Positions 1-64,000 of a stretch of 64,000 nt of DNA are shown one piece after another. The stretch comes from Candidatus Magasanikiibacteriota bacterium (GTDB lineage Bacteria; Patescibacteriota; Patescibacteriia; Magasanikbacterales; UBA922). The position numbers were made by a program, and so were the translations under genes. The stretch is from NCBI GenBank assembly GCA_041665025.1, contig JBAYJP010000001.1, forward strand, positions 110,555-174,554, given 5' to 3'. Positions within the stretch are counted from its first letter, which is position 1. Each line of letters begins with the position of its first letter. The notes beneath the pieces were generated by a model. That model did no database searches. It saw nothing but the letters and a program-made list of their open reading frames with translations, and was not told where the DNA came from.

Positions 1-2
1 TG

Positions 3-671
3 AAAGAAAGCAAACAACTCACATTTCAAAATACTAAGCCCGGGGGGAGAGTTAGTGGGGCCAAAACAATTGAAGGAAAAAATATATATAGGAAACAAAA
101 GCGTGTAGATTTTCAAAATGTGATCGACATTGAACGAGAGAAAACTATACTCAGAAGACTGCGCGGGGCAGGTCTTTTAGTTGAAGTCCCTTTTGAAGGT
201 GGTGACAATCGGAGTATGTTTGTATTTGACGAGGGAAAGGAAATACTCAAAGTATTACACACATTTGATAGAGAAAAACGCAAATTAATTTATTACCAGT
301 TAGGACAAGAATTAGCAAAAATTCATAACGTAGGGATCTTGCATGGTGACATGTCGCCACGAAATATTGTGTGTGATTCACACGGTAAAGTTTCGTTTAT
401 AGACTTTGAATTCGCCAAATATATAGATTCTCGAGAGCAACATACACACAAGACGGACCAAGAATATAATGAATGGTGTGCAGAGAAGATGGCTAAAGAA
501 GTAAGACAATTGGCAGTAGTATTATCTTTTGAAATGAATGACGGTGATGTCATCCAGGCTCTTTTAGAGGCCTATCTTAACGAAATGCACCCCGTAAATG
601 AAGAAATAAAACAACAATTATTGAAAAAAATTGATCTCATCAAACAACAAATTAAACCAAAACAAACGTGA
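3..671 (+). CDS. Bud32/RIO-type (Kae1-associated) protein kinase-like; 5' end runs off the window
   Basis: The frame is open from the window edge through the GTG at 120. It has an N-terminal lobe and the motif GILHGDMSPRNIV, which matches the Bud32/RIO catalytic loop HGDLxxxNI. The size is typical of a small atypical kinase. Confidence 0.55.
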   Translation, partial: KESKQLTFQNTKPGGRVSGAKTIEGKNIYRKQKRVDFQNVIDIEREKTILRRLRGAGLLVEVPFEGGDNRSMFVFDEGKEILKVLHTFDREKRKLIYYQLGQELAKIHNVGILHGDMSPRNIVCDSHGKVSFIDFEFAKYIDSREQHTHKTDQEYNEWCAEKMAKEVRQLAVVLSFEMNDGDVIQALLEAYLNEMHPVNEEIKQQLLKKIDLIKQQIKPKQT

Positions 672-680
672 ACCATTTAT

Positions 681-863
681 ATGACAAACACCTGTGGTAC
701 AAATTCCTGCAACATGAACCATGATGGAGATGGAACTGTCCCAAAAAAACTTGAGGAAAAATGGAAAGATTTTATTGAAAAAAGCTGTTCATCCGTAGAT
801 TGCGCACGGAGATACACAACCAAGTGTTGTGTTTGGGGAGCTTTTGAAGAAAAACTCAACTAA
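681..863 (+). CDS. small cysteine-rich protein (9 Cys in 60 aa), hypothetical
   Basis: ATG-initiated ORF packed between the kinase-like gene (ends 671) and the YwbE-like gene (starts 866). There is no homology call. Confidence 0.3.
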   Translation: MTNTCGTNSCNMNHDGDGTVPKKLEEKWKDFIEKSCSSVDCARRYTTKCCVWGAFEEKLN

Positions 864-865
864 TT

Positions 866-1057
866 ATGGATGGAAGCAAAAGAGAAAATATCAAACCTGG
901 AATGCACGTATCTATTGTGCTCAAAAAAGATCAACTAACTGAAAAGCTACTAGACGGTATTGTTCAGGATATCCTCACCAACTCCCCTACCCATCCACAT
1001 GGAATCAAAGTTAGACTAAAGACAGGTGAGGTGGGAAGGGTAAAAATTATAAGATGA
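866..1057 (+). CDS. YwbE-family small protein (DUF2196/TIGR03833-like)
   Basis: The motif ...DILTNSPTHPHGIKVRLKTGEVGRV matches the conserved core of YwbE-family proteins. Confidence 0.6.
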   Translation: MDGSKRENIKPGMHVSIVLKKDQLTEKLLDGIVQDILTNSPTHPHGIKVRLKTGEVGRVKIIR

Positions 1058-1149
1058 GTAAACTCTTCATCTACCAACTGATAATATCATTTTGGTAGTC
1101 TACCAAAAATCTCAGTCTCATTCTTATTCTTAATCTTAATTTTTAATAT

Positions 1150-1839
1150 ATGAAAAACAAGACTAAGGGTATTCTCTTTATCATCATACCCATACTAGGC
1201 CTTGTATTTATTTTATCTGCCCACGCAGTGACCCAATTTATCCTCCAAAAAACAGAACCCGAAAGACAATACGTCAGTAATGACACGGGACAATTAAATG
1301 GAGTTGGTAACTCTATACAATTGGATATAGCATCATCGGCTGTTCAATTGGGACAATACAGCACGACGGCTACCATAGCACGCATTGTAAATATGGTGCT
1401 CGGTTTACTAGGTATAATTGCTGTTGTAGGAATCCTCATCGGTATTCCCATAGGAATTTATCTGATAACCAGGAAAGAATTTCCTCTCACTCCTGAACGA
1501 ATTTCCGAACTCCAAAAACAAGAAAAATATAAAATGCTTACCCCTGAACAAATACGGTATATCCACCAATGGTCGTGGGGTGCCTTTTTTGGACGATGGA
1601 TATGGTCGCTCGGAAATAAGCTGTACATGTGGACCCTAGGATTTTTAGTCCCTTTCTTCAATCTCTACGTGTGGATCAAACTTTCTATAGATGGCAGAAA
1701 AATGGCATGGGAACAAAAGGAGTGGGATTCATTTGAACAATTTAAGAAAAGACAAACCATAATAGTCTGGATATTAATTAGTCTTATTATCGCAGGACTT
1801 TTTGTCAGTCTTGTCCTCCCTGAAACAATGTCTTCATAG
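1150..1839 (+). CDS. membrane protein with signal peptide/TM segments, hypothetical
   Basis: N-terminal hydrophobic leader and at least 4 predicted TM helices. It lies upstream of the T4CP-like ATPase. Confidence 0.5.
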   Translation: MKNKTKGILFIIIPILGLVFILSAHAVTQFILQKTEPERQYVSNDTGQLNGVGNSIQLDIASSAVQLGQYSTTATIARIVNMVLGLLGIIAVVGILIGIPIGIYLITRKEFPLTPERISELQKQEKYKMLTPEQIRYIHQWSWGAFFGRWIWSLGNKLYMWTLGFLVPFFNLYVWIKLSIDGRKMAWEQKEWDSFEQFKKRQTIIVWILISLIIAGLFVSLVLPETMSS

Positions 1840-1914
1840 TATCATATAGCACATTTCTATTTTTTTTGTTATACTATACGTGCCACACAAAAGTAATTTT
1901 GGCGAATTTAATGT

Positions 1915-2496
1915 ATGGACAATAAAGAAGTAGACAATCTTCTTCCTGAACAAAATATACCCTCGGAAATTCCACAGCCCGTGTTTCAACCTGATACATT
2001 TGTTAATGCTCCGCAAAAACAGGAAACACAACAACCCCAAAGCGAACAAAATCCACAACCCGCTGAAAACCAAGAACAATTACCCCAAAGAGAAATGCCA
2101 CAGAATGTCGAAATACAGCAAGAACAGACGATTGATGACAGAATAAGCTCTCTCAAACAAAAACTTCGCCTAAAAAAGAAAAAAATAACGCAAATCCCGC
2201 GCGTTCGTGATGAACTTACGGTGCGTGTTGAAGAAGTCATGCAAGAAGGGCTTGCCGATGCCTATCGAGAGCTCACTCCTATACAACAGCAGGAATTCAA
2301 AATAAAGGGAGAAGAAACAGCCTGGCAGATACGCCAACTTCTCAAAGAGACTCATATAAAAATAAAGGAAATTTTTAGGCTTCTTCTCGAGTGGCTAAAA
2401 ATGCTTCCTGGCATCAATAGATTTTTCCTTGAACAAGAAGCAAAAATTAAAGCAGACAAAATTATTACGCTTAAAGAATTCCATCAGGATAAGTAA
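1915..2496 (+). CDS. hypothetical protein with Q/P-rich low-complexity N-terminus
   Basis: Long ORF. The N-terminal third is Q/P/E-rich and the C-terminal part is helical. Confidence 0.45.
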   Translation: MDNKEVDNLLPEQNIPSEIPQPVFQPDTFVNAPQKQETQQPQSEQNPQPAENQEQLPQREMPQNVEIQQEQTIDDRISSLKQKLRLKKKKITQIPRVRDELTVRVEEVMQEGLADAYRELTPIQQQEFKIKGEETAWQIRQLLKETHIKIKEIFRLLLEWLKMLPGINRFFLEQEAKIKADKIITLKEFHQDK

Positions 2497-2526
2497 TGGT
2501 ACTATTGTTATATTCGCCACATATAG

Positions 2527-5166
2527 ATGATATATGATAGATGGTACATGCCCGTCTGTCATCTATCATTTATCATCCTTATGCTCCCCTTTTTAACATT
2601 ACAGCTGTTCACTCAATCAGGGACTTTAATCGGAACGACAACCTCCAATGATGCAATGATTCTCAATCTGACTATTACCGGTTCAGCTATTTTGTTTGTG
2701 GTGAGCATTATTTTTATCATTCGTGCATTACTCACCCGAAAGATCTTTAAAATTAAACATGCATTTGACCGCGTCGTGCTGCAAATTCTCGTACCAAAAG
2801 AAAAAAAATCTGAAGGTGCGGGAAATTCGAACCAAGAAGAGCGGCTTGAACAAGTCAAAGAAGAAATTGGAATTACTGAAACGCTTTTTGCGTCAATTGC
2901 AGGCTTGCGCGCCGAACGTGGTATACGCAGATGGTTTCGCGGACGCAATGATCACGCCGCATTTGAAATTGTGGTGCATAATGGCCTTATTAATTTTTAT
3001 GTTGCCATTCCTCATCGTCTGAAAGCTTTTGTCGAACAACAAATCAACGCGCAATATCCATACGCCCATATTGAAGAAATTGTCGACTATAATATTTTTA
3101 CGCCAAAAAGTTCAATTACCAGTGCCTACCTCGTGGATAAAGAAGTTCATGTATTTCCTTTTAAGACCTATAAAAAAATGGATTCTGACCCGCTGTCCGG
3201 TGTTCTTAATGTGTTGGCCCGCGTCCAAGAACATAATAGTTCTGCTGCCATACAATTTGTCGTGCGCTCCGCACACAGAAAATGGCGTAGGAAAGGCGTA
3301 CGCATTGTACGCGAAGTGAAAAAAGGAGAAAGGTTTGAACGCGTGGCAAAACGTGGCTGGTTCCACCATATATTTCGCTATGCCTCAAAAGGACTTGGGG
3401 AACAATTTCGTGGAAAATCGAAAGATCCTTCGATGCAACAAAAAGAGCATTATCAGCTCTCGGCTATGGAAGAAGAAATGCTCAAAGGCATAGAAGAAAA
3501 ACTGTCCAAAGGAGGACTTGATGTTACCCTGCGATTACTCAGCTCATCGGACAGCGCCGATATTGCACGCATGAATCTCGACAACATGATTAATGGGTTT
3601 AGCCAATATAACTTGTATCGCTATGGCAATTCGTTTTCTGCAATCATTCCTCGCAATCAGCGTGTAGTTATACAAGATTTTATTTATCGCTCATTTCATG
3701 AAAACAGACACATGGTCCTAAATACCGAAGAAATGGCGGGGTTATGGCATCTTCCTCTCCATTCAACTGAAGCACCAAATATTAAATGGCTCTTAGCGCG
3801 CAAAGCACCTCCGCCGTCAAATTTACCGCGTGAAGGGCTTCTACTCGGACATATTCCGTATCGTGGACAAGATTATGAAGTGCATATGAAGGATGCGGAC
3901 AGACGACGCCACTTATATGTGATGGGAAAATCTGGCGGTGGAAAATCAGTATTTATCCAAGGCCTTGCCGTACAAGATATACAAGCAGGACATGGGGTTT
4001 GTGTAGTAGACCCGCATGGTGATTTTGCTGAATATGTGCTCCAGCACGTTCCCAAAGAACGCGCAGATGATGTTATTATTTTTGACCCATCTGACACGAG
4101 CCGTCCGGTCGGGCTCAATATGCTTGAAGCAAAAACTGAAGACCAAAAAGATTATGCCGTGCAAGAAATGATTGGGATTTTCTACAAATTGTTCCCGCCA
4201 GAGATGATCGGCCCGATGTTTGAGCATCAAATGCGCAATGTCATGCTTACCCTCATGGCAGATATTGAAAACCCCGGAACAATTATTGATATTCCACGCA
4301 TGTTTACTGATGATGATTATGTAAAAATTTATTTGAAAAAATTAAAAGATCCTGTGGTGCGAGCGTTTTGGGAAAAAGAAATGGCAAAGACATCAGATTT
4401 TCATAAATCAGAAATGTTGGGTTATCTTATTTCCAAAGTAGGCCGATTTGTCGAAAATGACATGATGCGCAATATCATGGGACAACAGCATTCGGGATTT
4501 GACTTCCGCGATGTCATGGATAAACAAAAAATTCTTATTGTAAATCTTGCAAAAGGAAAAACAGGAGAAGTGAACGCCAAGCTCCTTGGTCTTATTGTGG
4601 TGGCAAAACTCCAAATGGCTGCTATGGGACGCGCAGAATTACCCGAGGATCAGCGTAAAGATTTTTATCTCTATATTGATGAGTTCCAAAACTTTATTAC
4701 CGATTCAATCGCGACCATTTTGTCTGAAGCGCGCAAATACCGCCTGGATCTCATTATCGCGCATCAATACTTAGGACAATTGACTGATGACAAAGGAAAA
4801 CCTGAAATTCGTGATGCAGTACTTGGAAATGCAGGCACTATGTGCGTATTTCGCATAGGTCCAGAGGATTCAGAAATTTTTGCAAAAGAATTTGCACCAA
4901 CATTTGGCGCATATGATCTTATGAACGTTGAAAAATTTACGTGCAACACCAAACTTTTGGTTGACAACGAAGCGTTGAAGCCTTTCAACATGAATGTATA
5001 CCCGCCTGAACGTGGAAATGTCCAGCTTGGCGAAGCAATCAAACAGCTTTCACGCCTTAAGTTCGGCCGCGACCGCAGTATTGTCGAAGCTGAAATTCTT
5101 GAACGTACAAAACTTGATCAGGGAGTTAGCGAGAGCAAAGATGATATGATTGAAGCGAGTCTTTAA
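2527..5166 (+). CDS. TraG/VirD4/TraD-like type IV coupling protein family ATPase (T4CP-like; HerA/DUF87-related)
   Basis: Two N-terminal TM helices. Walker A VMGKSGGGKS and VVDPHGDF, Walker B YLYIDEFQNF, and a Q-rich IIAHQYLGQL motif are typical of T4CP/TraG proteins. Confidence 0.6.
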   Translation: MIYDRWYMPVCHLSFIILMLPFLTLQLFTQSGTLIGTTTSNDAMILNLTITGSAILFVVSIIFIIRALLTRKIFKIKHAFDRVVLQILVPKEKKSEGAGNSNQEERLEQVKEEIGITETLFASIAGLRAERGIRRWFRGRNDHAAFEIVVHNGLINFYVAIPHRLKAFVEQQINAQYPYAHIEEIVDYNIFTPKSSITSAYLVDKEVHVFPFKTYKKMDSDPLSGVLNVLARVQEHNSSAAIQFVVRSAHRKWRRKGVRIVREVKKGERFERVAKRGWFHHIFRYASKGLGEQFRGKSKDPSMQQKEHYQLSAMEEEMLKGIEEKLSKGGLDVTLRLLSSSDSADIARMNLDNMINGFSQYNLYRYGNSFSAIIPRNQRVVIQDFIYRSFHENRHMVLNTEEMAGLWHLPLHSTEAPNIKWLLARKAPPPSNLPREGLLLGHIPYRGQDYEVHMKDADRRRHLYVMGKSGGGKSVFIQGLAVQDIQAGHGVCVVDPHGDFAEYVLQHVPKERADDVIIFDPSDTSRPVGLNMLEAKTEDQKDYAVQEMIGIFYKLFPPEMIGPMFEHQMRNVMLTLMADIENPGTIIDIPRMFTDDDYVKIYLKKLKDPVVRAFWEKEMAKTSDFHKSEMLGYLISKVGRFVENDMMRNIMGQQHSGFDFRDVMDKQKILIVNLAKGKTGEVNAKLLGLIVVAKLQMAAMGRAELPEDQRKDFYLYIDEFQNFITDSIATILSEARKYRLDLIIAHQYLGQLTDDKGKPEIRDAVLGNAGTMCVFRIGPEDSEIFAKEFAPTFGAYDLMNVEKFTCNTKLLVDNEALKPFNMNVYPPERGNVQLGEAIKQLSRLKFGRDRSIVEAEILERTKLDQGVSESKDDMIEASL

Positions 5167-5220
5167 ACCAGCTTTCTAGGCTATTTTGGCTATCTAAGTC
5201 TTCTGAGCACAAACAACGAT

Positions 5221-5574
5221 ATGGGAAATTACAAAAAACTTGATATATATCAACGTTCATTTCGTGCATCTATAGCCATATATAAATTGTCACTAGAATT
5301 GCCGAAATATTTACAATATGACATTGCCGATGACCTGAGAAGAGCTGCCCGATCCATTCCTTCAAATATCGCCGAAGGATTTGGACGAAACAAGTCAGAT
5401 AAGGATAAAATAAATTTCTTAAGAACATCTTTGGGGTCAAATGATGAAGTATTATTTAATCTTGAATTTATAAAAGAATTAAAATTGATTGATGATGAAC
5501 GACATAATAAAGCAACTATCGAATATAATAAAATTGGTTCTGGCATTATCCACTTAATAGAGGCAATAAATTAA
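5221..5574 (+). CDS. four-helix-bundle protein (TIGR02436; '23S rRNA intervening sequence protein' family)
   Basis: 117 aa. The start YQRSFRASIAIYKLSLELPK...AEGFGR matches the family signature. Confidence 0.75.
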   Translation: MGNYKKLDIYQRSFRASIAIYKLSLELPKYLQYDIADDLRRAARSIPSNIAEGFGRNKSDKDKINFLRTSLGSNDEVLFNLEFIKELKLIDDERHNKATIEYNKIGSGIIHLIEAIN

Positions 5575-5728
5575 AATACAAAAGCTGAGAAAGCCTAGAT
5601 AGCTTAGAAAACTAAGATGGCTAAAAATTATCCCCCTCTCGTCCACACTTCATCCCCTTTCATCGCCTGACACTGTCGGCGTTTTTTGTTATAATTTCAA
5701 AACTAAACACCAATAACAAACACCCCCT

Positions 5729-6442
5729 ATGAACCAGATATCTAATATTCTCACGGACAGAATAAATAATTTTTTAGATGAAATACATGTACCCACATCT
5801 GCTGTGGCACAAGAGTCGGTTCATACTTCTCCCCTCTCTATTTCTATAGAGCCAACTGAAGTTCCACAAGCTTCCACACAAACACCTGATTTCAAACAGA
5901 CTATTACACAATCGCTGTACCGCATAAAAGATGAGATAGAAAAACTTCTAAGAACTCTGCAACAAAGTGAAGCACCCATTGAATCAACTTCCACGCATAA
6001 ACCATTTGTATTCTCTAGTCAACAAACACCAGCAATCAATACATTCACTGCATCGGATGAAAAGATAATTGAGGGCGTCTTTAATGGACAAAAAATGATT
6101 GGCCCGGATGGGACTGAATACGCGGTCCCTCCCAATTACGCAAGCAAATCAAAGCTCGTTGAGGGTGATATGATGAAACTCATCATAACCAGAGAAGGTA
6201 GATTTTTATTCAAACAAATCGGCCCTATTGTCCGCAAACGCGTGATAGGAAAACTTATGTTTGATACCGCACAACAACTATGGTCTGTCGTGCTTGAAGA
6301 TAGACATTACAAAATTTTAACCGCTTCAGCTACCTTTTATAAGGGCAACCCTGGCGACCAGGTCGTAATGTTCATCCCCGAGGACGGACAAAGTGAGTGG
6401 GGCGCGGTTGAGAATATTATCCATTCTTCTTATAGTATATAA
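5729..6442 (+). CDS. hypothetical protein
   Basis: 237-aa ORF followed by a strong hairpin terminator. No recognisable domain. Confidence 0.5.
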   Translation: MNQISNILTDRINNFLDEIHVPTSAVAQESVHTSPLSISIEPTEVPQASTQTPDFKQTITQSLYRIKDEIEKLLRTLQQSEAPIESTSTHKPFVFSSQQTPAINTFTASDEKIIEGVFNGQKMIGPDGTEYAVPPNYASKSKLVEGDMMKLIITREGRFLFKQIGPIVRKRVIGKLMFDTAQQLWSVVLEDRHYKILTASATFYKGNPGDQVVMFIPEDGQSEWGAVENIIHSSYSI

Positions 6443-6465
6443 ATCTATACATATTTTGTCTTTAA

Positions 6466-6497
6466 AACCCTGTACCGTCCTGGTACAGGGTTATTTT
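6466..6497 (+). terminator. rho-independent terminator (aaccctgtaccgtcctggtacagggtt + T-run)
   Basis: Perfect GC-containing hairpin followed by TTATTTTTGG, immediately after the 5729..6442 ORF. Confidence 0.6.
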
Positions 6498-6562
6498 TGG
6501 GATGATATGGTCAAATAAAAGCACCCCGTTATTCGGGATGCTTTAATGTGCTAAAGTGAAAA

Positions 6563-6817
6563 CTAACTCAAATGTGTTGAAACCAATTTTGTCATTTCAA
6601 ACATGTTTACTTCTTTTTTACCAAAGATAGGAAGTAAAAGATCATCTGCAAAGATATTTCGTTTGTTTGCTGGATTCTGTAAATTATTCTTTTTGATGTA
6701 TTCCCAAAGTTTCTTAACAACCTGTGAACGTGGCATTGGGCCCTTTCCGACGACTGCTTCTAAATCAGCAGTTAATGTCATCGGTTTGAGCAAAGCTGGA
6801 TTTGCTTTACGTGGCAT
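6563..6817 (-). CDS. SWIB/MDM2 domain protein
   Basis: 84 aa. LSADLAAVVGKGPMPRSQVVKKLWEYIKKNNLQNPANKRNI matches the SWIB domain consensus. It has its own hairpin terminator at about 6518-6545. Confidence 0.75.
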   Translation of the reverse strand: MPRKANPALLKPMTLTADLEAVVGKGPMPRSQVVKKLWEYIKKNNLQNPANKRNIFADDLLLPIFGKKEVNMFEMTKLVSTHLS

Positions 6818-7032
6818 ATACGTTAATGTTAAAAATTATTGCCCTTATTAATTATCCACAGTATACCATAGAGGGGCAAAACGTGCAATGGCGTGGTCAA
6901 GTAAGAGGGGTTTACCAGAAGCTACAATTGGGATATACTATCTACGCGAAAACGACCAATTTCTAGATACCAATTTCCAAACTTTCTTAATTTTTTTAAA
7001 AATTCGAAATTCAAAATTTAAACTTCTTCTTT

Positions 7033-8613
7033 ATGGCACTTTATCTTGATTACCGCCCACAGCAATTTGATGACATTATAGGGCAGGCACATATCATTAC
7101 TACGCTAAAAAACCAGGTTTTACGCCAAAAAACAGCTCATGCGTACCTTTTTTCTGGTCCTCGAGGCGTTGGCAAAACTACGACTGCCCGCATTTTGGCT
7201 AAAGCGCTGAATTGTGAAAAAAGAAAAGAAAACTCGTACGAACCGTGCAATGAATGTGAATCGTGCAAAGAGATCAGCGAGACGCGATCTATAGACGTCA
7301 TCGAGATAGATGCCGCGAGTCATACAGGTGTGGATAATGTGCGGGAAAATATTATTGAAAATGCTCAATTTAAACCTACCAAATCAAAAAATAAAATATT
7401 TATTATAGACGAAGTACACATGCTCTCTACCGCGTCTTTTAATGCACTTCTAAAAACTCTTGAGGAACCACCCGCATATGTTAGCTTTATTCTCGCAACC
7501 ACTGATTCACACAAACTTCCCGCGACTATTATCTCCCGGTGTCAGCGATTCAACTATTCCAAAGTCCCCGACGATGACATGAAGTCATATATCAAATCAA
7601 TTGCAAAAAAAGAAGGAATAAAAATTGATGATGAGGTAATTGCGCGCATCACACGCAAAAGCGAAGGATGCGCGCGTGATGCAGTTGGGTTGCTCGATCA
7701 AATTATGGCTTCGGGCGAAAAACATATTACCGAGGATGTAGCTTCTCTTGTCTTGCCTACCACGCATATTGAACTACAGCTTGATTTTGCTGAACAGCTT
7801 ATTTTGAAGCAAAAAGAACAAGGTCTTACCACATTGCGAACTTTGGCAAGTGATGGCGTGAGCTTGCCTCATTTTGCCGAAGATCTTATTGAGCTCCTGC
7901 GCGTCATTATGATTGGATGCATTGATATAAAACTATCAGAAAAAGAACTAGACCTCCCCAAAGACGCGTTTAAACGAGTATTAGAACTTACCAAGTCCAT
8001 AAACTCTGTCCAAATGGTACGCCTTATTGATCTCGCATTGAAACGGACAAATGAAATTCGCAATTCCCCTCTTCCCCAACTCCCATTGGAAATGCTTGTG
8101 ATTGAGTGGTGTATGAGTGATGAAGACAACGACCAGGGAACGACGACCAGGGAACAAAAAACCCCAATAAAATCATCGGATACAAAAACGAGTACAACTC
8201 AAAAGACAATGCTGCAAGATAATACCACTTCATCAATAACACAACCAGAAAATCAAACTGATGTTGCAATAGTTAAAAATAACGATACTCAGATCAATTC
8301 CGAACAAGCAAAAAAGGCATGGGAGTCATGCGTTGATGAAATATCCAAGCAAATGCCTTCTTTTGGCTTTATCCTCAAAATGTCTGAATTTGAGTGTGTC
8401 GAAGGGAACTTAATAAAAATTCTTGCGAATTATACATTTCACAAAGATAAAATCACTGAAAAACCAATTCGCGAAAAAATTGAATCGTTGCTCAGCGCCA
8501 TTCTCAAAACACCCGTGCGAATAGAAGTAAATGTCAAAGACGGAGCAATACAGCAACAAGAAACACAGGAGTTGCAAGAACTTGCGACGATGCTGGGTGG
8601 TGAAGTTGTTTAA
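7033..8613 (+). CDS. dnaX: DNA polymerase III subunit gamma/tau
   Basis: N-terminal FDDIIGQ...AHAYLFSGPRGVGKTTTARILAKALNCE with a Cys4 zinc module, a DEVHML Walker B and SRCQRF sensor. Confidence 0.9.
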   Translation: MALYLDYRPQQFDDIIGQAHIITTLKNQVLRQKTAHAYLFSGPRGVGKTTTARILAKALNCEKRKENSYEPCNECESCKEISETRSIDVIEIDAASHTGVDNVRENIIENAQFKPTKSKNKIFIIDEVHMLSTASFNALLKTLEEPPAYVSFILATTDSHKLPATIISRCQRFNYSKVPDDDMKSYIKSIAKKEGIKIDDEVIARITRKSEGCARDAVGLLDQIMASGEKHITEDVASLVLPTTHIELQLDFAEQLILKQKEQGLTTLRTLASDGVSLPHFAEDLIELLRVIMIGCIDIKLSEKELDLPKDAFKRVLELTKSINSVQMVRLIDLALKRTNEIRNSPLPQLPLEMLVIEWCMSDEDNDQGTTTREQKTPIKSSDTKTSTTQKTMLQDNTTSSITQPENQTDVAIVKNNDTQINSEQAKKAWESCVDEISKQMPSFGFILKMSEFECVEGNLIKILANYTFHKDKITEKPIREKIESLLSAILKTPVRIEVNVKDGAIQQQETQELQELATMLGGEVV

Positions 8614-8631
8614 ATAATCTCATCGCGTATA

Positions 8632-8745
8632 CAACTCAAAAGTCAAATCTCAAAACTCAAATTTGGAACTCAAAACCTGTAAACTTTTAAGTTTGAAGTT
8701 TATATTTTGACTTTTGACATTTGAATTTTGAATTATTTGATGGTG
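8632..8745. repeat. palindromic intergenic repeat, family D (tcaaaagtcaaaact ... agttttgacttttga words)
   Basis: Word-like inverted repeats. Related copies occur at 54125-54240 and 55150-55238. Confidence 0.6.
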
Positions 8746-8757
8746 AATTAGAAATTT

Positions 8758-9744
8758 ATGAAATATAATTTTTTAATTTCATTAGCATTAGCTTTGTCTC
8801 TTACACCTATATCTCTGCATGCAGCCAATCTGCCTGTTCCTTTTTCTTCCCAAGCGCCACAAGGCAGATGGGTTGAACCCTGGAAAAATGCATGTGAAGA
8901 AGCTTCTACCATGCTCGTTGATCTATTTTATTATGGATACACAAGTAAACAAGTAGACGCCGATGGCGCAACAAAACTCATTTCTCTGTTAGTAAAGCTC
9001 GAAAATAACCATTTTGGGTTTAACAAAGATACCAATGCGGTACAAATCACAGAACTTATCAATTTATACCTACCGTGGGAAGCGTATATTGTAGAAAATC
9101 CAACTCTAGAACAACTCAAAGCAGAAATTGATAATGGACACCCTATATTATTTCCAGTACATGGACGCGATTTGCGTAATCCTCATTACAATACAGATCA
9201 AATTGATTACCATGTGTTTGTGATTAGCGGGTATGATGATGAGAAAAAAGAATTCATTGCACAAGAAGTAGCAACACAGTTTGGTATTGACTTTCGCTAC
9301 TCATATGATACAATCATGACCGCAATGCACGACTTTTTACCCAGAGATAAAACATATCTAGGAAGAAAGGTTGCCATATTTACCCGCAAAGAACTTATTG
9401 ATTCTGGAGCAACTGATGGAGACAAAGATGGACTCACAAAACGTGATGAAATTGAACTAGGGACAATACTGTATTATGCAGATAGCGACGGAGATGGATT
9501 TAATGACGGGCTGGAAGTTGCCAACGGCTATTCCCCTACAGTAAATGAAACAAAACTGGGCAATAATGCACTTATCAAAACAAACGGAAGTCCTGATGTA
9601 TTTCTCTTAGACAACGGAAAAACACAAAAAATTGTATCAGAACAAGTATTACAAAATCATGGATGGAAGTGGCAGGATGTGAAGACAATAAGTAAGAAAT
9701 TTTTTGAGACGAAATTGATTTTGGGAACGGATATTACAGAATAA
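8758..9744 (+). CDS. secreted peptidase C39-like (YvpB/BtrH-like) domain protein with C-terminal Asp-rich Ca-binding-like repeats
   Basis: Signal peptide. VPFSSQAPQGRW...NACEEASTMLVDLFYYGY fits the C39_2 motif (Q...C...YYG). DGDKDG and DSDGDGFNDG repeats are thrombospondin-type-3-like. Confidence 0.55.
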   Translation: MKYNFLISLALALSLTPISLHAANLPVPFSSQAPQGRWVEPWKNACEEASTMLVDLFYYGYTSKQVDADGATKLISLLVKLENNHFGFNKDTNAVQITELINLYLPWEAYIVENPTLEQLKAEIDNGHPILFPVHGRDLRNPHYNTDQIDYHVFVISGYDDEKKEFIAQEVATQFGIDFRYSYDTIMTAMHDFLPRDKTYLGRKVAIFTRKELIDSGATDGDKDGLTKRDEIELGTILYYADSDGDGFNDGLEVANGYSPTVNETKLGNNALIKTNGSPDVFLLDNGKTQKIVSEQVLQNHGWKWQDVKTISKKFFETKLILGTDITE

Positions 9745-9751
9745 AAACCAT

Positions 9752-9822
9752 TCGGAGATCGTCTAATGGTAGGACAGCAGACTCTGAATCTGCTTATCCT
9801 GGTTCGAATCCAGGCCTCCGAG
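9752..9822 (+). tRNA. tRNA-Gln (anticodon CUG)
   Basis: Hand-folded cloverleaf: acceptor TCGGAGA/CCTCCGA with U1-A72, D-arm GTCT..GGAC, anticodon stem GCAGA/TCTGC with loop CTCTGAA, T-arm CCTGG-TTCGAAT-CCAGG, discriminator G. CCA is not encoded. Confidence 0.8.
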
Positions 9823-9985
9823 CTACTAAATGTAGTAGACTCTTCCGCCAGAGGCGGACCAGCCTTGGGCTGGGAATCCATTTATCTTGCCTGCCCGCCG
9901 AAATGGAGGGGTTCAAATCCAAGTCCTCGAGCAAATCTGCTTATCCTGCCTGTCCGCCTTTGGCGGAGTGAGAATCCAGGCCTCC
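9823..9985 (+). repeat. degenerate echoes of the tRNA-Gln 3' half (tRNA-derived fragments; possible integration scar)
   Basis: ctgcttatcctg and aatccaggcctccgagc recur at 9937-9985, with weaker copies gggctgggaatcca and ggaggggttcaaatccaagtcctcgagc. The region is GC-richer than its surroundings. Confidence 0.5.
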
Positions 9986-9991
9986 GAGCAA

Positions 9992-10015
9992 AAATCCCCT
10001 CTTCGGGGATTTTTT
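9992..10015. terminator. hairpin aaaatcccctcttcggggatttt (copy 1 of a direct repeat); bidirectional terminator
   Basis: Perfect stem-loop with A-run and T-run flanks between convergent genes. An identical 24-mer recurs at 12722. Confidence 0.65.
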
Positions 10016-10035
10016 ATGTATTATTCTTTTAATAA

Positions 10036-10806
10036 CTAGTCTTTCATTTCCCAATTTTTAAACATCACTAATTCAAGCTTTTTAAAAATTAATAATTCAC
10101 AGATTAACCCTATGGCTGCAATAGTGATGATTCCAGTCAGGACTTGATCTAAATCAAAAGACCACTGCGACATCCAAATATATTTGCCTAGTCCGCCTAC
10201 CCCCGTCACTAACATCTCCGCTCCAATCAGAGATCTCCAACTAGAACCAAAACCCATCCTTAAGCCAATGACTATATTAGGTAAAGCACCCGGAATGACA
10301 ACTTTAAATAATACTCCCATTTTACTCATACCTAAATTCTTAGCTGCTAAAATCCAATGGGGATTAATGTTCTGAATTCCAGTAATCATATTAAGCACTA
10401 TCTTCAAAAAACTAGAAATAAAAACCAATATCCAAACCGACCATTGTGTAAAACCTGTCATAATAATAATCATTGGTAACCAAGCCAATGATGGAATAGG
10501 ATAAAAAAAAGAAATAAGAGGCAATATCATCGATTGTCTAACCTTACTAGTGCCAACAAACAATCCTACTAAAAAAGCAACAATAATAGATAGCAAATAT
10601 GGCGGCAAACAATTCAATAAACTTTTACTTACAATCAGATAGAGAGTACCCTCTTTTAGCAATCTAAAAAAAACAGAAATCACTGCTAAAGGAGAGGGAA
10701 GCAAGTAGGATGGTACCAGTTGCAAATAAGTTATGACACTCCAAGCAGTGAACAGCAAGAGAAATGGAACTAAGGGATAAAATATTTTTTTAATTAATAC
10801 CGTCAT
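10036..10806 (-). CDS. ABC transporter permease (NitT/TauT-SsuC-like family)
   Basis: Six TMs and a binding-protein-dependent permease signature region. The likely start is MTVLIKK; the upstream extension in the ORF track overlaps the SBP gene. Confidence 0.8.
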   Translation of the reverse strand: MTVLIKKIFYPLVPFLLLFTAWSVITYLQLVPSYLLPSPLAVISVFFRLLKEGTLYLIVSKSLLNCLPPYLLSIIVAFLVGLFVGTSKVRQSMILPLISFFYPIPSLAWLPMIIIMTGFTQWSVWILVFISSFLKIVLNMITGIQNINPHWILAAKNLGMSKMGVLFKVVIPGALPNIVIGLRMGFGSSWRSLIGAEMLVTGVGGLGKYIWMSQWSFDLDQVLTGIITIAAIGLICELLIFKKLELVMFKNWEMKD

Positions 10807-11830
10807 ATATCTCTCCTTGGGCATTAAGTAATAAATCCGTAAATTGACCGTCAAAAATATTTTTTTCTGTTAATTTATTTTTTATTGTCTCAGTTTCATA
10901 GCTAATATTAGCTACATCAGAAAACATCGTGGGATTAACCCAAGAGTAAAACTTAATATCACCCCTCTCAATTTTCTCTTGTACGACATCCGGTGTGTAA
11001 TCTATCGCTCCCAAAGTTTCTTTTTTAACAAACTCAGAGAAAGCCTGGCTGGTACCCTGGGGGTTTTCTTTGATATATTTCTGTGTTTCAATTAAAGCAA
11101 GAAGAAATTTACGAATAATAACAGAATTTTTGTTTAGATAATCTTCTTGACTTGAAAAAACCACCATACCGGATGGGTTTTCTGCATAACCTTTCTCAAA
11201 CCATCCAGGAAGTGCCATTACTCTATCCCCATACTGACTATAATCAGAGTCAATGGGTATTATGGCATCAACTGATTTCTTTTCTAACAAAGCAATAGCT
11301 TCGTATGTTTCATCTATGCCAGCAAATTCGATTTTGTTATAATCAAGACCTTCTTTCCTAAGTGCATATTTTAGAGCTAAACCGCGGCCACTATTTCCTC
11401 TTACAGAGACAACTTTCCCTATAATATCTTCCAATTTTTTGATATTACTATCACCACGTACATAAACTCCCATTTTAGAAATTGAAGATGGCGAAAAAGC
11501 TTTAACGGGTACTCCTTTGTCAATAAAACTCAATAAGGTAGTAATACCAATACTAGCAACATCTACTTGGCCAACCGACAAAGCTGTCATAGATTCCGTA
11601 CCTCCCAAGTCAATCAATTTTACATCGAGTCCTTGCTTCAAAAAAAATCCTTTTTCTTGAGCAACGACAATAGGTAGACTGGATATAAGCTGAATATTAT
11701 AGGCAACAGAAATATTATTTATTTTTTCTACTTCATACTTTTTCTCTTTATTCGACACAAAATTCCATGCAAGAAGTATAATTAGACCTATTAAAATAGC
11801 CGAAACTAAAATACAATATATTTTTTTCAT
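10790..11830 (-). CDS. ABC transporter substrate-binding protein (NMT1/SsuA-like)
   Basis: N-terminal TM/signal peptide, periplasmic-binding fold, operonic with the ATPase and permease. Confidence 0.7.
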   Translation of the reverse strand: MKKIYCILVSAILIGLIILLAWNFVSNKEKKYEVEKINNISVAYNIQLISSLPIVVAQEKGFFLKQGLDVKLIDLGGTESMTALSVGQVDVASIGITTLLSFIDKGVPVKAFSPSSISKMGVYVRGDSNIKKLEDIIGKVVSVRGNSGRGLALKYALRKEGLDYNKIEFAGIDETYEAIALLEKKSVDAIIPIDSDYSQYGDRVMALPGWFEKGYAENPSGMVVFSSQEDYLNKNSVIIRKFLLALIETQKYIKENPQGTSQAFSEFVKKETLGAIDYTPDVVQEKIERGDIKFYSWVNPTMFSDVANISYETETIKNKLTEKNIFDGQFTDLLLNAQGEIYDGIN

Positions 11831-11833
11831 ATA

Positions 11834-12628
11834 CTACTTTGTTAAATTAAAATTATACAAGTATGATTTATTAAAGATTTTAAATTCTGAATCAATTTCG
11901 GCTTCGATCTCTTTCATCAGGCGTATAAAAGTTGGGTCATCTACTTGTCGGGGGCGAGCTAAGGATAATTCATACTTTTTCTTGATCACAAAAGGCCGCG
12001 AACTGACTACATAAATAGTATCTGCTAAACAGAGAGCTTCATGAACACTATGGGTTACAAACAAGATTGTTTTATGGTTTCTATCCCAGATTTCCAGCAA
12101 ATTATTCCGTAAATGCCGCCGGGTTTGCGAATCTAGAGCTGAAAATGGTTCATCCATTAACAAAATATCTGGATCCACAACCAGTGACCTGGCAAAAGCC
12201 ACGCGCTGTTTCATGCCGCCTGACAGCTTATATATCGGCCAATCTTTAAACTCCCCTAGTCCAACCATTTCTAAATAATACAAAGCTTTTTTTCTTTTTT
12301 CCTCTTTACTTAGTTCTGAATTAGACAAACCAAATAAAACATTACCAAGAACCGTTTTCCACGGAAAAAGCATGTGGTCTTGAAAAACCATGAGGCGTTC
12401 CGAACTAATAGATTCAACTTTTTTTCCATATGTAAAAATATCACCGGCAGTAGGTGATAAAAAACCAGCAATTAAATACAATAAAACGGTCTTTCCACAA
12501 CCAGACGGTCCTACAATACATACAAATTCTCCATCTCTGACCTTCATATCCACGCTATCTAGCGCACAAAAATTACCGCCAAAGCTTTTTTTAACCCCTA
12601 ATAATTCTAAAGCAGAACTTGATGACAT
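11834..12628 (-). CDS. ABC transporter ATP-binding protein (SsuB/TauB-like)
   Basis: Walker A GPSGCGKT, signature LSGGMKQRVAFARSL, Walker B LLMDEPFSALD. The start is probably MSSSSALELLG. Confidence 0.85.
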   Translation of the reverse strand: MSSSSALELLGVKKSFGGNFCALDSVDMKVRDGEFVCIVGPSGCGKTVLLYLIAGFLSPTAGDIFTYGKKVESISSERLMVFQDHMLFPWKTVLGNVLFGLSNSELSKEEKRKKALYYLEMVGLGEFKDWPIYKLSGGMKQRVAFARSLVVDPDILLMDEPFSALDSQTRRHLRNNLLEIWDRNHKTILFVTHSVHEALCLADTIYVVSSRPFVIKKKYELSLARPRQVDDPTFIRLMKEIEAEIDSEFKIFNKSYLYNFNLTK

Positions 12629-12721
12629 ATCTTCACACAAAAATTCATGATAAATAGTCCACATTGTTATAGCGCAAAAAACCTTTTTTGTCAACTAATG
12701 AAAGGCACTTTTTTAGTACAC

Positions 12722-12750
12722 AAAATCCCCTCTTCGGGGATTTTAATTTT
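12722..12750. terminator. hairpin aaaatcccctcttcggggatttt (copy 2, identical to 9992-10015)
   Basis: Same 24-mer as downstream of the tRNA. It sits between the ABC ATPase start side and the methyltransferase gene end. Confidence 0.6.
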
Positions 12751-13441
12751 TATGTACCACACTTACTATATTTCTCCCTCCTCTAGAATCAGAAAGATAC
12801 GGTTCTTGTTCAAAATATTGTTCATCGATAACAAATCCAGATTCTTCAAACAATTGTTTTAATTCGTCTTCGGTAAAAGAATGATAATATCTATCTCCCA
12901 AAATATTTCCTTGTGGATCACGCCACGGCACAATAAAATCATTGTCCCCTATTTTCGTATATTTTCCTTTTTCGACTTTTTTATTTGCCCAATCGCTTCC
13001 TAAATTCCAATTTTTCATAATAAGTCGCCCATCTTTTTTCAAAACGCGCTTCATTTCACCTAATGCCTTTAGGCGTGTTTCTTTGTCAGGCAAATGGTGA
13101 AATGCGGCAATACAATAGATGATATCAAATGTATTATTCTGAAAAGGAAATGTTTCTGCCATATTTCCCTCAACAAACACCACCTCTGACCACTTTTTAC
13201 GCGCAATAGCGAGTAGTTCTCCACTCAAGTCCATTCCTGTATACGTCACTTGCATTTTATCAAACAGATGGTATAATTTGCCATTCCCGCACCCCAGGTC
13301 TAACATGTTGTCTCCGTCTTTGGTATACTTCACGAGTTCCTTTTCACTTTCTCTCACATATTTTCGCGTATCAGAAAAAAAGGAAGCAATTTTGTTATAA
13401 ATGTCCTTTGTCTGTCTAATTGTATCTTGGGGACTATCCAT
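12743..13441 (-). CDS. class I SAM-dependent methyltransferase
   Basis: Motif I LDLGCGNGKLY with a conserved acidic post-I/post-II arrangement. 232 aa. Confidence 0.8.
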   Translation of the reverse strand: MDSPQDTIRQTKDIYNKIASFFSDTRKYVRESEKELVKYTKDGDNMLDLGCGNGKLYHLFDKMQVTYTGMDLSGELLAIARKKWSEVVFVEGNMAETFPFQNNTFDIIYCIAAFHHLPDKETRLKALGEMKRVLKKDGRLIMKNWNLGSDWANKKVEKGKYTKIGDNDFIVPWRDPQGNILGDRYYHSFTEDELKQLFEESGFVIDEQYFEQEPYLSDSRGGRNIVSVVHKN

Positions 13442-13452
13442 ATTGACAAATT

Positions 13453-13515
13453 AATAGAACACGAATGAAACAAATTCGTCCAAATTAGTTTAATTCGTTA
13501 AATTCGCGTTCTATA
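13453..13515. repeat. palindromic intergenic repeat, family A (aatagaacacg...gaacgaattcgtt...cgtgttctat)
   Basis: Outer inverted repeat aatagaacacg/cgcgttctat. Related copies at 20097, 21477 and 23292, with a partial copy at 49741. Confidence 0.6.
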
Positions 13516-13520
13516 AACCT

Positions 13521-15236
13521 ATGCAAGAGTTAGAAAATATTGTACTACAAATCATTGAAAAGCATCCTAAAACCAAGGATGATTTTAATGAAGCAAAACG
13601 ACAGATTACATCAAAACTCCAGATAAACTCTCCGTCAAACCGAAATCTTATCTCAGCTTATCAAAATTTATTAAAAAAGAAAAGAGTTGTGAAAGACGTG
13701 GGGTTAGAATTTCTCATGCGCAAGGCCGAAATGCGTACTCTTTCTGGTGTAGCCATCATTACGTCCCTAGTCAAGCCATATGCCTGCCCCGGAGACTGCA
13801 TATATTGCCCTACAGAGGTCAAAATGCCCAAAAGCTATATCGCAACCGAACCAGCCGCCGCACGCGCTCTAGCGCTCAAATTTGACCCCTACGAACAAAT
13901 GCGCAGGCGTATTGAGGTATTGGAACAAAACAACCACCCAACAGACAAGATTGAGTTTATTATCAAAGGCGGAACGTGGAATGCGTATCCCCTTTTATAC
14001 CAATACTGGTTCGTACTAAGGTCGTTCCAAGCATGTAACGATTTGTCACGCAAAAATAAAAGATTAAAAGATTATAAAATTAAAAGATTACCGGACAATC
14101 ACAATCTTTCAATCTTTCAATCTTTCAATCTTGAAGATTTGCAAAATCTTTTAAACACCGAACAACAATATAACGATAAAAAAGCACGTCATAAGATTAT
14201 AGGTGTGACCCTCGAAACCCGTCCAGATGCAATCTCTCCAAAAACAATTTATCACATGCGTCAACAAGGATGCACACGCATTGAACTAGGACTTCAAGCA
14301 CCTGATGATAATATTTTAAAACTTATTAAACGCGGACATACGGTTCAACAATTCAAAGATGCGATGTATTTACTAAGGCAAGCTGGATTTAAAGTTGATT
14401 TGCACTTTATGCCCGCATTGCCAGGATCATCTGCAAAACATGATGTCGAAATGTACAAACAATTATTTTCTGATCCAGGATTGAAGCCTGACATGATAAA
14501 AATATACCCATGCACCGTAATAAAAAATACGGAATTATACACATGGCTACAAAATAAAAAATATAAACCATACGACCAAAAAGATCTTTTTGAAAGTATT
14601 ATTCAAATGAAAATAAACACTCCTCGTTATTGCCGTATTTCTCGACTTATTCGCGATATTCCCGCCAATGAAATTGAGGGCGGAAATATCATTACGAACC
14701 TGCGCGAAGCATTGCAAAGTGAAATGAAGAAGCGAGGATTAAAATGTGAATGTTTGAGGTGCAGAGAAGTGGGACATGTGAGCACTTTAGCACGACAGCA
14801 CTTTAGCACTTTAGCACCGAAACCATTTATTGACGTATACGAAACAAATGGAGGAACGGAGTATTTTTTGAGTTTTGAAGATTCAAAGAGACATGTTGTC
14901 TTTGCCTTTCTACGTCTAAGAATACCAAACCAAAGCCCCTCCATTTTTAAGGGAGGGGTTGGGGGTGGGTTGCTCGATCATCTACCTGAAATGAAAAACT
15001 CTGCATTCATTCGTGAGCTTCATACGTATGGCCAACTTCTTGAACTTGGAGAAAAAAATAAATCTGCAAGTCAACACAAAGGCCTTGGCAAAAAACTTGT
15101 GCAAAAAGCAGAAAAAATCGCAAAGAAAAATGGATATACAAAACTTGCAGTGATTTCAGGAGTAGGCGTCCGTGGCTACTACAGAAAATTAGGATACAAA
15201 AAACGAGGAACATACATGGTTAAAAATATAAAATAA
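13521..15236 (+). CDS. elp3: Elp3-like tRNA uridine(34) acetyltransferase (radical SAM + GNAT)
   Basis: Radical SAM cluster motif YACPGDCIYCP, conserved FDPYEQ...IEFIIKGGTWNAYP, and a C-terminal GNAT with HKGLGKKLV. It carries two in-frame low-complexity insertions (14055-14150; 14775-14815). Confidence 0.85.
   Translation: MQELENIVLQIIEKHPKTKDDFNEAKRQITSKLQINSPSNRNLISAYQNLLKKKRVVKDVGLEFLMRKAEMRTLSGVAIITSLVKPYACPGDCIYCPTEVKMPKSYIATEPAAARALALKFDPYEQMRRRIEVLEQNNHPTDKIEFIIKGGTWNAYPLLYQYWFVLRSFQACNDLSRKNKRLKDYKIKRLPDNHNLSIFQSFNLEDLQNLLNTEQQYNDKKARHKIIGVTLETRPDAISPKTIYHMRQQGCTRIELGLQAPDDNILKLIKRGHTVQQFKDAMYLLRQAGFKVDLHFMPALPGSSAKHDVEMYKQLFSDPGLKPDMIKIYPCTVIKNTELYTWLQNKKYKPYDQKDLFESIIQMKINTPRYCRISRLIRDIPANEIEGGNIITNLREALQSEMKKRGLKCECLRCREVGHVSTLARQHFSTLAPKPFIDVYETNGGTEYFLSFEDSKRHVVFAFLRLRIPNQSPSIFKGGVGGGLLDHLPEMKNSAFIRELHTYGQLLELGEKNKSASQHKGLGKKLVQKAEKIAKKNGYTKLAVISGVGVRGYYRKLGYKKRGTYMVKNIK
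14055..14150 (+). repeat. family E repeat (aagattaaaagatt / caatctttcaatctttc) inserted in-frame in elp3
   Basis: It encodes KRLKDYKIKRLPDNHNLSIFQSFNLED. The same word repeat is intergenic at 30287-30420 and in-frame in tsaE and the GT2 at 38285-38335. Confidence 0.6.
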
Positions 15237-15386
15237 CTCCCCTTCTCAGGGAGTTTTAAATTATTCTAATTAACCTAATTGTTCTAATTATTCTAAATAA
15301 TGACTAGGCTTTGTATAATATTTTGAAATTGAGATTTGTTTTAGGTTAATTAGTATAATTAGAATAATTAGTATAATTAAATTCCA

Positions 15387-16565
15387 CTACATTTCCCCGC
15401 CCACCTTCGTCTTTATTTCTTCCTTCAGTTCTTCAACAAACTCATCAATCCTCTCTTTTGAGATCTGTTGCATCACAACCACATGAGCAAGATCACCCTG
15501 CACCGCGAGCTGATGGCGATGAATGAGTGCTTCAGAAGGCCGTTCAAACACAACAGTCGTAGACCACTTATTCAAAAAGCATTTGGGATAATGTATTGCA
15601 ACCAAACTTTCATATAAATATTGAGCGCGTGCGAGGCAGTCGTACACATCCTTTTTAAAACCTTCCACGCCCCGAGACATAAACGCATACCAAGAAATAA
15701 GCGCAGTATGTCCCCCACGTGAACCACTAATGGTACTATCGTGACTTCCGATATATTCTATTTCATGCGAAATTTTGTCTATGTTCTTTTTGCGCGCAAG
15801 CACTATACCATATGGTATCGGAGAACCTATAAATTTATGTCCGGAAATAGCAACACTATCAATTGACTTAGAAAAATTTATAACTGGAGCGTCGGGCTCA
15901 GAAATAAATGGCAAAATTAAACCAGATAGAGCGCCATCGCAATGAATATAATGCTCTTCAATGCCATTTCGTTTCAATACCTCGAGTATTTCGTCAAGAT
16001 TATCAATCGCTCCTTTTACCGTCGTGCCTATGTTGATTACAACAACAGCAGGGCGTTTGCCATGCTGTTGTAAAATCTTTTCAAATTTTGAGACGTTCAT
16101 CTCCCCATTTTCACAAGAAGGTACGATACTATAATCCAATTGCAAAATATGTGCGCTTTTCTTCAATGAATAATGTGCATCTTCAGAAAAATATAATCGC
16201 GCCTTGGGATATAATTCACGAGCCACAAACAATCCATGCATATTGCCCTCCGTACCGCACGATGCGGTATACCCCCAAAATTCTTCGCGGGGTAATTTGT
16301 ATACATCGGCAAGCCAGTACAAAGCCTCGCGTTCAAATTCACGCGCATGCATCTGGTAATTGCATTCATCAAATGGATCGCCTAAATTATTTAAATTATA
16401 TTTAAATAAAGGAAATATAGGCGAATAGTCAAAATCAAAATTGCACGGAAAACCCATGTGCAGTATCGATTTAGCATGTATTTCTTCTTCAAATTTACTA
16501 AGTCGTTCATTTATCTCTTCTGGTGTCATACAAAATTTAAGAAAATATTGCATCAAGTAAAGCAA
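15387..16565 (-). CDS. hdc: PLP-dependent histidine decarboxylase (group II decarboxylase, Gram-negative HDC type)
   Basis: Near-collinear similarity to Morganella/Klebsiella HDC: WGYTASCGTEGNMHG, NIGTTVKGAIDNL, and the PLP lysine SGHKFIGSPIPYGIVLARK. Confidence 0.8.
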   Translation of the reverse strand: MLYLMQYFLKFCMTPEEINERLSKFEEEIHAKSILHMGFPCNFDFDYSPIFPLFKYNLNNLGDPFDECNYQMHAREFEREALYWLADVYKLPREEFWGYTASCGTEGNMHGLFVARELYPKARLYFSEDAHYSLKKSAHILQLDYSIVPSCENGEMNVSKFEKILQQHGKRPAVVVINIGTTVKGAIDNLDEILEVLKRNGIEEHYIHCDGALSGLILPFISEPDAPVINFSKSIDSVAISGHKFIGSPIPYGIVLARKKNIDKISHEIEYIGSHDSTISGSRGGHTALISWYAFMSRGVEGFKKDVYDCLARAQYLYESLVAIHYPKCFLNKWSTTVVFERPSEALIHRHQLAVQGDLAHVVVMQQISKERIDEFVEELKEEIKTKVGGEM

Positions 16566-16747
16566 AAAATAGAAATACTGTCAACACCGCTTATAGACCT
16601 TGCGAGGAAAAAGAAAGATTTATGACTCCCACAATCATTAATAACAGAGCATTAATTTTTAATACAATATTTTTTCTGTCTATTTCTTCTTCTATAATAT
16701 GCGGAAAAAATAAGGAATATGTATGATAAAAAGTATAGAATAATAGA

Positions 16748-18706
16748 TTAACTTTTTTCTAATATCCAGGTGTCAGCAGACTGTTTTCCTTCTCGCTCAA
16801 ATCTTAATATATAATCTCGAGCTGTCCCCGCAGACACTTTTGATCTGGTAAGTCTTCTCAGAAAAAAACACACACGGCTAAGCGCATTTGTCGTATCCGT
16901 ATCCTCAAATCCTTGAAACGAAATGGGCGCGGCTTTTCCAATGCTACTTCTTTCTAATACGGATACGACATGAGCACGAAGTTCTCGATTATTCAAAATT
17001 TCATGAGCACTTATATACTTTTTCTGCATTTCTCTTTTTACATACTCAAGTGCTTCTTCTCTACCGCTGTTAACAAGTTCCCCAATAAATTGTCTACTGA
17101 GTAGTGACGAGATGCGGCCATCAACTTTCAATTCTTGGGTGAGATGATGTCCGACTCTTTGTAAAAAACTGTTAAGCATAACAACACGGTAACCTTCTAT
17201 AGAAAGAGTCACTTTATTTCGGGAATGGACAGGCGCATGGCCAATTTGTTCCCAAATTTTTCTACATAGTTCAGAATCTCTATACAACTCCTCTAATGTA
17301 AGATCTTTTTTCCTAGCTTCATCTTCAATAAATTTTTCAACATGAGCCTCACCGTCTTGCGTAGCTAAAAGACGTATGAATGTAAGCGCTCGTTTTCTAG
17401 ATACTGAACCTCGGGGTAATGTATACCTTTGTTCTATTTCTTTTGCCATGGTATCTAATAATTGACGAGCTTGGGCAGTAGTAGTAGCTCCCTCAATCTT
17501 GATAGGAGAAAGGTCTTCAAAATGCGAAACGATCTTTACACCGGACAATGCTTGTGCAAGGGGTTGACGCATCTCAGGATGCTCCATCAATGTTTCTAAA
17601 CTAATTCTCGTTTTCCCCAAAAATGAATACCAATCCACCCACTCCCCATAGACATGATTGGGATTAGATGGCCAATTAGGATGTTTTTTACTTTCTTGTC
17701 TATATCTTTCTGACCCCATAATAGGAGGGTCACAGCTCCGCACCTCTGCTTGCAACTCCATATAGGTAAGAAATGATGCTTTTTCCTTTTGCCTCTCCTT
17801 TTTCAAAAAATCATACCAATTTGTCCATTCATCTTTATATGTCTCAAATGGTTCCGATGGCCATTGCACATGATTTTTCCGTTCTACTTCATAACTAGAA
17901 CTACTAGTAACCCCGCAGCCCAATACGTCGTGTTGGAGATCAGTGTACGACAAATAGCGAGGCCCTTTTGTCTCCAAAAAATATTTTAGGACAGTCTTCC
18001 ACTCATCAACATTAGAAATCCACTCTATAGGTGTAGCACTGGTTTGCAAAAACTGAACCATGTGCTCTTTGTCCATACCCAAGATATGTGCATTCCACTG
18101 TTCCCTCGTTATATCATGCAAAACAAAGGTGCTATTTCCCTCTTCATTGTTGACTAAAACAATAATATGTTCTTCATCAACGACATATGCTCTATATAGT
18201 TCGTTTCTTCTCATCTTATGTCTCCTTCTAAATTCCTCCTCTGCTTGCGGAGAGGTCTCAAGGATATGATAATCTAAATCTAAACTCTCAAGTACCTGCT
18301 CAAGATATTGATCTCTTGGTATAATTTGCAGTTCCCGTGTTCTTTCAGCGGCACCCGTAATAATTCGTGGATATGCGTTTGGAGGCAAAATAACTTTATC
18401 AATATATTCTACGGGTTTACTCAATGCCAGTTCATGGGCAGCATCTATTAATACACTATCCACGTAGCCTTGCCCTTCCTTATCATATTTATTCATATCA
18501 AAATCCAAATTCATTGTCTCGGCTGCTTCGCCTGGTTCAAGATATGACTGAAAAACAAGAGCTTCCCACTCATGTTTGAGACGTTCAAACCAATATTCTT
18601 CGGGGTCATTAATTTTTTCGATTCTTTGTATTTCTCTTTGCTCTTCTGTTTTTCTTCTATAATTTTCCCTGGTTGAGTTAACTCCAGATGTTACAGACTC
18701 GTTCAT
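16748..18706 (-). CDS. large hypothetical protein with two tandem Trp-rich repeats (WPSxP..Y.EW..WYDFLxK)
   Basis: 652 aa. The repeats are ...HVQWPSEPFETYKDEWTNWYDFLKKE and ...HPNWPSNPNHVYGEWVDWYSFLGK. No confident family assignment. Confidence 0.6.
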   Translation of the reverse strand: MNESVTSGVNSTRENYRRKTEEQREIQRIEKINDPEEYWFERLKHEWEALVFQSYLEPGEAAETMNLDFDMNKYDKEGQGYVDSVLIDAAHELALSKPVEYIDKVILPPNAYPRIITGAAERTRELQIIPRDQYLEQVLESLDLDYHILETSPQAEEEFRRRHKMRRNELYRAYVVDEEHIIVLVNNEEGNSTFVLHDITREQWNAHILGMDKEHMVQFLQTSATPIEWISNVDEWKTVLKYFLETKGPRYLSYTDLQHDVLGCGVTSSSSYEVERKNHVQWPSEPFETYKDEWTNWYDFLKKERQKEKASFLTYMELQAEVRSCDPPIMGSERYRQESKKHPNWPSNPNHVYGEWVDWYSFLGKTRISLETLMEHPEMRQPLAQALSGVKIVSHFEDLSPIKIEGATTTAQARQLLDTMAKEIEQRYTLPRGSVSRKRALTFIRLLATQDGEAHVEKFIEDEARKKDLTLEELYRDSELCRKIWEQIGHAPVHSRNKVTLSIEGYRVVMLNSFLQRVGHHLTQELKVDGRISSLLSRQFIGELVNSGREEALEYVKREMQKKYISAHEILNNRELRAHVVSVLERSSIGKAAPISFQGFEDTDTTNALSRVCFFLRRLTRSKVSAGTARDYILRFEREGKQSADTWILEKS

Positions 18707-18712
18707 ATAAAA

Positions 18713-19609
18713 TTAATGAAATGCGAGTATTATTATAGCACACAACATAAGTACAAGTGCTACTATCTTTAAAAAGACATTTTTCTTATCCAATTCCTCT
18801 TTCAAAATGTGGGGAATAAAAATAGAAAATAATACTGCTATACTAAACACAAAAATAGTCTGCATTCCCTCAAACGCAAAGACAAGAGCGGCAGGTCCAA
18901 GCGATAATGCCCATATATTTATGCCAACGGCTACATAATCTGTTATTGAAAGGGCACATAAAAACAAGCCGAGTTTACTATCTATATGGTGAAACGTTTG
19001 ATTCAAATTGGATCTAAAATTTTTAGAAAAAAATAAAAATACCGAAGACAATAGCATAAAAATAGTCATCCATACAAACGCAAGTAGAAATGGCACAAAT
19101 TGAGTGACGTAACTAAATATCGTCGCATAGGTGGCATATATAACAGATGCAAACATCATCCAAAAAAGCGCCTTTGATAATTTAAAAAAACCTTTGGTAA
19201 TATGTATAGACGCAAGGATAGAACCAAACAGAAGTAGAAAAAAAGCTAAGAGCTGAAAGCCATACAACTTTTGATCTATGAAAATCCATGCGATCACAAA
19301 AGTAAAAATGGGGACAAAATTCCACAGCACATTAACGCGTGAAATCTCTTCCATGCCCAATGCTTTCACATACGGAATAGCACCGTAAAAATAGATAAAT
19401 CCGGTAAATGCAAGCAACAATAAAAACTTTGTTTCTATGACATAAAAATCTATAAACGGAATTATTATAATTACCAAAATACCAAATATCCACCTCAAAA
19501 AAGTAAACACGTAAGGATCTTGTATCCTTTTTTCAACTACATATTTGTCTCCAACATTTGTCCATGCCCACAAAAAATGAGCTCCGGTCTGTAAAAATAC
19601 CCACAACAT
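18713..19609 (-). CDS. polytopic membrane protein (about 10 TM; DMT/EamA-like transporter candidate)
   Basis: Hydrophobicity pattern with two 5-TM halves. Adjacent to the hdc locus. Confidence 0.5.
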   Translation of the reverse strand: MLWVFLQTGAHFLWAWTNVGDKYVVEKRIQDPYVFTFLRWIFGILVIIIIPFIDFYVIETKFLLLLAFTGFIYFYGAIPYVKALGMEEISRVNVLWNFVPIFTFVIAWIFIDQKLYGFQLLAFFLLLFGSILASIHITKGFFKLSKALFWMMFASVIYATYATIFSYVTQFVPFLLAFVWMTIFMLLSSVFLFFSKNFRSNLNQTFHHIDSKLGLFLCALSITDYVAVGINIWALSLGPAALVFAFEGMQTIFVFSIAVLFSIFIPHILKEELDKKNVFLKIVALVLMLCAIIILAFH

Positions 19610-19676
19610 AGGTTATTTGATAGAAGACTTTAAAAATGATAGACTAAATATACTCTAAAAATAGCTTAAAAACAAT

Positions 19677-20075
19677 ATGGAATCCTCTACCTGGGAAAAC
19701 ATGGCCGCTGGACCGGTTATAATTGAGAATGGAAAAATTTTGCTCGATCGCGAGATGAAAGACAACGCCATAACGCCTTGGTTTTTCCCAGGAGGAGGCG
19801 CTGAAGAAAGAGATTTGAATCCGGAAGAAACATGTAAAAGAGAAGCACGTGAGGAATTGAGTATTGAAATAGAAATAATTAGACAATTAAAAACTATAAA
19901 AACAGTACATAAAAACAAAGAAATTATACTCAAACATTTCCTAGCAAAACGAACTGGAGAAATAAAGCCAGGTCTAGATATTGCTGACTGGGGATGGTTT
20001 GATATCAATAATTTGCCGGAAAATTGTGCTCAAAATGTCTTGGAAATAATCAATGACATCAAAAAAGAAATATGA
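19677..20075 (+). CDS. NUDIX hydrolase
   Basis: Nudix box GGGAEERDLNPEETCKREAREELSIEI (GX5EX7REUXEEXGU). Confidence 0.8.
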   Translation: MESSTWENMAAGPVIIENGKILLDREMKDNAITPWFFPGGGAEERDLNPEETCKREAREELSIEIEIIRQLKTIKTVHKNKEIILKHFLAKRTGEIKPGLDIADWGWFDINNLPENCAQNVLEIINDIKKEI

Positions 20076-20096
20076 TTTTTGAATCTTTGGAATTTA

Positions 20097-20214
20097 AATA
20101 GAACACGGATTGAACTAATTTAACGAATCAAAACGAATTCGTTCAAATTAGTTAGATTAGTTAGATTAGTTAGATTAGTTAGATTAGTTAGATTCGTTTT
20201 ATTCGTGTTCTATT
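20097..20214. repeat. family A palindromic element containing 6 tandem copies of ttagattag
   Basis: aatagaacacggattgaac...gaacgaattcgttcaaatt + (ttagattag)x6 + attcgtgttctatt. Intergenic between the NUDIX gene and glyA. Confidence 0.65.
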
Positions 20215-20229
20215 TTTTAATTTAAAAAT

Positions 20230-21480
20230 ATGAATAAAATTAAATTATCACAATACGATCCAGCTACCCAACAAGCAATACAAAAAGAACTCAATCGCCA
20301 AGAACAAGGTCTTGAGATGATTCCATCTGAAAACTTCGTCTCAATCGCCGTACTCGAAGCGCTTGGATCTGTTTTGACAAACAAATATTCTGAAGGGTAT
20401 GTAGGCAAACGATATTATGGCGGTTGCGAATTTATAGATGAAGTGGAACAACTTGCGATTGACAGAGCAAAACAATTATTTGGCGCGGAACATGTAAATG
20501 TTCAACCACTGTCTGGCGCCCCTGCTAATATTGCAGTGTATTTTGCCTTGCTTGAACCTGGTGACACAATACTCGGAATGGATTTGTCTCATGGCGGACA
20601 CCTTACACACGGGCACCCTGTCACCTACATGACAAAAATATTTAACTTTGTCAGATACAAAACTGATACACAAGGAAAAATAGATTTGGATAATTTGCGC
20701 GAAATGGCGCAGACACACAAGCCAAAGGTTATTCTAGTTGGATACAGCGCGTACTCGCGTGAAATTGAATATGAAAAAATAAAAGCTATTGCAGACGAAG
20801 TTGGCGCAATCACTATGGCAGATATTGCTCACATTGCCGGCCTTATTGCTGCTGGCGAGATGAACAATCCGGTGCCCATTTTTGATGTCGTAACAACTAC
20901 GACGCACAAAACATTGCGAGGTCCTCGCGGCGGTATGATTATGTGCAAAGAAAAATTTGCAAAACAAATTGACAAAGCAGTTTTCCCTGGATTTCAAGGG
21001 GGACCACATGAAAATAATATTGCAGGAAAAGCAATTGCCTTCAAAGAAGCGTTGGAACCTTCTTTCAAAGAATATGCTCAGCAAATAAAAAAGAACGCAA
21101 AAGTATTGGAGAAAAAATTCAATGATTTCGGGTACAAGCTCATGTTTGGGGGAACAGATAATCATTTGCTACTTGTTGATGTATTTGCTTCAAAAGGAGT
21201 GACGGGCAAACATGCCCAAGAAGCTCTAGACAAAGCAGGTATTACAGTAAACAAAAATATGATCCCTGATGATCCGCGAAGTCCTATGGATCCATCAGGT
21301 ATTCGCTTTGGTACACCAGCCCTGACTACGCGCGGAATGAAAGAAGCTGAGATGGAATTGGTTGCAGACTGGATGAACGAGGCAATTATACATTGGGAAG
21401 ATGATGCCAAGCTGACAGAAATTAAACAACGAGTCATAGAATTAACTGCAAAATTTCCTTTATACCCTGAATTACAATAG
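20230..21480 (+). CDS. glyA: serine hydroxymethyltransferase
   Basis: Full-length SHMT: [25 protein letters not shown], the PLP site [14 protein letters not shown] and HLLLVD. Confidence 0.95.
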
Positions 21481-21558
21481 AACGCGAATCTAACGAATTG
21501 AACGAATCGAAACAAATTCGTTCAAATTCGTTAAATTAGTTCAATCCGTGTTCCATTA
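21477..21558. repeat. family A palindromic intergenic element
   Basis: aatagaacgcgaatctaacgaattgaacgaatcgaaacaaattcgttcaaattcgttaaattagttcaatccgtgttccatt. Confidence 0.6.
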
Positions 21559-21561
21559 TTT

Positions 21562-21996
21562 ATGCAAAAAATAAATTCTACACCAGAAATGATAAACTTT
21601 GGTAAAGAAATCGCCTCTAAACTCAAAGGTGGTGATATTGTATTACTCCATGGAGATCTCGGAGCAGGAAAAACTACCCTGACGAAAGGGATTGCCATGG
21701 GATTGGGTATTACAGATGATATTGTTAGTCCGACATTTACGTTGATGCAAGAGTATAAGATTGAAGATTCAAGATTTAAGATTAAAAGATTACTTCATGT
21801 TGATACATACAGACTGGAAAACGAGGAGCAGCTGATTGAAATCGGTGTGGAAGATTATTTGGGAGATAAAGAGACGGTGTGCGTGATAGAGTGGCCGGAG
21901 AAAATAAAAAGGTTATTGAAGAATAAAAAAGTGCACAATATAATAATTGAACACAACAACATACAGGGGAGAAAAATCATATATGAAAAAAAATAA
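21562..21996 (+). CDS. tsaE: tRNA t6A37 threonylcarbamoyladenosine biosynthesis protein TsaE
   Basis: GDIVLLHGDLGAGKTTLTKGIAMGLGI...VSPTFTLMQEY. Contains an in-frame family E repeat (21757-21795) encoding DSRFKIKRLLHVD. Confidence 0.85.
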   Translation: MQKINSTPEMINFGKEIASKLKGGDIVLLHGDLGAGKTTLTKGIAMGLGITDDIVSPTFTLMQEYKIEDSRFKIKRLLHVDTYRLENEEQLIEIGVEDYLGDKETVCVIEWPEKIKRLLKNKKVHNIIIEHNNIQGRKIIYEKK

Positions 21997-22690
21997 AAAA
22001 ATTAATATGAATCTATTTATCACAATTTTGGGTGTTCTTGGGCTTTCAGTATTGGGTATTTTAGGGTGGGGTTACAAAAAAATTGATTTAAAATATAGAC
22101 CTCTAAAAATAAACCAGAAAGAAATTTCTAATAATTTTTCTTATCCAATAAAAGAAATAATATCAATTACTAATGCTAGAGATGAAAACTTGTATGACAT
22201 TGGTTTGAGGATTGACATAAATAATCAACAAAAGCTAACAATAAAAAAACAGGACGACTTTGATATAAATATCAGCGAAAAAATGGGAGATACCTTTATA
22301 AATAAGGATATCAAAACAGTAGATATATATTATAATAAAGAGACGAACGATAAGCATTTCTATATCATTAAACTATATAAGATCGAGAAGAAACAAGAAT
22401 TGGAAATTGTTATACCACCAGAAACTAAAATAAAAATTCGAGTTAAGGAGTTTGATATTAAACCAAACGATATAGCATACCCGTCGTTTGGAAGTATGAA
22501 AGGTATACAATTAGGACTTACTAATTTTGACACCTATTTTTCCAGACAAGAAAAAAATACCAGGGAACAAATCAGTTCAATAATTTTTACAATGTATATC
22601 AACCAGAGACCTGTCGAATCACCTCCAATTACTTTCAAAGGTTATACGTCAAAAAAAACTATAGTCAATCCAATTTTACTTCAGCAATAA
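21983..22690 (+). CDS. hypothetical N-terminally membrane-anchored Lys/Asn-rich protein
   Basis: The start is placed at the internal MKKNKKINMNLF to avoid a 50-nt overlap with tsaE. One TM, then an AT-rich coding region. Confidence 0.45.
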   Translation: MKKNKKINMNLFITILGVLGLSVLGILGWGYKKIDLKYRPLKINQKEISNNFSYPIKEIISITNARDENLYDIGLRIDINNQQKLTIKKQDDFDINISEKMGDTFINKDIKTVDIYYNKETNDKHFYIIKLYKIEKKQELEIVIPPETKIKIRVKEFDIKPNDIAYPSFGSMKGIQLGLTNFDTYFSRQEKNTREQISSIIFTMYINQRPVESPPITFKGYTSKKTIVNPILLQQ

Positions 22691-22749
22691 ATACGAATCA
22701 AAAATCTAGTAGAATACAATTTTATATTTAAAACCAAAAATAATTTTTA

Positions 22750-23301
22750 TCATTTGGACGAATACTTACATCCACAATAACTTTGTCTATATATATTTCT
22801 TTCTTCAACCAAACGCCTCCCCTTTTCTTGCCTTCCACCTTTCTTCCAATCAACATCATAAAACTTCAAGCCATACTTTTCAGCTAGCTTTAAACCAATC
22901 GGATGAATAACATCTGATTTTTTATTTCGTCCGCTCGTTAAACTCGTCCCAAAAATATCAAAATCATGTTCTTTTGCATATTGAGCCGTTCGATTCAATC
23001 GTAATGTAAAACACTGAATGCATCGAGCTCCGCCTTCTAGTTCTTTTTCGAGACCAGTAACTTTTTCGTGCCATTTATCTTGCTCATAGTCCATATCCAC
23101 CATGGGCACGTTCCACTCTTCACACACACGAACCACTTCTTTTTTTCGTTTGAGATATTCTTCTTCGGGGTGAATATTTGGATTATAAAAAAAGACAGTC
23201 AAATCGTATTTGCTTTTAAGTTCATCGACAATGGCGATACTACATGGCGCACAGCAGGTATGGAGTAAAAACTTTTGCTTTTGCATAAAATAATAGAACA
23301 C
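22750..23301 (-). CDS. queH: epoxyqueuosine reductase QueH (DUF208)
   Basis: LLHTCCAPCS, a second Cys cluster RCIQCF and a C-terminal YCGCKYS. About 175 aa. Confidence 0.8.
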   Translation of the reverse strand: MFYYFMQKQKFLLHTCCAPCSIAIVDELKSKYDLTVFFYNPNIHPEEEYLKRKKEVVRVCEEWNVPMVDMDYEQDKWHEKVTGLEKELEGGARCIQCFTLRLNRTAQYAKEHDFDIFGTSLTSGRNKKSDVIHPIGLKLAEKYGLKFYDVDWKKGGRQEKGRRLVEERNIYRQSYCGCKYSSK

Positions 23302-23373
23302 GGATTGAACTAATTTAACGAATTTGAACGAATTCGTTTCTATTAGTTTTATTCGTTAAATTCGTGTTCTATT
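23292..23373. repeat. family A palindromic intergenic element
   Basis: aatagaacacggattgaactaatttaacgaatttgaacgaattcgtttctattagttttattcgttaaattcgtgttctatt. Confidence 0.6.
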
Positions 23374-23378
23374 TTACT

Positions 23379-24608
23379 TTACTTAAAATAATCTTTATTC
23401 TTCAACTCTCGCGGCAAATAATCCTGCTTTGCCTCTTCACCTTTGAAGTCTGGTGTATATTTATAATCTTTACCATACCCAATATCTTTCATAAACCTCG
23501 TCGGTGCATTGCGTAAATGTAATGGGACACCCAAATGAGATGTAGCTTTTGCATCTTCTGCAGCTTTTTGATATGCCGTATACAACAAATTAGATTTCTT
23601 CGACTTGGCGCAATATACCACAGCTTGCGCGAGATGAACAGAGCATTCAGGCATCCCAATCTTATGGCAGGCATCATACGCGGCATTTGCCTGTATCATA
23701 GCTTCACTATTTGCCATACCAATATCTTCACTCGCAAAACGAAGTACCCGACGAGCAACATACAAGGGATCCGCTCCGCCCTCAAGCATCCGTGCGAGCC
23801 AATACAATGCCGCGTTTGCATCTGACCCTCTCATTGATTTGTGCAAAGCTGAAATAAGATTATAAAATTCTTCTCCTTTTTTATCAAATATCAGATGGGT
23901 TCGTTGCAGGGCTTCTTTGACATCCTCTTTGTTTATTTCAATCTTGTTCCCTGCTCCCTCCTTATTCCCTGTTTTAAACGCTAATTCTATCCCATTCAAC
24001 GCCACTCTCGCATCTCCTCCAGCTAATTCTGACAAAAATTCAATAGTCTCTTTCTCAATCTTCACTTCATATTCGCCCAGTCCCCTTTCTTTATCTTGAA
24101 GAGCTTGTTGTATTATTTTTACAATATCATGTTCTTCTAATCTTTTTAAAATAAATACTCGAGAACGTGATAACAATGGTCCAATAATTTCAAACGAAGG
24201 ATTTTCTGTTGTCGCACCGATTAATACAATTCTACCCTTCTCAACATATGGCAACAAGGCGTCTTGTTGTGCTTTATTCCACCTATGAATTTCATCTATA
24301 AACAAAATCGTACGCTTTTGTTCGTACTTCACACGTTCTTCTGCCCGTTTTATGACCTTTCTCAAGTCATCTTTACCACTTTCAACACCACTCAAAATTT
24401 CAAAATACGACTCAGTTTGCTGCGCAATTAAATTCGCCAAACTTGTCTTGCCAACACCCGGGGGACCCCAGAGCATTATAGAAGAAAGTTCATCATGCTC
24501 AATGAGCTTACGCAACAACTTGCCTTTGCCCACAATTTCCTGTTGCCCTACAAATTCATCAAAATTACGCGGGCGCATGCGGTCTGCCAATGGTTGCTGT
24601 TTTTCCAT
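23379..24608 (-). CDS. rarA: replication-associated recombination protein A (AAA+ ATPase RarA/MgsA)
   Basis: Collinear RarA architecture with GPPGVGKTSLANLIA and a FIDEIHRWNK Walker B. It carries an in-frame family H repeat (TGNKEGAGNK). Confidence 0.9.
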   Translation of the reverse strand: MEKQQPLADRMRPRNFDEFVGQQEIVGKGKLLRKLIEHDELSSIMLWGPPGVGKTSLANLIAQQTESYFEILSGVESGKDDLRKVIKRAEERVKYEQKRTILFIDEIHRWNKAQQDALLPYVEKGRIVLIGATTENPSFEIIGPLLSRSRVFILKRLEEHDIVKIIQQALQDKERGLGEYEVKIEKETIEFLSELAGGDARVALNGIELAFKTGNKEGAGNKIEINKEDVKEALQRTHLIFDKKGEEFYNLISALHKSMRGSDANAALYWLARMLEGGADPLYVARRVLRFASEDIGMANSEAMIQANAAYDACHKIGMPECSVHLAQAVVYCAKSKKSNLLYTAYQKAAEDAKATSHLGVPLHLRNAPTRFMKDIGYGKDYKYTPDFKGEEAKQDYLPRELKNKDYFK

Positions 24609-24616
24609 ATATACTA

Positions 24617-25714
24617 TTAGTCAGAATCTTTGAACCACAATTTATATAATCTAAACGCCACTCGTTCAAACATACGCGTAAAAAAACTACGCTCTTTCCA
24701 TTTGACTTCTTCGAGAGTATAGGAATTATCCATCCAACGCTTCAATATGCGTTGAAGCTTGCCCACAATTTTTTTATCATGAGTTTTTATATTTACTTCA
24801 TAATTATGGTAAAAACTTGTGAATTCAATATTACTGCTTCCTATCATCGCCCAATCATCATCAACCACAATACCTTTACCATGGGACATCTTTTTTAATA
24901 AATGTATGCGTACACCTAATTTTTCTATAATCGAAAACCACGCATGCGCGGCATATTGCATAAACCGTAAATCACCGCGATATGGGATAAGCAGATCAAC
25001 TTTTACCCCACGTTTGCGCGCCTGCCACAAGGCATGAACAAATTCTTTTCCTGGGAAATAGTAGGGGGAAAATAGAATAATGCGTTCACGGGCTTTCATA
25101 AAGGCCTCTATATAACGCTCACGGACCCGAGAATATTTTTTTTCTGTTGGTTTATCATACACAAAATCCAACAATGCATGTTTCACACGATGTCTATACC
25201 TTAGCAGATGTTCAACTGACGCACGCTCACCTCCAGACTGAATATATAATTTCGCAAAAGATCGTAAAAGCGACCGTACAATTTTCCCGCGCAATTGCAT
25301 ATGAATATCATTCCAATCTTTCATATGATGCTGGACATTCACGCCCCCAACAAAACCAATCTGCCCATCAACAACCAAAATTTTACGATGCGTACCGCCC
25401 ATAAGCCATTGCCGTACTCCATAAAAAGGATGTTTAAACGGCCTAAATATGCGTATATCCACATGAGACTGTGCAAGTTGAGCAATCATTTTCCGTGATA
25501 GACTAAAACTTCCCCAATAATCTAGTACGATTTTCACATCCACGCCTTGCAATGCTTTCTGTTTGAGTAAATCAAAAAATGGCGTACCAGAAGAGTCATC
25601 AACCAATACAAAAACTTCCCAATAAATTGAACTCTGAGCATGCGCAATAGCTTCATACATCGCCTGCCATGCTTGCGATGTCGTATCATATATATTGTAT
25701 GCGGATGTCTTCAT
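24617..25714 (-). CDS. phospholipase D-family protein (cardiolipin synthase-like, two HKD motifs)
   Basis: HRKILVVDGQIGFVGGVNV and HGKGIVVDDDWAMIGSSNIE. Confidence 0.75.
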   Translation of the reverse strand: MKTSAYNIYDTTSQAWQAMYEAIAHAQSSIYWEVFVLVDDSSGTPFFDLLKQKALQGVDVKIVLDYWGSFSLSRKMIAQLAQSHVDIRIFRPFKHPFYGVRQWLMGGTHRKILVVDGQIGFVGGVNVQHHMKDWNDIHMQLRGKIVRSLLRSFAKLYIQSGGERASVEHLLRYRHRVKHALLDFVYDKPTEKKYSRVRERYIEAFMKARERIILFSPYYFPGKEFVHALWQARKRGVKVDLLIPYRGDLRFMQYAAHAWFSIIEKLGVRIHLLKKMSHGKGIVVDDDWAMIGSSNIEFTSFYHNYEVNIKTHDKKIVGKLQRILKRWMDNSYTLEEVKWKERSFFTRMFERVAFRLYKLWFKDSD

Positions 25715-25848
25715 ACATTCTTAATGTACCATAAATAGAGTTTTTTTCAAGTATGGTATACATACTAGAAAAAATTCTTACCTTCAATCCTTTACAAGTC
25801 TCTCTCTATTAACTATAATTTCTGCAACCCGCATACCGCGGGCAGGAG

Positions 25849-26100
25849 GTGAAACCCACCATGAACGGGAGGTGGTGGGAACAATTCCCGTGGGAGGTGT
25901 TTTTCCTCTTCGCCATCCTGGCGGTTCCGTGTCTGGCGGATGCTTTTAGTTCGCCAAACCCCGCCGAGATGGTAAAACTCCCTCCGTTGTTCGTCGGCCT
26001 TGAGTGCTTGGCTGGCGGACTTCTCATATCGCTTCTGCATGTACGCGACGAACGCCGCGATAGAAAGAAGCGGTACCTGCAGCAGAGCCAGGGCTGCTAA
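25849..26100 (+). CDS. small hydrophobic protein on GC-rich mini-island A
   Basis: GGAGG SD 9-11 nt upstream of the ATG. About 60% GC in an AT-rich genome. Followed by the hairpin terminator aacgccc...gggcgttttttt (26130-26165). The opposite-strand ORF starts with GTG inside the terminator and is rejected. Confidence 0.45.
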   Translation: MKPTMNGRWWEQFPWEVFFLFAILAVPCLADAFSSPNPAEMVKLPPLFVGLECLAGGLLISLLHVRDERRDRKKRYLQQSQGC

Positions 26101-26215
26101 CTCCTCGAACCCTGGCTTGATTCCTAAATAAAACGCCCACACAAAAGTTGCGGGCGTTTTTTTATTTACTATAATAGCAAAAACTAGAAAACAGCTAATT
26201 TAAGTGCTCGAATGA

Positions 26216-27853
26216 TTAGTGTTTCAGCGCTACTTTTATAAATTCTCTAAACAGCGGATGTGGTCGCATGGGACGTGATTTGAACTCGGGATGAAATTGA
26301 CTGCCCACAAAAAAAGGATGATCTTTTAATTCTACAATTTCAACTAAATTTGATTCTGGATTCACACCAACTACATGCAGGCCTGCTTTTTCCATTTCAT
26401 CGCGATAATCATTATTGAACTCATATCTATGGCGATGGCGTTCTGAAATTTTTTCTATCCCATACGCTTTGCCAGCCTTAGTTCCTTTTTTTAGTACGCA
26501 ATCATATGCACCGAGACGCATGGTACCACCATACCTATTTTCGCGCACATTTTGCGCCTGATGAGGATTGATATGAATGACAGGATTTTTTGTATCTGGA
26601 CTAATTTCAACCGTATGCGCGTCTTTTTTCCCCAGCACATTTCTGACAAATTCAATGGTGGCCAACTGCATACCATAGCAAAGCCCCAAATAAGGCTTTT
26701 TGTGTTCGCGGGCAAACGTAACAGCTTTGATAATCCCTTCCACACCGCGCGACCCAAATCCTCCAGGGACAATAATACCATCATACCCCGCAAGCATAGA
26801 GACTTTTTTGGAATCCTTTTCAAACTCTTCTGAGTCAATCCAATCAAGTGCAGGCTTTACATGATGAAACCAGCTTGCGTGTTTTATCGCTTCAATAACT
26901 GAGATATACGAATCAGACAATGTGAACGTGCCGGTTCCAAAATATTTTCCCACAACAGCAATTTTAACCTCTTTGGTACTTGTTTTGATCGTATGGACAA
27001 ATGTATTCCACGGAGTTAAGTCTGTTTTGCGTGGTCGTGTATGGAGCACTTTGAGTACTTTATTTCCGATTTGCTGTTCTTCCAGGCGAATAGGAATTTC
27101 ATAAATTGAAGGCACATCTGGAGCTGAGATACAATTTTCTTTTCTGACCCCACAAAACACGGCAAGCTTTTCACGGCGAGGTTTGTCTAATTCAAAAGGC
27201 CCGCGTGCGACGATAATGTCTGCTTGAATTCCTGCTGTATTCAATGTGCGTGCCGCATGCTGTGTTGGTTTGGTCTTCATCTCACCCAAATGAGAAGGTA
27301 CAGGCATATAGCTCACAAGAATAAAAGCTACATCATCTGGACGATTCATCTTCATCATGCGAGCCGCTTCGAGAAAAAGTAAATTTTGATATTCACCAAG
27401 CGTACCACCAACTTCAATAATCGTGACATCAGCATTTTTCTTTTCAGCTGCGGCAGTAATTCTCCTAATCACTTCCTCGGGAATATGAGGTACAACCTCC
27501 ACACAACGTCCTTTGTATTTCATGGCACGTTCATTTTCAATGACTGTCAGGTATACACGTCCCGTCGTCATGTAATTTTCTGAATTCAAATCAGTATCCA
27601 AAAAACGCTCATAATTGCCCATGTCCTGGTCTGTCTCGTCTCCATCATTTGTCACAAAAACCTCTCCGTGCTCTACCGGATTCATGGTTCCTGCATCAAC
27701 ATTGATATACGGGTCAATTTTAAGCGCAGTAACACTAAATCCTTTTGCCTCAAGTATAGCTCCGAGAGAAGCAGACGTTACTCCTTTTCCAACTCCGCTC
27801 AAAACCCCTCCTACGACAAAGACGTATTTACGTTTTTTAGTTTTTGCTACCAT
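26216..27853 (-). CDS. pyrG: CTP synthase
   Basis: YVFVVGGVLSGVGKG at the N-terminus and a glutaminase domain with GLCYGMQ. The start is set at MVAKTKKRKY; the 15-aa upstream extension in the ORF track is unlikely to be translated. Confidence 0.95.
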   Translation of the reverse strand: MVAKTKKRKYVFVVGGVLSGVGKGVTSASLGAILEAKGFSVTALKIDPYINVDAGTMNPVEHGEVFVTNDGDETDQDMGNYERFLDTDLNSENYMTTGRVYLTVIENERAMKYKGRCVEVVPHIPEEVIRRITAAAEKKNADVTIIEVGGTLGEYQNLLFLEAARMMKMNRPDDVAFILVSYMPVPSHLGEMKTKPTQHAARTLNTAGIQADIIVARGPFELDKPRREKLAVFCGVRKENCISAPDVPSIYEIPIRLEEQQIGNKVLKVLHTRPRKTDLTPWNTFVHTIKTSTKEVKIAVVGKYFGTGTFTLSDSYISVIEAIKHASWFHHVKPALDWIDSEEFEKDSKKVSMLAGYDGIIVPGGFGSRGVEGIIKAVTFAREHKKPYLGLCYGMQLATIEFVRNVLGKKDAHTVEISPDTKNPVIHINPHQAQNVRENRYGGTMRLGAYDCVLKKGTKAGKAYGIEKISERHRHRYEFNNDYRDEMEKAGLHVVGVNPESNLVEIVELKDHPFFVGSQFHPEFKSRPMRPHPLFREFIKVALKH

Positions 27854-27939
27854 AACTAAAATTATTAAGAAACAAATTCCAGCAACAGTATACCACAAAC
27901 CAACATAAATAAAAATCCCTCCGGAGGTGGAGGGACTAT

Positions 27940-28386
27940 TTATTCTTCGTAGACACTGACGCGGAGCTCTGCCTCAAGCCCGTGATTGAACCGCACAACT
28001 GCTCGATGTTCTCCGAGTTCTTTAATTGAATGTGGAATAAAAATTTGGACAGGCTTTATTGCCACGCCATATTGTTTTTTTATTACTTCAACAAGTTTAG
28101 AACCATTTACGCTTGCATACAACTTTCCTTCGCTATTTATTTTACCAAAAACCTCTAGTTCAGCCCCATCGAGCTTACCAGCAGTTTTCTGCTGTTCTTT
28201 GAGCTCTTGCTCAGCCAGCTTTGTCTTCTTTTTTTCCTGAGCCTCAAGCTGAACTACCACATCAGTCGTCATAATTTTGGCCAATTTTTTTGCCAATAAA
28301 AAATTTCGAGCATATCCTTCTGCTACTTCTTTTATATCCCCCTTTTTGCCTGTTCCCGATACATCTTGTAAAAGTATTACTTTCAT
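27940..28386 (-). CDS. rplI: 50S ribosomal protein L9
   Basis: [30 protein letters not shown] is a classic L9 N-domain. A hairpin terminator lies at about 27912-27945. Confidence 0.9.
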
Positions 28387-28518
28387 ACTCTATATATAAT
28401 AGAACAACCTTGAATTTTACGCAAGTACATGGTATTATCTCACTATTAGGCAAGGAAACCAGATACTAGAATGTGAAAGTCTATTCCGGTTTCCAGTTTC
28501 TTAATCCAATATCCCACT

Positions 28519-29367
28519 ATGAAATCTGGTTTTGCAATACTCGTAGGACGTTCAAATGTCGGAAAATCTACTCTTCTCAATACCCTGGTAGGAACCAAAA
28601 TTGCTGCCACGTCTTTTCGCGCACAAATGACGCGAGATATTATTCACGGTGTTGTCAACATGCCCGAAGGCCAGATTGTGTTTATGGACACACCCGGAAT
28701 ACTGAAAGAAAAACACAGTAGTCTGACAGGAAAATTGATTGAAAAAGCAAAAGATGCTCTTCAAGGTGTGGACGTTATCTTGTATGTAGTAGACCCAAGT
28801 CGTGAAATTGGAGATGAAGAAAAATTTACCTATGGTCTTATTCGCCATATTGAAGTACCAAAAATTTTGGTAATAAATAAAAGTGATTTGTCTCAATCTG
28901 AACGCAGACATCAGCAAGAATATGAACGATGGGGTTCTGATTTTAATGCCGTGTTTGCACTTTCTGCCCTTCGCGCAAGCCATATCCAACCACTCAAAGA
29001 AAAAGTTCTTGAACTTCTACCAGAAGGACAGCCTATGTATGATGGTGCTCAGCTTACAAATGTCCACGAATATTTTTGGGTAGGAGAATTGATACGTGAA
29101 AAAATATTTTCAGTATTTGATAAAGAAGTCCCCTATTCTATGACAGTGGAAGTTCAGAGCATAGAAGAAAAAAAAGATATGTTCGTTATTACCGCGCACA
29201 TACTTACTAATCAGGAACGATACAAAAAATTAATTATTGGCAAAGGTGGAAGCAAAATAAAAGAAATTGGTGTGATGGCCCGACGTGAATTGGAACAATC
29301 ACTTAATAAAAAAGTGTTTTTGGAATTAGAAGTTGAAGTTGATGGACATTGGATTGAGAGGGTTTAA
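28519..29367 (+). CDS. era: GTPase Era
   Basis: G1 GRSNVGKST, G3 DTPG, G4 NKSD and a C-terminal KH domain. Confidence 0.9.
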   Translation: MKSGFAILVGRSNVGKSTLLNTLVGTKIAATSFRAQMTRDIIHGVVNMPEGQIVFMDTPGILKEKHSSLTGKLIEKAKDALQGVDVILYVVDPSREIGDEEKFTYGLIRHIEVPKILVINKSDLSQSERRHQQEYERWGSDFNAVFALSALRASHIQPLKEKVLELLPEGQPMYDGAQLTNVHEYFWVGELIREKIFSVFDKEVPYSMTVEVQSIEEKKDMFVITAHILTNQERYKKLIIGKGGSKIKEIGVMARRELEQSLNKKVFLELEVEVDGHWIERV

Positions 29368-29376
29368 TAACAATAT

Positions 29377-29895
29377 ATGCCCGAACTAATAACCGAAGTA
29401 GACAGAAGTGACGGTGAAATTGGTGCTCGCCCGAAGACAGATTTTTTTACCAACCACGAGCTCATTTGCCGTACATCCCACCTATATCTGTTCAATTCAA
29501 AACGGCAACTCCTCATGCAATTGCGTGCCAAAAATAGAAAAAATTACCCAAATCAATATGATGCATCAGTATCGGGGACCGTGCGTGCAGGAGAAACATA
29601 CAACCAAGCGCTTGAACGAGAGATGAAAGAAGAATTAGGTATTTGCATACCTGCAACTATGTTTATAAAAGGATTTTATGAAGATGACATACACCGTTCG
29701 CACAAAATGTGCTTCTGGGGTATGTATGATGGTCCGATAGAAATCCAAAAATCTGAAATCGCTCAAATACTGTGGATCGACAGAACTGAACTCAAGAAAA
29801 AAATGGCAGAAGAAAAAGATAAATTTTGCCCTCCATTTTTAGAGGAACTGCATGAGATAATCCAAAAAAATTATTTAATAGAAGTATTTACATAA
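29377..29895 (+). CDS. NUDIX hydrolase
   Basis: Nudix box GTVRAGETYNQALEREMKEELGI, followed by a strong hairpin terminator at 29896-29928. Confidence 0.7.
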   Translation: MPELITEVDRSDGEIGARPKTDFFTNHELICRTSHLYLFNSKRQLLMQLRAKNRKNYPNQYDASVSGTVRAGETYNQALEREMKEELGICIPATMFIKGFYEDDIHRSHKMCFWGMYDGPIEIQKSEIAQILWIDRTELKKKMAEEKDKFCPPFLEELHEIIQKNYLIEVFT

Positions 29896-29932
29896 ATTCC
29901 CCCGAGTGCCGAGGGAATTTTTATTTTGTTTA

Positions 29933-30283
29933 TTATGTTAGATTGAGCATTTCTTTTATCATTTCCACATCTCTTTTTATTTTTTCAATAAGCTCGCCTG
30001 TATTGTCAAATCGCTCCAATTCACTTACTTTTTGTTTCAAATCAACATCTATATGCTTGTCGTACAAATCTTCCCCTATATAATCGATTAAATATACCTC
30101 TACTTTCCAAGGCTGTTCTCGAATAGCGACAGCTGCTTTATACCTCGTGCGGTCAACAAAAGCAAAGCCGGCATACACGCCACTCCCCCATACCACATGT
30201 TGCTTTTTACAATCAATATTAGCAGTAGGATAACCATACTGTTTTCCTAGACCATCGCCATGTACGACTTTGCCTCCGAACAT
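29933..30283 (-). CDS. riboflavin kinase domain protein (RibF C-terminal-like, stand-alone)
   Basis: GKVVHGDGLGKQYGYPTANI matches the riboflavin kinase G.V..G...G..LG.PTAN motif. 116 aa with no FAD synthetase domain. Confidence 0.65.
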   Translation of the reverse strand: MFGGKVVHGDGLGKQYGYPTANIDCKKQHVVWGSGVYAGFAFVDRTRYKAAVAIREQPWKVEVYLIDYIGEDLYDKHIDVDLKQKVSELERFDNTGELIEKIKRDVEMIKEMLNLT

Positions 30284-30286
30284 ACG

Positions 30287-30420
30287 AATAAAAGATTAAA
30301 AGATTCCGTCTTCGCCCCGAATACCAGGGGCTACGCCGGATAAATTCCAGATTAGAAGATTAATAAAATTTTCTTTCAATTTCTTTATTTCTAGTTTCTA
30401 ATTTCCAGTTTCTTTTAATA
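30287..30420. repeat. family E repeat element (aaagattaaaagatt ... attagaagatt ... tttctagtttctaatttccagtttc) with a GC-rich central hairpin
   Basis: Intergenic. Its 3' end supplies the last codons of ctpA. Confidence 0.55.
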
Positions 30421-31651
30421 CTTCCATCGCTTTCTCTAATCCCTTATCCACAAAATCCTCTACTTTTGTCCCGTCAGTACCTTGTTTTTGTACAAACATT
30501 TCTTCAATAACGACATCTGGATCTATTCCTTTGTTGTTAATTTGTCTACCAAGTGGAGTATACCATTCAGCTATAGTCAATTTTAAAGCAGACCCGTCGG
30601 GTAACACTTCAAAATCTTGTACTGAACCTTTTCCAAAACTCTTGTTGCCGACAAGTGTAGCCACCTTATGATCTTGCAGAGCGCCTGCAACTATTTCAGC
30701 ACCAGATGCGGTCCCTTCGTCAATAAGTACGACGGTGGGTATACCTGCTAAACGATGTTGTCCTTCTGAGGTATACGTGGTTTCTTTGCCATCATTAAAG
30801 CGTTCTGAAACTATAGTCCCGCTCGATATCCATTCACTCGCAACCCTCACGGACGTATCCAAATACCCACCTGGATTTGTCCTCATATCCAAAACAATAC
30901 CTTCTGGAGCCGCAAGTAATATTTCTTTGGTTGCTTTATCAAATTCAGTCCACGTCGTGTCATTAAAATACAAAAGCTGTAAATGTATAATACCATTGTC
31001 ATCTTTGTTCCATTTTACCGTTGGGACATTAATCGTATCACGAATAATTGGAATCTCTTTTGCAGTTTCAAATCCATTTTGAGTGATAGTAAGCGTGACT
31101 GTCGACCCTTTGGGACCGCGGATCTTTGTTATTGCTTCCATAATATCGAGACCATTGGTATCTTGTCCATCAATCGCAAGAATTTTATCCAATGGATGAA
31201 GTCCTGCCTTTTCTGCGGGAGAACCTGAAAGCGGGGCTATAATCACAAGCTGTTCGTCACGTTTGCCAATTTCAGCGCCAATACCTTCAAATTCACCGGC
31301 TAAGTCGCTCGTAAATTCTTTTGCTTTTTCTGGTGGAAAATAAATAGAATACGGATCATGGAGACCAGCCACGAGTCCTTGCAAAGATCCATAAAACAGG
31401 TCCACATCACTAACCGGCTGATAAACATATTTTTGTTTTATTTTATCCCATACATCCCAAAATTGATCAAAGCTAACTTCACTTGAACGTGTTGCACTAT
31501 ACAGATCAATGACTTTGGAGATGTCTACTGTCTTATCTTCGTTGGTAAGCGCATGATAGGTGCTATATGACATACCCGCAAAAACACCACCACCAAAAAT
31601 GATAGACAGACCAACAATGATTAATAAAATTTTATTTACCCGTGATTTCAT
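30398..31651 (-). CDS. ctpA: carboxyl-terminal processing protease (S41, PDZ-containing)
   Basis: N-terminal TM, a PDZ domain (GAEIGKRDEQLVIIAPLSGSPAEKAG) and the S41 catalytic region VVLIDEGTASGAEI...GKGSVQ. Confidence 0.85.
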   Translation of the reverse strand: MKSRVNKILLIIVGLSIIFGGGVFAGMSYSTYHALTNEDKTVDISKVIDLYSATRSSEVSFDQFWDVWDKIKQKYVYQPVSDVDLFYGSLQGLVAGLHDPYSIYFPPEKAKEFTSDLAGEFEGIGAEIGKRDEQLVIIAPLSGSPAEKAGLHPLDKILAIDGQDTNGLDIMEAITKIRGPKGSTVTLTITQNGFETAKEIPIIRDTINVPTVKWNKDDNGIIHLQLLYFNDTTWTEFDKATKEILLAAPEGIVLDMRTNPGGYLDTSVRVASEWISSGTIVSERFNDGKETTYTSEGQHRLAGIPTVVLIDEGTASGAEIVAGALQDHKVATLVGNKSFGKGSVQDFEVLPDGSALKLTIAEWYTPLGRQINNKGIDPDVVIEEMFVQKQGTDGTKVEDFVDKGLEKAMEVLKETGN

Positions 31652-31677
31652 ATTAAAATTTTTCCTCTTTAAATAAA

Positions 31678-32934
31678 TTATGCAACTCTCTTAATCTTTG
31701 CCCCTACTGCGGTGAGACGCGATTCTAAATCCTCGTATCCGCGTTCAATATGATGAATATCATTTACAATTGTGGTATTATCAGCGACAAGGCCAGCCAA
31801 TACAAGACTTGCACCAGCGCGTAAATCGGTAGCCAAAACCTCTGCCCCACTTAGCTTCACTCCTCCTTCTATAATGGCTTTATTCCCCTCAACTTTTATA
31901 TGAGCGCCAAGCCTATTGAGTTCAAGCACGTGGCCAAATCTATTTTCAAAAATATTCTCCTTAATCTCACTTATACCTTTAACAAGGCTAAGTAAAACCA
32001 TTGTCTGTGCTTGCAAGTCGGTTGGAAACCCCGGATAAGGCTCTGTGTCTATCGAAACACATTTTAGCTTACCAAGTTCTGCTGAAACTTTTATACTTTG
32101 CTGCGTTATATCAAATTTAACCCCCATTTGTTCTAATTTTGAAATAAAACCTCCCAAATGTCTTGAATTTGTCTTTTCTATCTCAATGCCGCAACCAGTA
32201 ATTAGTGAAGCAATAATAAAGGTGCCTGTTTCAATCCTGTCTGGAATAATTGTGTATTCGCCTGGCGTTAATTTTTCAACACCCTGGATAGATAATGTAT
32301 CTGTGCCAATCCCTTCAATTTTGGCGCCCATACTCACTAGAAAATTGCACAGATCTTCTACTTCTGGCTCTTTGGCTGCATTATGAATTATCGTGGTGCC
32401 GTGCGCTTTTACCGCAGCCATTACAATATTTTCTGTGCCTGTGACAGTTACCAAATCAAGATTCATTTCTTTTCCAACCAATTCATGCGCTTGCACATTG
32501 ACGAAACCGTGTTCTATATTTACGTGCGCGCCCAAAGCTTCAAAACCCTTGAGATGAACATCTACAGGTCGCGTACCGATGGCACACCCACCAGGCAAAG
32601 GCACCGAAGCCCGTTTTTTATGCGCCAGCAACGGCCCCATGACGACAAAAGAAGCCCTCATAGCCTTGACGAGCTCATAGGGTGCCTTGGTATCAGCTAT
32701 ACCCGAATTTATAATTTTGTATGAATGCTCCTCCACTCTTTCTGTCTTTAGACCAAACCCGTGCAAGAGGTTGATCATTGTTTCAACATCTTTTAAATCG
32801 GGGATATTATGCAAAATATATTCTCCCTCTTCAATCAATGTACATGCTAAAATAGGAAGGGCCGCATTTTTTGATCCATGTATACTCAAAATACCTTTCA
32901 ATGTAGTCCCTCCTTGGATAGAAAATCTGGCCAT
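31678..32934 (-). CDS. murA: UDP-N-acetylglucosamine 1-carboxyvinyltransferase
   Basis: Full-length MurA (418 aa) with the catalytic Cys context LPGGCAIGTRPVD. Confidence 0.95.
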   Translation of the reverse strand: MARFSIQGGTTLKGILSIHGSKNAALPILACTLIEEGEYILHNIPDLKDVETMINLLHGFGLKTERVEEHSYKIINSGIADTKAPYELVKAMRASFVVMGPLLAHKKRASVPLPGGCAIGTRPVDVHLKGFEALGAHVNIEHGFVNVQAHELVGKEMNLDLVTVTGTENIVMAAVKAHGTTIIHNAAKEPEVEDLCNFLVSMGAKIEGIGTDTLSIQGVEKLTPGEYTIIPDRIETGTFIIASLITGCGIEIEKTNSRHLGGFISKLEQMGVKFDITQQSIKVSAELGKLKCVSIDTEPYPGFPTDLQAQTMVLLSLVKGISEIKENIFENRFGHVLELNRLGAHIKVEGNKAIIEGGVKLSGAEVLATDLRAGASLVLAGLVADNTTIVNDIHHIERGYEDLESRLTAVGAKIKRVA

Positions 32935-32986
32935 ACTGCAGGTTGATTTTATCTAAATACAATGGTATGATTATACATAATTTCAT

Positions 32987-34357
32987 ATGGCAAAGCAAAT
33001 TAAAAAAGACTTCCAACCACATACACTGGTAACAGGAAAATACCTAGGCAAAAAAATGCGCCGATTTATTATGATTGTGCTCATCAGCGCTTTTTTTATT
33101 GCTTCCCCGCTGGTGATTTTTTATACTGCGGGTTATCGCTATGACTTAATCCAAAGAACCATTAAACAAACGGGGGTACTCAGTGTTGACATAAAACCAA
33201 TTGACGCGGAAATTTATTTAAATGAAGTAAAAATTGAAAAAAAAATACCTATACGCCTCACTAATCGAGCACCAGGAACATATCATATCAAAATCCAAAA
33301 AGAAGGATACAAACCATGGGAAAAAGACATTACCATACAAAGCAACCAAACGACATTTATAAAAGATGTAATCCTGTTAAAGAATGCTGCACCTCAACTA
33401 ATTCCCCACATTCCCGAGAATACCACACAAATATTTGGCTCTGAATTCCATGACAATTTTCTTATCCTGACACAAGATGAAAATACATACGAGATATACA
33501 TATATAATACGCGGACGCAGACAACAGAGTCTCTCATACGAGGCATGAGTGTATCACAACCTCAGATATCTGTCTCTCCTTTCCAAGAAGTTGCATACGC
33601 GCGTTTTGATGAGACAGATGATGGATCGTCAATACTTTATCTGATATCATTATCAAACCTAGAAAAACCAGTGGTCTTGCACTACAACAAGCCTATATAC
33701 ATACAATGGAGTAAAACTGCCAGTGACTCTCCTTTATTTATACAATCAGAAAACACCATTAGGAACATTTCCTTGTCTGGGGTACAAAATATAATTGCAA
33801 GAGCAGTAAGTAGCAGTATATGGTATGTTGATACCAATAACCACGTATGGACATACGACACACATACACTTAATAATCTCAGTACGCAAAAAGTATATTC
33901 TCTTACACAAGAGCCTAGATTAATTCTTGATATCAATGAATATAGAGTCATCACACAGAGCATGGATAATAAAACATTTGTGTATCAGCCGGACAAAGAC
34001 AGACTAACAGAAAAAAGATCTCTGCCAGGTACAAAGATATTTTATAAGAGAGACACAAAAGAGTGGTGGATTTGGTCTGATTGGGAATTAAGCAGTGTAT
34101 ATAATGATGGTGGTATAAACCTGCTTGAGCGCGGTGGAGAAAAAATAAAAAACGCCATGCTGCTTGATTTGAGTGGCGTTATGTTATTTGTCTATGACAA
34201 TAAATTTGCGAGTTTCAATCCGGGATACTATGTACGACACGAACTTCTTCAAACAGACAGTACCATACTGGATACCTTTGTAAACCTACGCCAGCGAAAG
34301 ATATTTTATATGATTAATGAAAATGGAAAAAATAATGTATATGCTCTTGCATACTAG
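32987..34357 (+). CDS. PEGA domain-containing membrane-anchored protein
   Basis: N-terminal TM, then a PEGA motif (TYHIKIQKEGYKPWEKDITI), then a long beta-rich region. Confidence 0.55.
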   Translation: MAKQIKKDFQPHTLVTGKYLGKKMRRFIMIVLISAFFIASPLVIFYTAGYRYDLIQRTIKQTGVLSVDIKPIDAEIYLNEVKIEKKIPIRLTNRAPGTYHIKIQKEGYKPWEKDITIQSNQTTFIKDVILLKNAAPQLIPHIPENTTQIFGSEFHDNFLILTQDENTYEIYIYNTRTQTTESLIRGMSVSQPQISVSPFQEVAYARFDETDDGSSILYLISLSNLEKPVVLHYNKPIYIQWSKTASDSPLFIQSENTIRNISLSGVQNIIARAVSSSIWYVDTNNHVWTYDTHTLNNLSTQKVYSLTQEPRLILDINEYRVITQSMDNKTFVYQPDKDRLTEKRSLPGTKIFYKRDTKEWWIWSDWELSSVYNDGGINLLERGGEKIKNAMLLDLSGVMLFVYDNKFASFNPGYYVRHELLQTDSTILDTFVNLRQRKIFYMINENGKNNVYALAY

Positions 34358-35490
34358 TGTTCCACAATAGCCTTGTCTCCTATAATCATTGAACGGCCCT
34401 CTTCGGAGGGCTTTTTGACAAGCCGAACATGTTTTCCAATCATACTGTTGTGTATATGCAAATCAGTATCAATAAAGCTATGATCAAAAATAATGCTTTT
34501 TTCAATTGTTGCATTTCGTACTTCTGCCCCAGAACCAATAGTTACATGCGGGCCAATACGGCAATGTTCTAACACACAGTTTTCTCCAATGATAACCGGG
34601 CCTAACATAACAACATCATGTGCTACGCGTGATCCCCTGCCTATATGCACATTACCAGAAATCTGGGCTCCCGATTCAACCGTACCATGATTAGGAAAAT
34701 CTTCTGCGGACATTTGATCTAGTAACATTCTGTTTGCATTGAGAAGATCCTCGGGCTTTCCTGTATCTTTCCACCACCCCGTAATTTCTTTCCACCCGAC
34801 ACGATGGTTATTCTTCAAAAGATAGGAATGAATGTCAGAAATTTCGTATTCTCCACGCGCACTTCGCTCAATATGGTCAAACGCCTCGAAAAAAACACGA
34901 GGGCCATACAGATACATGCCAGTGACCGCGAAATTGTTTGGTGGATCCTGAGGCTTTTCTATAACTTTGACGAGGTTGCCCTTGTCATCAAAAATAGGAA
35001 CACCGAATGCCTTTGCATTAGGGACTTGTGCGAAAGCAAGCATACAATCATATTTTTCTTTGCTAAATTTTTCAAATGTCTCTTTCAAACTGCCGAGCAA
35101 AATATTGTCCGACAAATAAAACATAAATGGATCATCTCCAATAAACTTCTGCGCTTCTTTTACCACATGAGCGATTCCCTGCGGTCCGCCTGTTTGTTCA
35201 AAAAATTTGATTTTTATTCCCCAATGTCCTCCATCGCCCACATATTTTGCGAGCTCGGTATCACCTGGGTTAGTATTGATAAAAATCTCTTCTACACCAG
35301 CTTCTACTGCTTTTTCTATAGCATGAAAAATCATCGGCTTATTTGCCAACGGAATGAGGTGTTTATTGATTGTTGTTGTGATCGGATGCAATCGCGTTGC
35401 GTGTCCACCACCGGTTAATATTGCTTTTCTTATTTTCATATAACTTAGTTCATCCCGAGAAGGTCCCAAGACCGACGAGGGATCTTTCAT
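34354..35490 (-). CDS. sugar-phosphate nucleotidyltransferase with C-terminal left-handed beta-helix (long-form RmlA/GlmU-like glucose-1-phosphate thymidylyltransferase)
   Basis: KAILTGGGHATRLHPITT (a G-x-G-T-R-L-type NTP-transferase motif) plus C-terminal hexapeptide repeats. Confidence 0.7.
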   Translation of the reverse strand: MKDPSSVLGPSRDELSYMKIRKAILTGGGHATRLHPITTTINKHLIPLANKPMIFHAIEKAVEAGVEEIFINTNPGDTELAKYVGDGGHWGIKIKFFEQTGGPQGIAHVVKEAQKFIGDDPFMFYLSDNILLGSLKETFEKFSKEKYDCMLAFAQVPNAKAFGVPIFDDKGNLVKVIEKPQDPPNNFAVTGMYLYGPRVFFEAFDHIERSARGEYEISDIHSYLLKNNHRVGWKEITGWWKDTGKPEDLLNANRMLLDQMSAEDFPNHGTVESGAQISGNVHIGRGSRVAHDVVMLGPVIIGENCVLEHCRIGPHVTIGSGAEVRNATIEKSIIFDHSFIDTDLHIHNSMIGKHVRLVKKPSEEGRSMIIGDKAIVEH

Positions 35491-35510
35491 ACACTAATCG
35501 TATTTTCATT

Positions 35511-35840
35511 TCAAAATAATGATCTAATTTTCGACATCTCAATAACAAGCTGATACAAATCATTCCATTCCGGATTTTCCTTTTTAATTAATGCCATTTT
35601 CTTCTCTCTTCTCCACGTTTTCATTTGACGTTCTCGTTTGAAGGCCTCGTCCATGGAATAATAATGTTCCCAATATACTAATCTGTTTGTCTTATATTTT
35701 TTACTAAAAGAATTTTGATATGTTCCTTTCTTATGCTGCTTAATTCTTGTAACCAGACAATCTGTGAATCCAACATATATAACCCCGCTGATACTTGCTG
35801 TAATATACACATAATAATATTTCCTACTTGATTGTTTCAT
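35511..35840 (-). CDS. GIY-YIG nuclease superfamily protein
   Basis: YYYVYI...GVIYVGFT...R...H... spacing is typical of small GIY-YIG proteins. Confidence 0.75.
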   Translation of the reverse strand: MKQSSRKYYYVYITASISGVIYVGFTDCLVTRIKQHKKGTYQNSFSKKYKTNRLVYWEHYYSMDEAFKRERQMKTWRREKKMALIKKENPEWNDLYQLVIEMSKIRSLF

Positions 35841-35909
35841 ACAATCCTCTATGATTATCCTTCGAAAGATTCCTCGTCGGAATCGAATCCTCCTCGGAAT
35901 GAATGGGCT

Positions 35910-37010
35910 CTACCACCAAATCAACCCCCTCACCACCACCCAATAATATACCTTCATCACCGGATTTCCAATGTACTTCAAAATCGGATTTTCCATTGTT
36001 CTTTCTTGAAAATAAATACCTGTGACTGCATAGGACATCAAAAATCGGTCACTCACCTTCCGCATAGATTGAATTTTTTTTCTTTTATTGATCCACAATT
36101 TCCAATGCTTTCCATGGGTCCAGTACTTATACACCTTCATGCGCTCTTTAGCCCAGCCGCCCTTCGCGGCAAACAACCACAAACCAAGCTCGAGAATAAC
36201 ACCCATAGGCAACAAAAGCAATAGTGTTGGCCATCTGAAAAACATCAGCATAGTACCATACCGATTTCGTTCCATCCAATAAAACTTGGTAATACTCCGG
36301 CTAAATTGGTATTTATGATAAAAAATAGAATCACTAACCAAAGCTATTTTATATCCAACTGCACGCAAACGAAATGACCATTCCAAATCTTCATGATACA
36401 AGAAAAAATCATTGTCCCACGCGCCATATTGTTTGATAAGATCAGCACGTGTCATAAGAGCAGCTCCGCTTGCATATGAAACTTCCTGCACCTTGTTATA
36501 CTTCATATCTCTAAATTTGGTACGATAATTATTACAGTAACCAAATCCTAGATAGTGGAATGAATTTCCATCACTATTAATAAGTTCCGTATCTGGATGC
36601 AAGAGCATAAGTGACTGAGCCAGACCAATAGTTTTATCTTGTTCCATAGCTTCAACAAGCGGTTCCAAAGCATTACTGGCCAAAAATCCATCATTATTAT
36701 GAAAAAATATATAATCAAACCCGTGTTCAATAGCCCATTGCGCACCAATATTATTACCACCAGCAAATCCAAGGTTTTCTTTTTGCGCCAATAATGTTGC
36801 GTGCGGAATTTCTTTGTCAGATAATGGCATGACATTTTCTTCGATAAAACGAACCGAGGGTCCATGTTCAGGATGTGGATTATCAACAATAATAAATTCA
36901 ATCTTATCTTTTGGATACGTTATCTTCTTTAATGCAGACACCACATCGTCTATGTATGGCTCACAATGGAATGAAAGATATACAATGGCGATTTTTGGAT
37001 AATTACTCAT
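35910..37010 (-). CDS. glycosyltransferase family 2
   Basis: IAIVYLSF...IIVDN plus DxD-type region. GT-A fold signature. Confidence 0.8.
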   Translation of the reverse strand: MSNYPKIAIVYLSFHCEPYIDDVVSALKKITYPKDKIEFIIVDNPHPEHGPSVRFIEENVMPLSDKEIPHATLLAQKENLGFAGGNNIGAQWAIEHGFDYIFFHNNDGFLASNALEPLVEAMEQDKTIGLAQSLMLLHPDTELINSDGNSFHYLGFGYCNNYRTKFRDMKYNKVQEVSYASGAALMTRADLIKQYGAWDNDFFLYHEDLEWSFRLRAVGYKIALVSDSIFYHKYQFSRSITKFYWMERNRYGTMLMFFRWPTLLLLLPMGVILELGLWLFAAKGGWAKERMKVYKYWTHGKHWKLWINKRKKIQSMRKVSDRFLMSYAVTGIYFQERTMENPILKYIGNPVMKVYYWVVVRGLIWW

Positions 37011-37020
37011 ATCTAATCGA

Positions 37021-37854
37021 TTAACGTTTAACGATATAATACTTATGATTTGTACGCCATTTCCACATATACTTAAACCAACTCAGAAGATGAATGCGAG
37101 CAAGTTTGTTCTTTATCAACGCCTTAAAAATACCGGGAACTTTTGCTGAACCGCGTCCATGAAAATGCTTTATAACAATGCTATGTACATAGTATACAGG
37201 CCAGCCAGCTTCCCACATACGACGGCACAAGTCGCTGTCCTCTGCATACATCCAATATCTCTCATCAAATAAACCTACTTGTTTGAGAGTTGACCCGCGT
37301 GCAAACATAGCCGAGCCCATGATCCAATCTACCGGCGTAGTTGCATTATGGTCAAAATCTTTCATCAAAAAATGATCATTGATTTTTTTACCAAACCCCA
37401 TCTGACCTAATTTTGTCCTGCTAAATAATGGCTGCCAAAAAAGAGGAAAACGATAACACGAATACTGCAAGGAACCATCAGCATTAATAATTTTCGGCCC
37501 AATCATTCCTATTTTGGAATGGGACTCCATAAAATCAAACATCTTTTTCATGATGTGCTGGCCATCAACAAAGACCGTGTCTGGATTCAAAATAAAATGG
37601 TATGTTGCTTGAATTGAATTCAAACCAATGTTTTGTGCGTGTCCAAAACCTTTATTTTCATTCAGTGAAATGACATTAACGGCTGGAAATTTTTCTTTAA
37701 GCATCTCATCTACATTATCATCGGATTTATTATCTACGACAACAATGCTTAAATCCAATCCATCTCCCTCAACATCTTCATACAAAGAATTCAGACATTG
37801 TTTTATGTCTTGTCTCATCTTGTAATTTACAATGATAATGTTTATGTCTTTCAT
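37021..37854 (-). CDS. glycosyltransferase family 2
   Basis: INIIIVNYK...VVVDNKSDD and a downstream YAEDSDL (DxD). Confidence 0.8.
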   Translation of the reverse strand: MKDINIIIVNYKMRQDIKQCLNSLYEDVEGDGLDLSIVVVDNKSDDNVDEMLKEKFPAVNVISLNENKGFGHAQNIGLNSIQATYHFILNPDTVFVDGQHIMKKMFDFMESHSKIGMIGPKIINADGSLQYSCYRFPLFWQPLFSRTKLGQMGFGKKINDHFLMKDFDHNATTPVDWIMGSAMFARGSTLKQVGLFDERYWMYAEDSDLCRRMWEAGWPVYYVHSIVIKHFHGRGSAKVPGIFKALIKNKLARIHLLSWFKYMWKWRTNHKYYIVKR

Positions 37855-38276
37855 AACGAAAACTCTTGAGTTTTTTTCAATGCCGTAACAAGTAGTTCCT
37901 TTAGTTCCTTTAATGATAAACTGCTATAGTTATTCATACGGTCAACTAGCTCATCTAAATCTCTAATAAATTTCTGATATTTTTCTTGTTTGAGAGCCTC
38001 ATCAATCATGGGATATTGTCTATAATTTTTATCAGCGTCTAAAAATTTTTTTACCAAAACACCTCCATTGGTTTTTTCAATATCTCTTAGAGAAACCATC
38101 CAACCACTTTTCTCTCGTAACACCCCTACAACAAAATTAAATGCTGCGAGATCATTACGATAATCTTTGATAGCCCACGCTAAATCAAACCCTCTTTGCT
38201 CTTGTCTTCCATCGTCCACCATATGATTATATTTTAAATTATAGGTTATCTCCACCACTTCCTTATTTCCCTCCAT
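37851..38276 (-). CDS. hypothetical protein
   Basis: 141-aa ORF translationally coupled inside the GT2 gene string. Confidence 0.45.
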   Translation of the reverse strand: MEGNKEVVEITYNLKYNHMVDDGRQEQRGFDLAWAIKDYRNDLAAFNFVVGVLREKSGWMVSLRDIEKTNGGVLVKKFLDADKNYRQYPMIDEALKQEKYQKFIRDLDELVDRMNNYSSLSLKELKELLVTALKKTQEFSL

Positions 38277-39379
38277 CCGACTTTTCTCAAGCTTTTAATC
38301 TTTAATCTTTTAATCTTCAAATCTTTTCGGTTTTTCCATATCTCTGCCCAGCCTCTCAAAACCGCTCTATCAAACAACAAAAACCATACGAATTTCTTCA
38401 ATTCATACCATTTTATAAAGACCGCGTCAAGGAGCCAATTCTGCCAATATTCATTTTTATACAATGTCATGAGATGATTTTTGTAACTATGATACTTTAC
38501 CCACTCAGATTGTTTCTTCTTATTTTCTACGGCTGCACTGTCTCCCATCTCTTGTGGGCCAGCGGCAGAACGGTCATGATATGCGACCGTATCAAGTAAC
38601 ACGTACGATTTAAATCCTGCAGACTGTAATCGAAATGCTAAATCCACATCTTCTTTGTACGAATGATATGATTCATCTAAAAATGATCCGTCGCCAAACT
38701 TTACTGCTTCAATTGCAGCACGTCTATACAAGGGAAACGCCCCAGATACGCCAAACACTTCAAGCGCCGTTCCATCTCCGTTAAATCGTTCAGCACGATA
38801 CGACATCTTCATCTTTGGTTCAAGCACAGACCAATCTTTGCCTGTATATTTTTCTATTACCCGTCTGTTGCGGAATATTTTTAAACCCAAGGCATCAATA
38901 TTATTACTCAAGGAATCTTCAATTCTGCGTTCTGCGTTCTCAATTCTACATTTGCCAAAGTCCCATCTCATCAGCCGAGGGCTTACGACAGCAACGTCTT
39001 CATGAGTATCCATAAACTTCACCATTTTTTCCAAGCAATCGGGCATAAGATACATATCTTGGTTGAGCAACAAAACATATTCTCCTACTCCCTGATCCTT
39101 ATTCCCTGTTCCCCTAAATAACTGATTATGCCCCCCTGCAAATCCCTTATTCTCTTTATTTTCAATTAACTCCACTTCAACAGGAAAATTTTTCTTGTCC
39201 GCCGTAGCTTTAGCGAAGGTGGAAATCTCAGTCTTAATTTCTCGAAGTGTATCATCAGTTGATGCATTATCTAAGATTATCAGACGCCAATCTTTGAAAG
39301 TTTGTTTTCTTAGCGAATCAAAAAGATACGGGATATATTTTCCACCGTTCCAAGTTACTAAATGTACACTAAGTTTCAT
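38246..39379 (-). CDS. glycosyltransferase family 2
   Basis: LSVHLVTWNGGKYI...IILDNASTD. It contains an in-frame family H repeat (GTGNKDQGVGE) and a C-terminal family E repeat encoding KIKRLKIKS. Confidence 0.8.
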   Translation of the reverse strand: MKLSVHLVTWNGGKYIPYLFDSLRKQTFKDWRLIILDNASTDDTLREIKTEISTFAKATADKKNFPVEVELIENKENKGFAGGHNQLFRGTGNKDQGVGEYVLLLNQDMYLMPDCLEKMVKFMDTHEDVAVVSPRLMRWDFGKCRIENAERRIEDSLSNNIDALGLKIFRNRRVIEKYTGKDWSVLEPKMKMSYRAERFNGDGTALEVFGVSGAFPLYRRAAIEAVKFGDGSFLDESYHSYKEDVDLAFRLQSAGFKSYVLLDTVAYHDRSAAGPQEMGDSAAVENKKKQSEWVKYHSYKNHLMTLYKNEYWQNWLLDAVFIKWYELKKFVWFLLFDRAVLRGWAEIWKNRKDLKIKRLKIKSLRKVGWREIRKWWR

Positions 39380-39452
39380 AAGTTTTCTAAGTAACTAAGT
39401 TCACTAAGTAACAACTTAGAAAACTTAGCTAACTTAGCTACTTAGACAACTT
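39366..39452. repeat. palindromic intergenic repeat, family C (actaagt / acttagt words)
   Basis: cactaagtttcataagttttctaagtaactaagttcactaagtaacaacttagaaaacttagctaacttagctacttagacaactta. The second copy is at 59540-59640. Confidence 0.6.
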
Positions 39453-40289
39453 ATCGTTGACCCACGCCATAAAAATTCCAATCGGCCTAAGCAATGCAAT
39501 CCACATCCACTTCCACCACGGTTCCCACTTTTTAAAATATATCGACATTGACTTCGTAAACTGTTTTTGTTTCCACAATGTCGTTCTCTTCTTGAAACTC
39601 TGCCCCACATAGTCAACACAAGTGACAACAGGCGTATACATTACTTTCATACCTAACTTTTTTACCTCTCTACAAATATCCACATCTTCAAACCAAAAAA
39701 AATACCTAGGATCCCATGCCCATCCCAATTTTTCTACCACTTCCCGACGCATGAGCATAAAAGCTCCACGCACAGTATCAACTTCCTGTTCTTTTTCAGG
39801 ATCAAAATCTTTCATAAGATACGAATCTAATATCTTAGGGAAGATATGTGGCAATTTGAGAATAAGTGCAATTTGGTTTAAGACCGTTGGAAATCGACGC
39901 GGGCCAGCTTCAGGTTTAAAATTTCCTTGTGTATCAACTAGTTTACAACTTCCAATACCAACGTCTACATGTTCGTCCATCCACTTAACCATAATATCTA
40001 AACTCCCCTCTTGTACGCGCATATCGGGATTCAAAAAAAGGAGATAATGACCTTGTGCTATTTCAACGCCTGTATTATTTGCAGGCCCAAAACCTATGTT
40101 TGCGTTATTTTCAACAACCTTAACATTTGGAAATTCTTTTTTGATATAATCGACAGTGCCATCTTTTGAACCATTATCTGAAATAATTTCTTCACATATT
40201 ATTTCTTTACAACCCTTAAAAACCGAGTTTATTTGCTCGGTGATATTTTTTTTATTATTCCATGTAACAGTTATAATTGATAAGTTCAT
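39438..40289 (-). CDS. glycosyltransferase family 2
   Basis: LSIITVTWNN...IISDNGSKDGT, FEDVD. Confidence 0.8.
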   Translation of the reverse strand: MNLSIITVTWNNKKNITEQINSVFKGCKEIICEEIISDNGSKDGTVDYIKKEFPNVKVVENNANIGFGPANNTGVEIAQGHYLLFLNPDMRVQEGSLDIMVKWMDEHVDVGIGSCKLVDTQGNFKPEAGPRRFPTVLNQIALILKLPHIFPKILDSYLMKDFDPEKEQEVDTVRGAFMLMRREVVEKLGWAWDPRYFFWFEDVDICREVKKLGMKVMYTPVVTCVDYVGQSFKKRTTLWKQKQFTKSMSIYFKKWEPWWKWMWIALLRPIGIFMAWVNDKLSK

Positions 40290-40373
40290 AAAGGAACACA
40301 GATGTAACTGATTAAACAGATTTTCCCAGATTACAAATCTGTTTCCAACTGTCTAATCTATTGGATCTGTGTA

Positions 40374-41447
40374 CTATTTTTTCAATTCTTGTTTGAAGAA
40401 GTCGACAAACGGAATCGCGGTCGGGTCAATGCCTTTTAATAAAGCAGAATAATAACTTACATACGAACCAAGGACCAAAACCTCACACCCTTGCAGAACC
40501 CTATCTTTTTCTCGGCAATGGTATGATTCAAACTGAATATTATTTTTCATCAAAACTTGTTTGGTAACTTCATACCGCTTTTGATTTCTGCTGTAATAGA
40601 GGTGTGATTGCAATAATATAAATAACAAATTTTCTTTATTGCTTGTTGGGTTTACCATTCCCTCCATAAGGTGGTGGTTCAATTCCGGAATAGCAAAATA
40701 CGCGGCAAACCGTTTTGCGTTTTCATTCATTTGATTTGCAGCGATGTGTGCGTTGCCAAGCAAATGTTCGGATGCGACGTACATAACACTTCGGTCAATA
40801 GTTTTGAGTGCTAGTTGTTTGGCCGGATTTCTTTCAGATGGAGTTTCCACACCGAACTCTGTATTATATTTTTCAAGTGTTCTAATTATTTGCTTAATTT
40901 TTACATCTGACAATTTCAATAGTCCAACTTTCGAATATAGCAATAATTGCCCAATGATAGAATACCCAAGCCCCATGCGTGGCGAACCGCATGGATTATT
41001 TTCAGTAGTAAAAATGAGAGCGGGAACTTTATTTCGTTTTGCAAAATCAGCTAATTTTCCTCCTGCCGTAATAACAAGCAGTTTTGCTTTTTTCTTTTTT
41101 GCCTCAGCAAATGCTGCGACCGTTTCTTCTGTTCCTCCTGAGTAGCTTGAACCAACAACAAGAGAATCTTTATTTACAAAAGCAGGGATATTATAGTCAT
41201 TGCAAATCTCAACGGGCAATTTTAATTCGTTTGCAAATAATGTCTTTACCAGATGAGTTCCAATAGCAGAACCACCCATTCCCAAAACAACTAAATTTTT
41301 TGCCTGTTTATAATTACTCGAAATTTTTAATTTTGATGCTGTTTGCAAAACCTGCAATGCTTGTTTACTAAGCAACTGCAAACTCCCCAGCATGTTTTGT
41401 GAATCTAATTTTTTAATTTCCGCTAAATTATCAAGAATATTAGACAT
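40374..41447 (-). CDS. SIS-domain sugar isomerase (bifunctional phosphoglucose/phosphomannose isomerase-like)
   Basis: Two SIS-like segments (VVLGMGGSAIG; VVGSSYSGGTEET). Confidence 0.6.
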   Translation of the reverse strand: MSNILDNLAEIKKLDSQNMLGSLQLLSKQALQVLQTASKLKISSNYKQAKNLVVLGMGGSAIGTHLVKTLFANELKLPVEICNDYNIPAFVNKDSLVVGSSYSGGTEETVAAFAEAKKKKAKLLVITAGGKLADFAKRNKVPALIFTTENNPCGSPRMGLGYSIIGQLLLYSKVGLLKLSDVKIKQIIRTLEKYNTEFGVETPSERNPAKQLALKTIDRSVMYVASEHLLGNAHIAANQMNENAKRFAAYFAIPELNHHLMEGMVNPTSNKENLLFILLQSHLYYSRNQKRYEVTKQVLMKNNIQFESYHCREKDRVLQGCEVLVLGSYVSYYSALLKGIDPTAIPFVDFFKQELKK

Positions 41448-41582
41448 AAAACATTAATTTAAAAGATTAAGACAGATGGTATAGTAGCAAAAAAACGCTT
41501 ATTTGTAAATAAAAAAAGCTATACATTTTCTTGACTTTTCTGTATGTTATGATAACATCTTTCCTAGGAAAGGAGGCAACAG

Positions 41583-41777
41583 ATGGCTGACGAAGAAAAA
41601 GAGGCGAAAGCCCCGACCTCGTCGGGTGACGAGAAGAGAAAGGCCCTCCTCCGGGAGAAGGCAGCCCTGGAGGCCTACCTCGCGTTTCTCGAGACCGCGA
41701 ATAAGGCGGCGGATCAAGAACCGCCGTTCGAAGTCCCCGCCCGGTACGGAACCGGCACGACCACGGATCTTAAATGA
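41583..41777 (+). CDS. small hydrophilic protein on GC-rich mini-island B
   Basis: AAGGAGG SD 6-7 nt upstream of the ATG. About 62% GC. Charged coiled-coil-like 64-aa product. Confidence 0.4.
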   Translation: MADEEKEAKAPTSSGDEKRKALLREKAALEAYLAFLETANKAADQEPPFEVPARYGTGTTTDLK

Positions 41778-42060
41778 GCCCTTCTAGCTCGTGCTTCCCC
41801 CTAACTTATTAGTTCTTTGATAGATTAGGAAGGAAACTTGCATGAGCGGACGAAAAAAATAGTTCTTGTAACCAAAAACAACCATAAAAGGTTGTTTTTG
41901 AAAATTCGTAAATTGAAAATTTATTTGTATCCCTGCCTGCCGGCAGACAGGGAATCCCTTTCTTAAAGATATATTTTTCAAAAAAAAAGGGATTCCTCCA
42001 CTCATCCCGATTTCGCTTCGCTATATCGGGATTCGGTCGGAATGACAAATGTAAACTAAA

Positions 42061-42933
42061 CTAGCAAGACAGTACCTTGTCACTATTCTTCCCTTCTTTC
42101 TTCATCTTCGCATATTTCTCCATGGTATCTCGCAACGCTTCATGGACCTCGCGCATTTCAATACCCAATTTTTCAAGATTTTCTGACGCAAGAAAATTGT
42201 TTGAACGTCCTTTTGTCGCAAGGCCTTGTTTGACCAAATCATCATTTGATATCCATTCATTTGTATGTGCTGGGTCAACTAATTCTTCATACAACGCCAT
42301 AAGTTCACGATGCTTCATAGTACCTGGATTGGTGACGTGAAAAATACCTTCTGCTTTTTTCTGTAATAATTTGTAAAACACATCAACCATGTCATCTAAA
42401 ATAGTCACACTATTTTCTACATCAATTACTTTTGGATAACGTGCCAATTTATCTATGAGATTCCGCTCCGACGGCATCCAGTCTATAGGCATACGAATAC
42501 GAGCTATCCCAACATTTGGCAATGTGGAAAGAACCAAATCAGCTGCCCACTTTGCGCGTGAGTATGTTGGTAATGGATTCCCAAAATCATTCTCTCTCCA
42601 TTTTTTATCTTCATGAGGAGAATCACCGTAATAAATACATCCAGAACCCATGTGCAATAAATATATTCCTCGTTCCTGACAGGCTTCTGCGAGTATGATA
42701 GGAAGTTTTGTATTACCCAAAATCGTTTCAAGTTGGTGTTCATCGCACCAATCTACATTTGGTTTTCCGGTAACGCCGGCTGCGTTTAAGACTACATCTG
42801 GTTTATGCTCATCCAAAAATGACAGCATGTCCTCTTTTGAATTTACATGTTTGTCCGCAAGTACTGCCTCATCACCCCATGCATCTTTGCATCGATGACC
42901 AATGTAACCGTTGCCTATAATTAAAATTTTCAT
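42061..42933 (-). CDS. NAD(P)-dependent sugar-nucleotide reductase/epimerase (dTDP-4-dehydrorhamnose reductase RmlD-like)
   Basis: N-terminal Rossmann fold MKILIIGNGYIGHRC and catalytic YSRAK (YxxxK). Confidence 0.65.
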   Translation of the reverse strand: MKILIIGNGYIGHRCKDAWGDEAVLADKHVNSKEDMLSFLDEHKPDVVLNAAGVTGKPNVDWCDEHQLETILGNTKLPIILAEACQERGIYLLHMGSGCIYYGDSPHEDKKWRENDFGNPLPTYSRAKWAADLVLSTLPNVGIARIRMPIDWMPSERNLIDKLARYPKVIDVENSVTILDDMVDVFYKLLQKKAEGIFHVTNPGTMKHRELMALYEELVDPAHTNEWISNDDLVKQGLATKGRSNNFLASENLEKLGIEMREVHEALRDTMEKYAKMKKEGKNSDKVLSC

Positions 42934-42973
42934 AATTAATATTAATTTATAATTTTGAATTTCAAATTAAAAA

Positions 42974-43981
42974 TTACGCCCGTCCATACCACTTCTCATA
43001 ATATTCCTGATATGCTCCACTCCGACAATCCATCACCCATTTTTGATTCTGTGTGTACCATTCAACTGTTTTCTTCAATCCATCATCTAAACCAATTAAT
43101 GGTTCCCAGTCTAATTCTGTTTGTGCCTTTGAATAATCTATGGAATACCTGCGATCATGCCCTGGCCTATCTTTTACATATTCAATATATGATTCATCTT
43201 TTCCCAAGAGCGCCAGCAATTTCTTCGTCAATTCGAGATTAGTGATTTCTGAATCTTTTCCCCCAAGACAATAGGTGTCGCCTATTCTGCCTTTTTGCAA
43301 AATCATATCAACTCCTCTGCTGTGGTCATCAACAAAAATCCAATCACGCATTTGTTGTCCATCTCCATATACGGGTACTTTATTACCTTCCATTAAATTT
43401 GAAATAAACAATGGAATAATCTTCTCAGGAAACATGTATGGCCCATAATTATTTGAACAATTCGAAATGGTTGCTTCCAAACCATATGTCGTATGATATG
43501 CGCGGACGAGGTGATCTGATGCTGCTTTTGCAGCTGCGTATGGACTGCGTGGCGCGTATCGAGTTTGCTCGTCAAACGATGGATCCTCTGGCCTTAATGC
43601 ACCAAATACTTCATCTGTTGAAATATGATGAAAACGTTTTTTATACTCTCGGGCAGCATCAAGTAATGTTTGAGTTCCTAAAACATTTGTCTTGATAAAT
43701 GCGCTTGGGTCCATGATAGATCTATCCACATGTGTTTCAGCGGCAAAATGTACAATAACGTCTGATTCCTTTACCTTATCAAAAACTAAATCACGATCGC
43801 AAATATCTCCTTTGATAAAAGAATAATGTGGATTTTCTTCAACATCTTTCAAATTTTCCAAATTACCCGCATAGGTCAATACGTCATAATTAAAAATATC
43901 ATCCTGTGGATGTTGTAAAAGCCAATAATGGATAAAATTTGAACCAATAAACCCTGCACCGCCTGTAATTAATAATTTCAT
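42974..43981 (-). CDS. rmlB: dTDP-glucose 4,6-dehydratase
   Basis: MKLLITGGAGFIGSNF, catalytic YAAAKAASD and the RmlB C-terminal region. Confidence 0.9.
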   Translation of the reverse strand: MKLLITGGAGFIGSNFIHYWLLQHPQDDIFNYDVLTYAGNLENLKDVEENPHYSFIKGDICDRDLVFDKVKESDVIVHFAAETHVDRSIMDPSAFIKTNVLGTQTLLDAAREYKKRFHHISTDEVFGALRPEDPSFDEQTRYAPRSPYAAAKAASDHLVRAYHTTYGLEATISNCSNNYGPYMFPEKIIPLFISNLMEGNKVPVYGDGQQMRDWIFVDDHSRGVDMILQKGRIGDTYCLGGKDSEITNLELTKKLLALLGKDESYIEYVKDRPGHDRRYSIDYSKAQTELDWEPLIGLDDGLKKTVEWYTQNQKWVMDCRSGAYQEYYEKWYGRA

Positions 43982-43986
43982 AAGTA

Positions 43987-44424
43987 TTATAGAATAGGCT
44001 GACCTTCGGAATGTTCAAAAAAATCGCGAATTATATTTGCATGATGAAATCCTATATCAATAGGTATATTATCTTTGGAAAAAAATTTACTTTCTATTAC
44101 TTCAATAGTTTCTTGCAAACTGCCTGCAATAATATGTGCAACATAAATCACAGTAACACGCGCTCCCCGAGGATCTTTACCCGTGCTTGTATATACTCCG
44201 TATAATTTATCGATATGAATTTCGACGCCTATTTCCTCATATACTTCTCTCTTTGCGGCCTCAATAGGCTGTTCTTCTTTTATATGACCCCCGGGTAATA
44301 TCCAAAAACCTTTATAGGGCTCGACTCCACGTTTTGTCAATAATATTTCATCTAGTTCATTCAAAATAATGACATCGGCAGAACATGTTGGATATTTTTT
44401 TTCTAATTCAAAAGGTATTTCCAT
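43987..44424 (-). CDS. NUDIX hydrolase
   Basis: Nudix box GGHIKEEQPIEAAKREVYEEIGVEI. Confidence 0.8.
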   Translation of the reverse strand: MEIPFELEKKYPTCSADVIILNELDEILLTKRGVEPYKGFWILPGGHIKEEQPIEAAKREVYEEIGVEIHIDKLYGVYTSTGKDPRGARVTVIYVAHIIAGSLQETIEVIESKFFSKDNIPIDIGFHHANIIRDFFEHSEGQPIL

Positions 44425-44425
44425 A

Positions 44426-45376
44426 TTATTTTTCTTGCACTTTATGTCTGATATCTTTCATCGCAGCATCTAGATGATATGCCAAAGATGGCAAATCATC
44501 AAGAGGAAAATATCTAAAATCATCCATTTCGACATTTTTGACAAAATGATGGCTCTTGATCTTGATAAAATACAAAATCATAGCACGTGCAAAACGTGGA
44601 CTCATACCTTTGTCAGAATATACATGAAATAAATCACCTATTGTACATTCTACGCCGAGCTCTTCGCGGACTTCACGTTTGAGACACTCCTCAATAGACT
44701 CATATACATACATATGACCCCCAGGCAAATCCCATGTATCTTTGAATGGATCCTGTGCTCTATGCGCAAGCAGAATTTCATTTTGTTCATTGAGCACAAT
44801 ACCCATCGCAACCGTATGCATAAAATCATTATCGCGATAATTGTATATTGTTCCAAAATTATCCGTATAAAATGAGCGAGATGCGGGGATCAATTTTCCT
44901 GAATGTTTTTTTTGTATATATCTACGAAGAACTTTGTTATGATTATAACCAAGCCTTTTCCAAAACAAGTAGTGAGGTTTTACCCACTTACATTCTTGGA
45001 CAAATTCAGTAGGAATATCAAAGGTACACCCCGGTTTAGGCCGTGCAGCAAAAATAACTTGAACTCCATAAAAGCGCGGATCTGCAGGGGGCTTCGAATC
45101 TGGATCGCCAAGCACATCTATAAGATACGAAAGTTCAATATCCAACCCTATTTCTTCTTTTACACTGCGTATAGCAGATGCCTGTATGTTATCATCTTCT
45201 ACATACGCGTAGCCGCTTGGCAAAATCCATTTATCTTTCATCGGAGGCACGCCACTTTTTTCAATCAAAATTTCTCCCTGTTCATTTTCAATTATGAGAT
45301 CAACACAAAGCACTGCATATCTCTGCTGTTTCAAAAAAGGAATTTGGGTAATTGTGTCCAAAAACCGAGCTGACAT
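44426..45376 (-). CDS. tandem-domain NUDIX hydrolase (two Nudix boxes)
   Basis: SGYAYVEDDNIQASAIRSVKEEIGL and PGGHMYVYESIEECLKREVREELGVE. The start is set at MSARFLD, which gives a 2-nt gap to the upstream NUDIX gene. Confidence 0.75.
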   Translation of the reverse strand: MSARFLDTITQIPFLKQQRYAVLCVDLIIENEQGEILIEKSGVPPMKDKWILPSGYAYVEDDNIQASAIRSVKEEIGLDIELSYLIDVLGDPDSKPPADPRFYGVQVIFAARPKPGCTFDIPTEFVQECKWVKPHYLFWKRLGYNHNKVLRRYIQKKHSGKLIPASRSFYTDNFGTIYNYRDNDFMHTVAMGIVLNEQNEILLAHRAQDPFKDTWDLPGGHMYVYESIEECLKREVREELGVECTIGDLFHVYSDKGMSPRFARAMILYFIKIKSHHFVKNVEMDDFRYFPLDDLPSLAYHLDAAMKDIRHKVQEK

Positions 45377-45378
45377 AT

Positions 45379-45915
45379 TTAATGTGAAAAATAATAATGT
45401 GTAAGCGCCCACGCAGCCATAGTTTGTCCATCCCAAATTTCATTATTTCGTATCATATTATCCACTTCATCTGGACGACGATAGAGCAATTCAATTTCTT
45501 CCGTATCATCTGTATGTTGCTCATGTTGTTCAGTTACATGCACGAGAAATACGTGACACGTTTCTTTTATCAGACCATTGGCAGTTTCAAATGTTCCCAT
45601 TTTTACAAATTCTTTTGCGGTGTATCCAGTTTCCTCAGAAAGTTCGATTTGTGCAGCCTCAAGCGGAAGTATACCTTTCCTTACCCCGCCACCGGGAAAT
45701 TCAACGCTCTGTTTGTCAACTAGATATCTATGTTGCAGTGTAAGCACTAACCGGCCATCGGGCAATACGGGAACAAGCATGACCATGCCTGGAGTTTCTC
45801 CATAATAATAATCGCCTATTTGCCCATTTGGTTTTTCATACGTATCATGCTTATACGTCCACCAAGGATTTTCGTGCAATATTTCTTCGGTAAGTTTTTT
45901 TAAGTGTTTGGGCAT
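45379..45915 (-). CDS. NUDIX hydrolase (ADP-ribose pyrophosphatase-like)
   Basis: PGGGVRKGILPLEAAQIELSEETGY. Confidence 0.8.
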   Translation of the reverse strand: MPKHLKKLTEEILHENPWWTYKHDTYEKPNGQIGDYYYGETPGMVMLVPVLPDGRLVLTLQHRYLVDKQSVEFPGGGVRKGILPLEAAQIELSEETGYTAKEFVKMGTFETANGLIKETCHVFLVHVTEQHEQHTDDTEEIELLYRRPDEVDNMIRNNEIWDGQTMAAWALTHYYFSH

Positions 45916-45917
45916 AA

Positions 45918-46781
45918 TTAGGTTTCACAATCAAATGATCCTTGTACGACCAATTTTTTCAAAAAATCTACTCTTTTCTTTAACATTAAACGGTAACGTC
46001 TACTTTTGTCTTCCGAGGATCTCAAATCTCCCATATCAAGTATGTGTATTCCTTTAATCTCACCACCTATTTTATTAATACAAAGGTTAAAATCGCCCAT
46101 TGTCTCAACCATATAACCTGTTTTTTCAAAATAGTCTAAAGTTATACATGTAAATTTTCTTAATTGTCTGTTAAATTCCGAATTTACTGATGCTATTCTT
46201 AAAAGATCTTCTACAGTATAACTAAAAAAATTTGACAACTTCCCCTCAACTAGTCTTTGAATCATTGCGGCTCTTGGTTCATTTGAAAATGGATCGTTAA
46301 TTATAAAGTTTGCAGACTCTGGAATTATTTCTGAAATAGATGCATATATCTCTCTTAGCTTTTCATAATTCGTTTGAAAATGCTTTGCTACATCTACCAG
46401 GCTACCCCCTTTTTGTGGTGGAAATAACAACTTCAGCGCCCAAGAAGGACCCTTGTGCTTATTTTTTAGTAGATATACTTTTGCTTCTCCCCCGCCACCT
46501 ATTCTCTCCGAGAATTCATATTTATTAGGGTCAAAGGGTAAATGTTCCACATATTGACGTTTAAAATAACGTTCAACAACTTCTCGACCCAAACCTTCTG
46601 GAGCATATACTAATGCTGCGCGGATTAATGAAACTAAACGGGCATAACGACCTGATGATTCATCATTTAATCTACGCCACAACTCTCCGGTCCCTTTTGG
46701 ACAAGGACCTCTTTCACATGATTCTTCTACTGCGCTAGACAACTTACGCACAAAATGAGGCAATCTATCCCTTTCTATCAT
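45918..46781 (-). CDS. hypothetical protein with protein-kinase-like features
   Basis: Gly-rich loop IGGGGEAKVYLL followed by WALKLL (VAIK-like), later HILDMGDL. The fold assignment is tentative. Confidence 0.35.
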   Translation of the reverse strand: MIERDRLPHFVRKLSSAVEESCERGPCPKGTGELWRRLNDESSGRYARLVSLIRAALVYAPEGLGREVVERYFKRQYVEHLPFDPNKYEFSERIGGGGEAKVYLLKNKHKGPSWALKLLFPPQKGGSLVDVAKHFQTNYEKLREIYASISEIIPESANFIINDPFSNEPRAAMIQRLVEGKLSNFFSYTVEDLLRIASVNSEFNRQLRKFTCITLDYFEKTGYMVETMGDFNLCINKIGGEIKGIHILDMGDLRSSEDKSRRYRLMLKKRVDFLKKLVVQGSFDCET

Positions 46782-46794
46782 ATCCTATTATGGG

Positions 46795-47199
46795 CTAAGC
46801 AAATAAAGTACTAATTTCTTGAACACTCGTGTGCCCCGGCGCATTTACAATAGCATGCATATTACTGCCACCATCGTCATTCCATCGCGGTATAATATGA
46901 ATGTGCAAATGCGGGACTACCTGTCCGCCGGCCTCGCCATGATTCCATCCTACATTATATCCGTCTGGCTGGAGCACATGATCGATTTTTTCTTGCGTGC
47001 GTTTTACTGCAGTCATCAAAAATCCTAAGAGCTCATCATTAAGTTCAAGTAGTGTTTCTGTATGCAATTTGGGGACAACGACCGCATGACCTTTCGCGCG
47101 CGGGTAGATATCCAAAAAAGCAAGCACATGATCATCTTCGTACACGGTGTAGTTTGGAATTTCTTTTTTTATAATTTTGCAAAAAATACAATTGTCCAT
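46795..47199 (-). CDS. HIT (histidine triad) family hydrolase
   Basis: CIFCKI...HLHIHIIPR histidine triad. Confidence 0.85.
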   Translation of the reverse strand: MDNCIFCKIIKKEIPNYTVYEDDHVLAFLDIYPRAKGHAVVVPKLHTETLLELNDELLGFLMTAVKRTQEKIDHVLQPDGYNVGWNHGEAGGQVVPHLHIHIIPRWNDDGGSNMHAIVNAPGHTSVQEISTLFA

Positions 47200-47212
47200 A
47201 TTAGTAAAATAA

Positions 47213-47279
47213 GTTCATAGCCAATAGCCAATAATTCATAGTCGTCAACCTATTGGCTATGAACTACTGGCTATGAACT
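47213..47279. repeat. palindromic intergenic repeat, family B (gttcatagccaatag ... ctattggctatgaac)
   Basis: Copies also at 52804-52887 and 58161-58234. Confidence 0.6.
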
Positions 47280-48889
47280 TTCAAATTATACAAGGTATGA
47301 TCTTTGAAAAACATTTTTTCTTCTAAAGAAAGCCCAAACTGTCCCAGATAATCAACAGTGTTTTGATAATGTGCCTCGTCCAACTTCGGAGTGAGATAAT
47401 AGACTGGATTTCCCGCAAAAACGAGTTTACCCAATGCCTGACCCACCCGAGAGTCAAAAAAACGGACAATTACTTGCCTTTCAGGCCATACAAATTTATC
47501 CTCTCTATCAGATACGATTATAGCATGGGTTTGCGTGCTTGCCAAGATGTCTTTTTTGACTAATTCTACATATTTTAACTGTCCTCGCACAGCCAAAATT
47601 CCATCAACTCCTCTAAACGCTGCATTATAAGACAATAAAGCCATACCAGACAAGACAATCACTCCAAGCAGCCAAGCCCTTTTTTTCTGGGCTATACCCT
47701 GCCAAACACTCCCCACAAACGGCAACATAAGGATAAAAATAGGCAACCAATAGCGTGTGTAGGCAACACCTATTGTCTTCATGCTATAGAGCGTGTCTGC
47801 ACTACTTCCATAGTAAATAAAAAGAAATGATGAAACGAAAATACAAACTATTGCGTATATTTTTTGTGCACGAGTCAAAATTCCTTTTTTCCAATTAAAT
47901 ATAAAAAATGCAAATCCAAACAGTGCGGGAACTGTGTACCACCATTGTATATTGATAAAATAAAACCAAACACTTCGCACAATCATGCCAACACTAACAC
48001 CAAAAGGAAATAAAAATGAATACCAATGTGAAACTCCAATAGAACGAGAGGTAATATATGCACCAATTGGATTTCCATACACCTGTATGTTAAACCACGC
48101 GTATAACCCGATAAAAATTAAACTCGTTATAATCCACGTGAGCAATCGTGAAAATGAAATTTCTTTTCTGTAGGCTATAATGACAATACACATTGCAAGA
48201 CCAATCCATACAATTTCATTTGGCCGCATCAAAATACCAAGCATAAAAACCGACATTCCCAAAATATCGTTTACCATCATCGAAATCCGTTCAAACCTGC
48301 CTGCCGGCAAGGCAGGTCTGTTAAATCTGTGTTCTATTATCATCTTCAAGGGATTCACTAACAAAAACCAAATTCCTATCAACAACAAACTCACAGACGG
48401 CACATTATGAAACATACTTCGTGCCGTGTAATAAAAAAGCACTGGCTGAAAAAATAATAATAGCGAACTGTAGAACGCAACTTCTTTATTGAATATCTTT
48501 TTTATAATTCCATAAAACGCCCACACACCCAAAATTGCAAGAACGGATGTCAAAAACACCATTGCATTCATACCAACTATTTTTGCAATAAGTCCATACA
48601 TCATGGGCATTCCCAAAAATCCAACAGGTAAAATTTCTTTTCCTCCATTTTCTTCTACATAGGTACTGCGCGGATGAATAAATTCATTCAATTCTCCATA
48701 ATCTTGTGGCAAGGAATACGAAAGTTTATTTTCTTTCGCCACTGTGCCAGTAAATACATAATTTGCTGTTTCATCGGGCGAATTAAAAATTCCCGGCACT
48801 GAAAAATTTAAATAATTATATAAAACAAAAAATACTATTGAAAAAATAAGTAGGATGATTTTATGTTTGTTAAGAAAAAAATTATTCAT
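47264..48889 (-). CDS. polytopic membrane protein, GT-C-like (ArnT/PMT-type glycosyltransferase candidate)
   Basis: More than 10 TM helices. It carries the in-frame palindrome cctgcctgccggcaaggcagg (48296-48320) encoding PALPAG. Confidence 0.5.
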   Translation of the reverse strand: MNNFFLNKHKIILLIFSIVFFVLYNYLNFSVPGIFNSPDETANYVFTGTVAKENKLSYSLPQDYGELNEFIHPRSTYVEENGGKEILPVGFLGMPMMYGLIAKIVGMNAMVFLTSVLAILGVWAFYGIIKKIFNKEVAFYSSLLLFFQPVLFYYTARSMFHNVPSVSLLLIGIWFLLVNPLKMIIEHRFNRPALPAGRFERISMMVNDILGMSVFMLGILMRPNEIVWIGLAMCIVIIAYRKEISFSRLLTWIITSLIFIGLYAWFNIQVYGNPIGAYITSRSIGVSHWYSFLFPFGVSVGMIVRSVWFYFINIQWWYTVPALFGFAFFIFNWKKGILTRAQKIYAIVCIFVSSFLFIYYGSSADTLYSMKTIGVAYTRYWLPIFILMLPFVGSVWQGIAQKKRAWLLGVIVLSGMALLSYNAAFRGVDGILAVRGQLKYVELVKKDILASTQTHAIIVSDREDKFVWPERQVIVRFFDSRVGQALGKLVFAGNPVYYLTPKLDEAHYQNTVDYLGQFGLSLEEKMFFKDHTLYNLKVHSQ

Positions 48890-48957
48890 AATGCTTGACC
48901 GAAACTATATAAAATGATAGAACATGATAAACCTAAGGCCGTGGAAAGGAGGACACC

Positions 48958-49662
48958 ATGGCCAAGCGCGTGAGACGCGCTCGTAGTGTGACCGGTGTCC
49001 CCACCCGGCCACAAGACCCGCTTCACGAGTGGCTCGGTATCACCGGGCTACTCATGAAACACGAGGTGACCGCGAACACCGTTACGGTTGTTCGTGGAAT
49101 CCTCGTTCTGCCGGTGATCATACTGGCAGGATTCGGCTTCAGTGGGGCGGCGTTTATTCTCCACCTTGTGAGCTGGTGGGGCGACGCCGTGGATGGTTCG
49201 GTCGCGCGCGAACGGCAGCGATGCGGCTACGTCGATAATCGGGATTTAGGGGAGTATCTTGACCCGATGGTCGACAAGGCTGCATGGGTGGCAGAGGCAA
49301 TGTTTTTACCTTTCGCCGCCCAAGCTGAACTCCGTCCGACGTGGGTGGTGGTAATCGCTATCGCGGCGATGTGTGTGCTCGTCCTCATCGAGGTTGCACT
49401 CGGCATCGTCCGGTGGCAAGATTACCACGCTAACACCAAGCAGACTACAGATGCGCCCAAACTCAACCTTGGGGCGCGCTGGTCAGGCAAGGTGAAGATG
49501 GTGCTCGAGGTCGCAGGACTCTCGACACTAATCCTTACCTCGTCCGACGAGGCTACTTGGTGCGTCCACGTGTGGGCGTGGGCGCTCGCGGCTGCTATGC
49601 CACTCGCCTCGCTCAGCCTGCTCCAAAAGATCTGGAGCAGGAAGGCTATAGTGGCAAACTAA
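48958..49662 (+). CDS. CDP-alcohol phosphatidyltransferase family protein on GC-rich island C
   Basis: Catalytic motif DAVDGSVARERQRCGYVDNRDLGEYLDPMVD (D-G-x2-A-R...G...D...D). AAGGAGG SD 5 nt upstream. About 62% GC versus about 32% in the flanks. Confidence 0.7.
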   Translation: MAKRVRRARSVTGVPTRPQDPLHEWLGITGLLMKHEVTANTVTVVRGILVLPVIILAGFGFSGAAFILHLVSWWGDAVDGSVARERQRCGYVDNRDLGEYLDPMVDKAAWVAEAMFLPFAAQAELRPTWVVVIAIAAMCVLVLIEVALGIVRWQDYHANTKQTTDAPKLNLGARWSGKVKMVLEVAGLSTLILTSSDEATWCVHVWAWALAAAMPLASLSLLQKIWSRKAIVAN

Positions 49663-49795
49663 GGAGCTACGCCCCGCGGGATTGGAGGATCCCCGGGGCG
49701 ATTGCGTTTTATAACACAGATTGCACAGAATAAAAAGGAAACACGGATTACTATTTCGGTGTATTCCTTGTCATTCCGTGTAATCCGTGTTCTAT

Positions 49796-50440
49796 CTATA
49801 CACCATGTCTAAACAAACTCACAAGCGCAAACCCGACTGACAACCCCAAAATTCCACTTGCAAATCTCAAAAATACTTCATTATCAAATACGAGTGCGAT
49901 AAGGATGGCGCACACTGCTAAAACCTGCAAAAACATTTTTATCTTTCCCCACAAATTTGCCATACGTACGGTCTTGAACTTCACATGAGCAACATATGCA
50001 CTGGCAATAAATATTATTTCAATGCCAAGTACAGCGATTCCAAGCCAAAAATTTAAATACTTAAAAACTAACAACAGCACCATGGAACCAATCAAAAATT
50101 TGTCCGCGAGTGGATCAATAAGCATGCCAAATTTGGTTATTTTGTTTTGAGTGCGTGCGAGAGATCCATCAAGCGCGTCAGTAAATGCAACTACTAAAAA
50201 TAAACCAACCCCTGTCTTGTAGTATCCATAAAGTATGGTGAAAAATACTACAGGGGTTGCGATAATGCGAAATATACTTATTTTGTTTGGCGTAATAGCA
50301 GATGGAAGCAATTTTAAAAATGTGCGGGCCAAAAAATAATCATGGGGATGAACTTCCTCTGCTTTGAGATAGGTGAACAAATCGTGGTTACGTTCCTTGA
50401 ACCGTTTGATAAAATTCATATTTTTCGCTAAACTATACAT
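49796..50440 (-). CDS. CDP-alcohol phosphatidyltransferase family protein (native AT-rich copy)
   Basis: AFTDALDGSLARTQNKITKFGMLIDPLADK motif and multiple TMs. Confidence 0.75.
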   Translation of the reverse strand: MYSLAKNMNFIKRFKERNHDLFTYLKAEEVHPHDYFLARTFLKLLPSAITPNKISIFRIIATPVVFFTILYGYYKTGVGLFLVVAFTDALDGSLARTQNKITKFGMLIDPLADKFLIGSMVLLLVFKYLNFWLGIAVLGIEIIFIASAYVAHVKFKTVRMANLWGKIKMFLQVLAVCAILIALVFDNEVFLRFASGILGLSVGFALVSLFRHGV

Positions 50441-50551
50441 ATCTTACCTAAGATTGGGGAAAAAATCAATAACGAATCAACATAAAGTTGCACTTTGTGA
50501 GGGGCTAAAGTATACATAATTAGTCTAGACGCATGAGTGGTACGCCCCCTT

Positions 50552-50595
50552 GAAACAGGGTTTTGGCCCGCCGCGGCGGGCCAAAACCCTGTTTC
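50552..50595. repeat. perfect 44-bp palindrome gaaacagggttttggcccgccg|cggcgggccaaaaccctgtttc
   Basis: Exact 22+22 inverted repeat with a GC-rich core, in the divergent intergenic region between 49796..50440(-) and the membrane protein (+). Confidence 0.7.
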
Positions 50596-50667
50596 ATAAA
50601 TCCGAGCCTAAAGATAGTTCCATATCACCATGCATACACGAGGATTTATTCCACGGACTACAAAAAT

Positions 50668-52803
50668 ATGAATATACAGAAAAATAAAATTATTTCTTTA
50701 ACCATTTTCGGAATTATTTTGTGCATACTCAATATTTTTGTAGTGCACAGTGTTGTGATAGGCATAATAGGAATAGCATTGTACGCAACACAGCTTAGTA
50801 AATGGATAGGACATCTTGCTTTTACGAAATACGAAAGATTTGGAAAAAAATTATTTGGTTTTGTCATTCTCACGGGAATCATAATGACACTCAATGTACT
50901 TGTATATTACCCATACAAATTAACCACACTCACCACCATTATAATCCTATTAATCCCCTGTTTTCTCTTTTTTATAAAATCAAATCAGGAGAAGAGCACA
51001 AATGACAGTCCATGGGTCATGGAACGTTCACACGCCATGCAAACACTATTGTTTGTGGCTATAGATATAGCTCTTATTTATATTCTCACACAAAACAGCA
51101 CAACTGATGTTCTGCCATCTCCATGGATGAATATCAAACCCTGGTTTTTTATTTTATACGCAATCGCGACCGTAATATTACTCCATACCGTATCTGTCTC
51201 GCGACATGTTGGTAAAAGTATTGCACTTATTTCACTACATTTGTTTGTTACGTATAGCGTCGCATCGATTATCTATACACTTGGTTATGGATTTGATGGT
51301 TTTATCCATCGTGCCACAGAAACCTGGATTTTAAACAATGGGTTTATTACACCAAAACAACCATTTTATATTGGACAATACGGGCTCGTAGTGTGGCTTT
51401 CGCAGATCACACATATTTCAATTAAGATACTCGATATATATCTCGTGCCAGTCTTAACATCTCTCACACTTCCATTTTTTGTATATCACGCATTGCGATA
51501 CACGTGGAATATAGCGCAAGGCATTGCATTAAATCTTACATGGCTTTTGCCCTTTTTATTTTTCTTATCTTTTTATTTTACCACGCCACACAATTTAGCC
51601 TTACTATTTTTTATACTCGCCGTATTTGCAACAATTTCGTATGCAAAAGAAAAAATGCCATTCATTGTCCCTGGTGTTCTCTGTATAATGGCATCAATAA
51701 CACACCCACTTATTGGAGCACCGCTCTGTGTTTTTGTCTTTATTGCATTTGTTATACGAAAAATAAAAAACAAGTCTATTTCAGTTGTACTATCTATTTT
51801 TAATGGGATATCTATTGCGCTTGTACCGATTATTTTATTTACTCTGTTTCTTTTTATACATCATAATCCCCTTCCGAGCATTCAAAATCCTTTTACATTT
51901 GAACAAGTCCAGAGATTTACAGAATTAGTTGCACGTCCACATTGGTACATTGCACATGCGCCCATTATATTTGAATTACTTTACCTATGGCATGACGCTA
52001 TAATTCCGCTGGTAGTTATTATCGGCCTTGTTGGATTTTTTATAAAAAAAGAAAAGACATACATAGATTATCTCCTTATTTCTTCCTCACTTGGTTCTTT
52101 TATTGGCGCATGGTTATTGCGTACATGGGTTGTACTGCCCAATTTACTTGAAGAAGAACAAGCATCCTACCCTTTGCGCCTTTTGAGCATGGGGCTTCTT
52201 TTCCTCATGCCATTTTCAATGTATGGGCTATACGCCTTAGGCACGTGGTTTATGGAGAAAATAAAAAAATCCCGCAGCGAGCGGGATCCCGCTGTAGCGG
52301 GACAGCACATAGTAAAAGCATTATATATTCTTGGAGCAAGCGCACTTTTGATGGTTTCATTTTATTTTTCATATCCACAGCGCAATCCAAAAGTTTGGTT
52401 TCCCGGATTTAATGTTTCTCAAGCTGACTTTAGTGCCGTGGAGTGGATTCGCAATCAACATACTGATTATAATTATGTCGTGCTTTCAAATCCTATTACT
52501 GCCATGGCTGCTCTCACCAATTATAATTTTGTAAAACATTTCCAAACGCAAGAGCAAGGCGAATTATTTTATTATTCAATCCCAAGCGGTGGATATTTGT
52601 ACCGCATGTATTTGAACATGCTGTATGAAGTTCCCAAAGAACAATTTGTAGACGAAGTTAAAAAAACAACAGGGGTTGACACGGTTTATTTTGTGGTAAA
52701 TTCATATTGGGGAAGTTTCAAAAAAATTGTGGAAGAGCACAAAAAAACTGCCAAATCATGGCAGTCGATTGATGACGGAAAAGTGATGATATTTACTTAC
52801 TAA
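50668..52803 (+). CDS. large polytopic membrane protein (GT-C/O-antigen polymerase-like candidate)
   Basis: The start is placed at MNIQKNK because the upstream extension covers the palindrome. About 15 TMs, then a C-terminal soluble domain. Confidence 0.5.
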   Translation: MNIQKNKIISLTIFGIILCILNIFVVHSVVIGIIGIALYATQLSKWIGHLAFTKYERFGKKLFGFVILTGIIMTLNVLVYYPYKLTTLTTIIILLIPCFLFFIKSNQEKSTNDSPWVMERSHAMQTLLFVAIDIALIYILTQNSTTDVLPSPWMNIKPWFFILYAIATVILLHTVSVSRHVGKSIALISLHLFVTYSVASIIYTLGYGFDGFIHRATETWILNNGFITPKQPFYIGQYGLVVWLSQITHISIKILDIYLVPVLTSLTLPFFVYHALRYTWNIAQGIALNLTWLLPFLFFLSFYFTTPHNLALLFFILAVFATISYAKEKMPFIVPGVLCIMASITHPLIGAPLCVFVFIAFVIRKIKNKSISVVLSIFNGISIALVPIILFTLFLFIHHNPLPSIQNPFTFEQVQRFTELVARPHWYIAHAPIIFELLYLWHDAIIPLVVIIGLVGFFIKKEKTYIDYLLISSSLGSFIGAWLLRTWVVLPNLLEEEQASYPLRLLSMGLLFLMPFSMYGLYALGTWFMEKIKKSRSERDPAVAGQHIVKALYILGASALLMVSFYFSYPQRNPKVWFPGFNVSQADFSAVEWIRNQHTDYNYVVLSNPITAMAALTNYNFVKHFQTQEQGELFYYSIPSGGYLYRMYLNMLYEVPKEQFVDEVKKTTGVDTVYFVVNSYWGSFKKIVEEHKKTAKSWQSIDDGKVMIFTY

Positions 52804-52887
52804 GCCAATAGCCAATAGTTCGTAGCCAATAAATATCGCCCAAAACTCTATTGGCAATTGGCTATTGGCTCTGAACTATTGGCTATA
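52804..52887. repeat. family B palindromic intergenic element
   Basis: aagccaatagccaatagttcgtagccaat...ctattggcaattggctattggctctgaactattggctat. Confidence 0.6.
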
Positions 52888-54105
52888 AAGACTTACAAGC
52901 TTTTCAATATATTTCTCCTGCGTCAGCCCAGACAACATCTGGGTTGTTTTATTACTCATGATATGCAAATCTTGCGGATGTTCTATAGCCCATTTCATTT
53001 TCTCTGCAAGAGACGCCACATTCCCCGCTTCAAATGTAATACCACTCTCCCCTTCTTCAATAAGTTCGGCAATACCCTCGATGCGGCTGGCAAGAACCGG
53101 AATATGAAAAAATAAACTTTCAAAAATCACGGTCGGAGAATTTTCATAACATAACGATGGCACAACGGTTACATTCATGCGAGAAAATAATTCTGGCAAT
53201 TTATCCCGTTCCACACGCCCATGTACCGTAATATGCACGTTACCTTTTGTTTTTTCAATGACTTCATCTAACTGTGAACCATTTCCCACAATATGCAAAT
53301 GAATTTGTTTTTGCATGTCCAACTGAATATTTTTAAATGCTTCTATAAGCAAAAAAATACCTTTATGCGTCTCTATTTGCCCAAGATACAAAAAATTAAA
53401 CAGATCATTTCCCTGTTTCCTGTTCCCTGTTCCCTGTTCCCTGCTCTCCAATGTAAAGTCAAACGTCAATGGATTTCTCACCACTACTGTCTTTGACAAC
53501 GGAAAAAATCCTCGCTTGGTATAAAAGTCTAACAAAAATTGCGAAGGAGAAATGACAACCTGTGGCGAACCCATGAGTTTTTTCATAACCCACGTATATA
53601 TTTTTGTAGGAAACCCAGTATAACGCCATGAATGTTCCCTGTCTTTCAAAATCATCGCACTTGGTTCTACCAATTGCACGTCATGCACGGTATGGATATG
53701 ACGCAAACCAAGTTTGCGAATGACAGATGGAATAAAAAATGATAGGCCAATAAGATTATGCGTATGCACAATATCTGGTTTTTCTTTTTCCAAAATATTT
53801 TTTACCCAGCTGGCCGTAGAAAAATTAAAAATATCGCATACATGCCATATAAAACGTACCATACCGCTATGTTTGTGCGCGTCAGTATAAAAATACACAT
53901 TCGGCGGCCTGCGACGATAAATGGTCGTGTGTTCGTGACGTTCACTAAAATCCCCTCGCGGGGCACTGGTAATAATGACCACATCGTGACCTTGGGCAAC
54001 CAAACCCTGCGCAGACTTAACTACAACCTGCTCAGCTCCGCCACGGTGATAAGGAGGATAGATGTTGTTGATGATGCACACTTTCATAGCTCTGTAATAA
54101 TACAA
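52876..54105 (-). CDS. glycosyltransferase family 4 (GT-B)
   Basis: MKVCIINNIYPPYHRGGAEQ and a C-terminal E-x7-E-like EGIAELIEEGESG. It contains an in-frame family H repeat (EQGTGNRKQGND). Confidence 0.8.
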   Translation of the reverse strand: MYYYRAMKVCIINNIYPPYHRGGAEQVVVKSAQGLVAQGHDVVIITSAPRGDFSERHEHTTIYRRRPPNVYFYTDAHKHSGMVRFIWHVCDIFNFSTASWVKNILEKEKPDIVHTHNLIGLSFFIPSVIRKLGLRHIHTVHDVQLVEPSAMILKDREHSWRYTGFPTKIYTWVMKKLMGSPQVVISPSQFLLDFYTKRGFFPLSKTVVVRNPLTFDFTLESREQGTGNRKQGNDLFNFLYLGQIETHKGIFLLIEAFKNIQLDMQKQIHLHIVGNGSQLDEVIEKTKGNVHITVHGRVERDKLPELFSRMNVTVVPSLCYENSPTVIFESLFFHIPVLASRIEGIAELIEEGESGITFEAGNVASLAEKMKWAIEHPQDLHIMSNKTTQMLSGLTQEKYIEKLVSLYSQ

Positions 54106-54124
54106 AAATTCCTAATTCACCCAT

Positions 54125-54240
54125 GCATAATTCAAATCTCAAACGTCAAAAGTCAAAACTGCAACTAAAAATTTAAAAGTTTATATATTTGAGTTTTCAT
54201 TTTGAGTTTTGAGATTTGACTTTTGAATTTTATTTGCACC
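54125..54240. repeat. family D palindromic element (overlaps the 3' end of the methyltransferase gene)
   Basis: ctcaaacgtcaaaagtcaaaactgcaactaaaaatttaaaagtttatatatttgagttttcattttgagttttgagatttgacttttga. Its right half encodes the methyltransferase C-terminus KIQKSNLKTQNENSNI. Confidence 0.6.
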
Positions 54241-55146
54241 TATCGTCCAATGCCATCCTAGATGCTTAAACCCTGGAATCTTGAATAACATTTCATCAAC
54301 CGCCACGATTCCTTTTTCCAACCATAATGGCAAAACGATTCTCTTTTTAAGTTTGAATGCGCGAAAGGTAAATTCCAAAATATATTGTATCCATCCTGCA
54401 AACAACCACATAGGACGTACCGAAACTTTTTCCCATTTTCCTTCATGCAATACATAATTTATTTTTCTATAAGAAAATCCTGTCATTTCAGCGTCTGCGT
54501 GAGATACATTGTGTTCATCAGTGTGAGTCAGTCGTGACATGATGGGACGAATTATTTTCAGAGGCAAAAAATATGTTTTATTTGGCTCAACCCAAATACA
54601 CAGTTTGCCACCAGATTTCAAAACACGCGCAAATTCTTTCAAAGCTTCGCCATAATCTGAAAAATGATGCCAGACGGCGACCATATACAGTGAATCAAAC
54701 GTATTGTCTGCAAACGGCAAGTGCATACCATCTGCCGCAACATAGGTAGCATTTGTAGAATGTAATTTTGTAGAAAGTCGTTCCAGTGTTTTGGAAGAAA
54801 TATCAGACAACACCATTTTGTAATCAGGTAGGAAATGTTGCGCGTCATGTCCGCTCCCTGCGCCAATTTCCAAAATCAGACTGCCGGGTCGCAATTCTTT
54901 TATTGCACTGTGCAATCGAGTGTGATAATACACATTTCTCCATGCATTGAGCTGGTGCACGTTGTTGGCATCATCTTCCAAATGATCGTGATACTCTGCT
55001 TCTTCCTTTGCAAGTTCACCTAGTTCAGTTGGTAAGGCAACAATGACATTATTTTTCTTTTCATATACTTTTCCACATGAACAAATATAGCTTTGTCCGG
55101 GGATAAGCTCTTTCATTTCATTGTGACAGTCGGTGCAGATAAACAT
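54181..55146 (-). CDS. class I SAM-dependent methyltransferase with N-terminal zinc-ribbon
   Basis: CTDCHNEM...CSCGKVYE ribbon and motif I LEIGAGSGHDAQHF. Flanked on both sides by family D elements. Confidence 0.75.
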   Translation of the reverse strand: MFICTDCHNEMKELIPGQSYICSCGKVYEKKNNVIVALPTELGELAKEEAEYHDHLEDDANNVHQLNAWRNVYYHTRLHSAIKELRPGSLILEIGAGSGHDAQHFLPDYKMVLSDISSKTLERLSTKLHSTNATYVAADGMHLPFADNTFDSLYMVAVWHHFSDYGEALKEFARVLKSGGKLCIWVEPNKTYFLPLKIIRPIMSRLTHTDEHNVSHADAEMTGFSYRKINYVLHEGKWEKVSVRPMWLFAGWIQYILEFTFRAFKLKKRIVLPLWLEKGIVAVDEMLFKIPGFKHLGWHWTIGANKIQKSNLKTQNENSNI

Positions 55147-55149
55147 ACT

Positions 55150-55238
55150 TTAAATCTCAAAATTCAAATATCAAAAGTCAAAACTACAACTAAAAACTTA
55201 AAAGTTTATAGTTTTGAGATTTGACTTTTGAGTTTTCA
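55150..55238. repeat. family D palindromic element (immediately upstream of the methyltransferase start)
   Basis: aaatctcaaaattcaaatatcaaaagtcaaaactacaactaaaaacttaaaagtttatagttttgagatttgacttttgagttttcaa. Confidence 0.6.
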
Positions 55239-55636
55239 ACGCTCAGTATACCACATTTTAGAATAAAAAAACTACTTTTCTATAGTAGTCATTCGTGCTG
55301 ATATGGAGTGTGTCGCGCGCCCGGTGACGGCGGCGGAACGCCTAGCGACATCCAGAATTGGATGCCACCGTCACCGGGACACGCGCGGATCAGCGATCGA
55401 AGGCCTTGCCGCTTCCGGTTCTGCTCGCGATGTACGCGCATCGGCACTGCCGTGCCTCCTCGCGACTTGCGTGCGAACCGCTGCAGAAGCGACACGCCTT
55501 GACCCGCCGATTCTTGCTCTTGCTGGGACGAGGCATCCCAACCTCCTTCCTCGCGCGCCTCCGTGGCGCGCACAATGGTTCACATCATACACAAAAAAAG
55601 TCCAGATGTCAATCTGGACTGTAAAAAAATACAAAA

Positions 55637-55782
55637 CCCCGTTCGCACAAGTCACGTGGTCGCGAAGCGACTTTACGTGACTGTCACGTGTCCGCCCAAA
55701 GCGGATTTACGTGACATAACCTCCCCCACACTTCTACCAAATATCTGATAAAAGTATGGGCGAGTGCGAACGGGGTCGTTGC
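55637..55782. promoter_or_regulatory. putative operator/iteron region: 12-bp inverted repeat (ccccgttcgcac / gtgcgaacgggg) enclosing repeated ACGTG-containing sites
   Basis: gtcacgtggtcgcgaagcgactttacgtgactgtcacgtgtccgcccaaagcggatttacgtgaca has TTTACGTGAC x2 and GTCACGTG x2. It lies inside GC-rich island D, downstream of the 55829..56104 gene. Confidence 0.3.
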
Positions 55783-55828
55783 ATCGCCCTCTTGTTTTCG
55801 GTGGTGACCGAGCTTTCATGATCCCCCC

Positions 55829-56104
55829 TCACCCGCCCAAAAAATACCTCGGGCTGTATACCGGCTTGCGGCATGCGGCGCACTTGCCGGCGTTCTTGTC
55901 CTCGTCGTGGACGAGAACTGCGCCGCATCCGGTGCACCGGATGACCTTGGCGATGTTCGCCGGCGCCCTTGAGCAGTTCGCGTACTTGTTGACGTGGACG
56001 TGTACCTTCTGCCCCTTCCCCTTCTTCTTGTTCTTCACCTTTCCCCCACTGTTCTTCCAGCCCTTCTGTCGTTTCTTCTCACCCGTCGGGTTGATCTGCG
56101 CCAT
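55829..56104 (-). CDS. small Lys-rich protein with C-terminal CxxC...CxxC zinc-ribbon, on GC-rich island D
   Basis: GAGGAGG SD 6 nt upstream of the ATG. 91 aa: basic N-terminus, then IRCTGCG...KCAACRK. Confidence 0.45.
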   Translation of the reverse strand: MAQINPTGEKKRQKGWKNSGGKVKNKKKGKGQKVHVHVNKYANCSRAPANIAKVIRCTGCGAVLVHDEDKNAGKCAACRKPVYSPRYFLGG

Positions 56105-56301
56105 CGATCCTCCTCGTCAGCCGCCCAATATGTCGGGCGGGAAAATGGTTGCAACTATCCTCTCAAACTCTCTCTCTCTTGTCAACATCGTTTGCACATT
56201 TCATCAACAACTATCACTAAACATGGGTTGATAAATAAAGGTTAGTAAGGTAATATACGTGGGCGTTGGGTTAAGAAACTGGAAACCAGAATATATATCC
56301 G

Positions 56302-57774
56302 GTGTCTGGTTTCCTAACCCATCGCCCTTCCCATATGGTAGATATTACAGAGCTCGAAAAAATCCCCCCTCAAAACCTCGAAGCTGAAATGTCTTTACTC
56401 GGGTCTATTTTGCTTGATAAAGAAGCGCTTTTGAAAATCGCTGACATGATTGATAGTGATGATTTTTATAAATCGATACACAGTGACATTTATGAGACCA
56501 TGCTTGAGTTGTATGAAAAAAATGAACCCATAGATGTCTTGACCATGGGAAACAGATTGGAAGAAAAAAAGTTATTAGAAAAAATTGGTGGACGAAGTTA
56601 TTTGGTAAACTTATCAAATACCGTTCCTACTGCTTCGCATGTTCCCAAATACGCAGAAATTATTCGAAGAAAATCTACTTTGCGAAAACTCTTGCGTTCT
56701 GCGCAAGAAATATCACGATTGGGATACAAAGAAGATGCGGAAAGTGTCGAGTACATACTTGATGAAGCGCAACAACAACTATATAGCGTCACGCAAAAAC
56801 ATTTAAAGCAGACATTTACGCCCATTAGAGGAATTCTAAGCGATGCGTTTGAACGTATTGATGAATTGCATAGAGAAAAAGGAAAACTCCGCGGTGTGCC
56901 AACCGGATACAAACAATTGGACAACTTGCTTGCGGGATTGCAAAAGTCAGACCTCGTAATTCTCGCTGCTCGTCCATCAGTTGGAAAAACATCTCTCGCG
57001 CTTGATATGGCGCGCAATGTCGCAGTCCGCGCAAAAGTACCGGTCGGCATATTTTCGCTTGAAATGAGTAAGGAACAACTCGTCGATCGTCTACTCTGCG
57101 CTGAAGCTGGTGTTGATTTGTGGAAAATGAGAACAGGAAATTTATCTGACCGCCCAGATAGTGATGATTTTCCACGCATTGGACATGCGATGGGCGTGTT
57201 ATCTGAATCCCCTATTTTTATCGATGATTCTCCGGGAAATAACGTCATGCAAATACGCACGAAAGCTCGACGCTTGCAAGCAGAACATGGTCTCGGACTG
57301 GTAGTGATAGACTACTTACAACTCATGGAATCGCCAAATTCAAAAGGCAATGACAATCGTGTTCAGGAAGTCGCGGAAATCAGTAGAAATTTAAAAGGCC
57401 TTGCGCGTGAACTCAATGTGCCTGTGCTTGCGTTATCACAGCTATCACGTCTCGTAGAACAACGCAAGCCGGCAATACCAAAACTTTCTGATTTGCGCGA
57501 ATCAGGATCTATTGAACAAGATGCTGATGTAGTAATGTTTATATATAGAAAGTCCGCAGACAGAAACTACCGATTGGAAGATGTACCGCCCGATGAACGA
57601 AGTATTGCAGAAATTCATATCGCAAAACATAGAAATGGTCCGACCGGCATGGTGCGTGTATTTTTTGATGAACAGCGTGCGAGTTTCAGAAATTTGGACA
57701 CTCAGATGGGAAATTTTACCCCTCCACCACAATCAATGCCTCCACAAAAGACAAATTCGGTGCCAGCGTTTTAA
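56302..57774 (+). CDS. dnaB: replicative DNA helicase DnaB
   Basis: N-terminal NLEAEMSLLGSILLD, RecA-like domain with GKTSLALD and the H4 motif. A possible true start is MVDITEL at about 56335. Confidence 0.9.
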   Translation: MSGFLTHRPSHMVDITELEKIPPQNLEAEMSLLGSILLDKEALLKIADMIDSDDFYKSIHSDIYETMLELYEKNEPIDVLTMGNRLEEKKLLEKIGGRSYLVNLSNTVPTASHVPKYAEIIRRKSTLRKLLRSAQEISRLGYKEDAESVEYILDEAQQQLYSVTQKHLKQTFTPIRGILSDAFERIDELHREKGKLRGVPTGYKQLDNLLAGLQKSDLVILAARPSVGKTSLALDMARNVAVRAKVPVGIFSLEMSKEQLVDRLLCAEAGVDLWKMRTGNLSDRPDSDDFPRIGHAMGVLSESPIFIDDSPGNNVMQIRTKARRLQAEHGLGLVVIDYLQLMESPNSKGNDNRVQEVAEISRNLKGLARELNVPVLALSQLSRLVEQRKPAIPKLSDLRESGSIEQDADVVMFIYRKSADRNYRLEDVPPDERSIAEIHIAKHRNGPTGMVRVFFDEQRASFRNLDTQMGNFTPPPQSMPPQKTNSVPAF

Positions 57775-57853
57775 AACATTAGTTCAAGCTGAAAGAATAG
57801 ATTTAAACTGAAAAAAATTTCTGTTTAAATCAATTTTTAATCAGTATAAATCA

Positions 57854-58162
57854 ATGCTTATGTTCAATAAGTTAAAACAATTCAAAGACCTCCGTAGTCA
57901 GGCAAAAACATTACAAAATACCTTGTCTCAAGAGAGTATTACGGTTCGCGCAGCTGGAGATCAGGTTGTACTTACAATGGATGGCAACCTCACGTTGACT
58001 GGTCTTGCAATTGACGATGCACTTCTGGCACCCGACAAAAAAGACAAACTTCAAAATGCAATCAAAGAAGCTCATGCAGATGCACTCAAAAAAATGCAAC
58101 GCATCATGGCAATGAAGATGAAAGAAATGGGGGGTTTACCTAACATTCCAGGACTAAACTAG
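57854..58162 (+). CDS. ybaB: nucleoid-associated protein YbaB/EbfC
   Basis: About 100 aa, ...GDQVVLTMDGNLTLTGLAIDDALLAPDKKDKLQNAIKEA pattern. Located immediately upstream of recR. Confidence 0.85.
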   Translation: MLMFNKLKQFKDLRSQAKTLQNTLSQESITVRAAGDQVVLTMDGNLTLTGLAIDDALLAPDKKDKLQNAIKEAHADALKKMQRIMAMKMKEMGGLPNIPGLN

Positions 58163-58234
58163 TTCGTAGTTCATAGCCAATAGCCAATAGTTTACAATCG
58201 CCAATTTATTGGCTGTGAACTATTGGCTATGAAC
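58161..58234. repeat. family B palindromic intergenic element
   Basis: agttcgtagttcatagccaatagccaatag...ttattggctgtgaactattggctatgaac. Confidence 0.6.
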
Positions 58235-58238
58235 TTCT

Positions 58239-58838
58239 ATGTACGCTCAACCCATAGATAAACTAATCAAAGCATTTTCCAAGCTTCCAAGCGTCGGCCC
58301 GCGTACAGCCGAACGTTTTGTTTTTTATCTTCTTAAATCAGGGAAAAAGGATGCTGGAGAACTTACCCTGGCATTAAAAGAACTAATTGAAAATGTAAAA
58401 AGCTGTGAAGTCTGTTGGAATTTTTCTGATACAAGTCCGTGTGAAATTTGTACTGACACAAGACGGCATTACAAGACAATGTGTGTAGTTGCCGAGCCTC
58501 AAGATTTACAGACTCTTGAAAAAACACATCACTATCATGGCGTGTACCATGTATTGCGCGGTACACTTGCACCCGACGATGAATATATCATGAAGACGGT
58601 CAAAATCAATGAGCTCATGAATCGCGTACAGAAAAATGAAGTGGATGAAGTAATACTTGCCTTAAACCCGGACATAGCTGGAGAGACGACCATGATGTAT
58701 TTACAAAAACAACTAAAAACTATCCGTCCTGATCTCAAAGTTACCAGACTAGCTCGCGGATTGCCTATGGGTAGCGACTTACAATATGCTGATGAAATAA
58801 CGATTGAAAGTGCACTAAAAAATAGAACTCAAAACTAA
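58239..58838 (+). CDS. recR: recombination protein RecR
   Basis: HhH LPSVGPRTAERFVFYLL, a C4 zinc finger (CEVC...CEIC) and a Toprim domain. Confidence 0.9.
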   Translation: MYAQPIDKLIKAFSKLPSVGPRTAERFVFYLLKSGKKDAGELTLALKELIENVKSCEVCWNFSDTSPCEICTDTRRHYKTMCVVAEPQDLQTLEKTHHYHGVYHVLRGTLAPDDEYIMKTVKINELMNRVQKNEVDEVILALNPDIAGETTMMYLQKQLKTIRPDLKVTRLARGLPMGSDLQYADEITIESALKNRTQN

Positions 58839-58868
58839 AATCCTCCCGAATTTGGGAGGATTTATTTT
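58839..58868 (+). terminator. hairpin aatcctcccgaatttgggaggatt + T-run (recR terminator)
   Basis: Perfect 9-bp stem followed by TTATTTT. Its 3' arm (GGGAGG) doubles as a possible SD for the next ORF. Confidence 0.6.
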
Positions 58869-59096
58869 ATGGGAACGGCTGGCCTCGAGCATTTGCTTGG
58901 CTCGAGTGGGTGGGTTGTGGAGCCGAATGGAGCTCCTGCCCAAGACCAGCCGATCGACTGCCACAGGTTGTTCGCTAGCGACCCTGTATCGGAATTTCCG
59001 GGGACGGGAAGCTTTCCGTCCTGCCCAGGGGCTGCAAAAACCTACGACAAATCGACGAAGCACCTTATCACAAAGACGATAAAATGTCGACAATAA
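58869..59096 (+). CDS. small hypothetical protein on GC-rich island E
   Basis: ATG 10 nt after GGGAGG. About 58% GC. Followed directly by the terminator aaaacccgcgtctttgcgggttttt. Coding status is uncertain. Confidence 0.35.
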   Translation: MGTAGLEHLLGSSGWVVEPNGAPAQDQPIDCHRLFASDPVSEFPGTGSFPSCPGAAKTYDKSTKHLITKTIKCRQ

Positions 59097-59125
59097 AACC
59101 CGCGTCTTTGCGGGTTTTTATTTTT
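59096..59125 (+). terminator. rho-independent terminator aaaacccgcgtctttgcgggtttttattttttt
   Basis: Perfect GC stem plus a long T-run. Confidence 0.65.
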
Positions 59126-59137
59126 TTATTCTGTTTA

Positions 59138-59452
59138 CTAAGCTACTTTCGCTATCTTCACTTTCGTAAAATGCTGTCTATGTCCATGTACTTTGTGATA
59201 ACGAATTTTTCTCTTGTATTTAACTACTCTAATCTTTTTAGCTCTGGCTTGTTCTTCTACAGACGCAGTCACTTTTGCACCAGAAACATATGGAGCGCCA
59301 AGCTGTATATTTAGACCATCTTCATCGCTAAGAAGCAATACCTGGTCAAAAACAGCTTCTTTACCTGCTTCAAGAGCTAATTTCTCTATTCTTAAGGTGT
59401 CACCAGCCTTTACCAGATACTGTTTTCCACCTGTTGCAATAACGGCTAACAT
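59138..59452 (-). CDS. rplU: 50S ribosomal protein L21
   Basis: MLAVIATGGKQYLVKAGDTLRIEKL is a classic L21 N-terminus. 104 aa. Confidence 0.9.
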   Translation of the reverse strand: MLAVIATGGKQYLVKAGDTLRIEKLALEAGKEAVFDQVLLLSDEDGLNIQLGAPYVSGAKVTASVEEQARAKKIRVVKYKRKIRYHKVHGHRQHFTKVKIAKVA

Positions 59453-59539
59453 AATTTTTAAATTTAGATTATTAGATAATTGGTATTAGGGAAACGGTGA
59501 TAGTTTAGCTCATTTAAAAAGAAAAGTCAAGGGGTTGGA

Positions 59540-59640
59540 TAAGTTGACTAAGTTTTCTAAATTTACTAAGTATCTAAGTTATAGAAAACCAATCACAACT
59601 TAGCCAACTTAGGTACTTAATAAACTTAGTTACTTTGGTA
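59540..59640. repeat. family C palindromic intergenic element (actaagt/acttagt words)
   Basis: gttgactaagttttctaaatttactaagtatctaagttatagaaaaccaatcacaacttagccaacttaggtacttaataaacttagttac. Confidence 0.6.
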
Positions 59641-60097
59641 AGGTCATTACATCCCCTATCTTAAGCCCATTTTTCTGCGTCCAGCCAGCCTGCAGTTCAA
59701 GGACCAAATTTGCCTCTGTACGCGGATAATAGCGTGCCAACTCTTGTTCCGAAGCATCTGGTTCGATGGGGACATTGGGGGCAATATCCACAACTACCCC
59801 ATCTTTAAGCCACACAATGTCAATGGGAAATTCCATGTCCCTCATGACAAACGTATGCTTATCAAGTAAATAAAATGGAAAAATCATGCCATCATACGGC
59901 GCAAGTTGTTTTCTTCCGCCCAAGCCTTTGTATTGTTGATATATATTCTTTGCTACGAGTACATGCAATTCTTGATCTTTCAAAGAAATACTCATACTAC
60001 TCCAGTGAAACCGTTGCCAAAAAAATAAAAAAATGGCAGTAGCAAAAAAAATACCGATAAAATATAACATTTTTTTGGATAATGGTTTTGATGACAT
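59630..60097 (-). CDS. DUF192 domain-containing protein
   Basis: N-terminal TM, then ...YDGMIFPF....FVMRDMEFPIDIVWLKDGVVVDI...LVLELQAG matches the DUF192/COG1430 pattern. Confidence 0.65.
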   Translation of the reverse strand: MSSKPLSKKMLYFIGIFFATAIFLFFWQRFHWSSMSISLKDQELHVLVAKNIYQQYKGLGGRKQLAPYDGMIFPFYLLDKHTFVMRDMEFPIDIVWLKDGVVVDIAPNVPIEPDASEQELARYYPRTEANLVLELQAGWTQKNGLKIGDVMTLPK

Positions 60098-60188
60098 AAT
60101 ATACAGCTCATGTACGAAATACGAAAGCTACGAAATATCCGAAATAACACTTTCGTACCTTTCGCAGTTTTCGTATTTCGTACATAAA

Positions 60189-61253
60189 TCATTCTTTACC
60201 TTGTCCATTTCTTTTAGAGAAATATATCCCTACTAATAGCATTAGTATAAACAAAAACACCAGTGCAATCAACTTTTGTTTGCTCTGCAAGAATAATGCG
60301 GAAATACCAAACAAAAGCGCAATGGCATACAACAAAATTACTGTCTGTTTTTGGCTCATTCCTGATTCAAGCAACTGAAAATGCAAATGTTCATTATCTC
60401 CTACATATACCGGTTTGCGTTTCTGAATACGACGAACGATGACGCGCACTACATCCAAAACAGGTACAGCCATAACTAATAGTGTGGTTGCAATCTTTCC
60501 TCCAGAAACAATAGCCAAAGATGCTAACATAAATCCTGCAAATAAACTGCCACCTTCACCTAAAAATATTTTTGCTGGATGCCAATTCCATACCAAAAAA
60601 CCAAGAACAGTACCCGCAAATACAATAGATAAGACCGCTACGTCTGGCTGATACCATTGTTTTTGTATTGACAAAAAGAAAATAATCAAAGCTCCAATAC
60701 TTACAATACCCGACACCAGGCCATCAAGACCGTCTAAAAATTTTGTTGTAAACATCATGCCCATGAGCCAGAGGAAAACGAGTGAGTCAGCAACAACTAC
60801 AAGTGTACCCAATCCGTCAACCGTAATTTTCCATTTTGATAAATCAATAATACCACCCCAAGGACTCGTGATAACGTGCGGTCCAATGCCAAACGCAATT
60901 ATACAAAGGGCTGCTAACACAGGAAATAAAATCTGATATCGCGGACGGAGTACATATTTATCATCGAGTAGTCCGCCGATCATCAAAATTAACCCTCCTA
61001 CAAAAAGTCCAAGAATATTTCTCGGCACAACATCTATTTCAAAATATCTTCCCGTACTTAAAATAAATGCAATCACCACAAAAAAACTCACAAAAATTGC
61101 AAGCCCACCTCCAAGAGGCACACTGTTTTTATGAATTTTTCGTTCATCCTTTTTTGCTCTGTCTATTACATCCAGTTTTCGCATGAGAATAGCAACAATG
61201 CCAGTAAGAATGAGGCAAAGGAGAAAAGAGATAAAAAAATAGGCTAAGTACAT
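60189..61253 (-). CDS. polyprenyl-phosphate N-acetylhexosamine-1-phosphate transferase (MraY/WecA family)
   Basis: 10-11 TMs, VPLGGGLAIF, a DD-containing loop LLDDKYVL and the MraY/WecA cytoplasmic-loop pattern. Confidence 0.75.
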   Translation of the reverse strand: MYLAYFFISFLLCLILTGIVAILMRKLDVIDRAKKDERKIHKNSVPLGGGLAIFVSFFVVIAFILSTGRYFEIDVVPRNILGLFVGGLILMIGGLLDDKYVLRPRYQILFPVLAALCIIAFGIGPHVITSPWGGIIDLSKWKITVDGLGTLVVVADSLVFLWLMGMMFTTKFLDGLDGLVSGIVSIGALIIFFLSIQKQWYQPDVAVLSIVFAGTVLGFLVWNWHPAKIFLGEGGSLFAGFMLASLAIVSGGKIATTLLVMAVPVLDVVRVIVRRIQKRKPVYVGDNEHLHFQLLESGMSQKQTVILLYAIALLFGISALFLQSKQKLIALVFLFILMLLVGIYFSKRNGQGKE

Positions 61254-61386
61254 ATAATAATTTTCATGAGTATTTTACTCCACTTACGTTTCCTTGACAA
61301 CTCTCTCTCTCTTTGTTAGCGTTATCTCAAGTTTCTCGGTAGACGCCGAGAATTTTGCCGAATGACGCACAGCGCGGAGGACGTCG

Positions 61387-61662
61387 ATGAGTACTCTCTT
61401 TTACATCGGGGCACTGGCAGGGTGGATCGCCGTCGGCTTCTACGTCGCCGCCATGTGTCTCCCCAAGGTCGACCACACGATGTTGGGCAAGCTGTTGAAG
61501 TGGCTCGATGTGCTCCCCAGTCCGAGCAACGTGATCCTCAAGTTCATGGCGGGGTTCATGCTCGCCATCGCTGTCGTCATCCTCCTGCTCAGCTGGGGTG
61601 CGGTCTGGCCGCTGTCCATCCCCATCGAGCGCTTCGTCTACTGGTGGCGACGGCGGGCGTGA
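61387..61662 (+). CDS. small 2-TM membrane protein on GC-rich island F
   Basis: GCGGAGG SD 6 nt upstream of the ATG. About 62% GC. Followed by a second SD plus a 16-codon Cys-rich micro-ORF and a 12-bp inverted repeat (aaacccacctgc...gcaggtgggttt). Confidence 0.4.
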   Translation: MSTLFYIGALAGWIAVGFYVAAMCLPKVDHTMLGKLLKWLDVLPSPSNVILKFMAGFMLAIAVVILLLSWGAVWPLSIPIERFVYWWRRRA

Positions 61663-61802
61663 ACAACTTCCGACTTCGGTCGGCGCGGTTCAAGGAGGGA
61701 CGCGATGGAAAGGACGACGAAACCCACCTGCGACTGCGTATGTGTCTGAATATCAGACATATACGAAGGAGATGCAGGTGGGTTTTGTTGTATAGAAATA
61801 TT

Positions 61803-62108
61803 TTAATATTTTCTTCTTTTCAATTCTTTACACAAATCCAAAATATCTTGCAACATATATTCCCTTCTAAATAATACTTGATCATTGGTAAACCTTTTTG
61901 TTATATAACCATGAATTCTAAACCAATGATCTCGATTCCTGTCATATTCAATTTGTTGATAATGTATCGGACCATCAACTTCAACAATCAATTTGCACTC
62001 ATGACAATAAAAGTCCGCTATGAACGGACCAATACTAAATTGCCTACGAAATTTATACCCTCCCAAACGTCTATCTCTCAATTCATACCATAAAACTTTT
62101 TCTGCCAT
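61803..62108 (-). CDS. DUF559 endonuclease-domain protein (Vsr-like fold)
   Basis: ...LWYELRDRRLGGYKFRRQFSIGPFIADFYCHECKLIVEVDG... The start is set at MAEKV; the upstream extension in the ORF track runs through a GC-rich multi-hairpin element. Confidence 0.7.
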   Translation of the reverse strand: MAEKVLWYELRDRRLGGYKFRRQFSIGPFIADFYCHECKLIVEVDGPIHYQQIEYDRNRDHWFRIHGYITKRFTNDQVLFRREYMLQDILDLCKELKRRKY

Positions 62109-62199
62109 TGTCTGATTCCTGCGTAATCTCCTGCGCCTTTCAATAAAGTGAGGTTTATTTTTGAAAAAGTCGGAATATCGAATCACAAAAGAATAATTT

Positions 62200-62292
62200 A
62201 GAAACGTTCCTCCCCTAGTAGGGGAGGTCAGGTGAGGTTGAGGCAGCCATAACCTCACCCTGTCCCTCTCCTACCGAGGAGAGGGAACGTGC
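62200..62292. other. GC-rich triple-hairpin structured element enclosed by an outer stem (candidate structured RNA or MITE-like element)
   Basis: cgttcc [cctcccctagtaggggagg] tca [ggtgaggtt-gaggcagccat-aacctcacc] ctgt [ccctctcc-taccga-ggagaggg] aacg. Three perfect or near-perfect hairpins inside the outer stem cgttcc/ggaacg. Confidence 0.4.
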
Positions 62293-62308
62293 TAAGGACG
62301 TTTTTGTT

Positions 62309-64000
62309 TTATCCACGCTCCACCCTCATCTGACACCCTTCGCCCACTATCACTACATCACGCCTTTGTAATTTATTTTGCAATACCAGTTCTGCTAAAT
62401 AATTTTCAATGCGGTCTTGAATAGCACGACGCATAGGACGCGCGCCAAAGTCTGGATCAAACCCAACATCCGCAAGCGCTTCAAGAGCGGCATCTTCAAA
62501 CCGAAGTTCAACTCCGCGAAGTTCAAGATCTTTGCCAACACCTTTCAACATCAATCCTGCAATCTGTTTTATTTCATCACGATTCAATGCTTTGAACAAT
62601 ACAATGCCATCAAAACGATTCAAAAACTCTGGACGATAATATTGGCGCAATTCACCACGAATGAGATGATCGCGAATCACGTCTAAATCAACACCCTGTT
62701 TCATTTGATCTTGAACATAACTCGTGCCTGCGTTTGACGTAGCGATGATAATGCTGTTGGTAAAATCAACTACACGTCCGACACTATCGGTAAGACGACC
62801 ATCATCAAATACTTGCAAAAATAAATTCAAAATATCTGGATCTGCTTTTTCAAGTTCATCAAGCAAAATGAGAGAAAACGGATTTTGCCGTACAGCTTCA
62901 GTGAGAAGTCCGGTACCCTGCTGTCCTGGCTGTCCAATAAGACGATACACCCCGCTTTTGTCCTGATATTCACTCATATCTATACGGATCATGCGTTCTT
63001 CTCCGCCAAAATAAACATGGGCAATTGTTTTGGCAAGTTCTGTTTTCCCAACACCCGTGGGACCAAGAAACAAAAAGTTTGAAATAGGTCTATTTTTGGA
63101 ACGAATATCTGCGCGAGCCCTGCGAAGGGCGTTGGCAACCATCTGAACCGCCACATCTTGACCTATTACCCGCTTGTGCATTTCATCTTCAAGACGCAAT
63201 AATTTTTGTGATTCATCTTCTGAAATACTCGTAACGGGTATACCAGTTTTTTCGCTCACAATTGAAGCAACATCTTCGGCAGTGACCAAATGATTTTCTC
63301 CTTTGTGTGAACGCGCGAAACTCGCCACTTCGGACAGAAGCGACATAGCACTCTCGGGCAAATTTTGATCATAAAAAAACTTTTTTGCGAGTACCACGCA
63401 CCGGTCAATAGAATCGTACGAAAAAAATATATTATGTTTGTATTCCACACTGCCTGCCTTTGATTCCAATACTTGAATTGCTTGGTTGGTATCCATTTCT
63501 GCGACTTCTACTTTGGTAAATAATGTACCAATTTCTGTATTTACAATATGCTTCGCATATCCATCAGGCAGAGTCGTAGCAAACATAATAAACCGCCCAG
63601 TGCTCAAATGTTCTGCCAAAGCCTCTGACACATCCAAACCTTCACCTTGGGTATCTGCCATGCCCGTAAGGTCGTGTAAATTATTAATAAACAAAATAAT
63701 ATTTTTTGCACGGCCCACTTCATTCATAATGCGAATCAAACGTTCTTGCGCCCCTGCAACTGTCGTCCCTGCCATAAGTGCGGATGTCGATATCTGCACA
63801 AAACGCTTATCTACCAGACGTTGTGGCGCATCGCCCTGCACCATGCGCGATACCACACCTTCGATAATAGACATCTTTCCCACGCCGTGTTCGCCTACCA
63901 AAATAACATTTTGTCTTCCACCTTCAATAATGCGAAATATTTCTTCAATTTCCTTATCACGCGCAACGCATTGGCTAATTTGTCCATATTTTGCCGCAAT
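62309..64000 (-). CDS. Clp ATPase, ClpC/ClpB family (chaperone subunit); N-terminal part lies beyond the window
   Basis: Two AAA+ modules: NVILVGEHGVGKMSIIEG (NBD1) and FLFLGPTGVGKTELAKTIA (NBD2), the sensor GARPMRRAI and a C-terminal small domain. The ORF is open to the window end. Confidence 0.85.
   Translation of the reverse strand: MAAKYGQISQCVARDKEIEEIFRIIEGGRQNVILVGEHGVGKMSIIEGVVSRMVQGDAPQRLVDKRFVQISTSALMAGTTVAGAQERLIRIMNEVGRAKNIILFINNLHDLTGMADTQGEGLDVSEALAEHLSTGRFIMFATTLPDGYAKHIVNTEIGTLFTKVEVAEMDTNQAIQVLESKAGSVEYKHNIFFSYDSIDRCVVLAKKFFYDQNLPESAMSLLSEVASFARSHKGENHLVTAEDVASIVSEKTGIPVTSISEDESQKLLRLEDEMHKRVIGQDVAVQMVANALRRARADIRSKNRPISNFLFLGPTGVGKTELAKTIAHVYFGGEERMIRIDMSEYQDKSGVYRLIGQPGQQGTGLLTEAVRQNPFSLILLDELEKADPDILNLFLQVFDDGRLTDSVGRVVDFTNSIIIATSNAGTSYVQDQMKQGVDLDVIRDHLIRGELRQYYRPEFLNRFDGIVLFKALNRDEIKQIAGLMLKGVGKDLELRGVELRFEDAALEALADVGFDPDFGARPMRRAIQDRIENYLAELVLQNKLQRRDVVIVGEGCQMRVERG

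Follow-up and report, generated by a model that had tools for sequence, protein, structure and literature searches.

Foreign-looking GC-rich mini-genes in an AT-rich CPR genome: transferred or maintained?

The 64,000-nucleotide stretch of a Candidatus Magasanikiibacteriota genome analysed here (the window), part of the chromosome of an ultra-small bacterium of the Patescibacteria (CPR), carries short GC-rich blocks in an AT-rich backbone. This raises the question of whether these foreign-looking blocks are genes, and whether they were recently transferred from a high-GC organism or have been maintained as they are.

GC-rich blocks and their boundaries

The six GC-rich islands (A to F) listed in the initial annotation were borne out by a scan in 200-nt windows. 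Over the whole window, GC outside the islands averaged 0.379 (sd 0.049, maximum 0.525), values of 0.53 or more were found in island windows alone, and the islands peaked at 55–66%. A seventh block, which reaches the same GC range, had been overlooked; in it, GC hairpins are scattered among incomplete copies of the tRNA-Gln 3′ half. In the islands, the GC-rich block is the predicted transcribed block, UTRs included (UTRs, GC 0.48–0.72; flanks and promoters, 0.22–0.38). The islands had been taken for one family, and this was not upheld: no sequence kinship was found between them, and A, B, C, D, and F, as far as their sequences tell, are alike in format only. Transposon ends, target-site duplications, and inverted repeats flanking the islands were searched for and none was found; the islands also had no Rfam, tRNA, phage-family, or defence-family matches.

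An assembly chimera, with reads of a high-GC organism joined into a CPR contig, would account for the jump in composition and for nothing else. However, independent assemblies of other samples (Logan SRR6484324 and JGI 3300037810) contain islands C and D, together with the native DNA on either side, at 100% identity, orthologues lie at the same junctions in other genomes, and the islands are exactly intergenic with host-type promoters. These observations effectively refute a chimera.

Table 1. Features of the GC-rich islands (positions in the window; promoters and terminators are predicted).
Feature	Position	Strand	Description
Seventh block	9824-10020	+	non-coding; just after tRNA-Gln; terminator at end
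A block	25800-26165		GC 0.54
A promoter	25791-25819	+	TTTACA, 17-nt spacer, TATAAT
A ORF	25861-26100	+	79 aa; small protein, two hydrophobic segments
A intrinsic terminator	26133-26164	+	ACGCCC...GGGCGT, then T-run
B block	41550-41800		GC 0.59
B promoter	41531-41558	+	TTGACT, 16-nt spacer, TGaTAACAT (extended -10); by eye
B ORF	41583-41777	+	64 aa, acidic; AAGGAGG 41570-41576
C block	48925-49710		GC 0.60
C promoter	48895-48923	+	TTGACC, 17-nt spacer, TGaTAGAAC
C ORF	48958-49662	+	234 aa; AAGGAGG 48946-48952
C terminator hairpin	49670-49712	+	CGCCCCGCGGGA...TCCCCGGGGCG; also in L084 orthologue
D block	55275-56170		GC 0.575; mid-block dip to ~0.50
D2 promoter	56157-56185	-	TTGACA, directly (AG)6, then TGaGAGGAT
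D2 ORF	55829-56104	-	91 aa; basic N-terminus, CxxC...CxxC zinc ribbon
SD-led small ORF	55673-55819	-	runs into 5′ arm of P1 of the D 3′ element
D 3′ element	55623-55777	-	structured, downstream of D2; fold z = -10.7
D hairpin terminator (55620-55599)	55584-55620	-	overlaps predicted D1 promoter
D1 promoter	55612-55584	-	TTGACA, 17-nt spacer, TATGAT; 11/12 consensus positions
D1 ORF	55390-55536	-	48 aa; basic, Cys-rich (CxxC...CxC)
E block	58850-59125		GC 0.52; weakest of six
E structured segment	58864-59095	- (strand uncertain)	GC-rich; fold z in text
F block	61320-61800		GC 0.57
F promoter	61294-61322	+	TTGACA, A, (CT)6 (61301-61312), TTGt, TAGCGT; 17-nt spacer, extended -10
F ORF	61387-61662	+	91 aa; small membrane protein; GGAGG 61376-61380
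F mini-ORF, 3′ end	61706-61750	+	SD-led, 14 codons; overlaps 5′ arm of terminator hairpin
F compound terminator hairpin	~61714-61791	+	z = -8.0

Gene format and coding signal

Five of the six islands (A, B, C, D, and F) are real protein-coding transcription units, laid out as a predicted sigma-70-like promoter, which lies in flanking AT-rich DNA, a GC-rich leader, often opening with a stem-loop, AAGGAGG or GGAGG, an ORF, and a predicted hairpin terminator. The SD motif and ATG proposed for each island were confirmed in A (GGAGGTGA, ATG 25861), B (AAGGAGG, ATG 41583), C (AAGGAGG, ATG 48958), and F (GGAGG, ATG 61387). Island D has two minus-strand ORFs, with GGAGG before 56104 and AAGGAGG before 55536. 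In E the proposal is doubtful, as the GGGAGG there belongs to the recR terminator hairpin, of which it forms the 3′ arm. The SD-led ORFs had been described as the longest ones. This does not hold for A, D, and F, where another frame or the opposite strand offers longer ORFs, yet it is the SD-led ORFs that carry the codon periodicity.

The GC3 of the SD-led frames is 0.69–0.87, against 0.26–0.37 in native genes. The codon-position pattern in the island ORFs is GC1 > GC2 < GC3, with values of 0.61/0.41/0.69 in A and 0.65/0.48/0.71 in B. The statement that native genes lack SD motifs also held: 55 out of 59 native ORFs had none at the first in-frame start codon, and in 40 out of 59 every start codon among the first 60 codons lacked one. 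The islands other than E and native genes differ in both composition and translation-initiation signal, as had been claimed. Predicted terminators were found for A, C, F, and both D genes, and two hairpins flank E. For B there is no GC-rich terminator, and the single hairpin, some 100 nt downstream (~41873–41900), is AT-rich.

The predicted products are one CDP-alcohol phosphatidyltransferase (C), two basic zinc-ribbon proteins (D1 and D2), two membrane proteins (A and F), and one acidic peptide (B), which is probably helical. This agrees with the earlier product list for A, C, and F and for the zinc ribbon of D, which proved to be two genes; the ORF listed for E was not supported. The protein status of A, B, D1, and F rests on the SD, the periodicity, and the ORF length, and the island products would be lineage-restricted accessory proteins. 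The A ORF had no match in Pfam, PHROG, NCBIfam, or PADLOC, and the B ORF no protein-family match. The leader of A (25822–25860, 67% GC) forms the hairpin CCCGC-ATAC-GCGGG followed by the SD, and the A transcript has a fold z of −6.3.

Island E lies between the recR terminator (58838–58863) and a terminator on the rplU side (59095–59118). Its proposed plus-strand ORF (58869–59096) has GC of 0.54/0.53/0.59 by codon position, without periodicity, and the segment folds much better on the minus strand (z = −6.1) than on the plus strand (z = −2.2). Therefore E is probably not the proposed ORF. No Rfam match was found for E, and it is absent from the relatives compared. The claim that the islands are coding and not stable-RNA genes stands for A, B, C, D, and F, but not for E.

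Islands C, D, and F in related genomes

The host DnaB is 76% and 74% identical to those of Magasanikbacteria MAGs, and the gene order HIT-PMT-CDPOH-GT4-DnaB-YbaB-RecR-L21-DUF192-MraY-ClpB is kept in relatives. Insertion into a conserved gene order was confirmed: in L003 (DnaB 76% identical) only 26 bp separate the PMT and CDP-OH genes, the site of C, and most relatives lack any counterpart of D2 or F. Absence at the syntenic junctions was found in part. The islands are missing there, or unrelated GC-rich mini-genes take their place, but orthologues of C are kept in a sub-lineage. Units of the island type occur at the same junctions in L004, L009, L016, L084, and L086, and L016 has two of them (GC3 0.93–0.98).

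The assignment of C was confirmed by Pfam (PF01066, 51.8 bits against a cut-off of 22, E = 1.5e-13), with the motif D-x2-DG-x2-AR...G-x3-D-x3-D intact, and its protein is a divergent member of the CDP-alcohol phosphatidyltransferases. The searches gave only three matches, all from the same lineage and the same junction; L083 and L084 carry orthologues at this PMT/CDP-OH junction. The catalytic motif is kept in three orthologues, and dN/dS is 0.11–0.23. The L084 orthologue has a matching promoter (TTGACG, 17-nt spacer, TGgTACAAC). The divergence of the orthologues matches that of the native genes beside them; dS is 1.5–3.2, a rough estimate at saturation. They have 54% GC in genomes of 34–37% GC, and GC3 of 0.59–0.75 beside native genes at 0.26–0.37.

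D2, annotated at NCBI as hypothetical protein WCW16_00860, has GGAGG, a 5′ leader hairpin, and GC3 of 0.84. Among 1.84 billion representatives one true homologue was found, P0006, likewise in an AT-rich relative; it is 62% identical with the cysteines kept (dN/dS ~0.5). The orthologue has GC3 of 0.82 within a context of 33% GC. The D2 promoter architecture, whose (AG)6 is (CT)6 on the plus strand (56168–56179), is identical in the homologous locus L166. The D 3′ element consists of an outer 15-bp stem (P1) followed by a U-run; the stem encloses P2, a hairpin of 15 bp, along with one or two further hairpins of the form GTCACGTAAA...CGTGAC. In its alignment with L166 and L084, 8 out of 34 pairs showed compensatory changes and none was broken in P1 or P2; it is, by this comparison, a conserved and covarying RNA structure. 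A covariance model found three copies only (this locus, L166, and L084) in 1.46 Mb, and there was no Rfam match. D1 has a leader hairpin (GCGCGCC-ACGG-AGGCGCGC) with AAGGAGG, a long hairpin and terminator on its 3′ side (~55267–55388), GC of 0.51/0.67/0.73 by codon position, and a transcript fold z of −5.0. A D1-like promoter and leader lie at the end of L166.

Could the islands be structured non-coding RNA genes, GC-rich in an AT-rich genome, with ORFs that are accidents of stop-poor sequence? GC-rich DNA does yield long ORFs by chance, A, D, and F each have several open frames, and E without periodicity, the covarying D element, and the excess structure of A, the 5′ part of C, and D1 all fit such genes. 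But the strong third-position periodicity lies in the SD-led frames, purifying selection acts on the enzyme C, D2 is conserved as a protein, its cysteines included, Rfam gave no match, and the coding regions of B, D2, and F have no excess structure. We consider this explanation very improbable.

F, annotated at NCBI as hypothetical protein WCW16_00895, has a leader hairpin (CTCGG...CCGAG) and GC3 of 0.87. No homologue of its ORF was found among 5.8 billion clusters, and no viral relative. At the same MraY/ClpB junction, L004 has TTGACA-T-(CT)4-TTGc-TAGAGT, with a spacer 4 nt shorter than that of F, and its terminator aligns with the 3′ end of F; the gene between encodes a 61-aa membrane peptide. 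Since A (79 aa), F (91 aa), and this peptide are small and hydrophobic, with structured leaders and 3′ ends and rapid sequence turnover, they might be type I toxin-antitoxin-like units, with long-lived mRNAs controlled by antisense RNA. However, type I toxins are typically shorter than A and F, each of which contains two hydrophobic segments, the antisense promoter and RNA are hypothetical, the format is common to the non-toxin genes C, D1, D2, and B, and no PADLOC or Pfam toxin family matched. Such a system is quite improbable.

Transfer or maintenance of the GC-rich state

The initial annotation proposed transfer from a high-GC, SD-using donor. If this was recent, composition and SD would be un-ameliorated signatures without present function. 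Recent transfer is partly supported: composition, codon usage, and SD are all sharply unlike those of native genes, the islands break into an otherwise conserved gene order and are absent from close relatives such as L003 and L004, and the genes around them form a cell-envelope cluster, a kind of region that is typically variable. But it is not a sufficient explanation. No donor homologues of C, D2, or F were found among 5.8 billion clusters, and none of D2 among 1.84 billion representatives, and C and D2 are vertically inherited within the sub-lineage and still GC-rich, C at saturated dS. Promoter and terminator are conserved between orthologues, the edge of the GC block is the predicted transcript start and not an arbitrary insertion end, and the flanks lack target-site duplications and inverted repeats. 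Moreover, bacterial genes that are acquired or ORFans usually exceed the recipient genome in AT content. We therefore regard recent transfer as unlikely, and for at least two genes (C and D2) it is not enough by itself. The other proposal, an undescribed class of small inserted genes, is compatible with the evidence.

As C and D2 have stayed GC-rich in the orthologues from AT-rich genomes, C at saturated dS, their GC-rich state has been maintained through long vertical descent, not merely left un-ameliorated. Only these two island genes have orthologues, and the argument is built on three lineages for C and two for D2. A very GC-rich ancestor with slow amelioration is a less probable alternative. 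Our preferred reading, held tentatively, is that the islands are lineage-restricted accessory genes whose mRNAs are kept GC-rich and hence need an SD.

GC could also have been driven up locally at recombination hot spots, through GC-biased gene conversion or some other bias at the DNA level, without benefit to the transcript. The rise in GC extends to every codon position and to the UTRs, and the sites vary between relatives, which is consistent with frequent recombination. However, the blocks (250–900 bp) have sharp edges a few nt from predicted transcript starts and terminators, and neighbouring promoters and native genes are still AT-rich, so that this process is quite improbable.

Under the preferred reading, A, B, C, D (two genes), and F would be autonomous monocistronic units in intergenic gaps of an AT-rich, SD-poor backbone, which may have entered by transfer originally, and selection on the transcript would maintain their GC-richness. 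The predicted MFE is −0.36 to −0.49 kcal/mol/nt in islands and about −0.2 to −0.25 in native segments, so that, nucleotide for nucleotide, the predicted folding of island mRNAs is about twice as strong, and their 3′ hairpins are predicted to be very stable. The island mRNAs have 5′ stem-loops, strong SDs, and large 3′ hairpins, which are known determinants of long bacterial mRNA life. Dinucleotide shuffles were surpassed in structure by A, by C in its 5′ part, and by D1. For the B, D2, and F coding regions, folding was no better than in shuffles of the same composition; any selection there would act on GC content as such, with a putative benefit. Testing for k-mer avoidance did not point to escape from a sequence-specific RNase. 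A folded GC-rich mRNA may be unable to initiate without a strong SD, whereas the unstructured AU-rich native leaders could. Units would turn over rapidly between relatives, sometimes with promoter and terminator kept and the ORF different. Finally, (CT)6/(AG)6 tracts occur in two promoter spacers (D2 and F) and a (TC)4 tract (25799–25806) in that of A, and these tracts may tune or switch expression.

Composition, start signals and coding capacity of the islands

All six GC-rich islands (A to F) listed in the initial annotation were recovered at their positions between 25805 and 61800, with a peak GC of 0.55–0.655 in 200-nt windows, in a host of 38.8% GC. Outside the islands, windows of the same size had a mean GC of 0.379 (sd 0.049, maximum 0.525) and none reached 0.53. 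A seventh GC-rich block, absent from that list, lies directly past a tRNA-Gln gene.

The proposed layout of a Shine-Dalgarno (SD) sequence ahead of an ATG was found in A, B, C, F and both units of island D (D1 and D2), where AAGGAGG or GGAGG stands 4–9 nt before the ATG, but not in E, where the supposed SD forms the 3′ arm of the hairpin that terminates recR and the ORF has no periodicity. The SD-led ORF had also been taken as the longest of its island, which is wrong in A, D and F, where other frames hold longer ORFs. Third-codon-position GC (GC3) of the SD-led ORFs is 0.69 in A, 0.71 in B, 0.69 in C, 0.73 in D1, 0.84 in D2 and 0.87 in F, and GC2 is the lowest of the codon positions in every one but D1. 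In native genes, those of the AT-rich backbone, GC3 is 0.26–0.37 (n = 11). Coding periodicity belongs to the SD-led ORFs and not to the longer alternative frames. That native genes mostly lack SD sequences was confirmed: of 59 ORFs, 55 lack one at the first in-frame start codon, and in 40 no start codon among the first 60 codons has one.

The view that the islands are coding and not stable-RNA genes holds for most of them, on periodicity, Pfam matches and orthologue conservation, but not for E. No match inside the islands was obtained with Rfam 15 or ARAGORN (tRNA, tmRNA), at gathering and permissive settings, over the whole window, E, D and the tRNA-adjacent block; permissive Rfam searches of the same regions gave terminator-like noise only. 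Known RNA genes were rejected, tRNA-Gln(CTG) being the only call by either tool in the window.

The DnaB gene (56302-57774) is 76% and 74% identical to those of Magasanikbacteria MAGs and less so to those of other Patescibacteria, and therefore the host is a CPR bacterium. The island C protein was also found on the 282-kb contig k141_705746 of ENA assembly ERZ27249449 and on an independent Logan contig (SRR6484324). Since C and D with their native flanks are base-for-base identical to assemblies from other samples, chimeric assembly of these two islands is ruled out. The PGAP annotation already has C, D2 and F as proteins, and NCBI names the island proteins as Candidatus Magasanikbacteria bacterium (locus tags WCW16_00860 and WCW16_00895).

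In island D, the gene caller of a public assembly took ORFs of 125 and 155 aa on the strand opposite to the conserved, periodic, SD-led ORFs. Cumulative GC skew falls steadily from 24000 to 64000, a stretch in which native genes mostly use the minus strand. Island genes A, B, C and F run opposite to their neighbours, probably head-on to replication, and D1 and D2 are co-oriented with theirs.

Coordinates and sequence elements of the islands and associated features (window positions unless a locus of a related genome or other assembly, L001 to L166, is named)
Feature	Position	Strand	Detail
ORF A	25861-26100	+	
ORF B	41583-41777	+	
ORF C	48958-49662	+	
ORF D1	55390-55536	-	
ORF D2	55829-56104	-	
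ORF F	61387-61662	+	
Predicted promoter A			TTTACA, 17 nt, TATAAT
Predicted promoter B			TTGACT, 16 nt, TGaTAACAT
Predicted promoter C			TTGACC, 17 nt, TGaTAGAAC
Predicted promoter of C counterpart	L084		TTGACG, 17 nt, TGgTACAAC
Predicted promoter D1			TTGACA, 17 nt, TATGAT; 11 of 12 consensus positions
Predicted promoter D2			TTGACA, (AG)6, TTTGAGAGGAT
Predicted promoter F			TTGACA, A, (CT)6, TTGtTAGCGT
Spacer tract, D2	56168-56179		(CT)6 on plus strand
Spacer tract, F	61301-61312		(CT)6 on plus strand
Spacer tract, A	25799-25806		(TC)4
SD-led mini-ORF	55673-55819	-	
SD-led mini-ORF	61706-61750	+	
SD-led mini-ORF	L084 about 9690-9790	-	
SD-led mini-ORF	L166 581-634		
D 3′ element	55623-55777	-	alignment
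D 3′ element	L166 597-717		alignment
D 3′ element	L084 9624-9726	-	alignment
Called ORF in island D	L001 16346-16723 (window about 55303-55680)	+	public assembly gene caller
Called ORF in island D	L001 16807-17274 (window about 55764-56231)	+	public assembly gene caller
tRNA-Gln(CTG)	9752-9823		
Block past tRNA-Gln	9824-10020		

Islands and their junctions in related genomes

Island C had been read as encoding a CDP-alcohol phosphatidyltransferase, and PF01066 agrees (51.8 bits against a cut-off of 22, E = 1.5e-13). This domain, the complete catalytic motif D-x2-D-G-x2-A-R...G-x3-D-x3-D and an adjoining native paralogue are as in the PgsA/PssA-like family, but C is 23% identical to that neighbour and has a longer AR-to-G spacer in the motif. 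Three orthologues and the native paralogue all share residues D76, D79, G80, A83, R84, G98, D102 and D106. The protein scores too low for the PgsA equivalog model (TIGR00560, 42.1 bits against a cut-off of 109.1) and falls under every NCBIfam equivalog cut-off. C is convergent to the AT-rich paralogue (49796-50440), a pair also present in L083 and L084. Genes for the cell envelope and for lipids (PLD, PMT-like, GT2, GT4, MraY-like and epimerase genes) cluster across the 25–62 kb region.

The order HIT-PMT-CDPOH-(hyp)-GT4-(MT)-DnaB-YbaB-RecR-L21-DUF192-MraY-(hyp)-ClpB is kept across Magasanikbacteria, Uhrbacteria and beyond. Absence of the islands from the junctions of relatives was seen in L003, where the PMT/CDP-OH gap is 26 bp, but C and D are present in a sub-lineage (L083, L084 and L166). 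No sequence of D, E or F was found in L003, L004, L005, L065 or L031, and none of A, B, E or F in roughly 160 related DnaB loci. Relative to this conserved backbone the islands are insertions, two of which, C and D2, have long been resident in a sub-lineage.

In L083 and L084 the exact PMT/CDP-OH junction is occupied by orthologues of C, with amino-acid identities of 69% and 59% respectively. The native genes on either side have diverged just as far, and the orthologues have 54% GC in genomes of 34% and 37%. Codon analysis gave dN/dS of 0.11–0.23 and dS of 1.5–3.2, which is saturated, so that these estimates are rough; third positions of identical amino acids match near-randomly. GC3 of C (third-position C+G) is 0.59–0.75 in three lineages, versus 0.18–0.38 in the adjacent native CDP-OH and HIT genes.

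For D2, a full HMMER search of 1.84 billion representatives returned one true homologue (P0006, 62% identical). Two other, weak matches, P0007 and P0008, were rejected as generic zinc-ribbon repeats, and a PDB search gave RING-finger noise only. The gene for P0006 lies on L166 and has GC3 of 0.82 in an AT-rich context, with 34% GC upstream of it and 33% in the DUF559 gene next to it. The cysteines are retained, at a dN/dS of about 0.5. L166 shares with D2 a TTGACA-(AG)n promoter, the same 3′ element and, further on, a D1-like promoter and leader, and the D2/L166 leader hairpin carries compensatory changes. The AT-rich DUF559 (endonuclease-like) gene of L166 (845-1207) is an insertion that separates the D2 3′ element from the D1-like unit.

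The initial annotation proposed a high-GC, SD-using donor or, alternatively, an undescribed class of small inserted genes. Homologue searches with C, D2 and F returned same-lineage matches only. Composition and codon usage of the islands are atypical in the way of genomic islands, and plain recent HGT, which would account for this, remains a rival explanation; at the divergences reported for C and D2, however, the orthologues have not ameliorated. Like genomic islets and ORFan accessory genes, the islands are short, lineage-restricted, deviant in GC and codon usage, variable, and placed between core genes. They differ in deviating to higher GC in an AT-rich genome, in having no donor homologues found, in keeping the deviant composition in orthologues (in C past synonymous saturation), and in that the block is a predicted transcript and not an insertion with mobile-element ends. 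Intergenic DNA has 22–38% GC, so the mutational equilibrium is AT-rich, and foreign DNA evolving neutrally would be expected to have shed most of its excess GC by such divergences. This suggests that the GC-rich state of the islands has been maintained, an argument drawn from two gene families (C and D2) with rough, saturated dS. gBGC remains a rival explanation of the same composition.

A repeated mobile-element family was rejected: no sequence is common to the islands and there are no TSDs or TIRs. Island edges carry no direct or inverted repeat of at least 10 nt, the best being of chance size (8–9 nt), and no transposase domain was found in the island ORFs. Phage or defence origin was also rejected, with no PHROG or PADLOC matches and no viral-contig relatives of C or F.

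Units of the same format were found in relatives. At the MraY/ClpB junction, the slot of F, L004 has a 61-aa membrane-protein gene whose promoter is TTGACA-T-(CT)4-TTGc-TAGAGT and whose terminator aligns with that of F, and BLASTP found no similarity between the two proteins. In the slot of D, just upstream of DnaB, L016 has SD-led ORFs of 44 and 29 aa (GC3 0.98 and 0.93), and L084 has a 106-aa SD-led GC-rich ORF, with no BLASTP similarity to D2, followed by the same 3′ element as D2. Thus conservation is greater in the slots, and sometimes in the expression signals, than in the ORFs. L009 and L086 hold more such units, the ORF of L086 being lipoprotein-like. Just upstream of the F-like unit of L004 (14826-14912) is a small hairpin repeat, GTCCCGTWAGGGACGACAGAT, in two copies. 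At the contig end of L003 (1-570; Magasanikbacteria MAG, 32% GC) there is a gene fragment of 55–56% GC with a Nudix-box-like motif; GC-rich genes of the lineage are therefore not limited to very small ORFs.

Type I toxins, usually under 60 aa with one transmembrane helix, remain a rival reading of A and F; A has 79 aa and F 91 aa, with two hydrophobic segments each, and the unit of L004 has 61 aa. The islands also resemble integron cassettes: their genes are small ORFans of unusual composition, a large imperfect palindrome comes after each, and the frame is kept when the ORF differs (D2 and the L084 ORF; F and the L004 ORF). Unlike cassettes, they are dispersed singly, 2.5–15 kb apart, each with its own promoter and U-run terminator, and no array, no integrase in the islands and, by eye, no GTTRRRY core were found; the D 3′ element occurs just three times in 1.46 Mb.

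Architecture of the units and proposed expression

Promoters and transcript ends were predicted from sequence. In all units the promoter sits within the AT-rich flank, and the GC-rich block runs from the predicted transcript start through the terminator, with UTR GC of 0.48–0.72 versus 0.22–0.38 in flanks and promoters. Most leaders open with a short GC hairpin, and 3′ hairpins are very stable (z = -8.0 in F, z = -10.7 in D). Per nt, the units have roughly double the predicted folding energy of native segments. Folding beyond dinucleotide shuffles was seen in D1, in A and in the 5′ part of C (z = -5 to -6), and no such excess in the coding parts of B, D2 and F. Escape from a sequence-specific endoribonuclease was rejected: over 2.7 kb of island transcripts, a test for k-mer depletion showed only the usual TAG/TTA scarcity.

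The structured element downstream of D2 folds into an outer 15-bp stem followed by a U-run and an inner 15-bp hairpin. Across its three copies, compensatory changes affect 8 of 34 pairs, and the two helices contain no broken pair; the window copy has two extra GTCACGTAAA...CGTGAC hairpins. No further copy was found in the 1.46 Mb of related loci with its covariance model (R1), and Rfam gave no match. The element is at least an intrinsic terminator. SD-led mini-ORFs of 14–48 codons start just past the main ORF and enter the 5′ arm of the terminator outer stem, as at the D 3′ element in all three genomes; the 14-codon ORF of F overlaps its terminator. Speculatively, they might point to translation-sensitive termination. 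Between island D and the methyltransferase gene lies a long AT-rich palindrome (55150-55240; …ctcaaaattcaaatatcaaaagtcaaaac…gttttgagatttgacttttgagttttc), to which miRNA models gave weak, meaningless matches.

The only dinucleotide repeats of at least six units in the 64 kb are the two (CT)6 tracts, which adjoin TTGACA and take up the spacers of D2 and F. A shorter tract abuts the -35 hexamer at the same place in A, and all three read CT on the plus strand, even that of D2, whose transcription is from the minus strand. Tracts of five or more units are rare across 2.37 Mb of related loci, with seven in all, none abutting a -35 hexamer; shorter tracts beside TTKACA, ahead of GC-rich blocks, occur in L004, L166 and L086. 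Phase-variable promoters with dinucleotide repeats between -35 and -10 are known, such as the (TA)n of Haemophilus influenzae hifA/hifB, and the simple-sequence repeats in the spacers of D2, F and A resemble them in architecture. By contrast, the island tracts are short and no length variation was seen within the population: L165, the sole other same-strain assembly, is identical over (AG)6, and L166 keeps the spacer length of D2 via substitution. The F-position promoter of L004 has two repeat units fewer, giving a 13-nt spacer that is putatively non-functional. The tracts of D2, F and A are candidate phase-variation or triplex-forming tracts.

Long-lived Gram-positive mRNAs can owe their stability to stem-loops at the 5′ end and to strong SD-like sequences, as in the STAB-SD GAAAGGAGG of Bacillus thuringiensis cryIIIA and the aprE and ermC leaders of B. 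subtilis. More generally, a 5′ hairpin, a strong SD, a compact GC-rich body and a large 3′ hairpin are known to prolong bacterial mRNA life. The island units are similar in their 5′-proximal hairpins, in GGAAAGGAGG or GGAAGGAGG near the 5′ end (B, C and D1) and in their very stable 3′ hairpins, but the island transcript is GC-rich throughout, coding region included, and its stability is predicted. The favoured reading is that the units are accessory genes for small lineage-specific proteins, whose whole transcripts would be kept GC-rich and would therefore depend on a strong SD, whereas native genes would initiate on unstructured AU-rich leaders; by analogy, this feature set would match the determinants of long mRNA life.

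A more far-reaching reading, which we consider unlikely, is that these are a previously undescribed class of "insulated" expression units in Magasanikbacteria and related CPR. Fixed intergenic slots, in which the promoter (at times bearing a (CT)n switch tract) and the structured terminator are both conserved, would frame a GC-rich SD-dependent ORF that is replaced or diverged beyond recognition between relatives; whole-transcript GC-richness would be actively selected. The resulting mRNAs, hyper-stable and perhaps phase-variable, would encode small proteins that act at the surface, in the membrane or on nucleic acids in an episymbiotic lifestyle. No account of GC-rich SD-led mini-genes in Patescibacteria turned up in full-text searches of the literature, nor of transcript-delimited GC-rich SD-dependent units, with composition conserved in orthologues, in an SD-poor CPR genome. 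Atypical-composition accessory genes are an already known kind; the transcript-delimited, SD-dependent pattern is what would be new.

CPR/Patescibacteria are uncultivated, reduced and probably episymbiotic, and their lineage-specific small proteins are almost wholly uncharacterised. If the islands are maintained GC-rich and SD-dependent in a genome that elsewhere does without SD sequences, they offer a natural within-genome contrast of two translation-initiation modes and a case of individual genes held far from mutational equilibrium in nucleotide composition, and they show that to equate atypical composition with recent HGT can be misleading. A search of CPR metagenomes for this format (AT-rich promoter, GC-rich leader, AAGGAGG, GC3-rich ORF, big hairpin) could bring out genuine small proteins where gene callers choose the wrong frame, as in island D, and the (CT)n promoter tracts could mark candidate switchable genes with a part in host interaction. 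Should the islands instead be plain acquisitions that have yet to ameliorate, their interest would be modest.

Island E and the block past tRNA-Gln

GC-rich ncRNA islands in AT-rich genomes are the basis of GC-based ncRNA screens in AT-rich hyperthermophiles. The sharp GC peaks of the window are alike, and E, the D 3′ element and the block past tRNA-Gln fit this description, but most islands are protein-coding. For E, an ncRNA gene remains a rival explanation: its fold is more stable on the minus strand (z = -6.1 versus -2.2 on the plus strand), and it has no Rfam match and no counterpart in relatives. E may be a structured RNA or a decayed remnant.

The block past tRNA-Gln is non-coding (fold z = -3.8). 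Besides a second T-arm and acceptor end of tRNA-like form (GGTTCAAATCCAAGTCCTCGAGC), it contains the tRNA-Gln 3′ half in another copy, split by a GC hairpin and followed by a terminator. It looks like integration/excision scars at a tRNA gene, or a tRNA-derived structured RNA. Its double GC hairpin, CCGCCAGAGGCGG-ACCAGCC..GGCTGG (9843-9873), is 93.5% identical over 31 nt to L063 547-577, in AT-rich DNA of a Falkowbacteria MAG, and may be a small REP-like palindromic element common to CPR lineages.

What the first reader, a model, noticed from the sequence alone, without database searches (positions are those of the whole stretch)
48958..50440. Two convergent CDP-alcohol phosphatidyltransferases, one native (AT-rich) and one on a foreign GC-rich island
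Both ORFs carry the D-G-x2-A-R…G…D…D catalytic motif. The plus-strand copy (48958..49662) is about 62% GC with a strong AAGGAGG SD and GC hairpin terminator. The minus-strand copy (49796..50440) has host-like composition. A xenologous lipid head-group transferase landing next to the resident one, within a locus full of envelope glycosyltransferases, may indicate acquisition of a new membrane lipid or polymer head group. A donor lineage (for example a host organism) is one possible source.
Basis: partly seen in the sequence, partly recalled or inferred. Interest (0 to 1): 0.55.

Follow-up and report, generated by a model that had tools for sequence, protein, structure and literature searches.

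The report
GC-rich, hyper-folded second lipid-transferase gene
Next to its ordinary lipid head-group transferase gene, this AT-rich Magasanikbacteria (CPR) genome carries a second, optional copy that is not a recent foreign arrival: related genomes hold it at the same spot, where it stays unusually GC-rich and its mRNA is predicted to fold far more tightly than chance allows.

Summary
Window 48958-49662(+) and 49796-50440(-) are convergent CDP-alcohol phosphotransferase genes (PF01066). The first is 59.6% GC (GC3 0.69), against 38.8% for the window.

The interpretation (a xenologue from another lineage or host) is not supported. Among about 15 billion proteins, every relative that could be placed sits in the same slot of other Magasanikbacteria: GT-C glycosyltransferase | 2nd gene | native gene | 700-aa membrane protein. 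In 11 of 12 loci the second gene is 9-21 GC points above its surroundings. These genes are only 25-70% identical and their synonymous sites are saturated. Their GC tracks host GC (r=0.87, offset +0.16).

The gene is accessory: 5 of 50 species loci carry it, and one close relative has an empty site. It occurs as deep types A and B, swapped between close relatives downstream of a shared AT-rich promoter.

Unexpectedly, the mRNA is predicted to be hyper-structured. The window copy gives z=-8.3 against synonymous-codon shuffles, slot genes range from -2.4 to -9.9, and neighbours and controls sit near 0. It is the most structured block of the 64 kb, and its base pairs are partly conserved with compensatory changes.

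Best reading: a long-resident accessory paralogue whose GC excess is actively maintained, probably by selection on RNA folding. The purpose of the folding is unknown.

The parts
48895..48923 (+). Promoter-like element of the slot: TTGACC, then 17 nt containing TGA, then TAGAAC. It is AT-rich and host-like in composition.
   Evidence: Read from the sequence. The same element (TTGACT-N14-TGATATAGT and TTGACT...TGATAAAAC) lies at the left edge of the exchangeable cassette in L053 and L056, inside the 78%-identical flank. The consensus scan did not list it, because its -10 hexamer lacks the final T. The assignment is therefore inferred from conservation.
48946..48952 (+). Shine-Dalgarno sequence AAGGAGG, 5 nt upstream of the ATG.
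   Evidence: Sequence. The GC-rich block begins just upstream, at about 48935.
48958..49662 (+). Second (accessory) CDP-alcohol phosphotransferase, type A, 234 aa. GC 0.596, GC3 0.69. Its mRNA is predicted to be hyper-structured.
   Evidence: PF01066, 51.8 bits. Catalytic motif invariant in the orthologues. AF2 model pLDDT 91.8; best PDB folds are PgsA1, PgsA and AF2299. dN/dS about 0.1-0.2. MFE -360.3 against -290.9+-8.4 kcal/mol for 60 synonymous shuffles.
48935..49705 (.). The GC-rich, structure-rich block: ribosome-binding site, CDS and terminator. This is the exchangeable cassette.
   Evidence: 100-nt GC profile. It is the most structured ~750-nt block of the 64-kb window, with mean dMFE -14 against a window mean of -1.5+-5. 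Cassette limits come from the L009/L010 and L053/L056 comparisons.
49670..49710 (+). GC hairpin (CGCCCCGCGG...CCCCGGGGCG) followed by a T-tract. Terminator-like 3' end of the second gene.
   Evidence: I5. L010 has a similar GACCCGCGGGAT...ATCCCGCGGGTC hairpin at the same place.
49738..49792 (-). Hairpin (GAACACGGATTAC / GTAATCCGTGTTC) followed by a T-run on the minus strand. Terminator-like 3' end of the native gene.
   Evidence: Sequence. Windows 49675-49824 and 49701-49850 have z -4.7 to -6.5.
49796..50440 (-). Native, conserved PgsA-like CDP-alcohol phosphotransferase. The likely true start is 50419, giving 207 aa. GC 0.374.
   Evidence: PF01066, 97.9 bits. 460 homologues, mostly 207 aa, in Magasanikbacteria and other Patescibacteria. 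Best PDB sequence match is S. aureus PgsA 7drj, E 1.1e-7. TIGR00560 pgsA scores 88 bits, below its cut-off of 109. mRNA folding z = +0.5.
47264..48889 (-). Left flank of the slot: a GT-C (PMT_2-like) membrane glycosyltransferase.
   Evidence: PF13231, 27.6 bits. NF047440 family, weak hit. Syntenic in L001, L002, L033 and others.
50668..52803 (+). Right neighbour: a conserved ~700-aa polytopic membrane protein of unknown family, transcribed divergently from the native gene.
   Evidence: No Pfam, NCBIfam or PDB match. Present next to the native gene in nearly all related loci.

Best explanation
What it is. The plus-strand gene is an accessory, lineage-specific paralogue of the CDP-alcohol phosphotransferase family. 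It is a 6-helix membrane enzyme with every catalytic residue intact. It has lived for a long time in one fixed slot of a Magasanikbacteria envelope-glycoconjugate locus. The slot lies downstream of a host-type promoter and is convergent with the conserved PgsA-like gene.

How it varies. The slot is empty in most species. Where it is filled, it holds one of several deeply divergent versions (types A, B and others). These are occasionally swapped or lost, much like the alternative cassettes of surface-polysaccharide loci.

Why it is GC-rich. The high GC is not a relic of a foreign origin. It is an equilibrium that is actively maintained in every lineage, about 16 points above whatever the host's GC is. 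It comes with an mRNA that is predicted to fold far more stably than its codon usage and amino-acid sequence require.

Inferred mechanism. Selection for a densely base-paired transcript chooses G/C at synonymous sites, and to some extent GC-rich amino acids. What the folding achieves is unknown. Possibilities include throttled or conditional translation, or resistance to RNases, to Rho, or to antisense pairing with read-through from the convergent partner.

Inferred enzymatic role. The enzyme transfers a substituted phosphate from a CDP-activated donor to an alcohol. This would give a strain-variable head group or phospho-linker on a membrane-anchored envelope glycoconjugate.

Shown versus inferred. 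Shown: family membership, synteny, accessory and cassette behaviour, persistent GC offset, saturated dS, purifying selection, excess predicted folding, and partial covariation. Inferred: that folding is the selected trait, what the folding is for, and the substrate.
For: Family and fold:
- PF01066 hit.
- Motif invariant across 29 subfamily members.
- AF2 model pLDDT 91.8, with PgsA1, PgsA and AF2299 as best PDB folds.

Endemic and syntenic:
- Only 3 word-index hits, and 5 hits at E<=1e-30 among 1.84e9 representatives.
- All placed relatives lie in the same slot.

Accessory and cassette-like:
- 5 of 50 GTDB loci carry it.
- Empty site in L009 against L010.
- Types are incongruent with the native gene: window/L033 are 83% (native) against 30% (second gene), and L053/L056 are 86% against 30%.
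- The A/B swap boundaries fall just after a shared promoter and just after the terminators.

Long residence:
- Within each type, identity of the second gene co-varies with identity of the native gene, r about 0.8.
- pS is 0.66-0.84 and identity at 4-fold sites is mostly near the random expectation. The window/L001 pair keeps some excess identity (0.42 against 0.26 expected). pN is 0.19-0.40.

Maintained GC:
- Excess of 9-21 points in 11 of 12 loci.
- Host GC against gene GC gives r=0.87, with an offset of +0.164.

Folding:
- Dinucleotide shuffles give z=-10.4 for the window and -5.1 for L033.
- Synonymous-codon shuffles give z=-8.3 for the window with N=60. The other slot genes range from -2.4 to -9.9, including the AT-rich L015.
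- The sense strand exceeds the antisense strand in most genes.
- Native neighbours give +0.9 to -3.0, and 12 control CDP-OH genes mostly give about 0.
- It is the top-ranked block in the 64-kb scan.
- Base pairs are partly conserved. Pairs with compensatory changes number 59 (type A) and 71 (type B), against 29-39 and 33-53 in slid controls, and 0 of 500 shuffles reach the observed values.
Against: - All folding evidence is thermodynamic prediction. There are no expression or probing data.
- The RNAalifold consensus for type A is weak: -78 kcal/mol with a positive covariation term. Many pairs of one orthologue's structure are broken in the others. What is conserved may be 'foldedness' rather than one fold.
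- The covariation tests use only 5 sequences each, and the tested structure was derived from one of them.
- The fold excess is small in some members: L002 z=-2.4, L085 -3.3, L033 -3.5.
- No consistent sequestration of the ribosome-binding site or start codon was seen, so no specific regulatory mechanism is indicated.
- The A/B incongruence shows that some horizontal exchange within the clade did occur.
- GC-biased gene conversion at an exchange hot spot could raise GC without any selection on RNA.
- Other GC-rich, structured islets with variable small ORFs exist in the same genome (55251-56200 and 61276-61800). These hint at a broader GC-rich accessory gene pool whose source is unidentified.
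- The substrate and product of the enzyme are unknown. No NCBIfam equivalog cut-off is reached.
Confidence: 0.6

Rival explanations
1. This is a recently acquired xenologue on a foreign GC-rich island, from a GC-rich donor in another lineage (for example the host of this episymbiont), and it has not yet ameliorated.
For: - Strong, sharp compositional anomaly covering all three codon positions.
- Self-contained unit of ribosome-binding site, gene and terminator.
- Presence/absence polymorphism between relatives whose flanks are about 80% identical.
- Patchy distribution.
Against: - No donor-like homologue was found in 5.8e9 clusters, in 1.84e9 representatives, or on viral contigs.
- All nearest relatives are Magasanikbacteria genes in the same slot.
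- Orthologues are 25-70% identical with saturated synonymous sites, yet all remain GC-rich.
- Gene GC tracks host GC.
- Within each type, divergence tracks host divergence.
- No mobility genes, tRNA or att repeats flank the gene.
- A foreign origin does not explain the excess RNA folding relative to synonymous shuffles.
Confidence: 0.08
2. The slot is a recombination hot spot. Cassettes are exchanged repeatedly among Magasanikbacteria, and GC-biased gene conversion (or repeated re-import from a GC-richer accessory gene pool) keeps the cassette GC-rich. Under this view the RNA folding is a by-product or is irrelevant.
For: - Types A and B are distributed incongruently with the flanks, with sharp exchange boundaries.
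- The gene is accessory.
- gBGC is documented to raise GC3 in recombining bacterial genes (Lassalle et al. 2015, PMC4450053, found).
- Other GC-rich islets holding different small ORFs occupy a second slot upstream of dnaB in the window, L002 and L033.
Against: - gBGC does not predict folding far beyond synonymous-codon shuffles. Those shuffles keep GC3 and codon usage.
- It does not predict compensatory pair changes.
- The AT-rich tandem copy in L015 has no GC excess but is still over-folded, z=-5.9.
- The flanks immediately outside the cassette show no GC rise.
- Within each type the genes co-diverge with their hosts.
- The only polymorphism data (3 sites, all S->W) are too sparse to decide.
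Confidence: 0.2
3. The block is primarily, or additionally, a functional structured RNA. That could be a bifunctional mRNA, or a cis-acting element acting on the convergent native gene. The protein-coding capacity would be secondary.
For: - Largest folding excess in the window.
- Sense-strand bias.
- Partial covariation in two independent alignments.
Against: - The protein is clearly under purifying selection, with intact catalytic residues and a confident fold.
- No Rfam family matches at either threshold.
- There is no strong consensus structure.
- The helices are largely lineage-specific.
Confidence: 0.12
4. Artefact: a chimeric assembly or a contaminating read set created the GC-rich insert.
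For: The window comes from a metagenome-assembled genome, as shown by the names attached to P0001 and P0004.
Against: The same gene order and the same GC jump appear in more than 10 independent assemblies from different projects and sources. The junctions fall in conserved intergenic sequence.
Confidence: 0.01

Closest known systems
PgsA, phosphatidylglycerophosphate synthase (S. aureus, PDB 7DRJ/7DRK; TIGR00560)
   Same: - Same Pfam family and fold.
- Same catalytic D-x2-D-G-x2-A-R...G-x3-D-x3-D motif.
- Similar C-terminal GK-x-K motif.
- Best-scoring NCBIfam model for both window proteins.
- The native copy matches 7drj by sequence.
   Different: - Neither protein reaches the equivalog cut-off: 42 and 88 bits against 109.
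- The second copy has a 13-residue spacer where the native copy has 8.
- The second copy has an extra conserved N-terminal segment and conserved E145, R152 and D155.
- Type B versions replace the motif Arg with Thr, Met or Lys.
- The substrate is unknown.
Phosphatidylinositol-phosphate synthases (M. tuberculosis PgsA1, PDB 6H53/6H5A/6H59; Renibacterium PIPS 5D92) and AF2299 (4O6M)
   Same: - Best structural matches of the AF2 model, with TM 0.5-0.6.
- Inference from general knowledge: mycobacterial PgsA1 makes the lipid anchor that GT4 and GT-C glycosyltransferases then extend. This resembles the GT4 plus GT-C (PMT_2-like) context here.
   Different: - Sequence identity is only 13-18%.
- NF045883 and NF040950 score far below their cut-offs.
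- No inositol-phosphate synthase gene or other pathway evidence was looked for or found.
Horizontally acquired genomic islands that undergo amelioration (compositional-anomaly paradigm)
   Same: - Sharp GC anomaly.
- Accessory distribution.
- Self-contained unit of ribosome-binding site, gene and terminator.
   Different: - No donor and no mobility machinery were found.
- The anomaly persists through saturated synonymous divergence and tracks host GC. This is the opposite of amelioration.
Alternative-cassette surface-polysaccharide loci (O-antigen or capsule serotype loci)
   Same: - Deeply divergent alternative genes sit between conserved flanks in an envelope glycoconjugate cluster.
- They are exchanged among close relatives.
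- Their GC is atypical.
   Different: - Here it is a single gene rather than a multi-gene block.
- From general knowledge, those loci are typically lower in GC than the genome. Here the gene is much higher.
- No comparable mRNA hyper-folding is described for them, to my knowledge.
Coding regions with selected RNA structure (for example genomes of ssRNA phages, or cis-regulatory mRNA thermometers)
   Same: Predicted folding lies far beyond composition-matched nulls, and synonymous sites are used for pairing.
   Different: - This is a chromosomal bacterial gene for a membrane enzyme.
- The structure spans the whole CDS rather than a 5' element.
- No known family matches.

Membership tests
CDP-alcohol phosphotransferase family (Pfam PF01066), second gene 48958-49662 | Profile match above the curated gathering score | tested here: met
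   51.8 bits against a cut-off of 22, E 1.5e-13, covering profile positions 3-150 of 152.
CDP-alcohol phosphotransferase family (Pfam PF01066), second gene 48958-49662 | Catalytic signature D-x2-D-G-x2-A-R...G-x3-D-x3-D | tested here: met
   D76, D79, G80, A83, R84, G98, D102 and D106 are all present. D76, D79, G80, A83, G98, D102 and D106 are invariant in 29 subfamily members. The spacer is 13 residues, against 8 in the native copy.
CDP-alcohol phosphotransferase family (Pfam PF01066), second gene 48958-49662 | All-helical polytopic membrane fold like the solved members | tested here: met
   AF2 pLDDT 91.8, pTM 0.87. Top 16 Foldseek PDB hits are all CDP-OH transferases (6h5a, 7drj, 4o6n, 5d92), with prob 1.00, TM 0.5-0.6 and E about 4e-3.
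CDP-alcohol phosphotransferase family (Pfam PF01066), second gene 48958-49662 | Enzymatic transfer from a CDP-alcohol donor to an acceptor alcohol | not testable with these tools
   Needs biochemistry or lipidomics.
PgsA equivalog (TIGR00560 / NF008090) | Score at or above the curated equivalog cut-off | tested here: not met
   Second gene 42.1 bits and native gene 88.1 bits, against a cut-off of 109.1. For NF008090 the native gene scores 48 against 304.
PIP synthase, archaetidylinositol-P synthase, PssA and DIPPS equivalogs | Score at or above the curated cut-off | tested here: not met
   All hits score 18-42 bits, against cut-offs of 107-580.
Recently acquired genomic island (HGT from another lineage) | Atypical composition with sharp borders | tested here: met
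   GC 0.596 against 0.385 for the rest of the window. Borders lie at about 48935 and 49705.
Recently acquired genomic island (HGT from another lineage) | Nearest homologues lie in a different lineage (the donor) | tested here: not met
   The nearest homologues are all Magasanikbacteria genes in the same slot. No outside relatives were found.
Recently acquired genomic island (HGT from another lineage) | Mobility signatures: integrase or transposase, tRNA target, flanking repeats | tested here: not met
   The only tRNA lies at 9752-9823. There are no flanking direct or inverted repeats beyond the terminator hairpins. The neighbours are envelope genes.
Recently acquired genomic island (HGT from another lineage) | Recency: the anomaly decays with divergence (amelioration) | tested here: not met
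   dS is saturated between orthologues while GC3 stays at 0.5-0.8. The GC offset is constant across hosts, r=0.87.
Known structured RNA families (Rfam 15) | Covariance-model match | tested here: not met
   No hit at the gathering threshold in the window. At E<=1 in 48800-62000 only hairpin-like miRNA models appear, far below their thresholds.

The most novel reading that the evidence does not exclude
A single protein-coding gene family in AT-rich CPR bacteria is held far above genomic GC because its transcript is under selection to be an almost fully base-paired RNA. That would make it a gene-specific, RNA-structure-driven compositional equilibrium, with partial covariation, persisting through complete synonymous turnover. 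The fold would be a previously undescribed post-transcriptional device. It might throttle or gate translation of a potentially harmful membrane enzyme. It might protect the mRNA from RNases, Rho, or antisense pairing in a convergent gene pair. The RNA might even have a second function. The other GC-rich, over-folded islets in the same genome may be further examples of the same class.
Probability: 0.4. Interest if true: 0.75.

Novelty: new variant of a known kind. Interest (0 to 1): 0.62.

Why it matters
1. A caution for genome scans. A sharp GC anomaly is routinely read as recent horizontal transfer. Here the anomaly survives saturated synonymous divergence and follows host GC. Composition alone would therefore mislead.

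2. A testable case for what sets base composition. If the GC excess is driven by selection on mRNA folding, this is an unusually clean natural example of RNA-level selection overriding genome-wide mutational bias in one gene. It would allow selection on structure to be compared with mutation bias and with biased gene conversion.

3. A marker of envelope variability in CPR bacteria. These bacteria are thought to depend on scavenged lipids. An optional, type-variable CDP-alcohol transferase inside a conserved glycoconjugate locus points to strain-specific remodelling of a membrane-anchored surface molecule. That may be relevant to host attachment or phage recognition.

Tried and rejected
- Donor search. 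I ran the word-indexed search, the exhaustive HMMER scan, a metagenome-contig scan and two viral-contig scans. No outside or GC-rich donor was found. The metagenome scan returned only the same four slot types, plus distant generic CDP-OH genes from GC-rich contigs, which I used as controls.
- PDB sequence search with the type-A profile: no hit. Only fold comparison worked.
- Rfam at the gathering and E-value thresholds: nothing relevant.
- First related-loci run with the 29-sequence alignment failed because it had no conserved stretch.
- First large folding script timed out.
- RNAalifold consensus for type A is weak, so I do not claim one conserved fold.
- Accessibility of the ribosome-binding site and start codon shows no consistent pattern across 12 orthologues. 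A simple translational switch is therefore not supported.
- Pairing by codon position and by third-base identity does not separate second genes from native genes.
- Polarised polymorphisms among L059, L060 and L014 give only 3 sites in the gene, which is uninformative for gBGC.
- No repeats are shared among the GC-rich islets.
- An exact look-up of NCBI's 202-aa model found no record.
- Four literature searches found no description of this gene family's composition or folding.
- Ideas considered and dropped:
  - Integron-like cassette: no integrase and only a single slot.
  - Overlapping antisense gene: the antisense ORFs are not conserved between loci.
  - Origin- or terminus-related element: the cumulative skew shows no turn.
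Full report
**1.

- The window contains two convergent ORFs: 48958..49662(+) of 234 aa and 49796..50440(-) of 214 aa.
- Both match Pfam PF01066 (CDP-alcohol phosphatidyltransferase) well above the gathering score: 51.8 and 97.9 bits against a cut-off of 22.
- Both carry the catalytic signature.
  - The plus-strand copy reads D76xxD79G80xxA83R84-x13-G98xxxD102xxxD106.
  - The minus-strand copy has the same signature with an 8-residue spacer.
- Composition:
  - The plus-strand CDS has GC 0.596, or 0.64/0.46/0.69 by codon position.
  - The minus-strand copy has GC 0.374, and the window as a whole 0.388.
  - The GC block has sharp edges at about 48935 and 49705.
- AAGGAGG lies 5 nt before the ATG. 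A GC hairpin with a T-tract follows the stop codon.
- The native gene has its own hairpin terminator at 49738-49792 on the minus strand.
- The two proteins are only 30% identical over 106 residues, so they are not recent duplicates.
- The organism is a Candidatus Magasanikbacteria (Patescibacteria/CPR) genome, judging from the names of the 100%-identical database entries.

**2. The surrounding locus is an envelope-glycoconjugate cluster**

In order, the genes are:
- GT2 x2, a SIS/PGI-like gene, an RmlD-like gene and a sugar-nucleotide dehydratase.
- Three NUDIX genes, an unknown gene and a HIT gene.
- A PMT_2-like GT-C glycosyltransferase.
- The second transferase, then the native transferase.
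- A ~700-aa membrane protein with no family match.
- A GT4/GT1 glycosyltransferase and a methyltransferase.
- dnaB, recR, a DUF192 gene and a Glycos_transf_4 (MraY/WecA-like) gene.

**3. Where the relatives are**

The native protein has 460 hits. Most are 207 aa long and come from Magasanikbacteria and other Patescibacteria.

The GC-rich protein is very different:
- It has only three hits among 5.8 billion clusters: itself, P0002 (69% identical) and P0003 (59%).
- An exhaustive HMMER scan of 1.84 billion representatives with the 3-sequence profile found 5 proteins at E<=1e-30, 54 at E<=1e-10 and 220 at E<=1e-3.
- Every top hit for which DNA or a record could be obtained lies in the same slot. 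These are P0002, P0003, P0124, P0127, P0130/HAT03870.1, P0131, P0134, P0136 and P0138.
- That slot is HIT(-) | GT-C-like membrane protein(-) | second CDP-OH(+) | native CDP-OH(-) | ~700-aa membrane protein(+).
- A metagenome-contig scan and two viral-contig scans added no closer or foreign relatives.

That expectation is not met.

**4. The GC excess is a property of the gene family in this slot, not of one insertion**

| Locus | Second gene GC | Rest of locus GC |
|---|---|---|
| window | 0.596 | 0.385 |
| L001 | 0.536 | 0.322 |
| L002/L010 | 0.544 | 0.359 |
| L053 | 0.530 | 0.379 |
| L056 | 0.466 | 0.355 |
| L033 | 0.590 (GC3 0.79) | 0.384 |
| L014 | 0.363 | 0.252 |
| L013 | 0.457 | 0.370 (whole locus) |
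| L085 | 0.577 | 0.432 |
| L087 | 0.592 | 0.440 |
| L088 | 0.611 | 0.454 |

- The one exception is L015. There the gene lies in tandem rather than convergent orientation, and its GC is 0.285 against 0.261.
- Across the ten convergent loci with measured flanks, gene GC follows host GC with r=0.87 and a mean offset of +0.164.
- These genes are only 25-70% identical to one another.
- Between orthologues, synonymous sites are saturated for both the second and the native gene.
  - pS is 0.66-0.84.
  - Identity at four-fold sites is mostly near the random expectation. The window/L001 pair keeps some excess identity, 0.42 against 0.26 expected.
- Non-synonymous divergence is much lower (pN 0.19-0.40). 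Where it can be computed, dN/dS is about 0.1-0.2.

A composition that survives complete synonymous turnover, and that shifts in parallel with the host's, is an actively maintained equilibrium. It is not a remnant of a foreign origin awaiting amelioration.

**5. The gene is nevertheless accessory and cassette-like**

- Only 5 of 50 GTDB species loci that contain the native gene carry a second gene within 5 kb.
- L009 and L010 are about 80% identical in their flanks. L009 has 46 nt between the native stop codon and the GT-C start, where L010 has about 957 nt (ribosome-binding site, gene and GC hairpin).
- The slot genes fall into deep types:
  - Type A: window, L001, L002, L053, L014.
  - Type B: L033, L056, L013, L085, L015.
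  - Others: L087, L088.
- The types are distributed incongruently with the native gene.
  - Window and L033 share 83% native identity but 30% second-gene identity.
  - L053 and L056 share 86% but 30%.
- L053 and L056 are 78% identical in nucleotides right up to a shared AT-rich promoter (TTGACT-N14-TGATATAGT) and again just after the terminators. In between they cannot be aligned.
- The window has the same promoter-like element at 48895-48923. The generic scan did not flag it.
- Within each type, second-gene identity rises with native-gene identity, r about 0.8. The pairs are not independent, so this is indicative only.

This fits long vertical residence, punctuated by loss and by occasional swaps between types.

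**6. The unexpected feature: predicted RNA hyper-folding**

- The transcript region 48930-49710 folds at -400.8 kcal/mol, against -316+-8 for dinucleotide shuffles (z=-10.4). L033's copy gives z=-5.1.
- Synonymous-codon shuffles keep the protein sequence and codon usage. Against them:
  - The window CDS gives -360.3 against -290.9+-8.4, with a best shuffle of -305.4 (N=60, z=-8.3).
  - The native gene gives z=+0.5.
- The other slot genes:

| Locus | z against synonymous shuffles |
|---|---|
| L001 | -6.8 (N=12; -18.3 in the N=16 run) |
| L053 | -5.2 |
| L002 | -2.4 |
| L056 | -9.9 |
| L033 | -3.5 |
| L014 | -9.4 |
| L013 | -4.0 |
| L015 | -5.9 |
| L085 | -3.3 |
| L087 | -9.0 |
| L088 | -6.3 |

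- The excess is usually larger on the sense strand than on the antisense strand. That points to RNA, where G-U pairs count, rather than to DNA palindromes.
- Controls:
  - Native neighbours give +0.9 to -3.0.
  - Twelve CDP-OH genes from GC-rich or other contigs give +3.0 to -4.3, mostly near 0.
  - Three more distant subfamily members outside the slot give -0.1 to -2.0, with smaller GC offsets.
- In a scan of the whole window (150-nt windows, both strands), 48901-49750 is the most over-folded ~750-nt block. Its mean excess is -14 kcal/mol per window, against a window-wide mean of -1.5+-5.
- The excess is spread along the whole CDS.
- Mapping one orthologue's MFE structure onto alignments of five orthologues gives:

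| Measure | Type A | Type B |
|---|---|---|
| Cells paired | 62.8% | 64.0% |
| Cells paired, partners slid | 36-43% | 39-43% |
| Pairs with compensatory double changes | 59 | 71 |
| Same, slid controls | 29-39 | 33-53 |
| Same, shuffles | 40.5+-4.5 | 49.5+-5.1 |
| Shuffles reaching the observed value | 0 of 500 | 0 of 500 |

- Caveats:
  - The tested structure comes from a member of each alignment.
  - There are only five sequences per alignment.
  - The RNAalifold consensus is weak.
- I therefore claim partial conservation of pairing plus a general, lineage-wide excess of folding. I do not claim a single conserved fold.
- No Rfam family matches.
- There is no consistent masking of the ribosome-binding site or start codon.

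**7. The protein**

- The AlphaFold model, built from a 28-sequence alignment, is confident: pLDDT 91.8, pTM 0.87.
- Its best PDB neighbours are M. tuberculosis PgsA1, S. aureus PgsA, AF2299 and Renibacterium PIPS, with TM 0.5-0.6.
- D76, D79, G80, A83, G98, D102, D106, K107, R152, G177, K180, S220 and K224 are invariant in 29 subfamily members.
- Type B replaces the motif Arg with Thr, Met or Lys.
- Neither window protein reaches any NCBIfam equivalog cut-off, so the substrate cannot be assigned.
- By analogy (inference), a CDP-alcohol transferase placed beside GT4 and GT-C enzymes suggests synthesis or decoration of a lipid-anchored glycoconjugate. The optional, type-variable second enzyme would then add a strain-specific head group or phospho-linker.

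**8. Weighing the explanations**

- A recent foreign island is contradicted by sections 3 and 4.
- Assembly artefact is excluded, because the arrangement recurs in more than ten independent assemblies.
- Recombination-driven GC enrichment (gBGC; Lassalle et al. 2015, PMC4450053) could contribute, given the cassette swaps. It does not predict three things:
  - Folding beyond synonymous shuffles that already preserve GC3.
  - Compensatory pair changes.
  - The over-folded but AT-rich L015 copy.
- A purely non-coding RNA is contradicted by purifying selection on an intact enzyme.
- The best-supported account is a long-resident accessory paralogue whose transcript is under selection to be heavily base-paired, with the GC excess as the footprint of that selection.
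- What the folding achieves remains an inference. It might be a translation throttle, or resistance to RNases, to Rho, or to antisense pairing in a convergent pair.

**9. Verdict**

- The 'xenologue from a donor lineage' reading is not supported.
- What is there is a new subfamily of a known enzyme family with an unusual and, as far as I could find, undescribed combination of features. It has a fixed slot, alternative deep types, a persistent gene-specific GC offset, and an over-folded mRNA.
- All structural evidence is computational. Interest is moderate to high, pending transcript and probing data.

Noticed in passing
window 55251-56200: A second GC-rich islet (GC 0.56) lies just upstream of dnaB. 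It is the second most over-folded block of the window, with mean dMFE about -10 to -11 on the + strand.

It holds a 91-aa Cys-rich ORF at 55829-56104(-) with a GAGGAGG ribosome-binding site, and other GC-type ORFs. There is no Pfam hit above cut-off and no Rfam hit.

The same GT4-dnaB gap is GC-rich in two relatives but carries different small ORFs: L002 at 9600-10200 (106-aa ORF 9806-10126) and L033 at about 460-1050.
   Followed up: partly
window 61276-61800: A third GC-rich islet (GC 0.56) lies between a Glycos_transf_4 gene and a DUF559 gene. It holds a 91-aa ORF at 61387-61662(+) that looks like a small membrane protein and has no Pfam hit. The adjacent windows at 61701-61850 are strongly over-folded, z -8.8.
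   Followed up: partly
window 50551-50596: A perfect 46-nt palindrome (TGAAACAGGGTTTTGGCCCGCCG | CGGCGGGCCAAAACCCTGTTTCA) sits in the divergent promoter region between the native transferase and the 700-aa membrane protein gene. Folding z is -5.8/-7.2. The corresponding gap in L033 is only about 55 nt, so the palindrome looks like a window-specific insertion.
   Followed up: partly
L089 451-1101: A more distant member of the same subfamily (P0141) lies immediately upstream of dnaB. That is the position occupied by the second GC-rich islet in the window. Its GC offset is only +0.03 and its folding z is -1.5.
   Followed up: partly
L015 5977-6654: This is the only slot gene in tandem (same-strand) orientation with the native gene. 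It shows almost no GC excess (0.285 against 0.261) but still an over-folded mRNA, z=-5.9. Folding and GC excess can therefore be uncoupled.
   Followed up: partly
window 48958-49053: The public annotation of this gene (P0001, 202 aa) starts at Met33. The upstream 32 codons are conserved in P0002 and P0003 and are preceded by AAGGAGG. The 234-aa model is therefore more likely.
   Followed up: yes
L033 5683-6441; L056 5001-5762; P0127, P0130, P0131, P0133: Type-B slot enzymes have DGLVAT, DGLVAM or DGLVAK in place of the canonical DGxxAR. They lack the motif arginine while keeping all the aspartates. This may mean a different donor or acceptor.
   Followed up: no
window 43987-47199: A run of three NUDIX genes, one unknown 287-aa gene and a HIT-family gene sits directly upstream of the slot. 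The run is conserved in the related loci. It suggests nucleotide-sugar or CDP-alcohol turnover linked to the cluster.
   Followed up: no
L049 380-1258: A weak hit to the second-gene profile (44 bits) on the minus strand has GC 0.569, against 0.461 for the locus, and lies next to a truncated native gene. It may be a further divergent slot type.
   Followed up: no
window 9752-9823: The only tRNA in the 64 kb is tRNA-Gln(CTG). It is also a small GC peak.
   Followed up: no

Follow-up and report, generated by a model that had tools for sequence, protein, structure and literature searches.

The closest described counterparts of the hairpins that we report here are the intervening sequences (IVS) of 23S rRNA. 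The IVS of Coxiella is 428 nt long, carries inverted repeats, an S23p open reading frame (ORF) and tandem heptamers that differ in copy number between strains, and RNase III cuts it out; since the 1990s it has been an open question how the 23S IVS and the PF05635/S23p protein family arose, how they move and what they do (PMC4990558). In the CPR, the IVS sites of rRNA genes hold short insertions without an ORF, and 23S_rRNA_IVP ORFs occur in these genes as well (PMC11270868). Rickettsia palindromic elements (RPEs) produce in-frame fusions, RNase III cleaves Correia elements within mRNA, and an ERIC located at a 3' end changes the mRNA level (PMC10969869). Coding sequence can be supplied by ERIC-type units as well (PMC2759123).

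Here we describe family D, a palindromic repeat with three copies in the window (the whole 64,000-nt stretch of DNA that was analyzed), two of which lie on either side of a methyltransferase (MTase) gene. Our search of the literature for the family D repeat sequence itself found nothing relevant. We consider it likely that the MTase is a resident gene around which two selfish family D copies were inserted, that one of them displaced the MTase stop codon, and that the family is of the IVS type.

The methyltransferase locus and its hairpins

The following features, in window coordinates, carry the argument.

8631..8757, plus strand: family D copy c8k, a hairpin (8631-8735) with a tail that runs up to the next gene, whose ATG is at 8758
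50563..52803, plus strand: polytopic membrane protein of 746 aa, syntenic neighbor (ORF)
52808..52886, no strand assigned: hairpin of the heptamer AGCCAAT/ATTGGCT, where the membrane-protein and GT4 genes converge
52876..54087, minus strand: GT4 glycosyltransferase, operon partner of the MTase (Pfam Glycos_transf_1 / Glyco_transf_4)
54097..54233, minus strand: family D copy c54k, a hairpin (54125-54233) with a 35-nt tail (GAATTATGCATGGGTGAATTAGGAATTTTTG) directed at the GT4 start
54184..54231, minus strand: repeat-encoded C-terminal extension of the MTase, (K)IQKSNLKTQNENSNI, absent from all orthologues examined
54181..55146, minus strand: Zn-ribbon and class I SAM MTase of 321 aa (ORF, Pfam Methyltransf_11/25, 43 orthologues, synteny)
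55147..55240, minus strand: family D copy c55k, a hairpin 1-5 nt from the MTase ATG, without a tail
55245..55255, minus strand: TGTGGTATACT, a weak, extended -10-like motif just upstream of c55k (sequence reading only)
56302..57774, plus strand: dnaB, syntenic neighbor on the opposite side (ORF)

The MTase is a class I SAM-dependent enzyme, with an E value of 4e-20 against Pfam Methyltransf_11 and a match of residues 92-184 to PF08241 at 72.7 bits (cut-off, 21.2). Its N-terminus carries a four-Cys motif (C4, C7, C22 and C24), a similar CxxC...CxxC pattern is found in about half of 39 aligned orthologues, and a WHW near its C-terminus is invariant among 43 orthologues. The JGI annotation begins this gene at M11.

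The order dnaB-MTase-GT4 is kept in four distant Patescibacteria relatives (L001, L115, L116 and L117; 47-54% identical), in all of which dnaB adjoins the MTase divergently, and the MTase-GT4 pair is also found in L027 (59% identical); the closest MTase relatives share at most 59% identity, all of these comparisons rest on distant orthologues, and no true empty site was seen among them. A membrane protein of ~700 aa usually comes next after dnaB, MTase and GT4 in the relatives, and a counterpart of 566-707 aa occupies the equivalent position in L001, L116 and L117. The MTase is a resident, vertically inherited gene, the first of a conserved MTase-GT4 pair beside dnaB in Patescibacteria. The native GT4 start is MKVCIINN at 54087, and the orthologous starts in L001 and L027 read MKICIINN and MKVCIINN, respectively. 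An in-frame TTG at 54105, upstream of the GT4 start, falls within the family D tail.

The family D elements of the window are AT-rich, ORF-less and 90-140 bp long, and each arm is a tandem heptamer array, TCAAAnn repeated 4-5 times. Each of the three copies folds into a long hairpin with imperfect pairing (-23 to -35 kcal/mol; z -3.3 to -6.4). A 15-mer of the repeat, allowing up to 2 mismatches, gave 11 matches in the window against 0.54 expected, every one of them within these three copies. The inverted arms of c54k measure 38 nt at 71% and 29 nt at 83% complementarity (-29.5 kcal/mol; z -4.5), and those of c55k (55159-55189 and 55206-55236) are 81% complementary, with fold z scores of -3.3 and -5.0. 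Copies c54k and c8k are 80% identical across 141 columns, including a non-palindromic tail of ~35 nt that is common to both. The c8k copy has the opposite orientation to the other two and lies at an unrelated junction, at 8.6 kb.

The earlier note, made from the sequence alone, had described this arrangement accurately in several respects: the 321-aa ORF is present on the minus strand at 54181..55146, a palindromic repeat lies directly upstream of its ATG (~55147-55240 in our analysis), and a second copy covers its last 16 codons (54184-54231) and continues downstream to 54125, from where the tail takes it to ~54097. The flanking copies had also been called near-identical inverted-repeat elements. 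Alignment gives a lower figure, 82% identity over 93 columns and 82-85% overall, and each copy is indeed a hairpin, but the two share one orientation and are direct repeats of each other.

Copy c55k is probably the 5' untranslated region (UTR) of the MTase. A consensus promoter scan did not list the TGTGGTATACT motif upstream of it, which has no -35 element. Rfam searches of the whole window at gathering thresholds, and of the region at an E value of up to 1, returned no family, only chance matches to plant and animal miRNA-precursor hairpins. Several unrelated short-period hairpin families share the window (among them D, AGCCAAT, AATTCGT, TACGAAA and CTAATT); the AGCCAAT hairpin has arms of 24 nt that are 92% complementary, with further copies at 47212 and 58168.

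The junction between the methyltransferase and GT4

Copy c54k encodes the last 15-16 codons of the MTase and its stop codon, a TAA (54181-54183) placed in the hairpin loop. The WHW is followed by 6-12 residues in all 43 orthologues versus 21 here, and the extra residues are the exact translation of the A-rich arm of the repeat. The same QKSNLKT reading of the 21-nt core also terminates other genes in L018 and L026 (rpsC-like). In relatives without an insert, the MTase and GT4 overlap by 4 nt (L001) or are spaced by 3 nt (L116), 13 nt (L027) or 25 nt (L115). These sequence comparisons support a remodeling of the MTase end by repeat insertion, with the ancestral stop position placed from distant orthologues. 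Remodeling had been offered in the earlier note as one of two possibilities, and it has held up well, the tail being absent from the 43 orthologues and equal to the A-rich arm reading; the comparison with orthologues that the note had proposed yielded no homologous tail in genomes without family D.

A second, independent event has struck the same junction in L117. There, the gap between the MTase and GT4 is filled by a 115-aa PF05635/bAvd ORF with 26-nt inverted arms of the heptamer type; the left arm provides the last MTase codons and the stop, and the right arm reaches to within 1 nt of the GT4 ATG.

We propose that two AT-rich palindromic D copies of 90-140 bp were inserted into the spaces on both sides of the MTase. 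Copy c55k would have entered downstream of the probable promoter and ahead of the start codon, and c54k exactly at the MTase-GT4 junction, where it would have displaced the original stop codon. Translation would then run 15-16 codons through the A-rich arm, which is free of stops in all frames, to the TAA in the loop, leaving the MTase with a low-complexity K/N/Q tail and uncoupled from GT4. The consequence for the MTase would be modest, a harmless-looking tail of 15 residues and lost translational coupling with its partner. By analogy with rRNA IVS and Correia elements, stems of ~35-40 bp might form in the mRNA and be cut by RNase III; how the family D element moves we likewise only infer. 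A regular-expression search of the window ORFs for the RNase III signature motif found none.

Family D outside the window and its kinship with rRNA intervening sequences

Among species-representative genomes, 23 carry the 21-nt core of family D, as do 87 metagenome stretches, and viral contigs yielded 0 copies; all family members were collected through this one exact 21-mer, which biases the census. The occurrences reduce to at least 72 unique loci, labeled as many phyla, the labels deriving from MAG bins that are possibly contaminated. Of the 72, ~47 are intergenic, 10 have an upstream ORF that runs into an arm, and 9 lie in frame inside long ORFs, which read as UvrB, MurC, MetRS, TopA and MiaB-like proteins.

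The core also sits in hairpins inside 23S rRNA genes (L065, L070/L076/L099 and L114), where the copies replace hairpin loops at 23S model positions ~152-178 and ~274-296. L105 shares these flanks. In five loci (L008/L085, L057, L109 twice and L113), D-type arms enclose PF05635 ORFs, and compact arm pairs of 370-475 nt enclose only such ORFs. No obvious transposase was seen between arm pairs 150-3000 nt apart, in a small sample selected by the 21-mer in which the ORFs of the wider pairs were judged by eye. Most PF05635-like ORFs in the collected loci have flanking inverted-repeat scores of 19-39; the controls average 10.7, with a 99th percentile of 20.5. The window holds an element of the same architecture:

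5170..5613, plus strand: ORF-bearing element with arms 5170-5198 / 5585-5613 around a PF05635-like ORF

This element follows directly on the stop codon (5166) of the gene before it, its arms (29 nt, 79% complementary) differ in sequence from D arms, and its 117-aa ORF (5221-5574) is matched at an E value of 7e-11 by a hidden Markov model built from four arm-flanked, Pfam-assigned PF05635 ORFs. Judged by shared sequence, family D belongs to the same family as the 23S rRNA IVS.

An account without any insertion event, or common descent with rRNA IVS, would have the hairpins arise de novo as heptamer microsatellites, TCAAAnn arrays expanded by slippage and made palindromic by fold-back or template-switch replication. 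The strict 7-nt periodicity of the arms, the heptamer number that differs between copies, as it does among Coxiella strains (PMC4990558), the several unrelated short-period families in one window, and the 75 of 114 copies that have a single arm only are all compatible with such an origin. We nevertheless regard it as unlikely: non-periodic modules are shared as well, namely CCACAACTCAAAAC-TTAAAA, common to copies across phylum labels, and the 35-nt tail of c8k and c54k; 21-mers are identical across loci of 29-58% GC; and the association with PF05635 ORFs is recurrent.

Quite unlikely, in our estimate, are regulatory hairpins evolved in place by the host, that is, intercistronic terminators, attenuators or mRNA-stabilizing stem-loops. 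Within operons, D-type copies occupy the exact interval from one stop codon to the following start, the tails of c54k and c8k share an SD-like GGTGA 11 nt ahead of ATG/TTG, and the D arm holds promoter-like matches (TTGACT-18-AATTAT), all of which would suit a regulatory role. The same 21-45 nt, however, recur in 23S rRNA, inside ORFs, around PF05635 ORFs and under many phylum labels, a dispersed sharing that rules out evolution in place; the AT-rich stems are not followed by a separate T-run, the terminator scan lists none of them, and the orthologous junctions lack them. Orientation relative to flanking genes (~16:8) cannot settle the matter, given the palindromic nature of the element. Arm complementarity was the same within a copy as between copies (7.4 versus 7.6; p 0.55), so copy-specific covariation was absent and the comparison is uninformative on RNA-level selection.

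The other possibility raised in the earlier note was a mobile or exchangeable cassette. A unit bounded by the two direct D copies and transferred or swapped in one piece, as a composite transposon or an integron cassette would be, is very improbable: two of the three window copies, in one orientation and 82-85% identical, do bracket a single gene within 1.1 kb, but the dnaB, MTase and GT4 order is kept in distant relatives without the repeats, the elements have no ORF, no recombinase (integrase or transposase) lies nearby, the third copy at 8.6 kb flanks no such unit, and attC-like core sites are not visible in the sequence. Hairpins of other families occupy the neighboring gaps, so the bracketing of the MTase reflects hairpin density and local duplication.

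The reading of family D as selfish, IVS-type hairpins inserted around a resident gene may extend further. It is possible, at somewhat less than an even chance in our judgment, that rRNA IVS are only the best-known habitat of pan-bacterial selfish hairpins with short-period (mostly 7-nt) stems, of which the PF05635 elements are the "autonomous" form. Such elements may colonize any transcribed RNA, including rRNA loops, 5' UTRs, the stop/start junctions of operons and, read in frame, the genes of housekeeping proteins, and the hairpin families of the window (D, AGCCAAT, AATTCGT, TACGAAA, CTAATT and others) may be their ORF-less members. Because the MTase-GT4 junction was struck twice independently, stop/start junctions of coupled genes would be preferred targets. 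Avd, a relative of the S23p protein, partners a reverse transcriptase, and the S23p protein itself may take part in the spread or processing of the hairpins.

In family D, a single hairpin sequence is found in four places: the loops of rRNA, the flanks of S23p ORFs, the gaps between the genes of operons and the interior of essential proteins. The family offers a concrete case in which to study the movement of IVS-type elements and their tolerance or processing by the cell. Annotation of CPR and metagenome sequences is affected too, since elements of this kind move stop codons, append low-complexity peptides and break up operons; gene callers treat them inconsistently, as the JGI start of the MTase illustrates.

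Comparison with known systems

The integron cassette, an ORF with its attC, was the source of the cassette idea and resembles the locus in pairing a single ORF with imperfect palindromes of ~60-140 bp. We rejected it on finding no integrase, array or attC core, no RYYYAAC/GTTRRRY ends by inspection, and syntenic neighbors in dnaB and GT4. A composite transposon was likewise rejected, the flanking elements being 90-140 bp without an ORF and hence no transposase-encoding insertion sequences (IS). The STRR heptanucleotide repeats of cyanobacteria are intergenic tandem heptamers that recur across that lineage, with unit sequences different from those of family D. We know of no function for them, and to our knowledge they do not occur as inverted arms around PF05635 ORFs or in rRNA. 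REP elements and REPINs (RAYT) were set aside as well: a REP is defined as a GC-rich palindrome of 20-40 bp with a 5' GTAG or CGTC tetranucleotide (PMC3733652), and family D is AT-rich, 90-140 bp long and without a GTAG/CGTC head.

Family D comes nearer to the Correia/NEMIS and ERIC MITEs, small non-autonomous inverted-repeat elements between operon genes, where co-transcription and stems are possible. It shares with MITEs terminal inverted repeats, small size and dispersed copies (3 in 64 kb and 72 unique loci elsewhere). It differs in that the hairpin makes up the entire element, where a MITE has a core between two short terminal inverted repeats, and in that the sole ORF found between arms is PF05635. 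No parent IS or transposase was identified in the small set of 21-mer loci, and the flanks of 35 palindromic copies showed no consistent target-site duplication. TAA/TTA often adjoins the copies, in a register made ambiguous by the heptamer periodicity.

The likeness to RPEs, as these are described, is one of architecture: both are palindromic, ~100-150 bp long and tolerated in frame within protein genes, as in the MTase tail and, elsewhere, the 10 C-terminal run-ins and 9 internal cases. Family D differs in its heptamer arrays, its many phylum labels versus a single genus, and its link to rRNA IVS and PF05635.

The 23S rRNA IVS share the most with family D. In both, inverted repeats form a long stem (arms of 29-38 nt, 71-83% complementary, in the window copies); both come in ORF-less forms of ~100 nt (the Salmonella type) and ORF-bearing forms of ~430-530 nt (the Coxiella/Leptospira type); the ORF is a PF05635 four-helix-bundle protein, which holds for the family and not for the window D copies; heptameric tandem repeats adjoin the ORF (PMC4990558); and hairpins with the identical 21-mer core replace 23S loops. 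The difference is one of location, as the window copies lie between protein genes and not in rRNA, intercistronic or in a 5' UTR within protein-coding operons, with one of them translated as a C-terminus. Family D is best read as an ORF-less, IVS-type selfish hairpin that lives between and within protein genes.

The methyltransferase gene and the repeats at its ends

The 321-amino-acid methyltransferase (MTase) gene has a palindrome of the AT-rich repeat family D on either side, just as the earlier note had reported, and a third copy of the family lies at 8.6 kb.

Family D copies and the genes around the MTase
8631-8735: family D copy c8k, in the orientation opposite to that of the other two copies
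50563-52803, + strand: membrane protein gene, before GT4
52876-54087, − strand: glycosyltransferase gene (GT4), between the membrane protein gene and the MTase
54125-54233: family D copy c54k, AT-rich imperfect palindrome overlapping the last 16 MTase codons
54181..55146, − strand: MTase open reading frame (ORF), 321 aa
~55147-55240: family D copy c55k, AT-rich imperfect palindrome 1 to 5 nt upstream of the MTase ATG
56302 onward, + strand: dnaB, beyond the MTase

Each family D arm consists of four or five TCAAAnn heptamers in tandem, and the window copies all fold into long stems (−23 to −35 kcal/mol; z, −3.3 to −6.4) in which mismatches occur about once per heptamer. A repeat-derived 15-mer has 11 matches in the window at ≤2 mismatches versus 0.54 expected, every one within the three copies. 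The flanking copies, described previously as near-identical, are indeed similar, but alignment makes them direct repeats of 82 to 85% identity. Copies c54k and c8k are 80% identical over 141 aligned columns, including a 35-nt nonpalindromic tail, GAATTATGCATGGGTGAATTAGGAATTTTTG, that points toward the start of the next gene; the identity of the flanking pair (82%) is not above that of either member to the distant c8k (80 to 82%). Despite this, local duplication is the best explanation for the presence of two of the three copies beside a single gene, and the hairpin density of the genome also contributes. The 64-kb window has at least 12 hairpins with short-period arms, which represent at least five sequence families; one of them occupies the next gap (52808-52886).

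MTase residues 92-184 match class I SAM methyltransferase models (Methyltransf_11, E = 4e-20), and the N terminus carries four cysteines (C4, C7, C22, and C24) in a CxxC...CxxC pattern comparable to that of about half of the aligned orthologues. The nearest database protein is the JGI call of this very gene, which starts at M11 (P0001; 100% identical); the second-best match reaches only 59% identity. The motif W298-H299-W300 is invariant across an alignment of 39 orthologues, all of which end 6 to 12 residues past it, and 4 additional orthologues have the same ending; the window MTase ends 21 residues past it. Its extra residues, (K)IQKSNLKTQNENSNI, are the translated A-rich arm of family D, and its stop codon (TAA, 54181-54183) is located in the loop of the c54k hairpin. 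Because this arm is stop-free in all frames, any ORF losing its stop at the element edge reads into the loop; here the native MTase stop has been lost and the frame reads on into the arm. The proposal that the repeat encodes the C terminus is thus borne out by the 16 overlapped codons and by a tail that is missing from the orthologues, among which a search for a homologous tail without the repeat, as the earlier note had advised for repeat-free genomes, found none.

The earlier note offered two readings of this arrangement, a mobile or exchangeable cassette and a gene whose end was remodelled by repeat insertion. The order dnaB(−), MTase(+), GT4(+) is the same as that of the window in four related stretches, L001, L115, L116, and L117 (MTase identities of 51, 47, 49, and 52%), and a membrane protein(−) of 566 to 707 aa then follows GT4 in L001, L116, and L117. 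A fifth stretch, L027 (MTase ~58% identical), also has the MTase-GT4 pair. Insert-free MTase-GT4 junctions are tight: a 4-nt overlap (CTATGA) in L001, 13 nt in L027, 25 nt in L115, and 3 nt in L116; heptamer arrays were absent from L001 to L003 and L027. In the window that overlap has been lost, and 145 nt, of which ~137 are family D element, separate codon K306 from the GT4 ATG. No ORF was found within the flanking elements and no recombinase near the MTase. Conserved order, tight insert-free junctions, and ORF-less elements without a recombinase together indicate that the MTase is a resident gene and that the repeats arrived around it, inserting at the promoter-proximal and stop-start positions of a resident operon. 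The cassette idea is therefore wrong, and remodelling of the gene end is the reading that the orthologue ends and the junctions in relatives support.

The window has several further features. At least four additional intergenic hairpin families have arms of 7- or 9-nt tandem repeats (AATTCGT/TTAGTT, CTAATTnnn, CTAAGTT, AGCCAAT, TACGAAA); their hairpins lie at 13467, 15259-15379, 20096-20215, 21476, 23292, 39369-39437, 47212, 52808-52886, 58168, and 60110-60185. Between c55k and dnaB, a ~0.9-kb island (55290-56200) has 50 to 66% GC versus 38% for the genome; relatives have only ~125 to 170 nt at this position, and the island was possibly acquired horizontally. It holds two ORFs, neither with a significant Pfam match, and two hairpins, one GC-rich and the other of AT composition and accompanied by a T-run; a TTGACA-17-TATGAT promoter lies at 55612-55584.

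ORFs of the GC-rich island
56104..55829, − strand: 91 aa, small, basic, Cys-rich, strong Shine-Dalgarno (SD) sequence
~55535..55390, − strand: 48 aa, small, basic, Cys-rich, strong SD sequence, MPRPSKSKNRRVKACRFCSG...

Two paralogous CDP-alcohol phosphatidyltransferase ORFs are neighbors, one of 60% GC and one of low GC (48958-49662, +; 49796-50440, −); L116 has one such gene at the corresponding place, and the GC-rich copy looks horizontally acquired.

Spread of family D and its kinship with rRNA intervening sequences

The exact 21-mer common to the three window copies, TCAAAAGTCAAATCTCAAAAC, is present in 23 stretches from species-representative genomes, whose labels, being those of metagenome-assembled bins, span Ignavibacteria, Deltaproteobacteria, Omnitrophota, Saccharibacteria, Paceibacterota, Levyibacteriota, Chloroflexi, Aminicenantes, Gammaproteobacteria, and Bdellovibrionales. 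Metagenomes add 87 stretches, whereas viral contigs lack the 21-mer; with all four bases equally frequent, we calculate a chance expectation of ~0.3 matches in 596 Gb. Copies gathered with this one exact 21-mer have further modules in common outside it (CCACAACTCAAAAC-TTAAAA). Hairpins are formed by 39 of 114 copies, redundant ones included (median span, 88 nt), and 35 unique loci are full palindromes.

Removal of redundancy left 72 loci. About 47 fall between genes, typically within operons, with a stop codon on one side and the following start on the other, as in L026, between ORFs reading as rpsC and rplP. At 10 of the 72, the upstream ORF continues into the arm; the L018 ORF ends ...AQKSNLKT and the rpsC-like ORF of L026 ends ...SQKSNLKTQK, in the frame of the window MTase. 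At another nine, a single arm lies in frame within a long ORF. Such single A-rich arms (L030, L035, L046, L047/L072, L061, L077, L028, and L013) use all three reading frames (SKVKSQN, LKSQISKL, and QKSNLKT), and L077 has two. From their sequences, we tentatively take the arm-bearing ORFs to be housekeeping proteins: UvrB, MurC, MetRS, topoisomerase I, two MiaB-like proteins, a YjeF-like protein, and a SpoU-like methylase. Several D-type hairpins have GC-rich secondary inserts within or beside the loop (L011, L015/L032, L024, L034, and L016/L022; e.g., GTTGCGCGGCAAGCTCGTTGCTTTGCGCAAC in L015), which suggests that other small elements have nested there. The flanks of L016 and L022 are nearly identical despite bin labels of Deltaproteobacteria and Ignavibacteriales.

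At five independent places (L008/L085, L057, L109 twice, and L113), inverted D-type arms 370 to 475 nt apart enclose an ORF of PF05635, the 23S rRNA intervening sequence (IVS) protein/S23p/Avd-like family; the four ORFs scanned have Pfam E values of 1e-18 to 1e-27. A hidden Markov model built from these four and run on the collected loci finds further PF05635-like ORFs, nearly all flanked by inverted short-period-repeat arms, with inverted-repeat scores mostly of 19 to 39 versus a control mean of 10.7 (99th percentile, 20.5). CTAATTnnn-type arms also surround a PF05635 ORF in L028 (2905-3367). The window has such an element itself:

5170-5613: PF05635-like element, with a 117-aa ORF (5221-5574) and 29-nt inverted arms (5170-5198 and 5585-5613) that are 79% complementary

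It begins directly after the stop codon of an 879-aa upstream gene. In L117 (GCA_018824545.1), a 115-aa PF05635/bAvd ORF with 26-nt inverted heptamer-type arms (4619-5064) occupies the MTase-GT4 junction, its left arm encoding the last MTase codons and stop and its right arm ending one base before the GT4 ATG. This junction has been hit twice independently, by family D in the window and by an ORF-bearing element in L117.

Hairpins with the identical 21-mer also lie inside 23S rRNA genes (L065, L070/L076/L099, and L114), and L105 has the same flanks. In L070, 126 nt stand in place of an 8-nt hairpin loop at 23S model positions ~152-178, and a 12-nt loop at positions ~274-296 has given way to 152 nt in L114, as in a classical IVS. 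In Coxiella, the IVS is a selfish element of 428 nt that has inverted repeats and, after tandem heptameric repeats, an S23p ORF; RNase III cuts it out (PMC4990558). In the CPR, rRNA genes have short insertions without an ORF at known IVS sites, and 23S_rRNA_IVP ORFs are present too (PMC11270868). Taken together, the PF05635 ORFs within D arms, the twice-hit junction, the 23S rRNA hairpins, and this literature identify family D as an ORF-less member of the IVS-type hairpin family, here outside rRNA.

Putative action of the element

The D hairpins are probably cotranscribed with the operon. An extended −10-like motif, TGTGGTATACT, recognized by its consensus, lies just upstream of c55k (55255-55245); were it a promoter, c55k would form a 5′-terminal stem-loop. 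Stems of 35 to 40 bp would be expected to serve as RNase III substrates, by analogy with rRNA IVS and with Correia elements in mRNA, for which this has been shown (PMC10969869), and cleavage would split the MTase message from that of GT4. The tails of c54k and c8k (54097-54124 and 8736-8757) place an SD-like GGTGA 11 nt before a start codon, the annotated ATG 8758 for c8k and TTG 54105, in frame with GT4, for c54k. More speculatively, from these two cases, the tail might restore translation initiation of the downstream gene, and the element may carry its own initiation signal. Searches revealed no clear target-site duplication in the flanks, no obvious transposase between the arms, and no copy-specific arm covariation.

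Comparison with known systems

A repeat that supplies the C terminus of a gene is an already known phenomenon, of which the window MTase is a further case. The weight of the finding rests on the identity of the element: a heptamer-built, IVS-type hairpin family with ORF-less and S23p ORF forms that has struck one junction twice and that occurs in rRNA, at operon junctions, and in putative essential genes, the bins concerned bearing the labels of many phyla. In the literature that we searched, whose coverage is incomplete, IVS-type elements are not described outside rRNA, although such cases may have been noted elsewhere.

REP sequences are rejected as a class for family D, which lacks the GTAG/CGTC head, is too long, and is AT-rich; attC cassettes and composite transposons are likewise rejected. 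Correia/ERIC-type MITEs have a similar intercistronic location, whereas family D is without a demonstrated target-site duplication or parent insertion sequence. The heptamers of cyanobacterial STRR sequences offer an analogy, and Rickettsia palindromic elements, which are also read in frame within proteins, resemble family D in behavior. Family D may be likened in its working to rRNA IVS, to some of which it is related in sequence, although the window copies are not in rRNA, the defining feature of an IVS.
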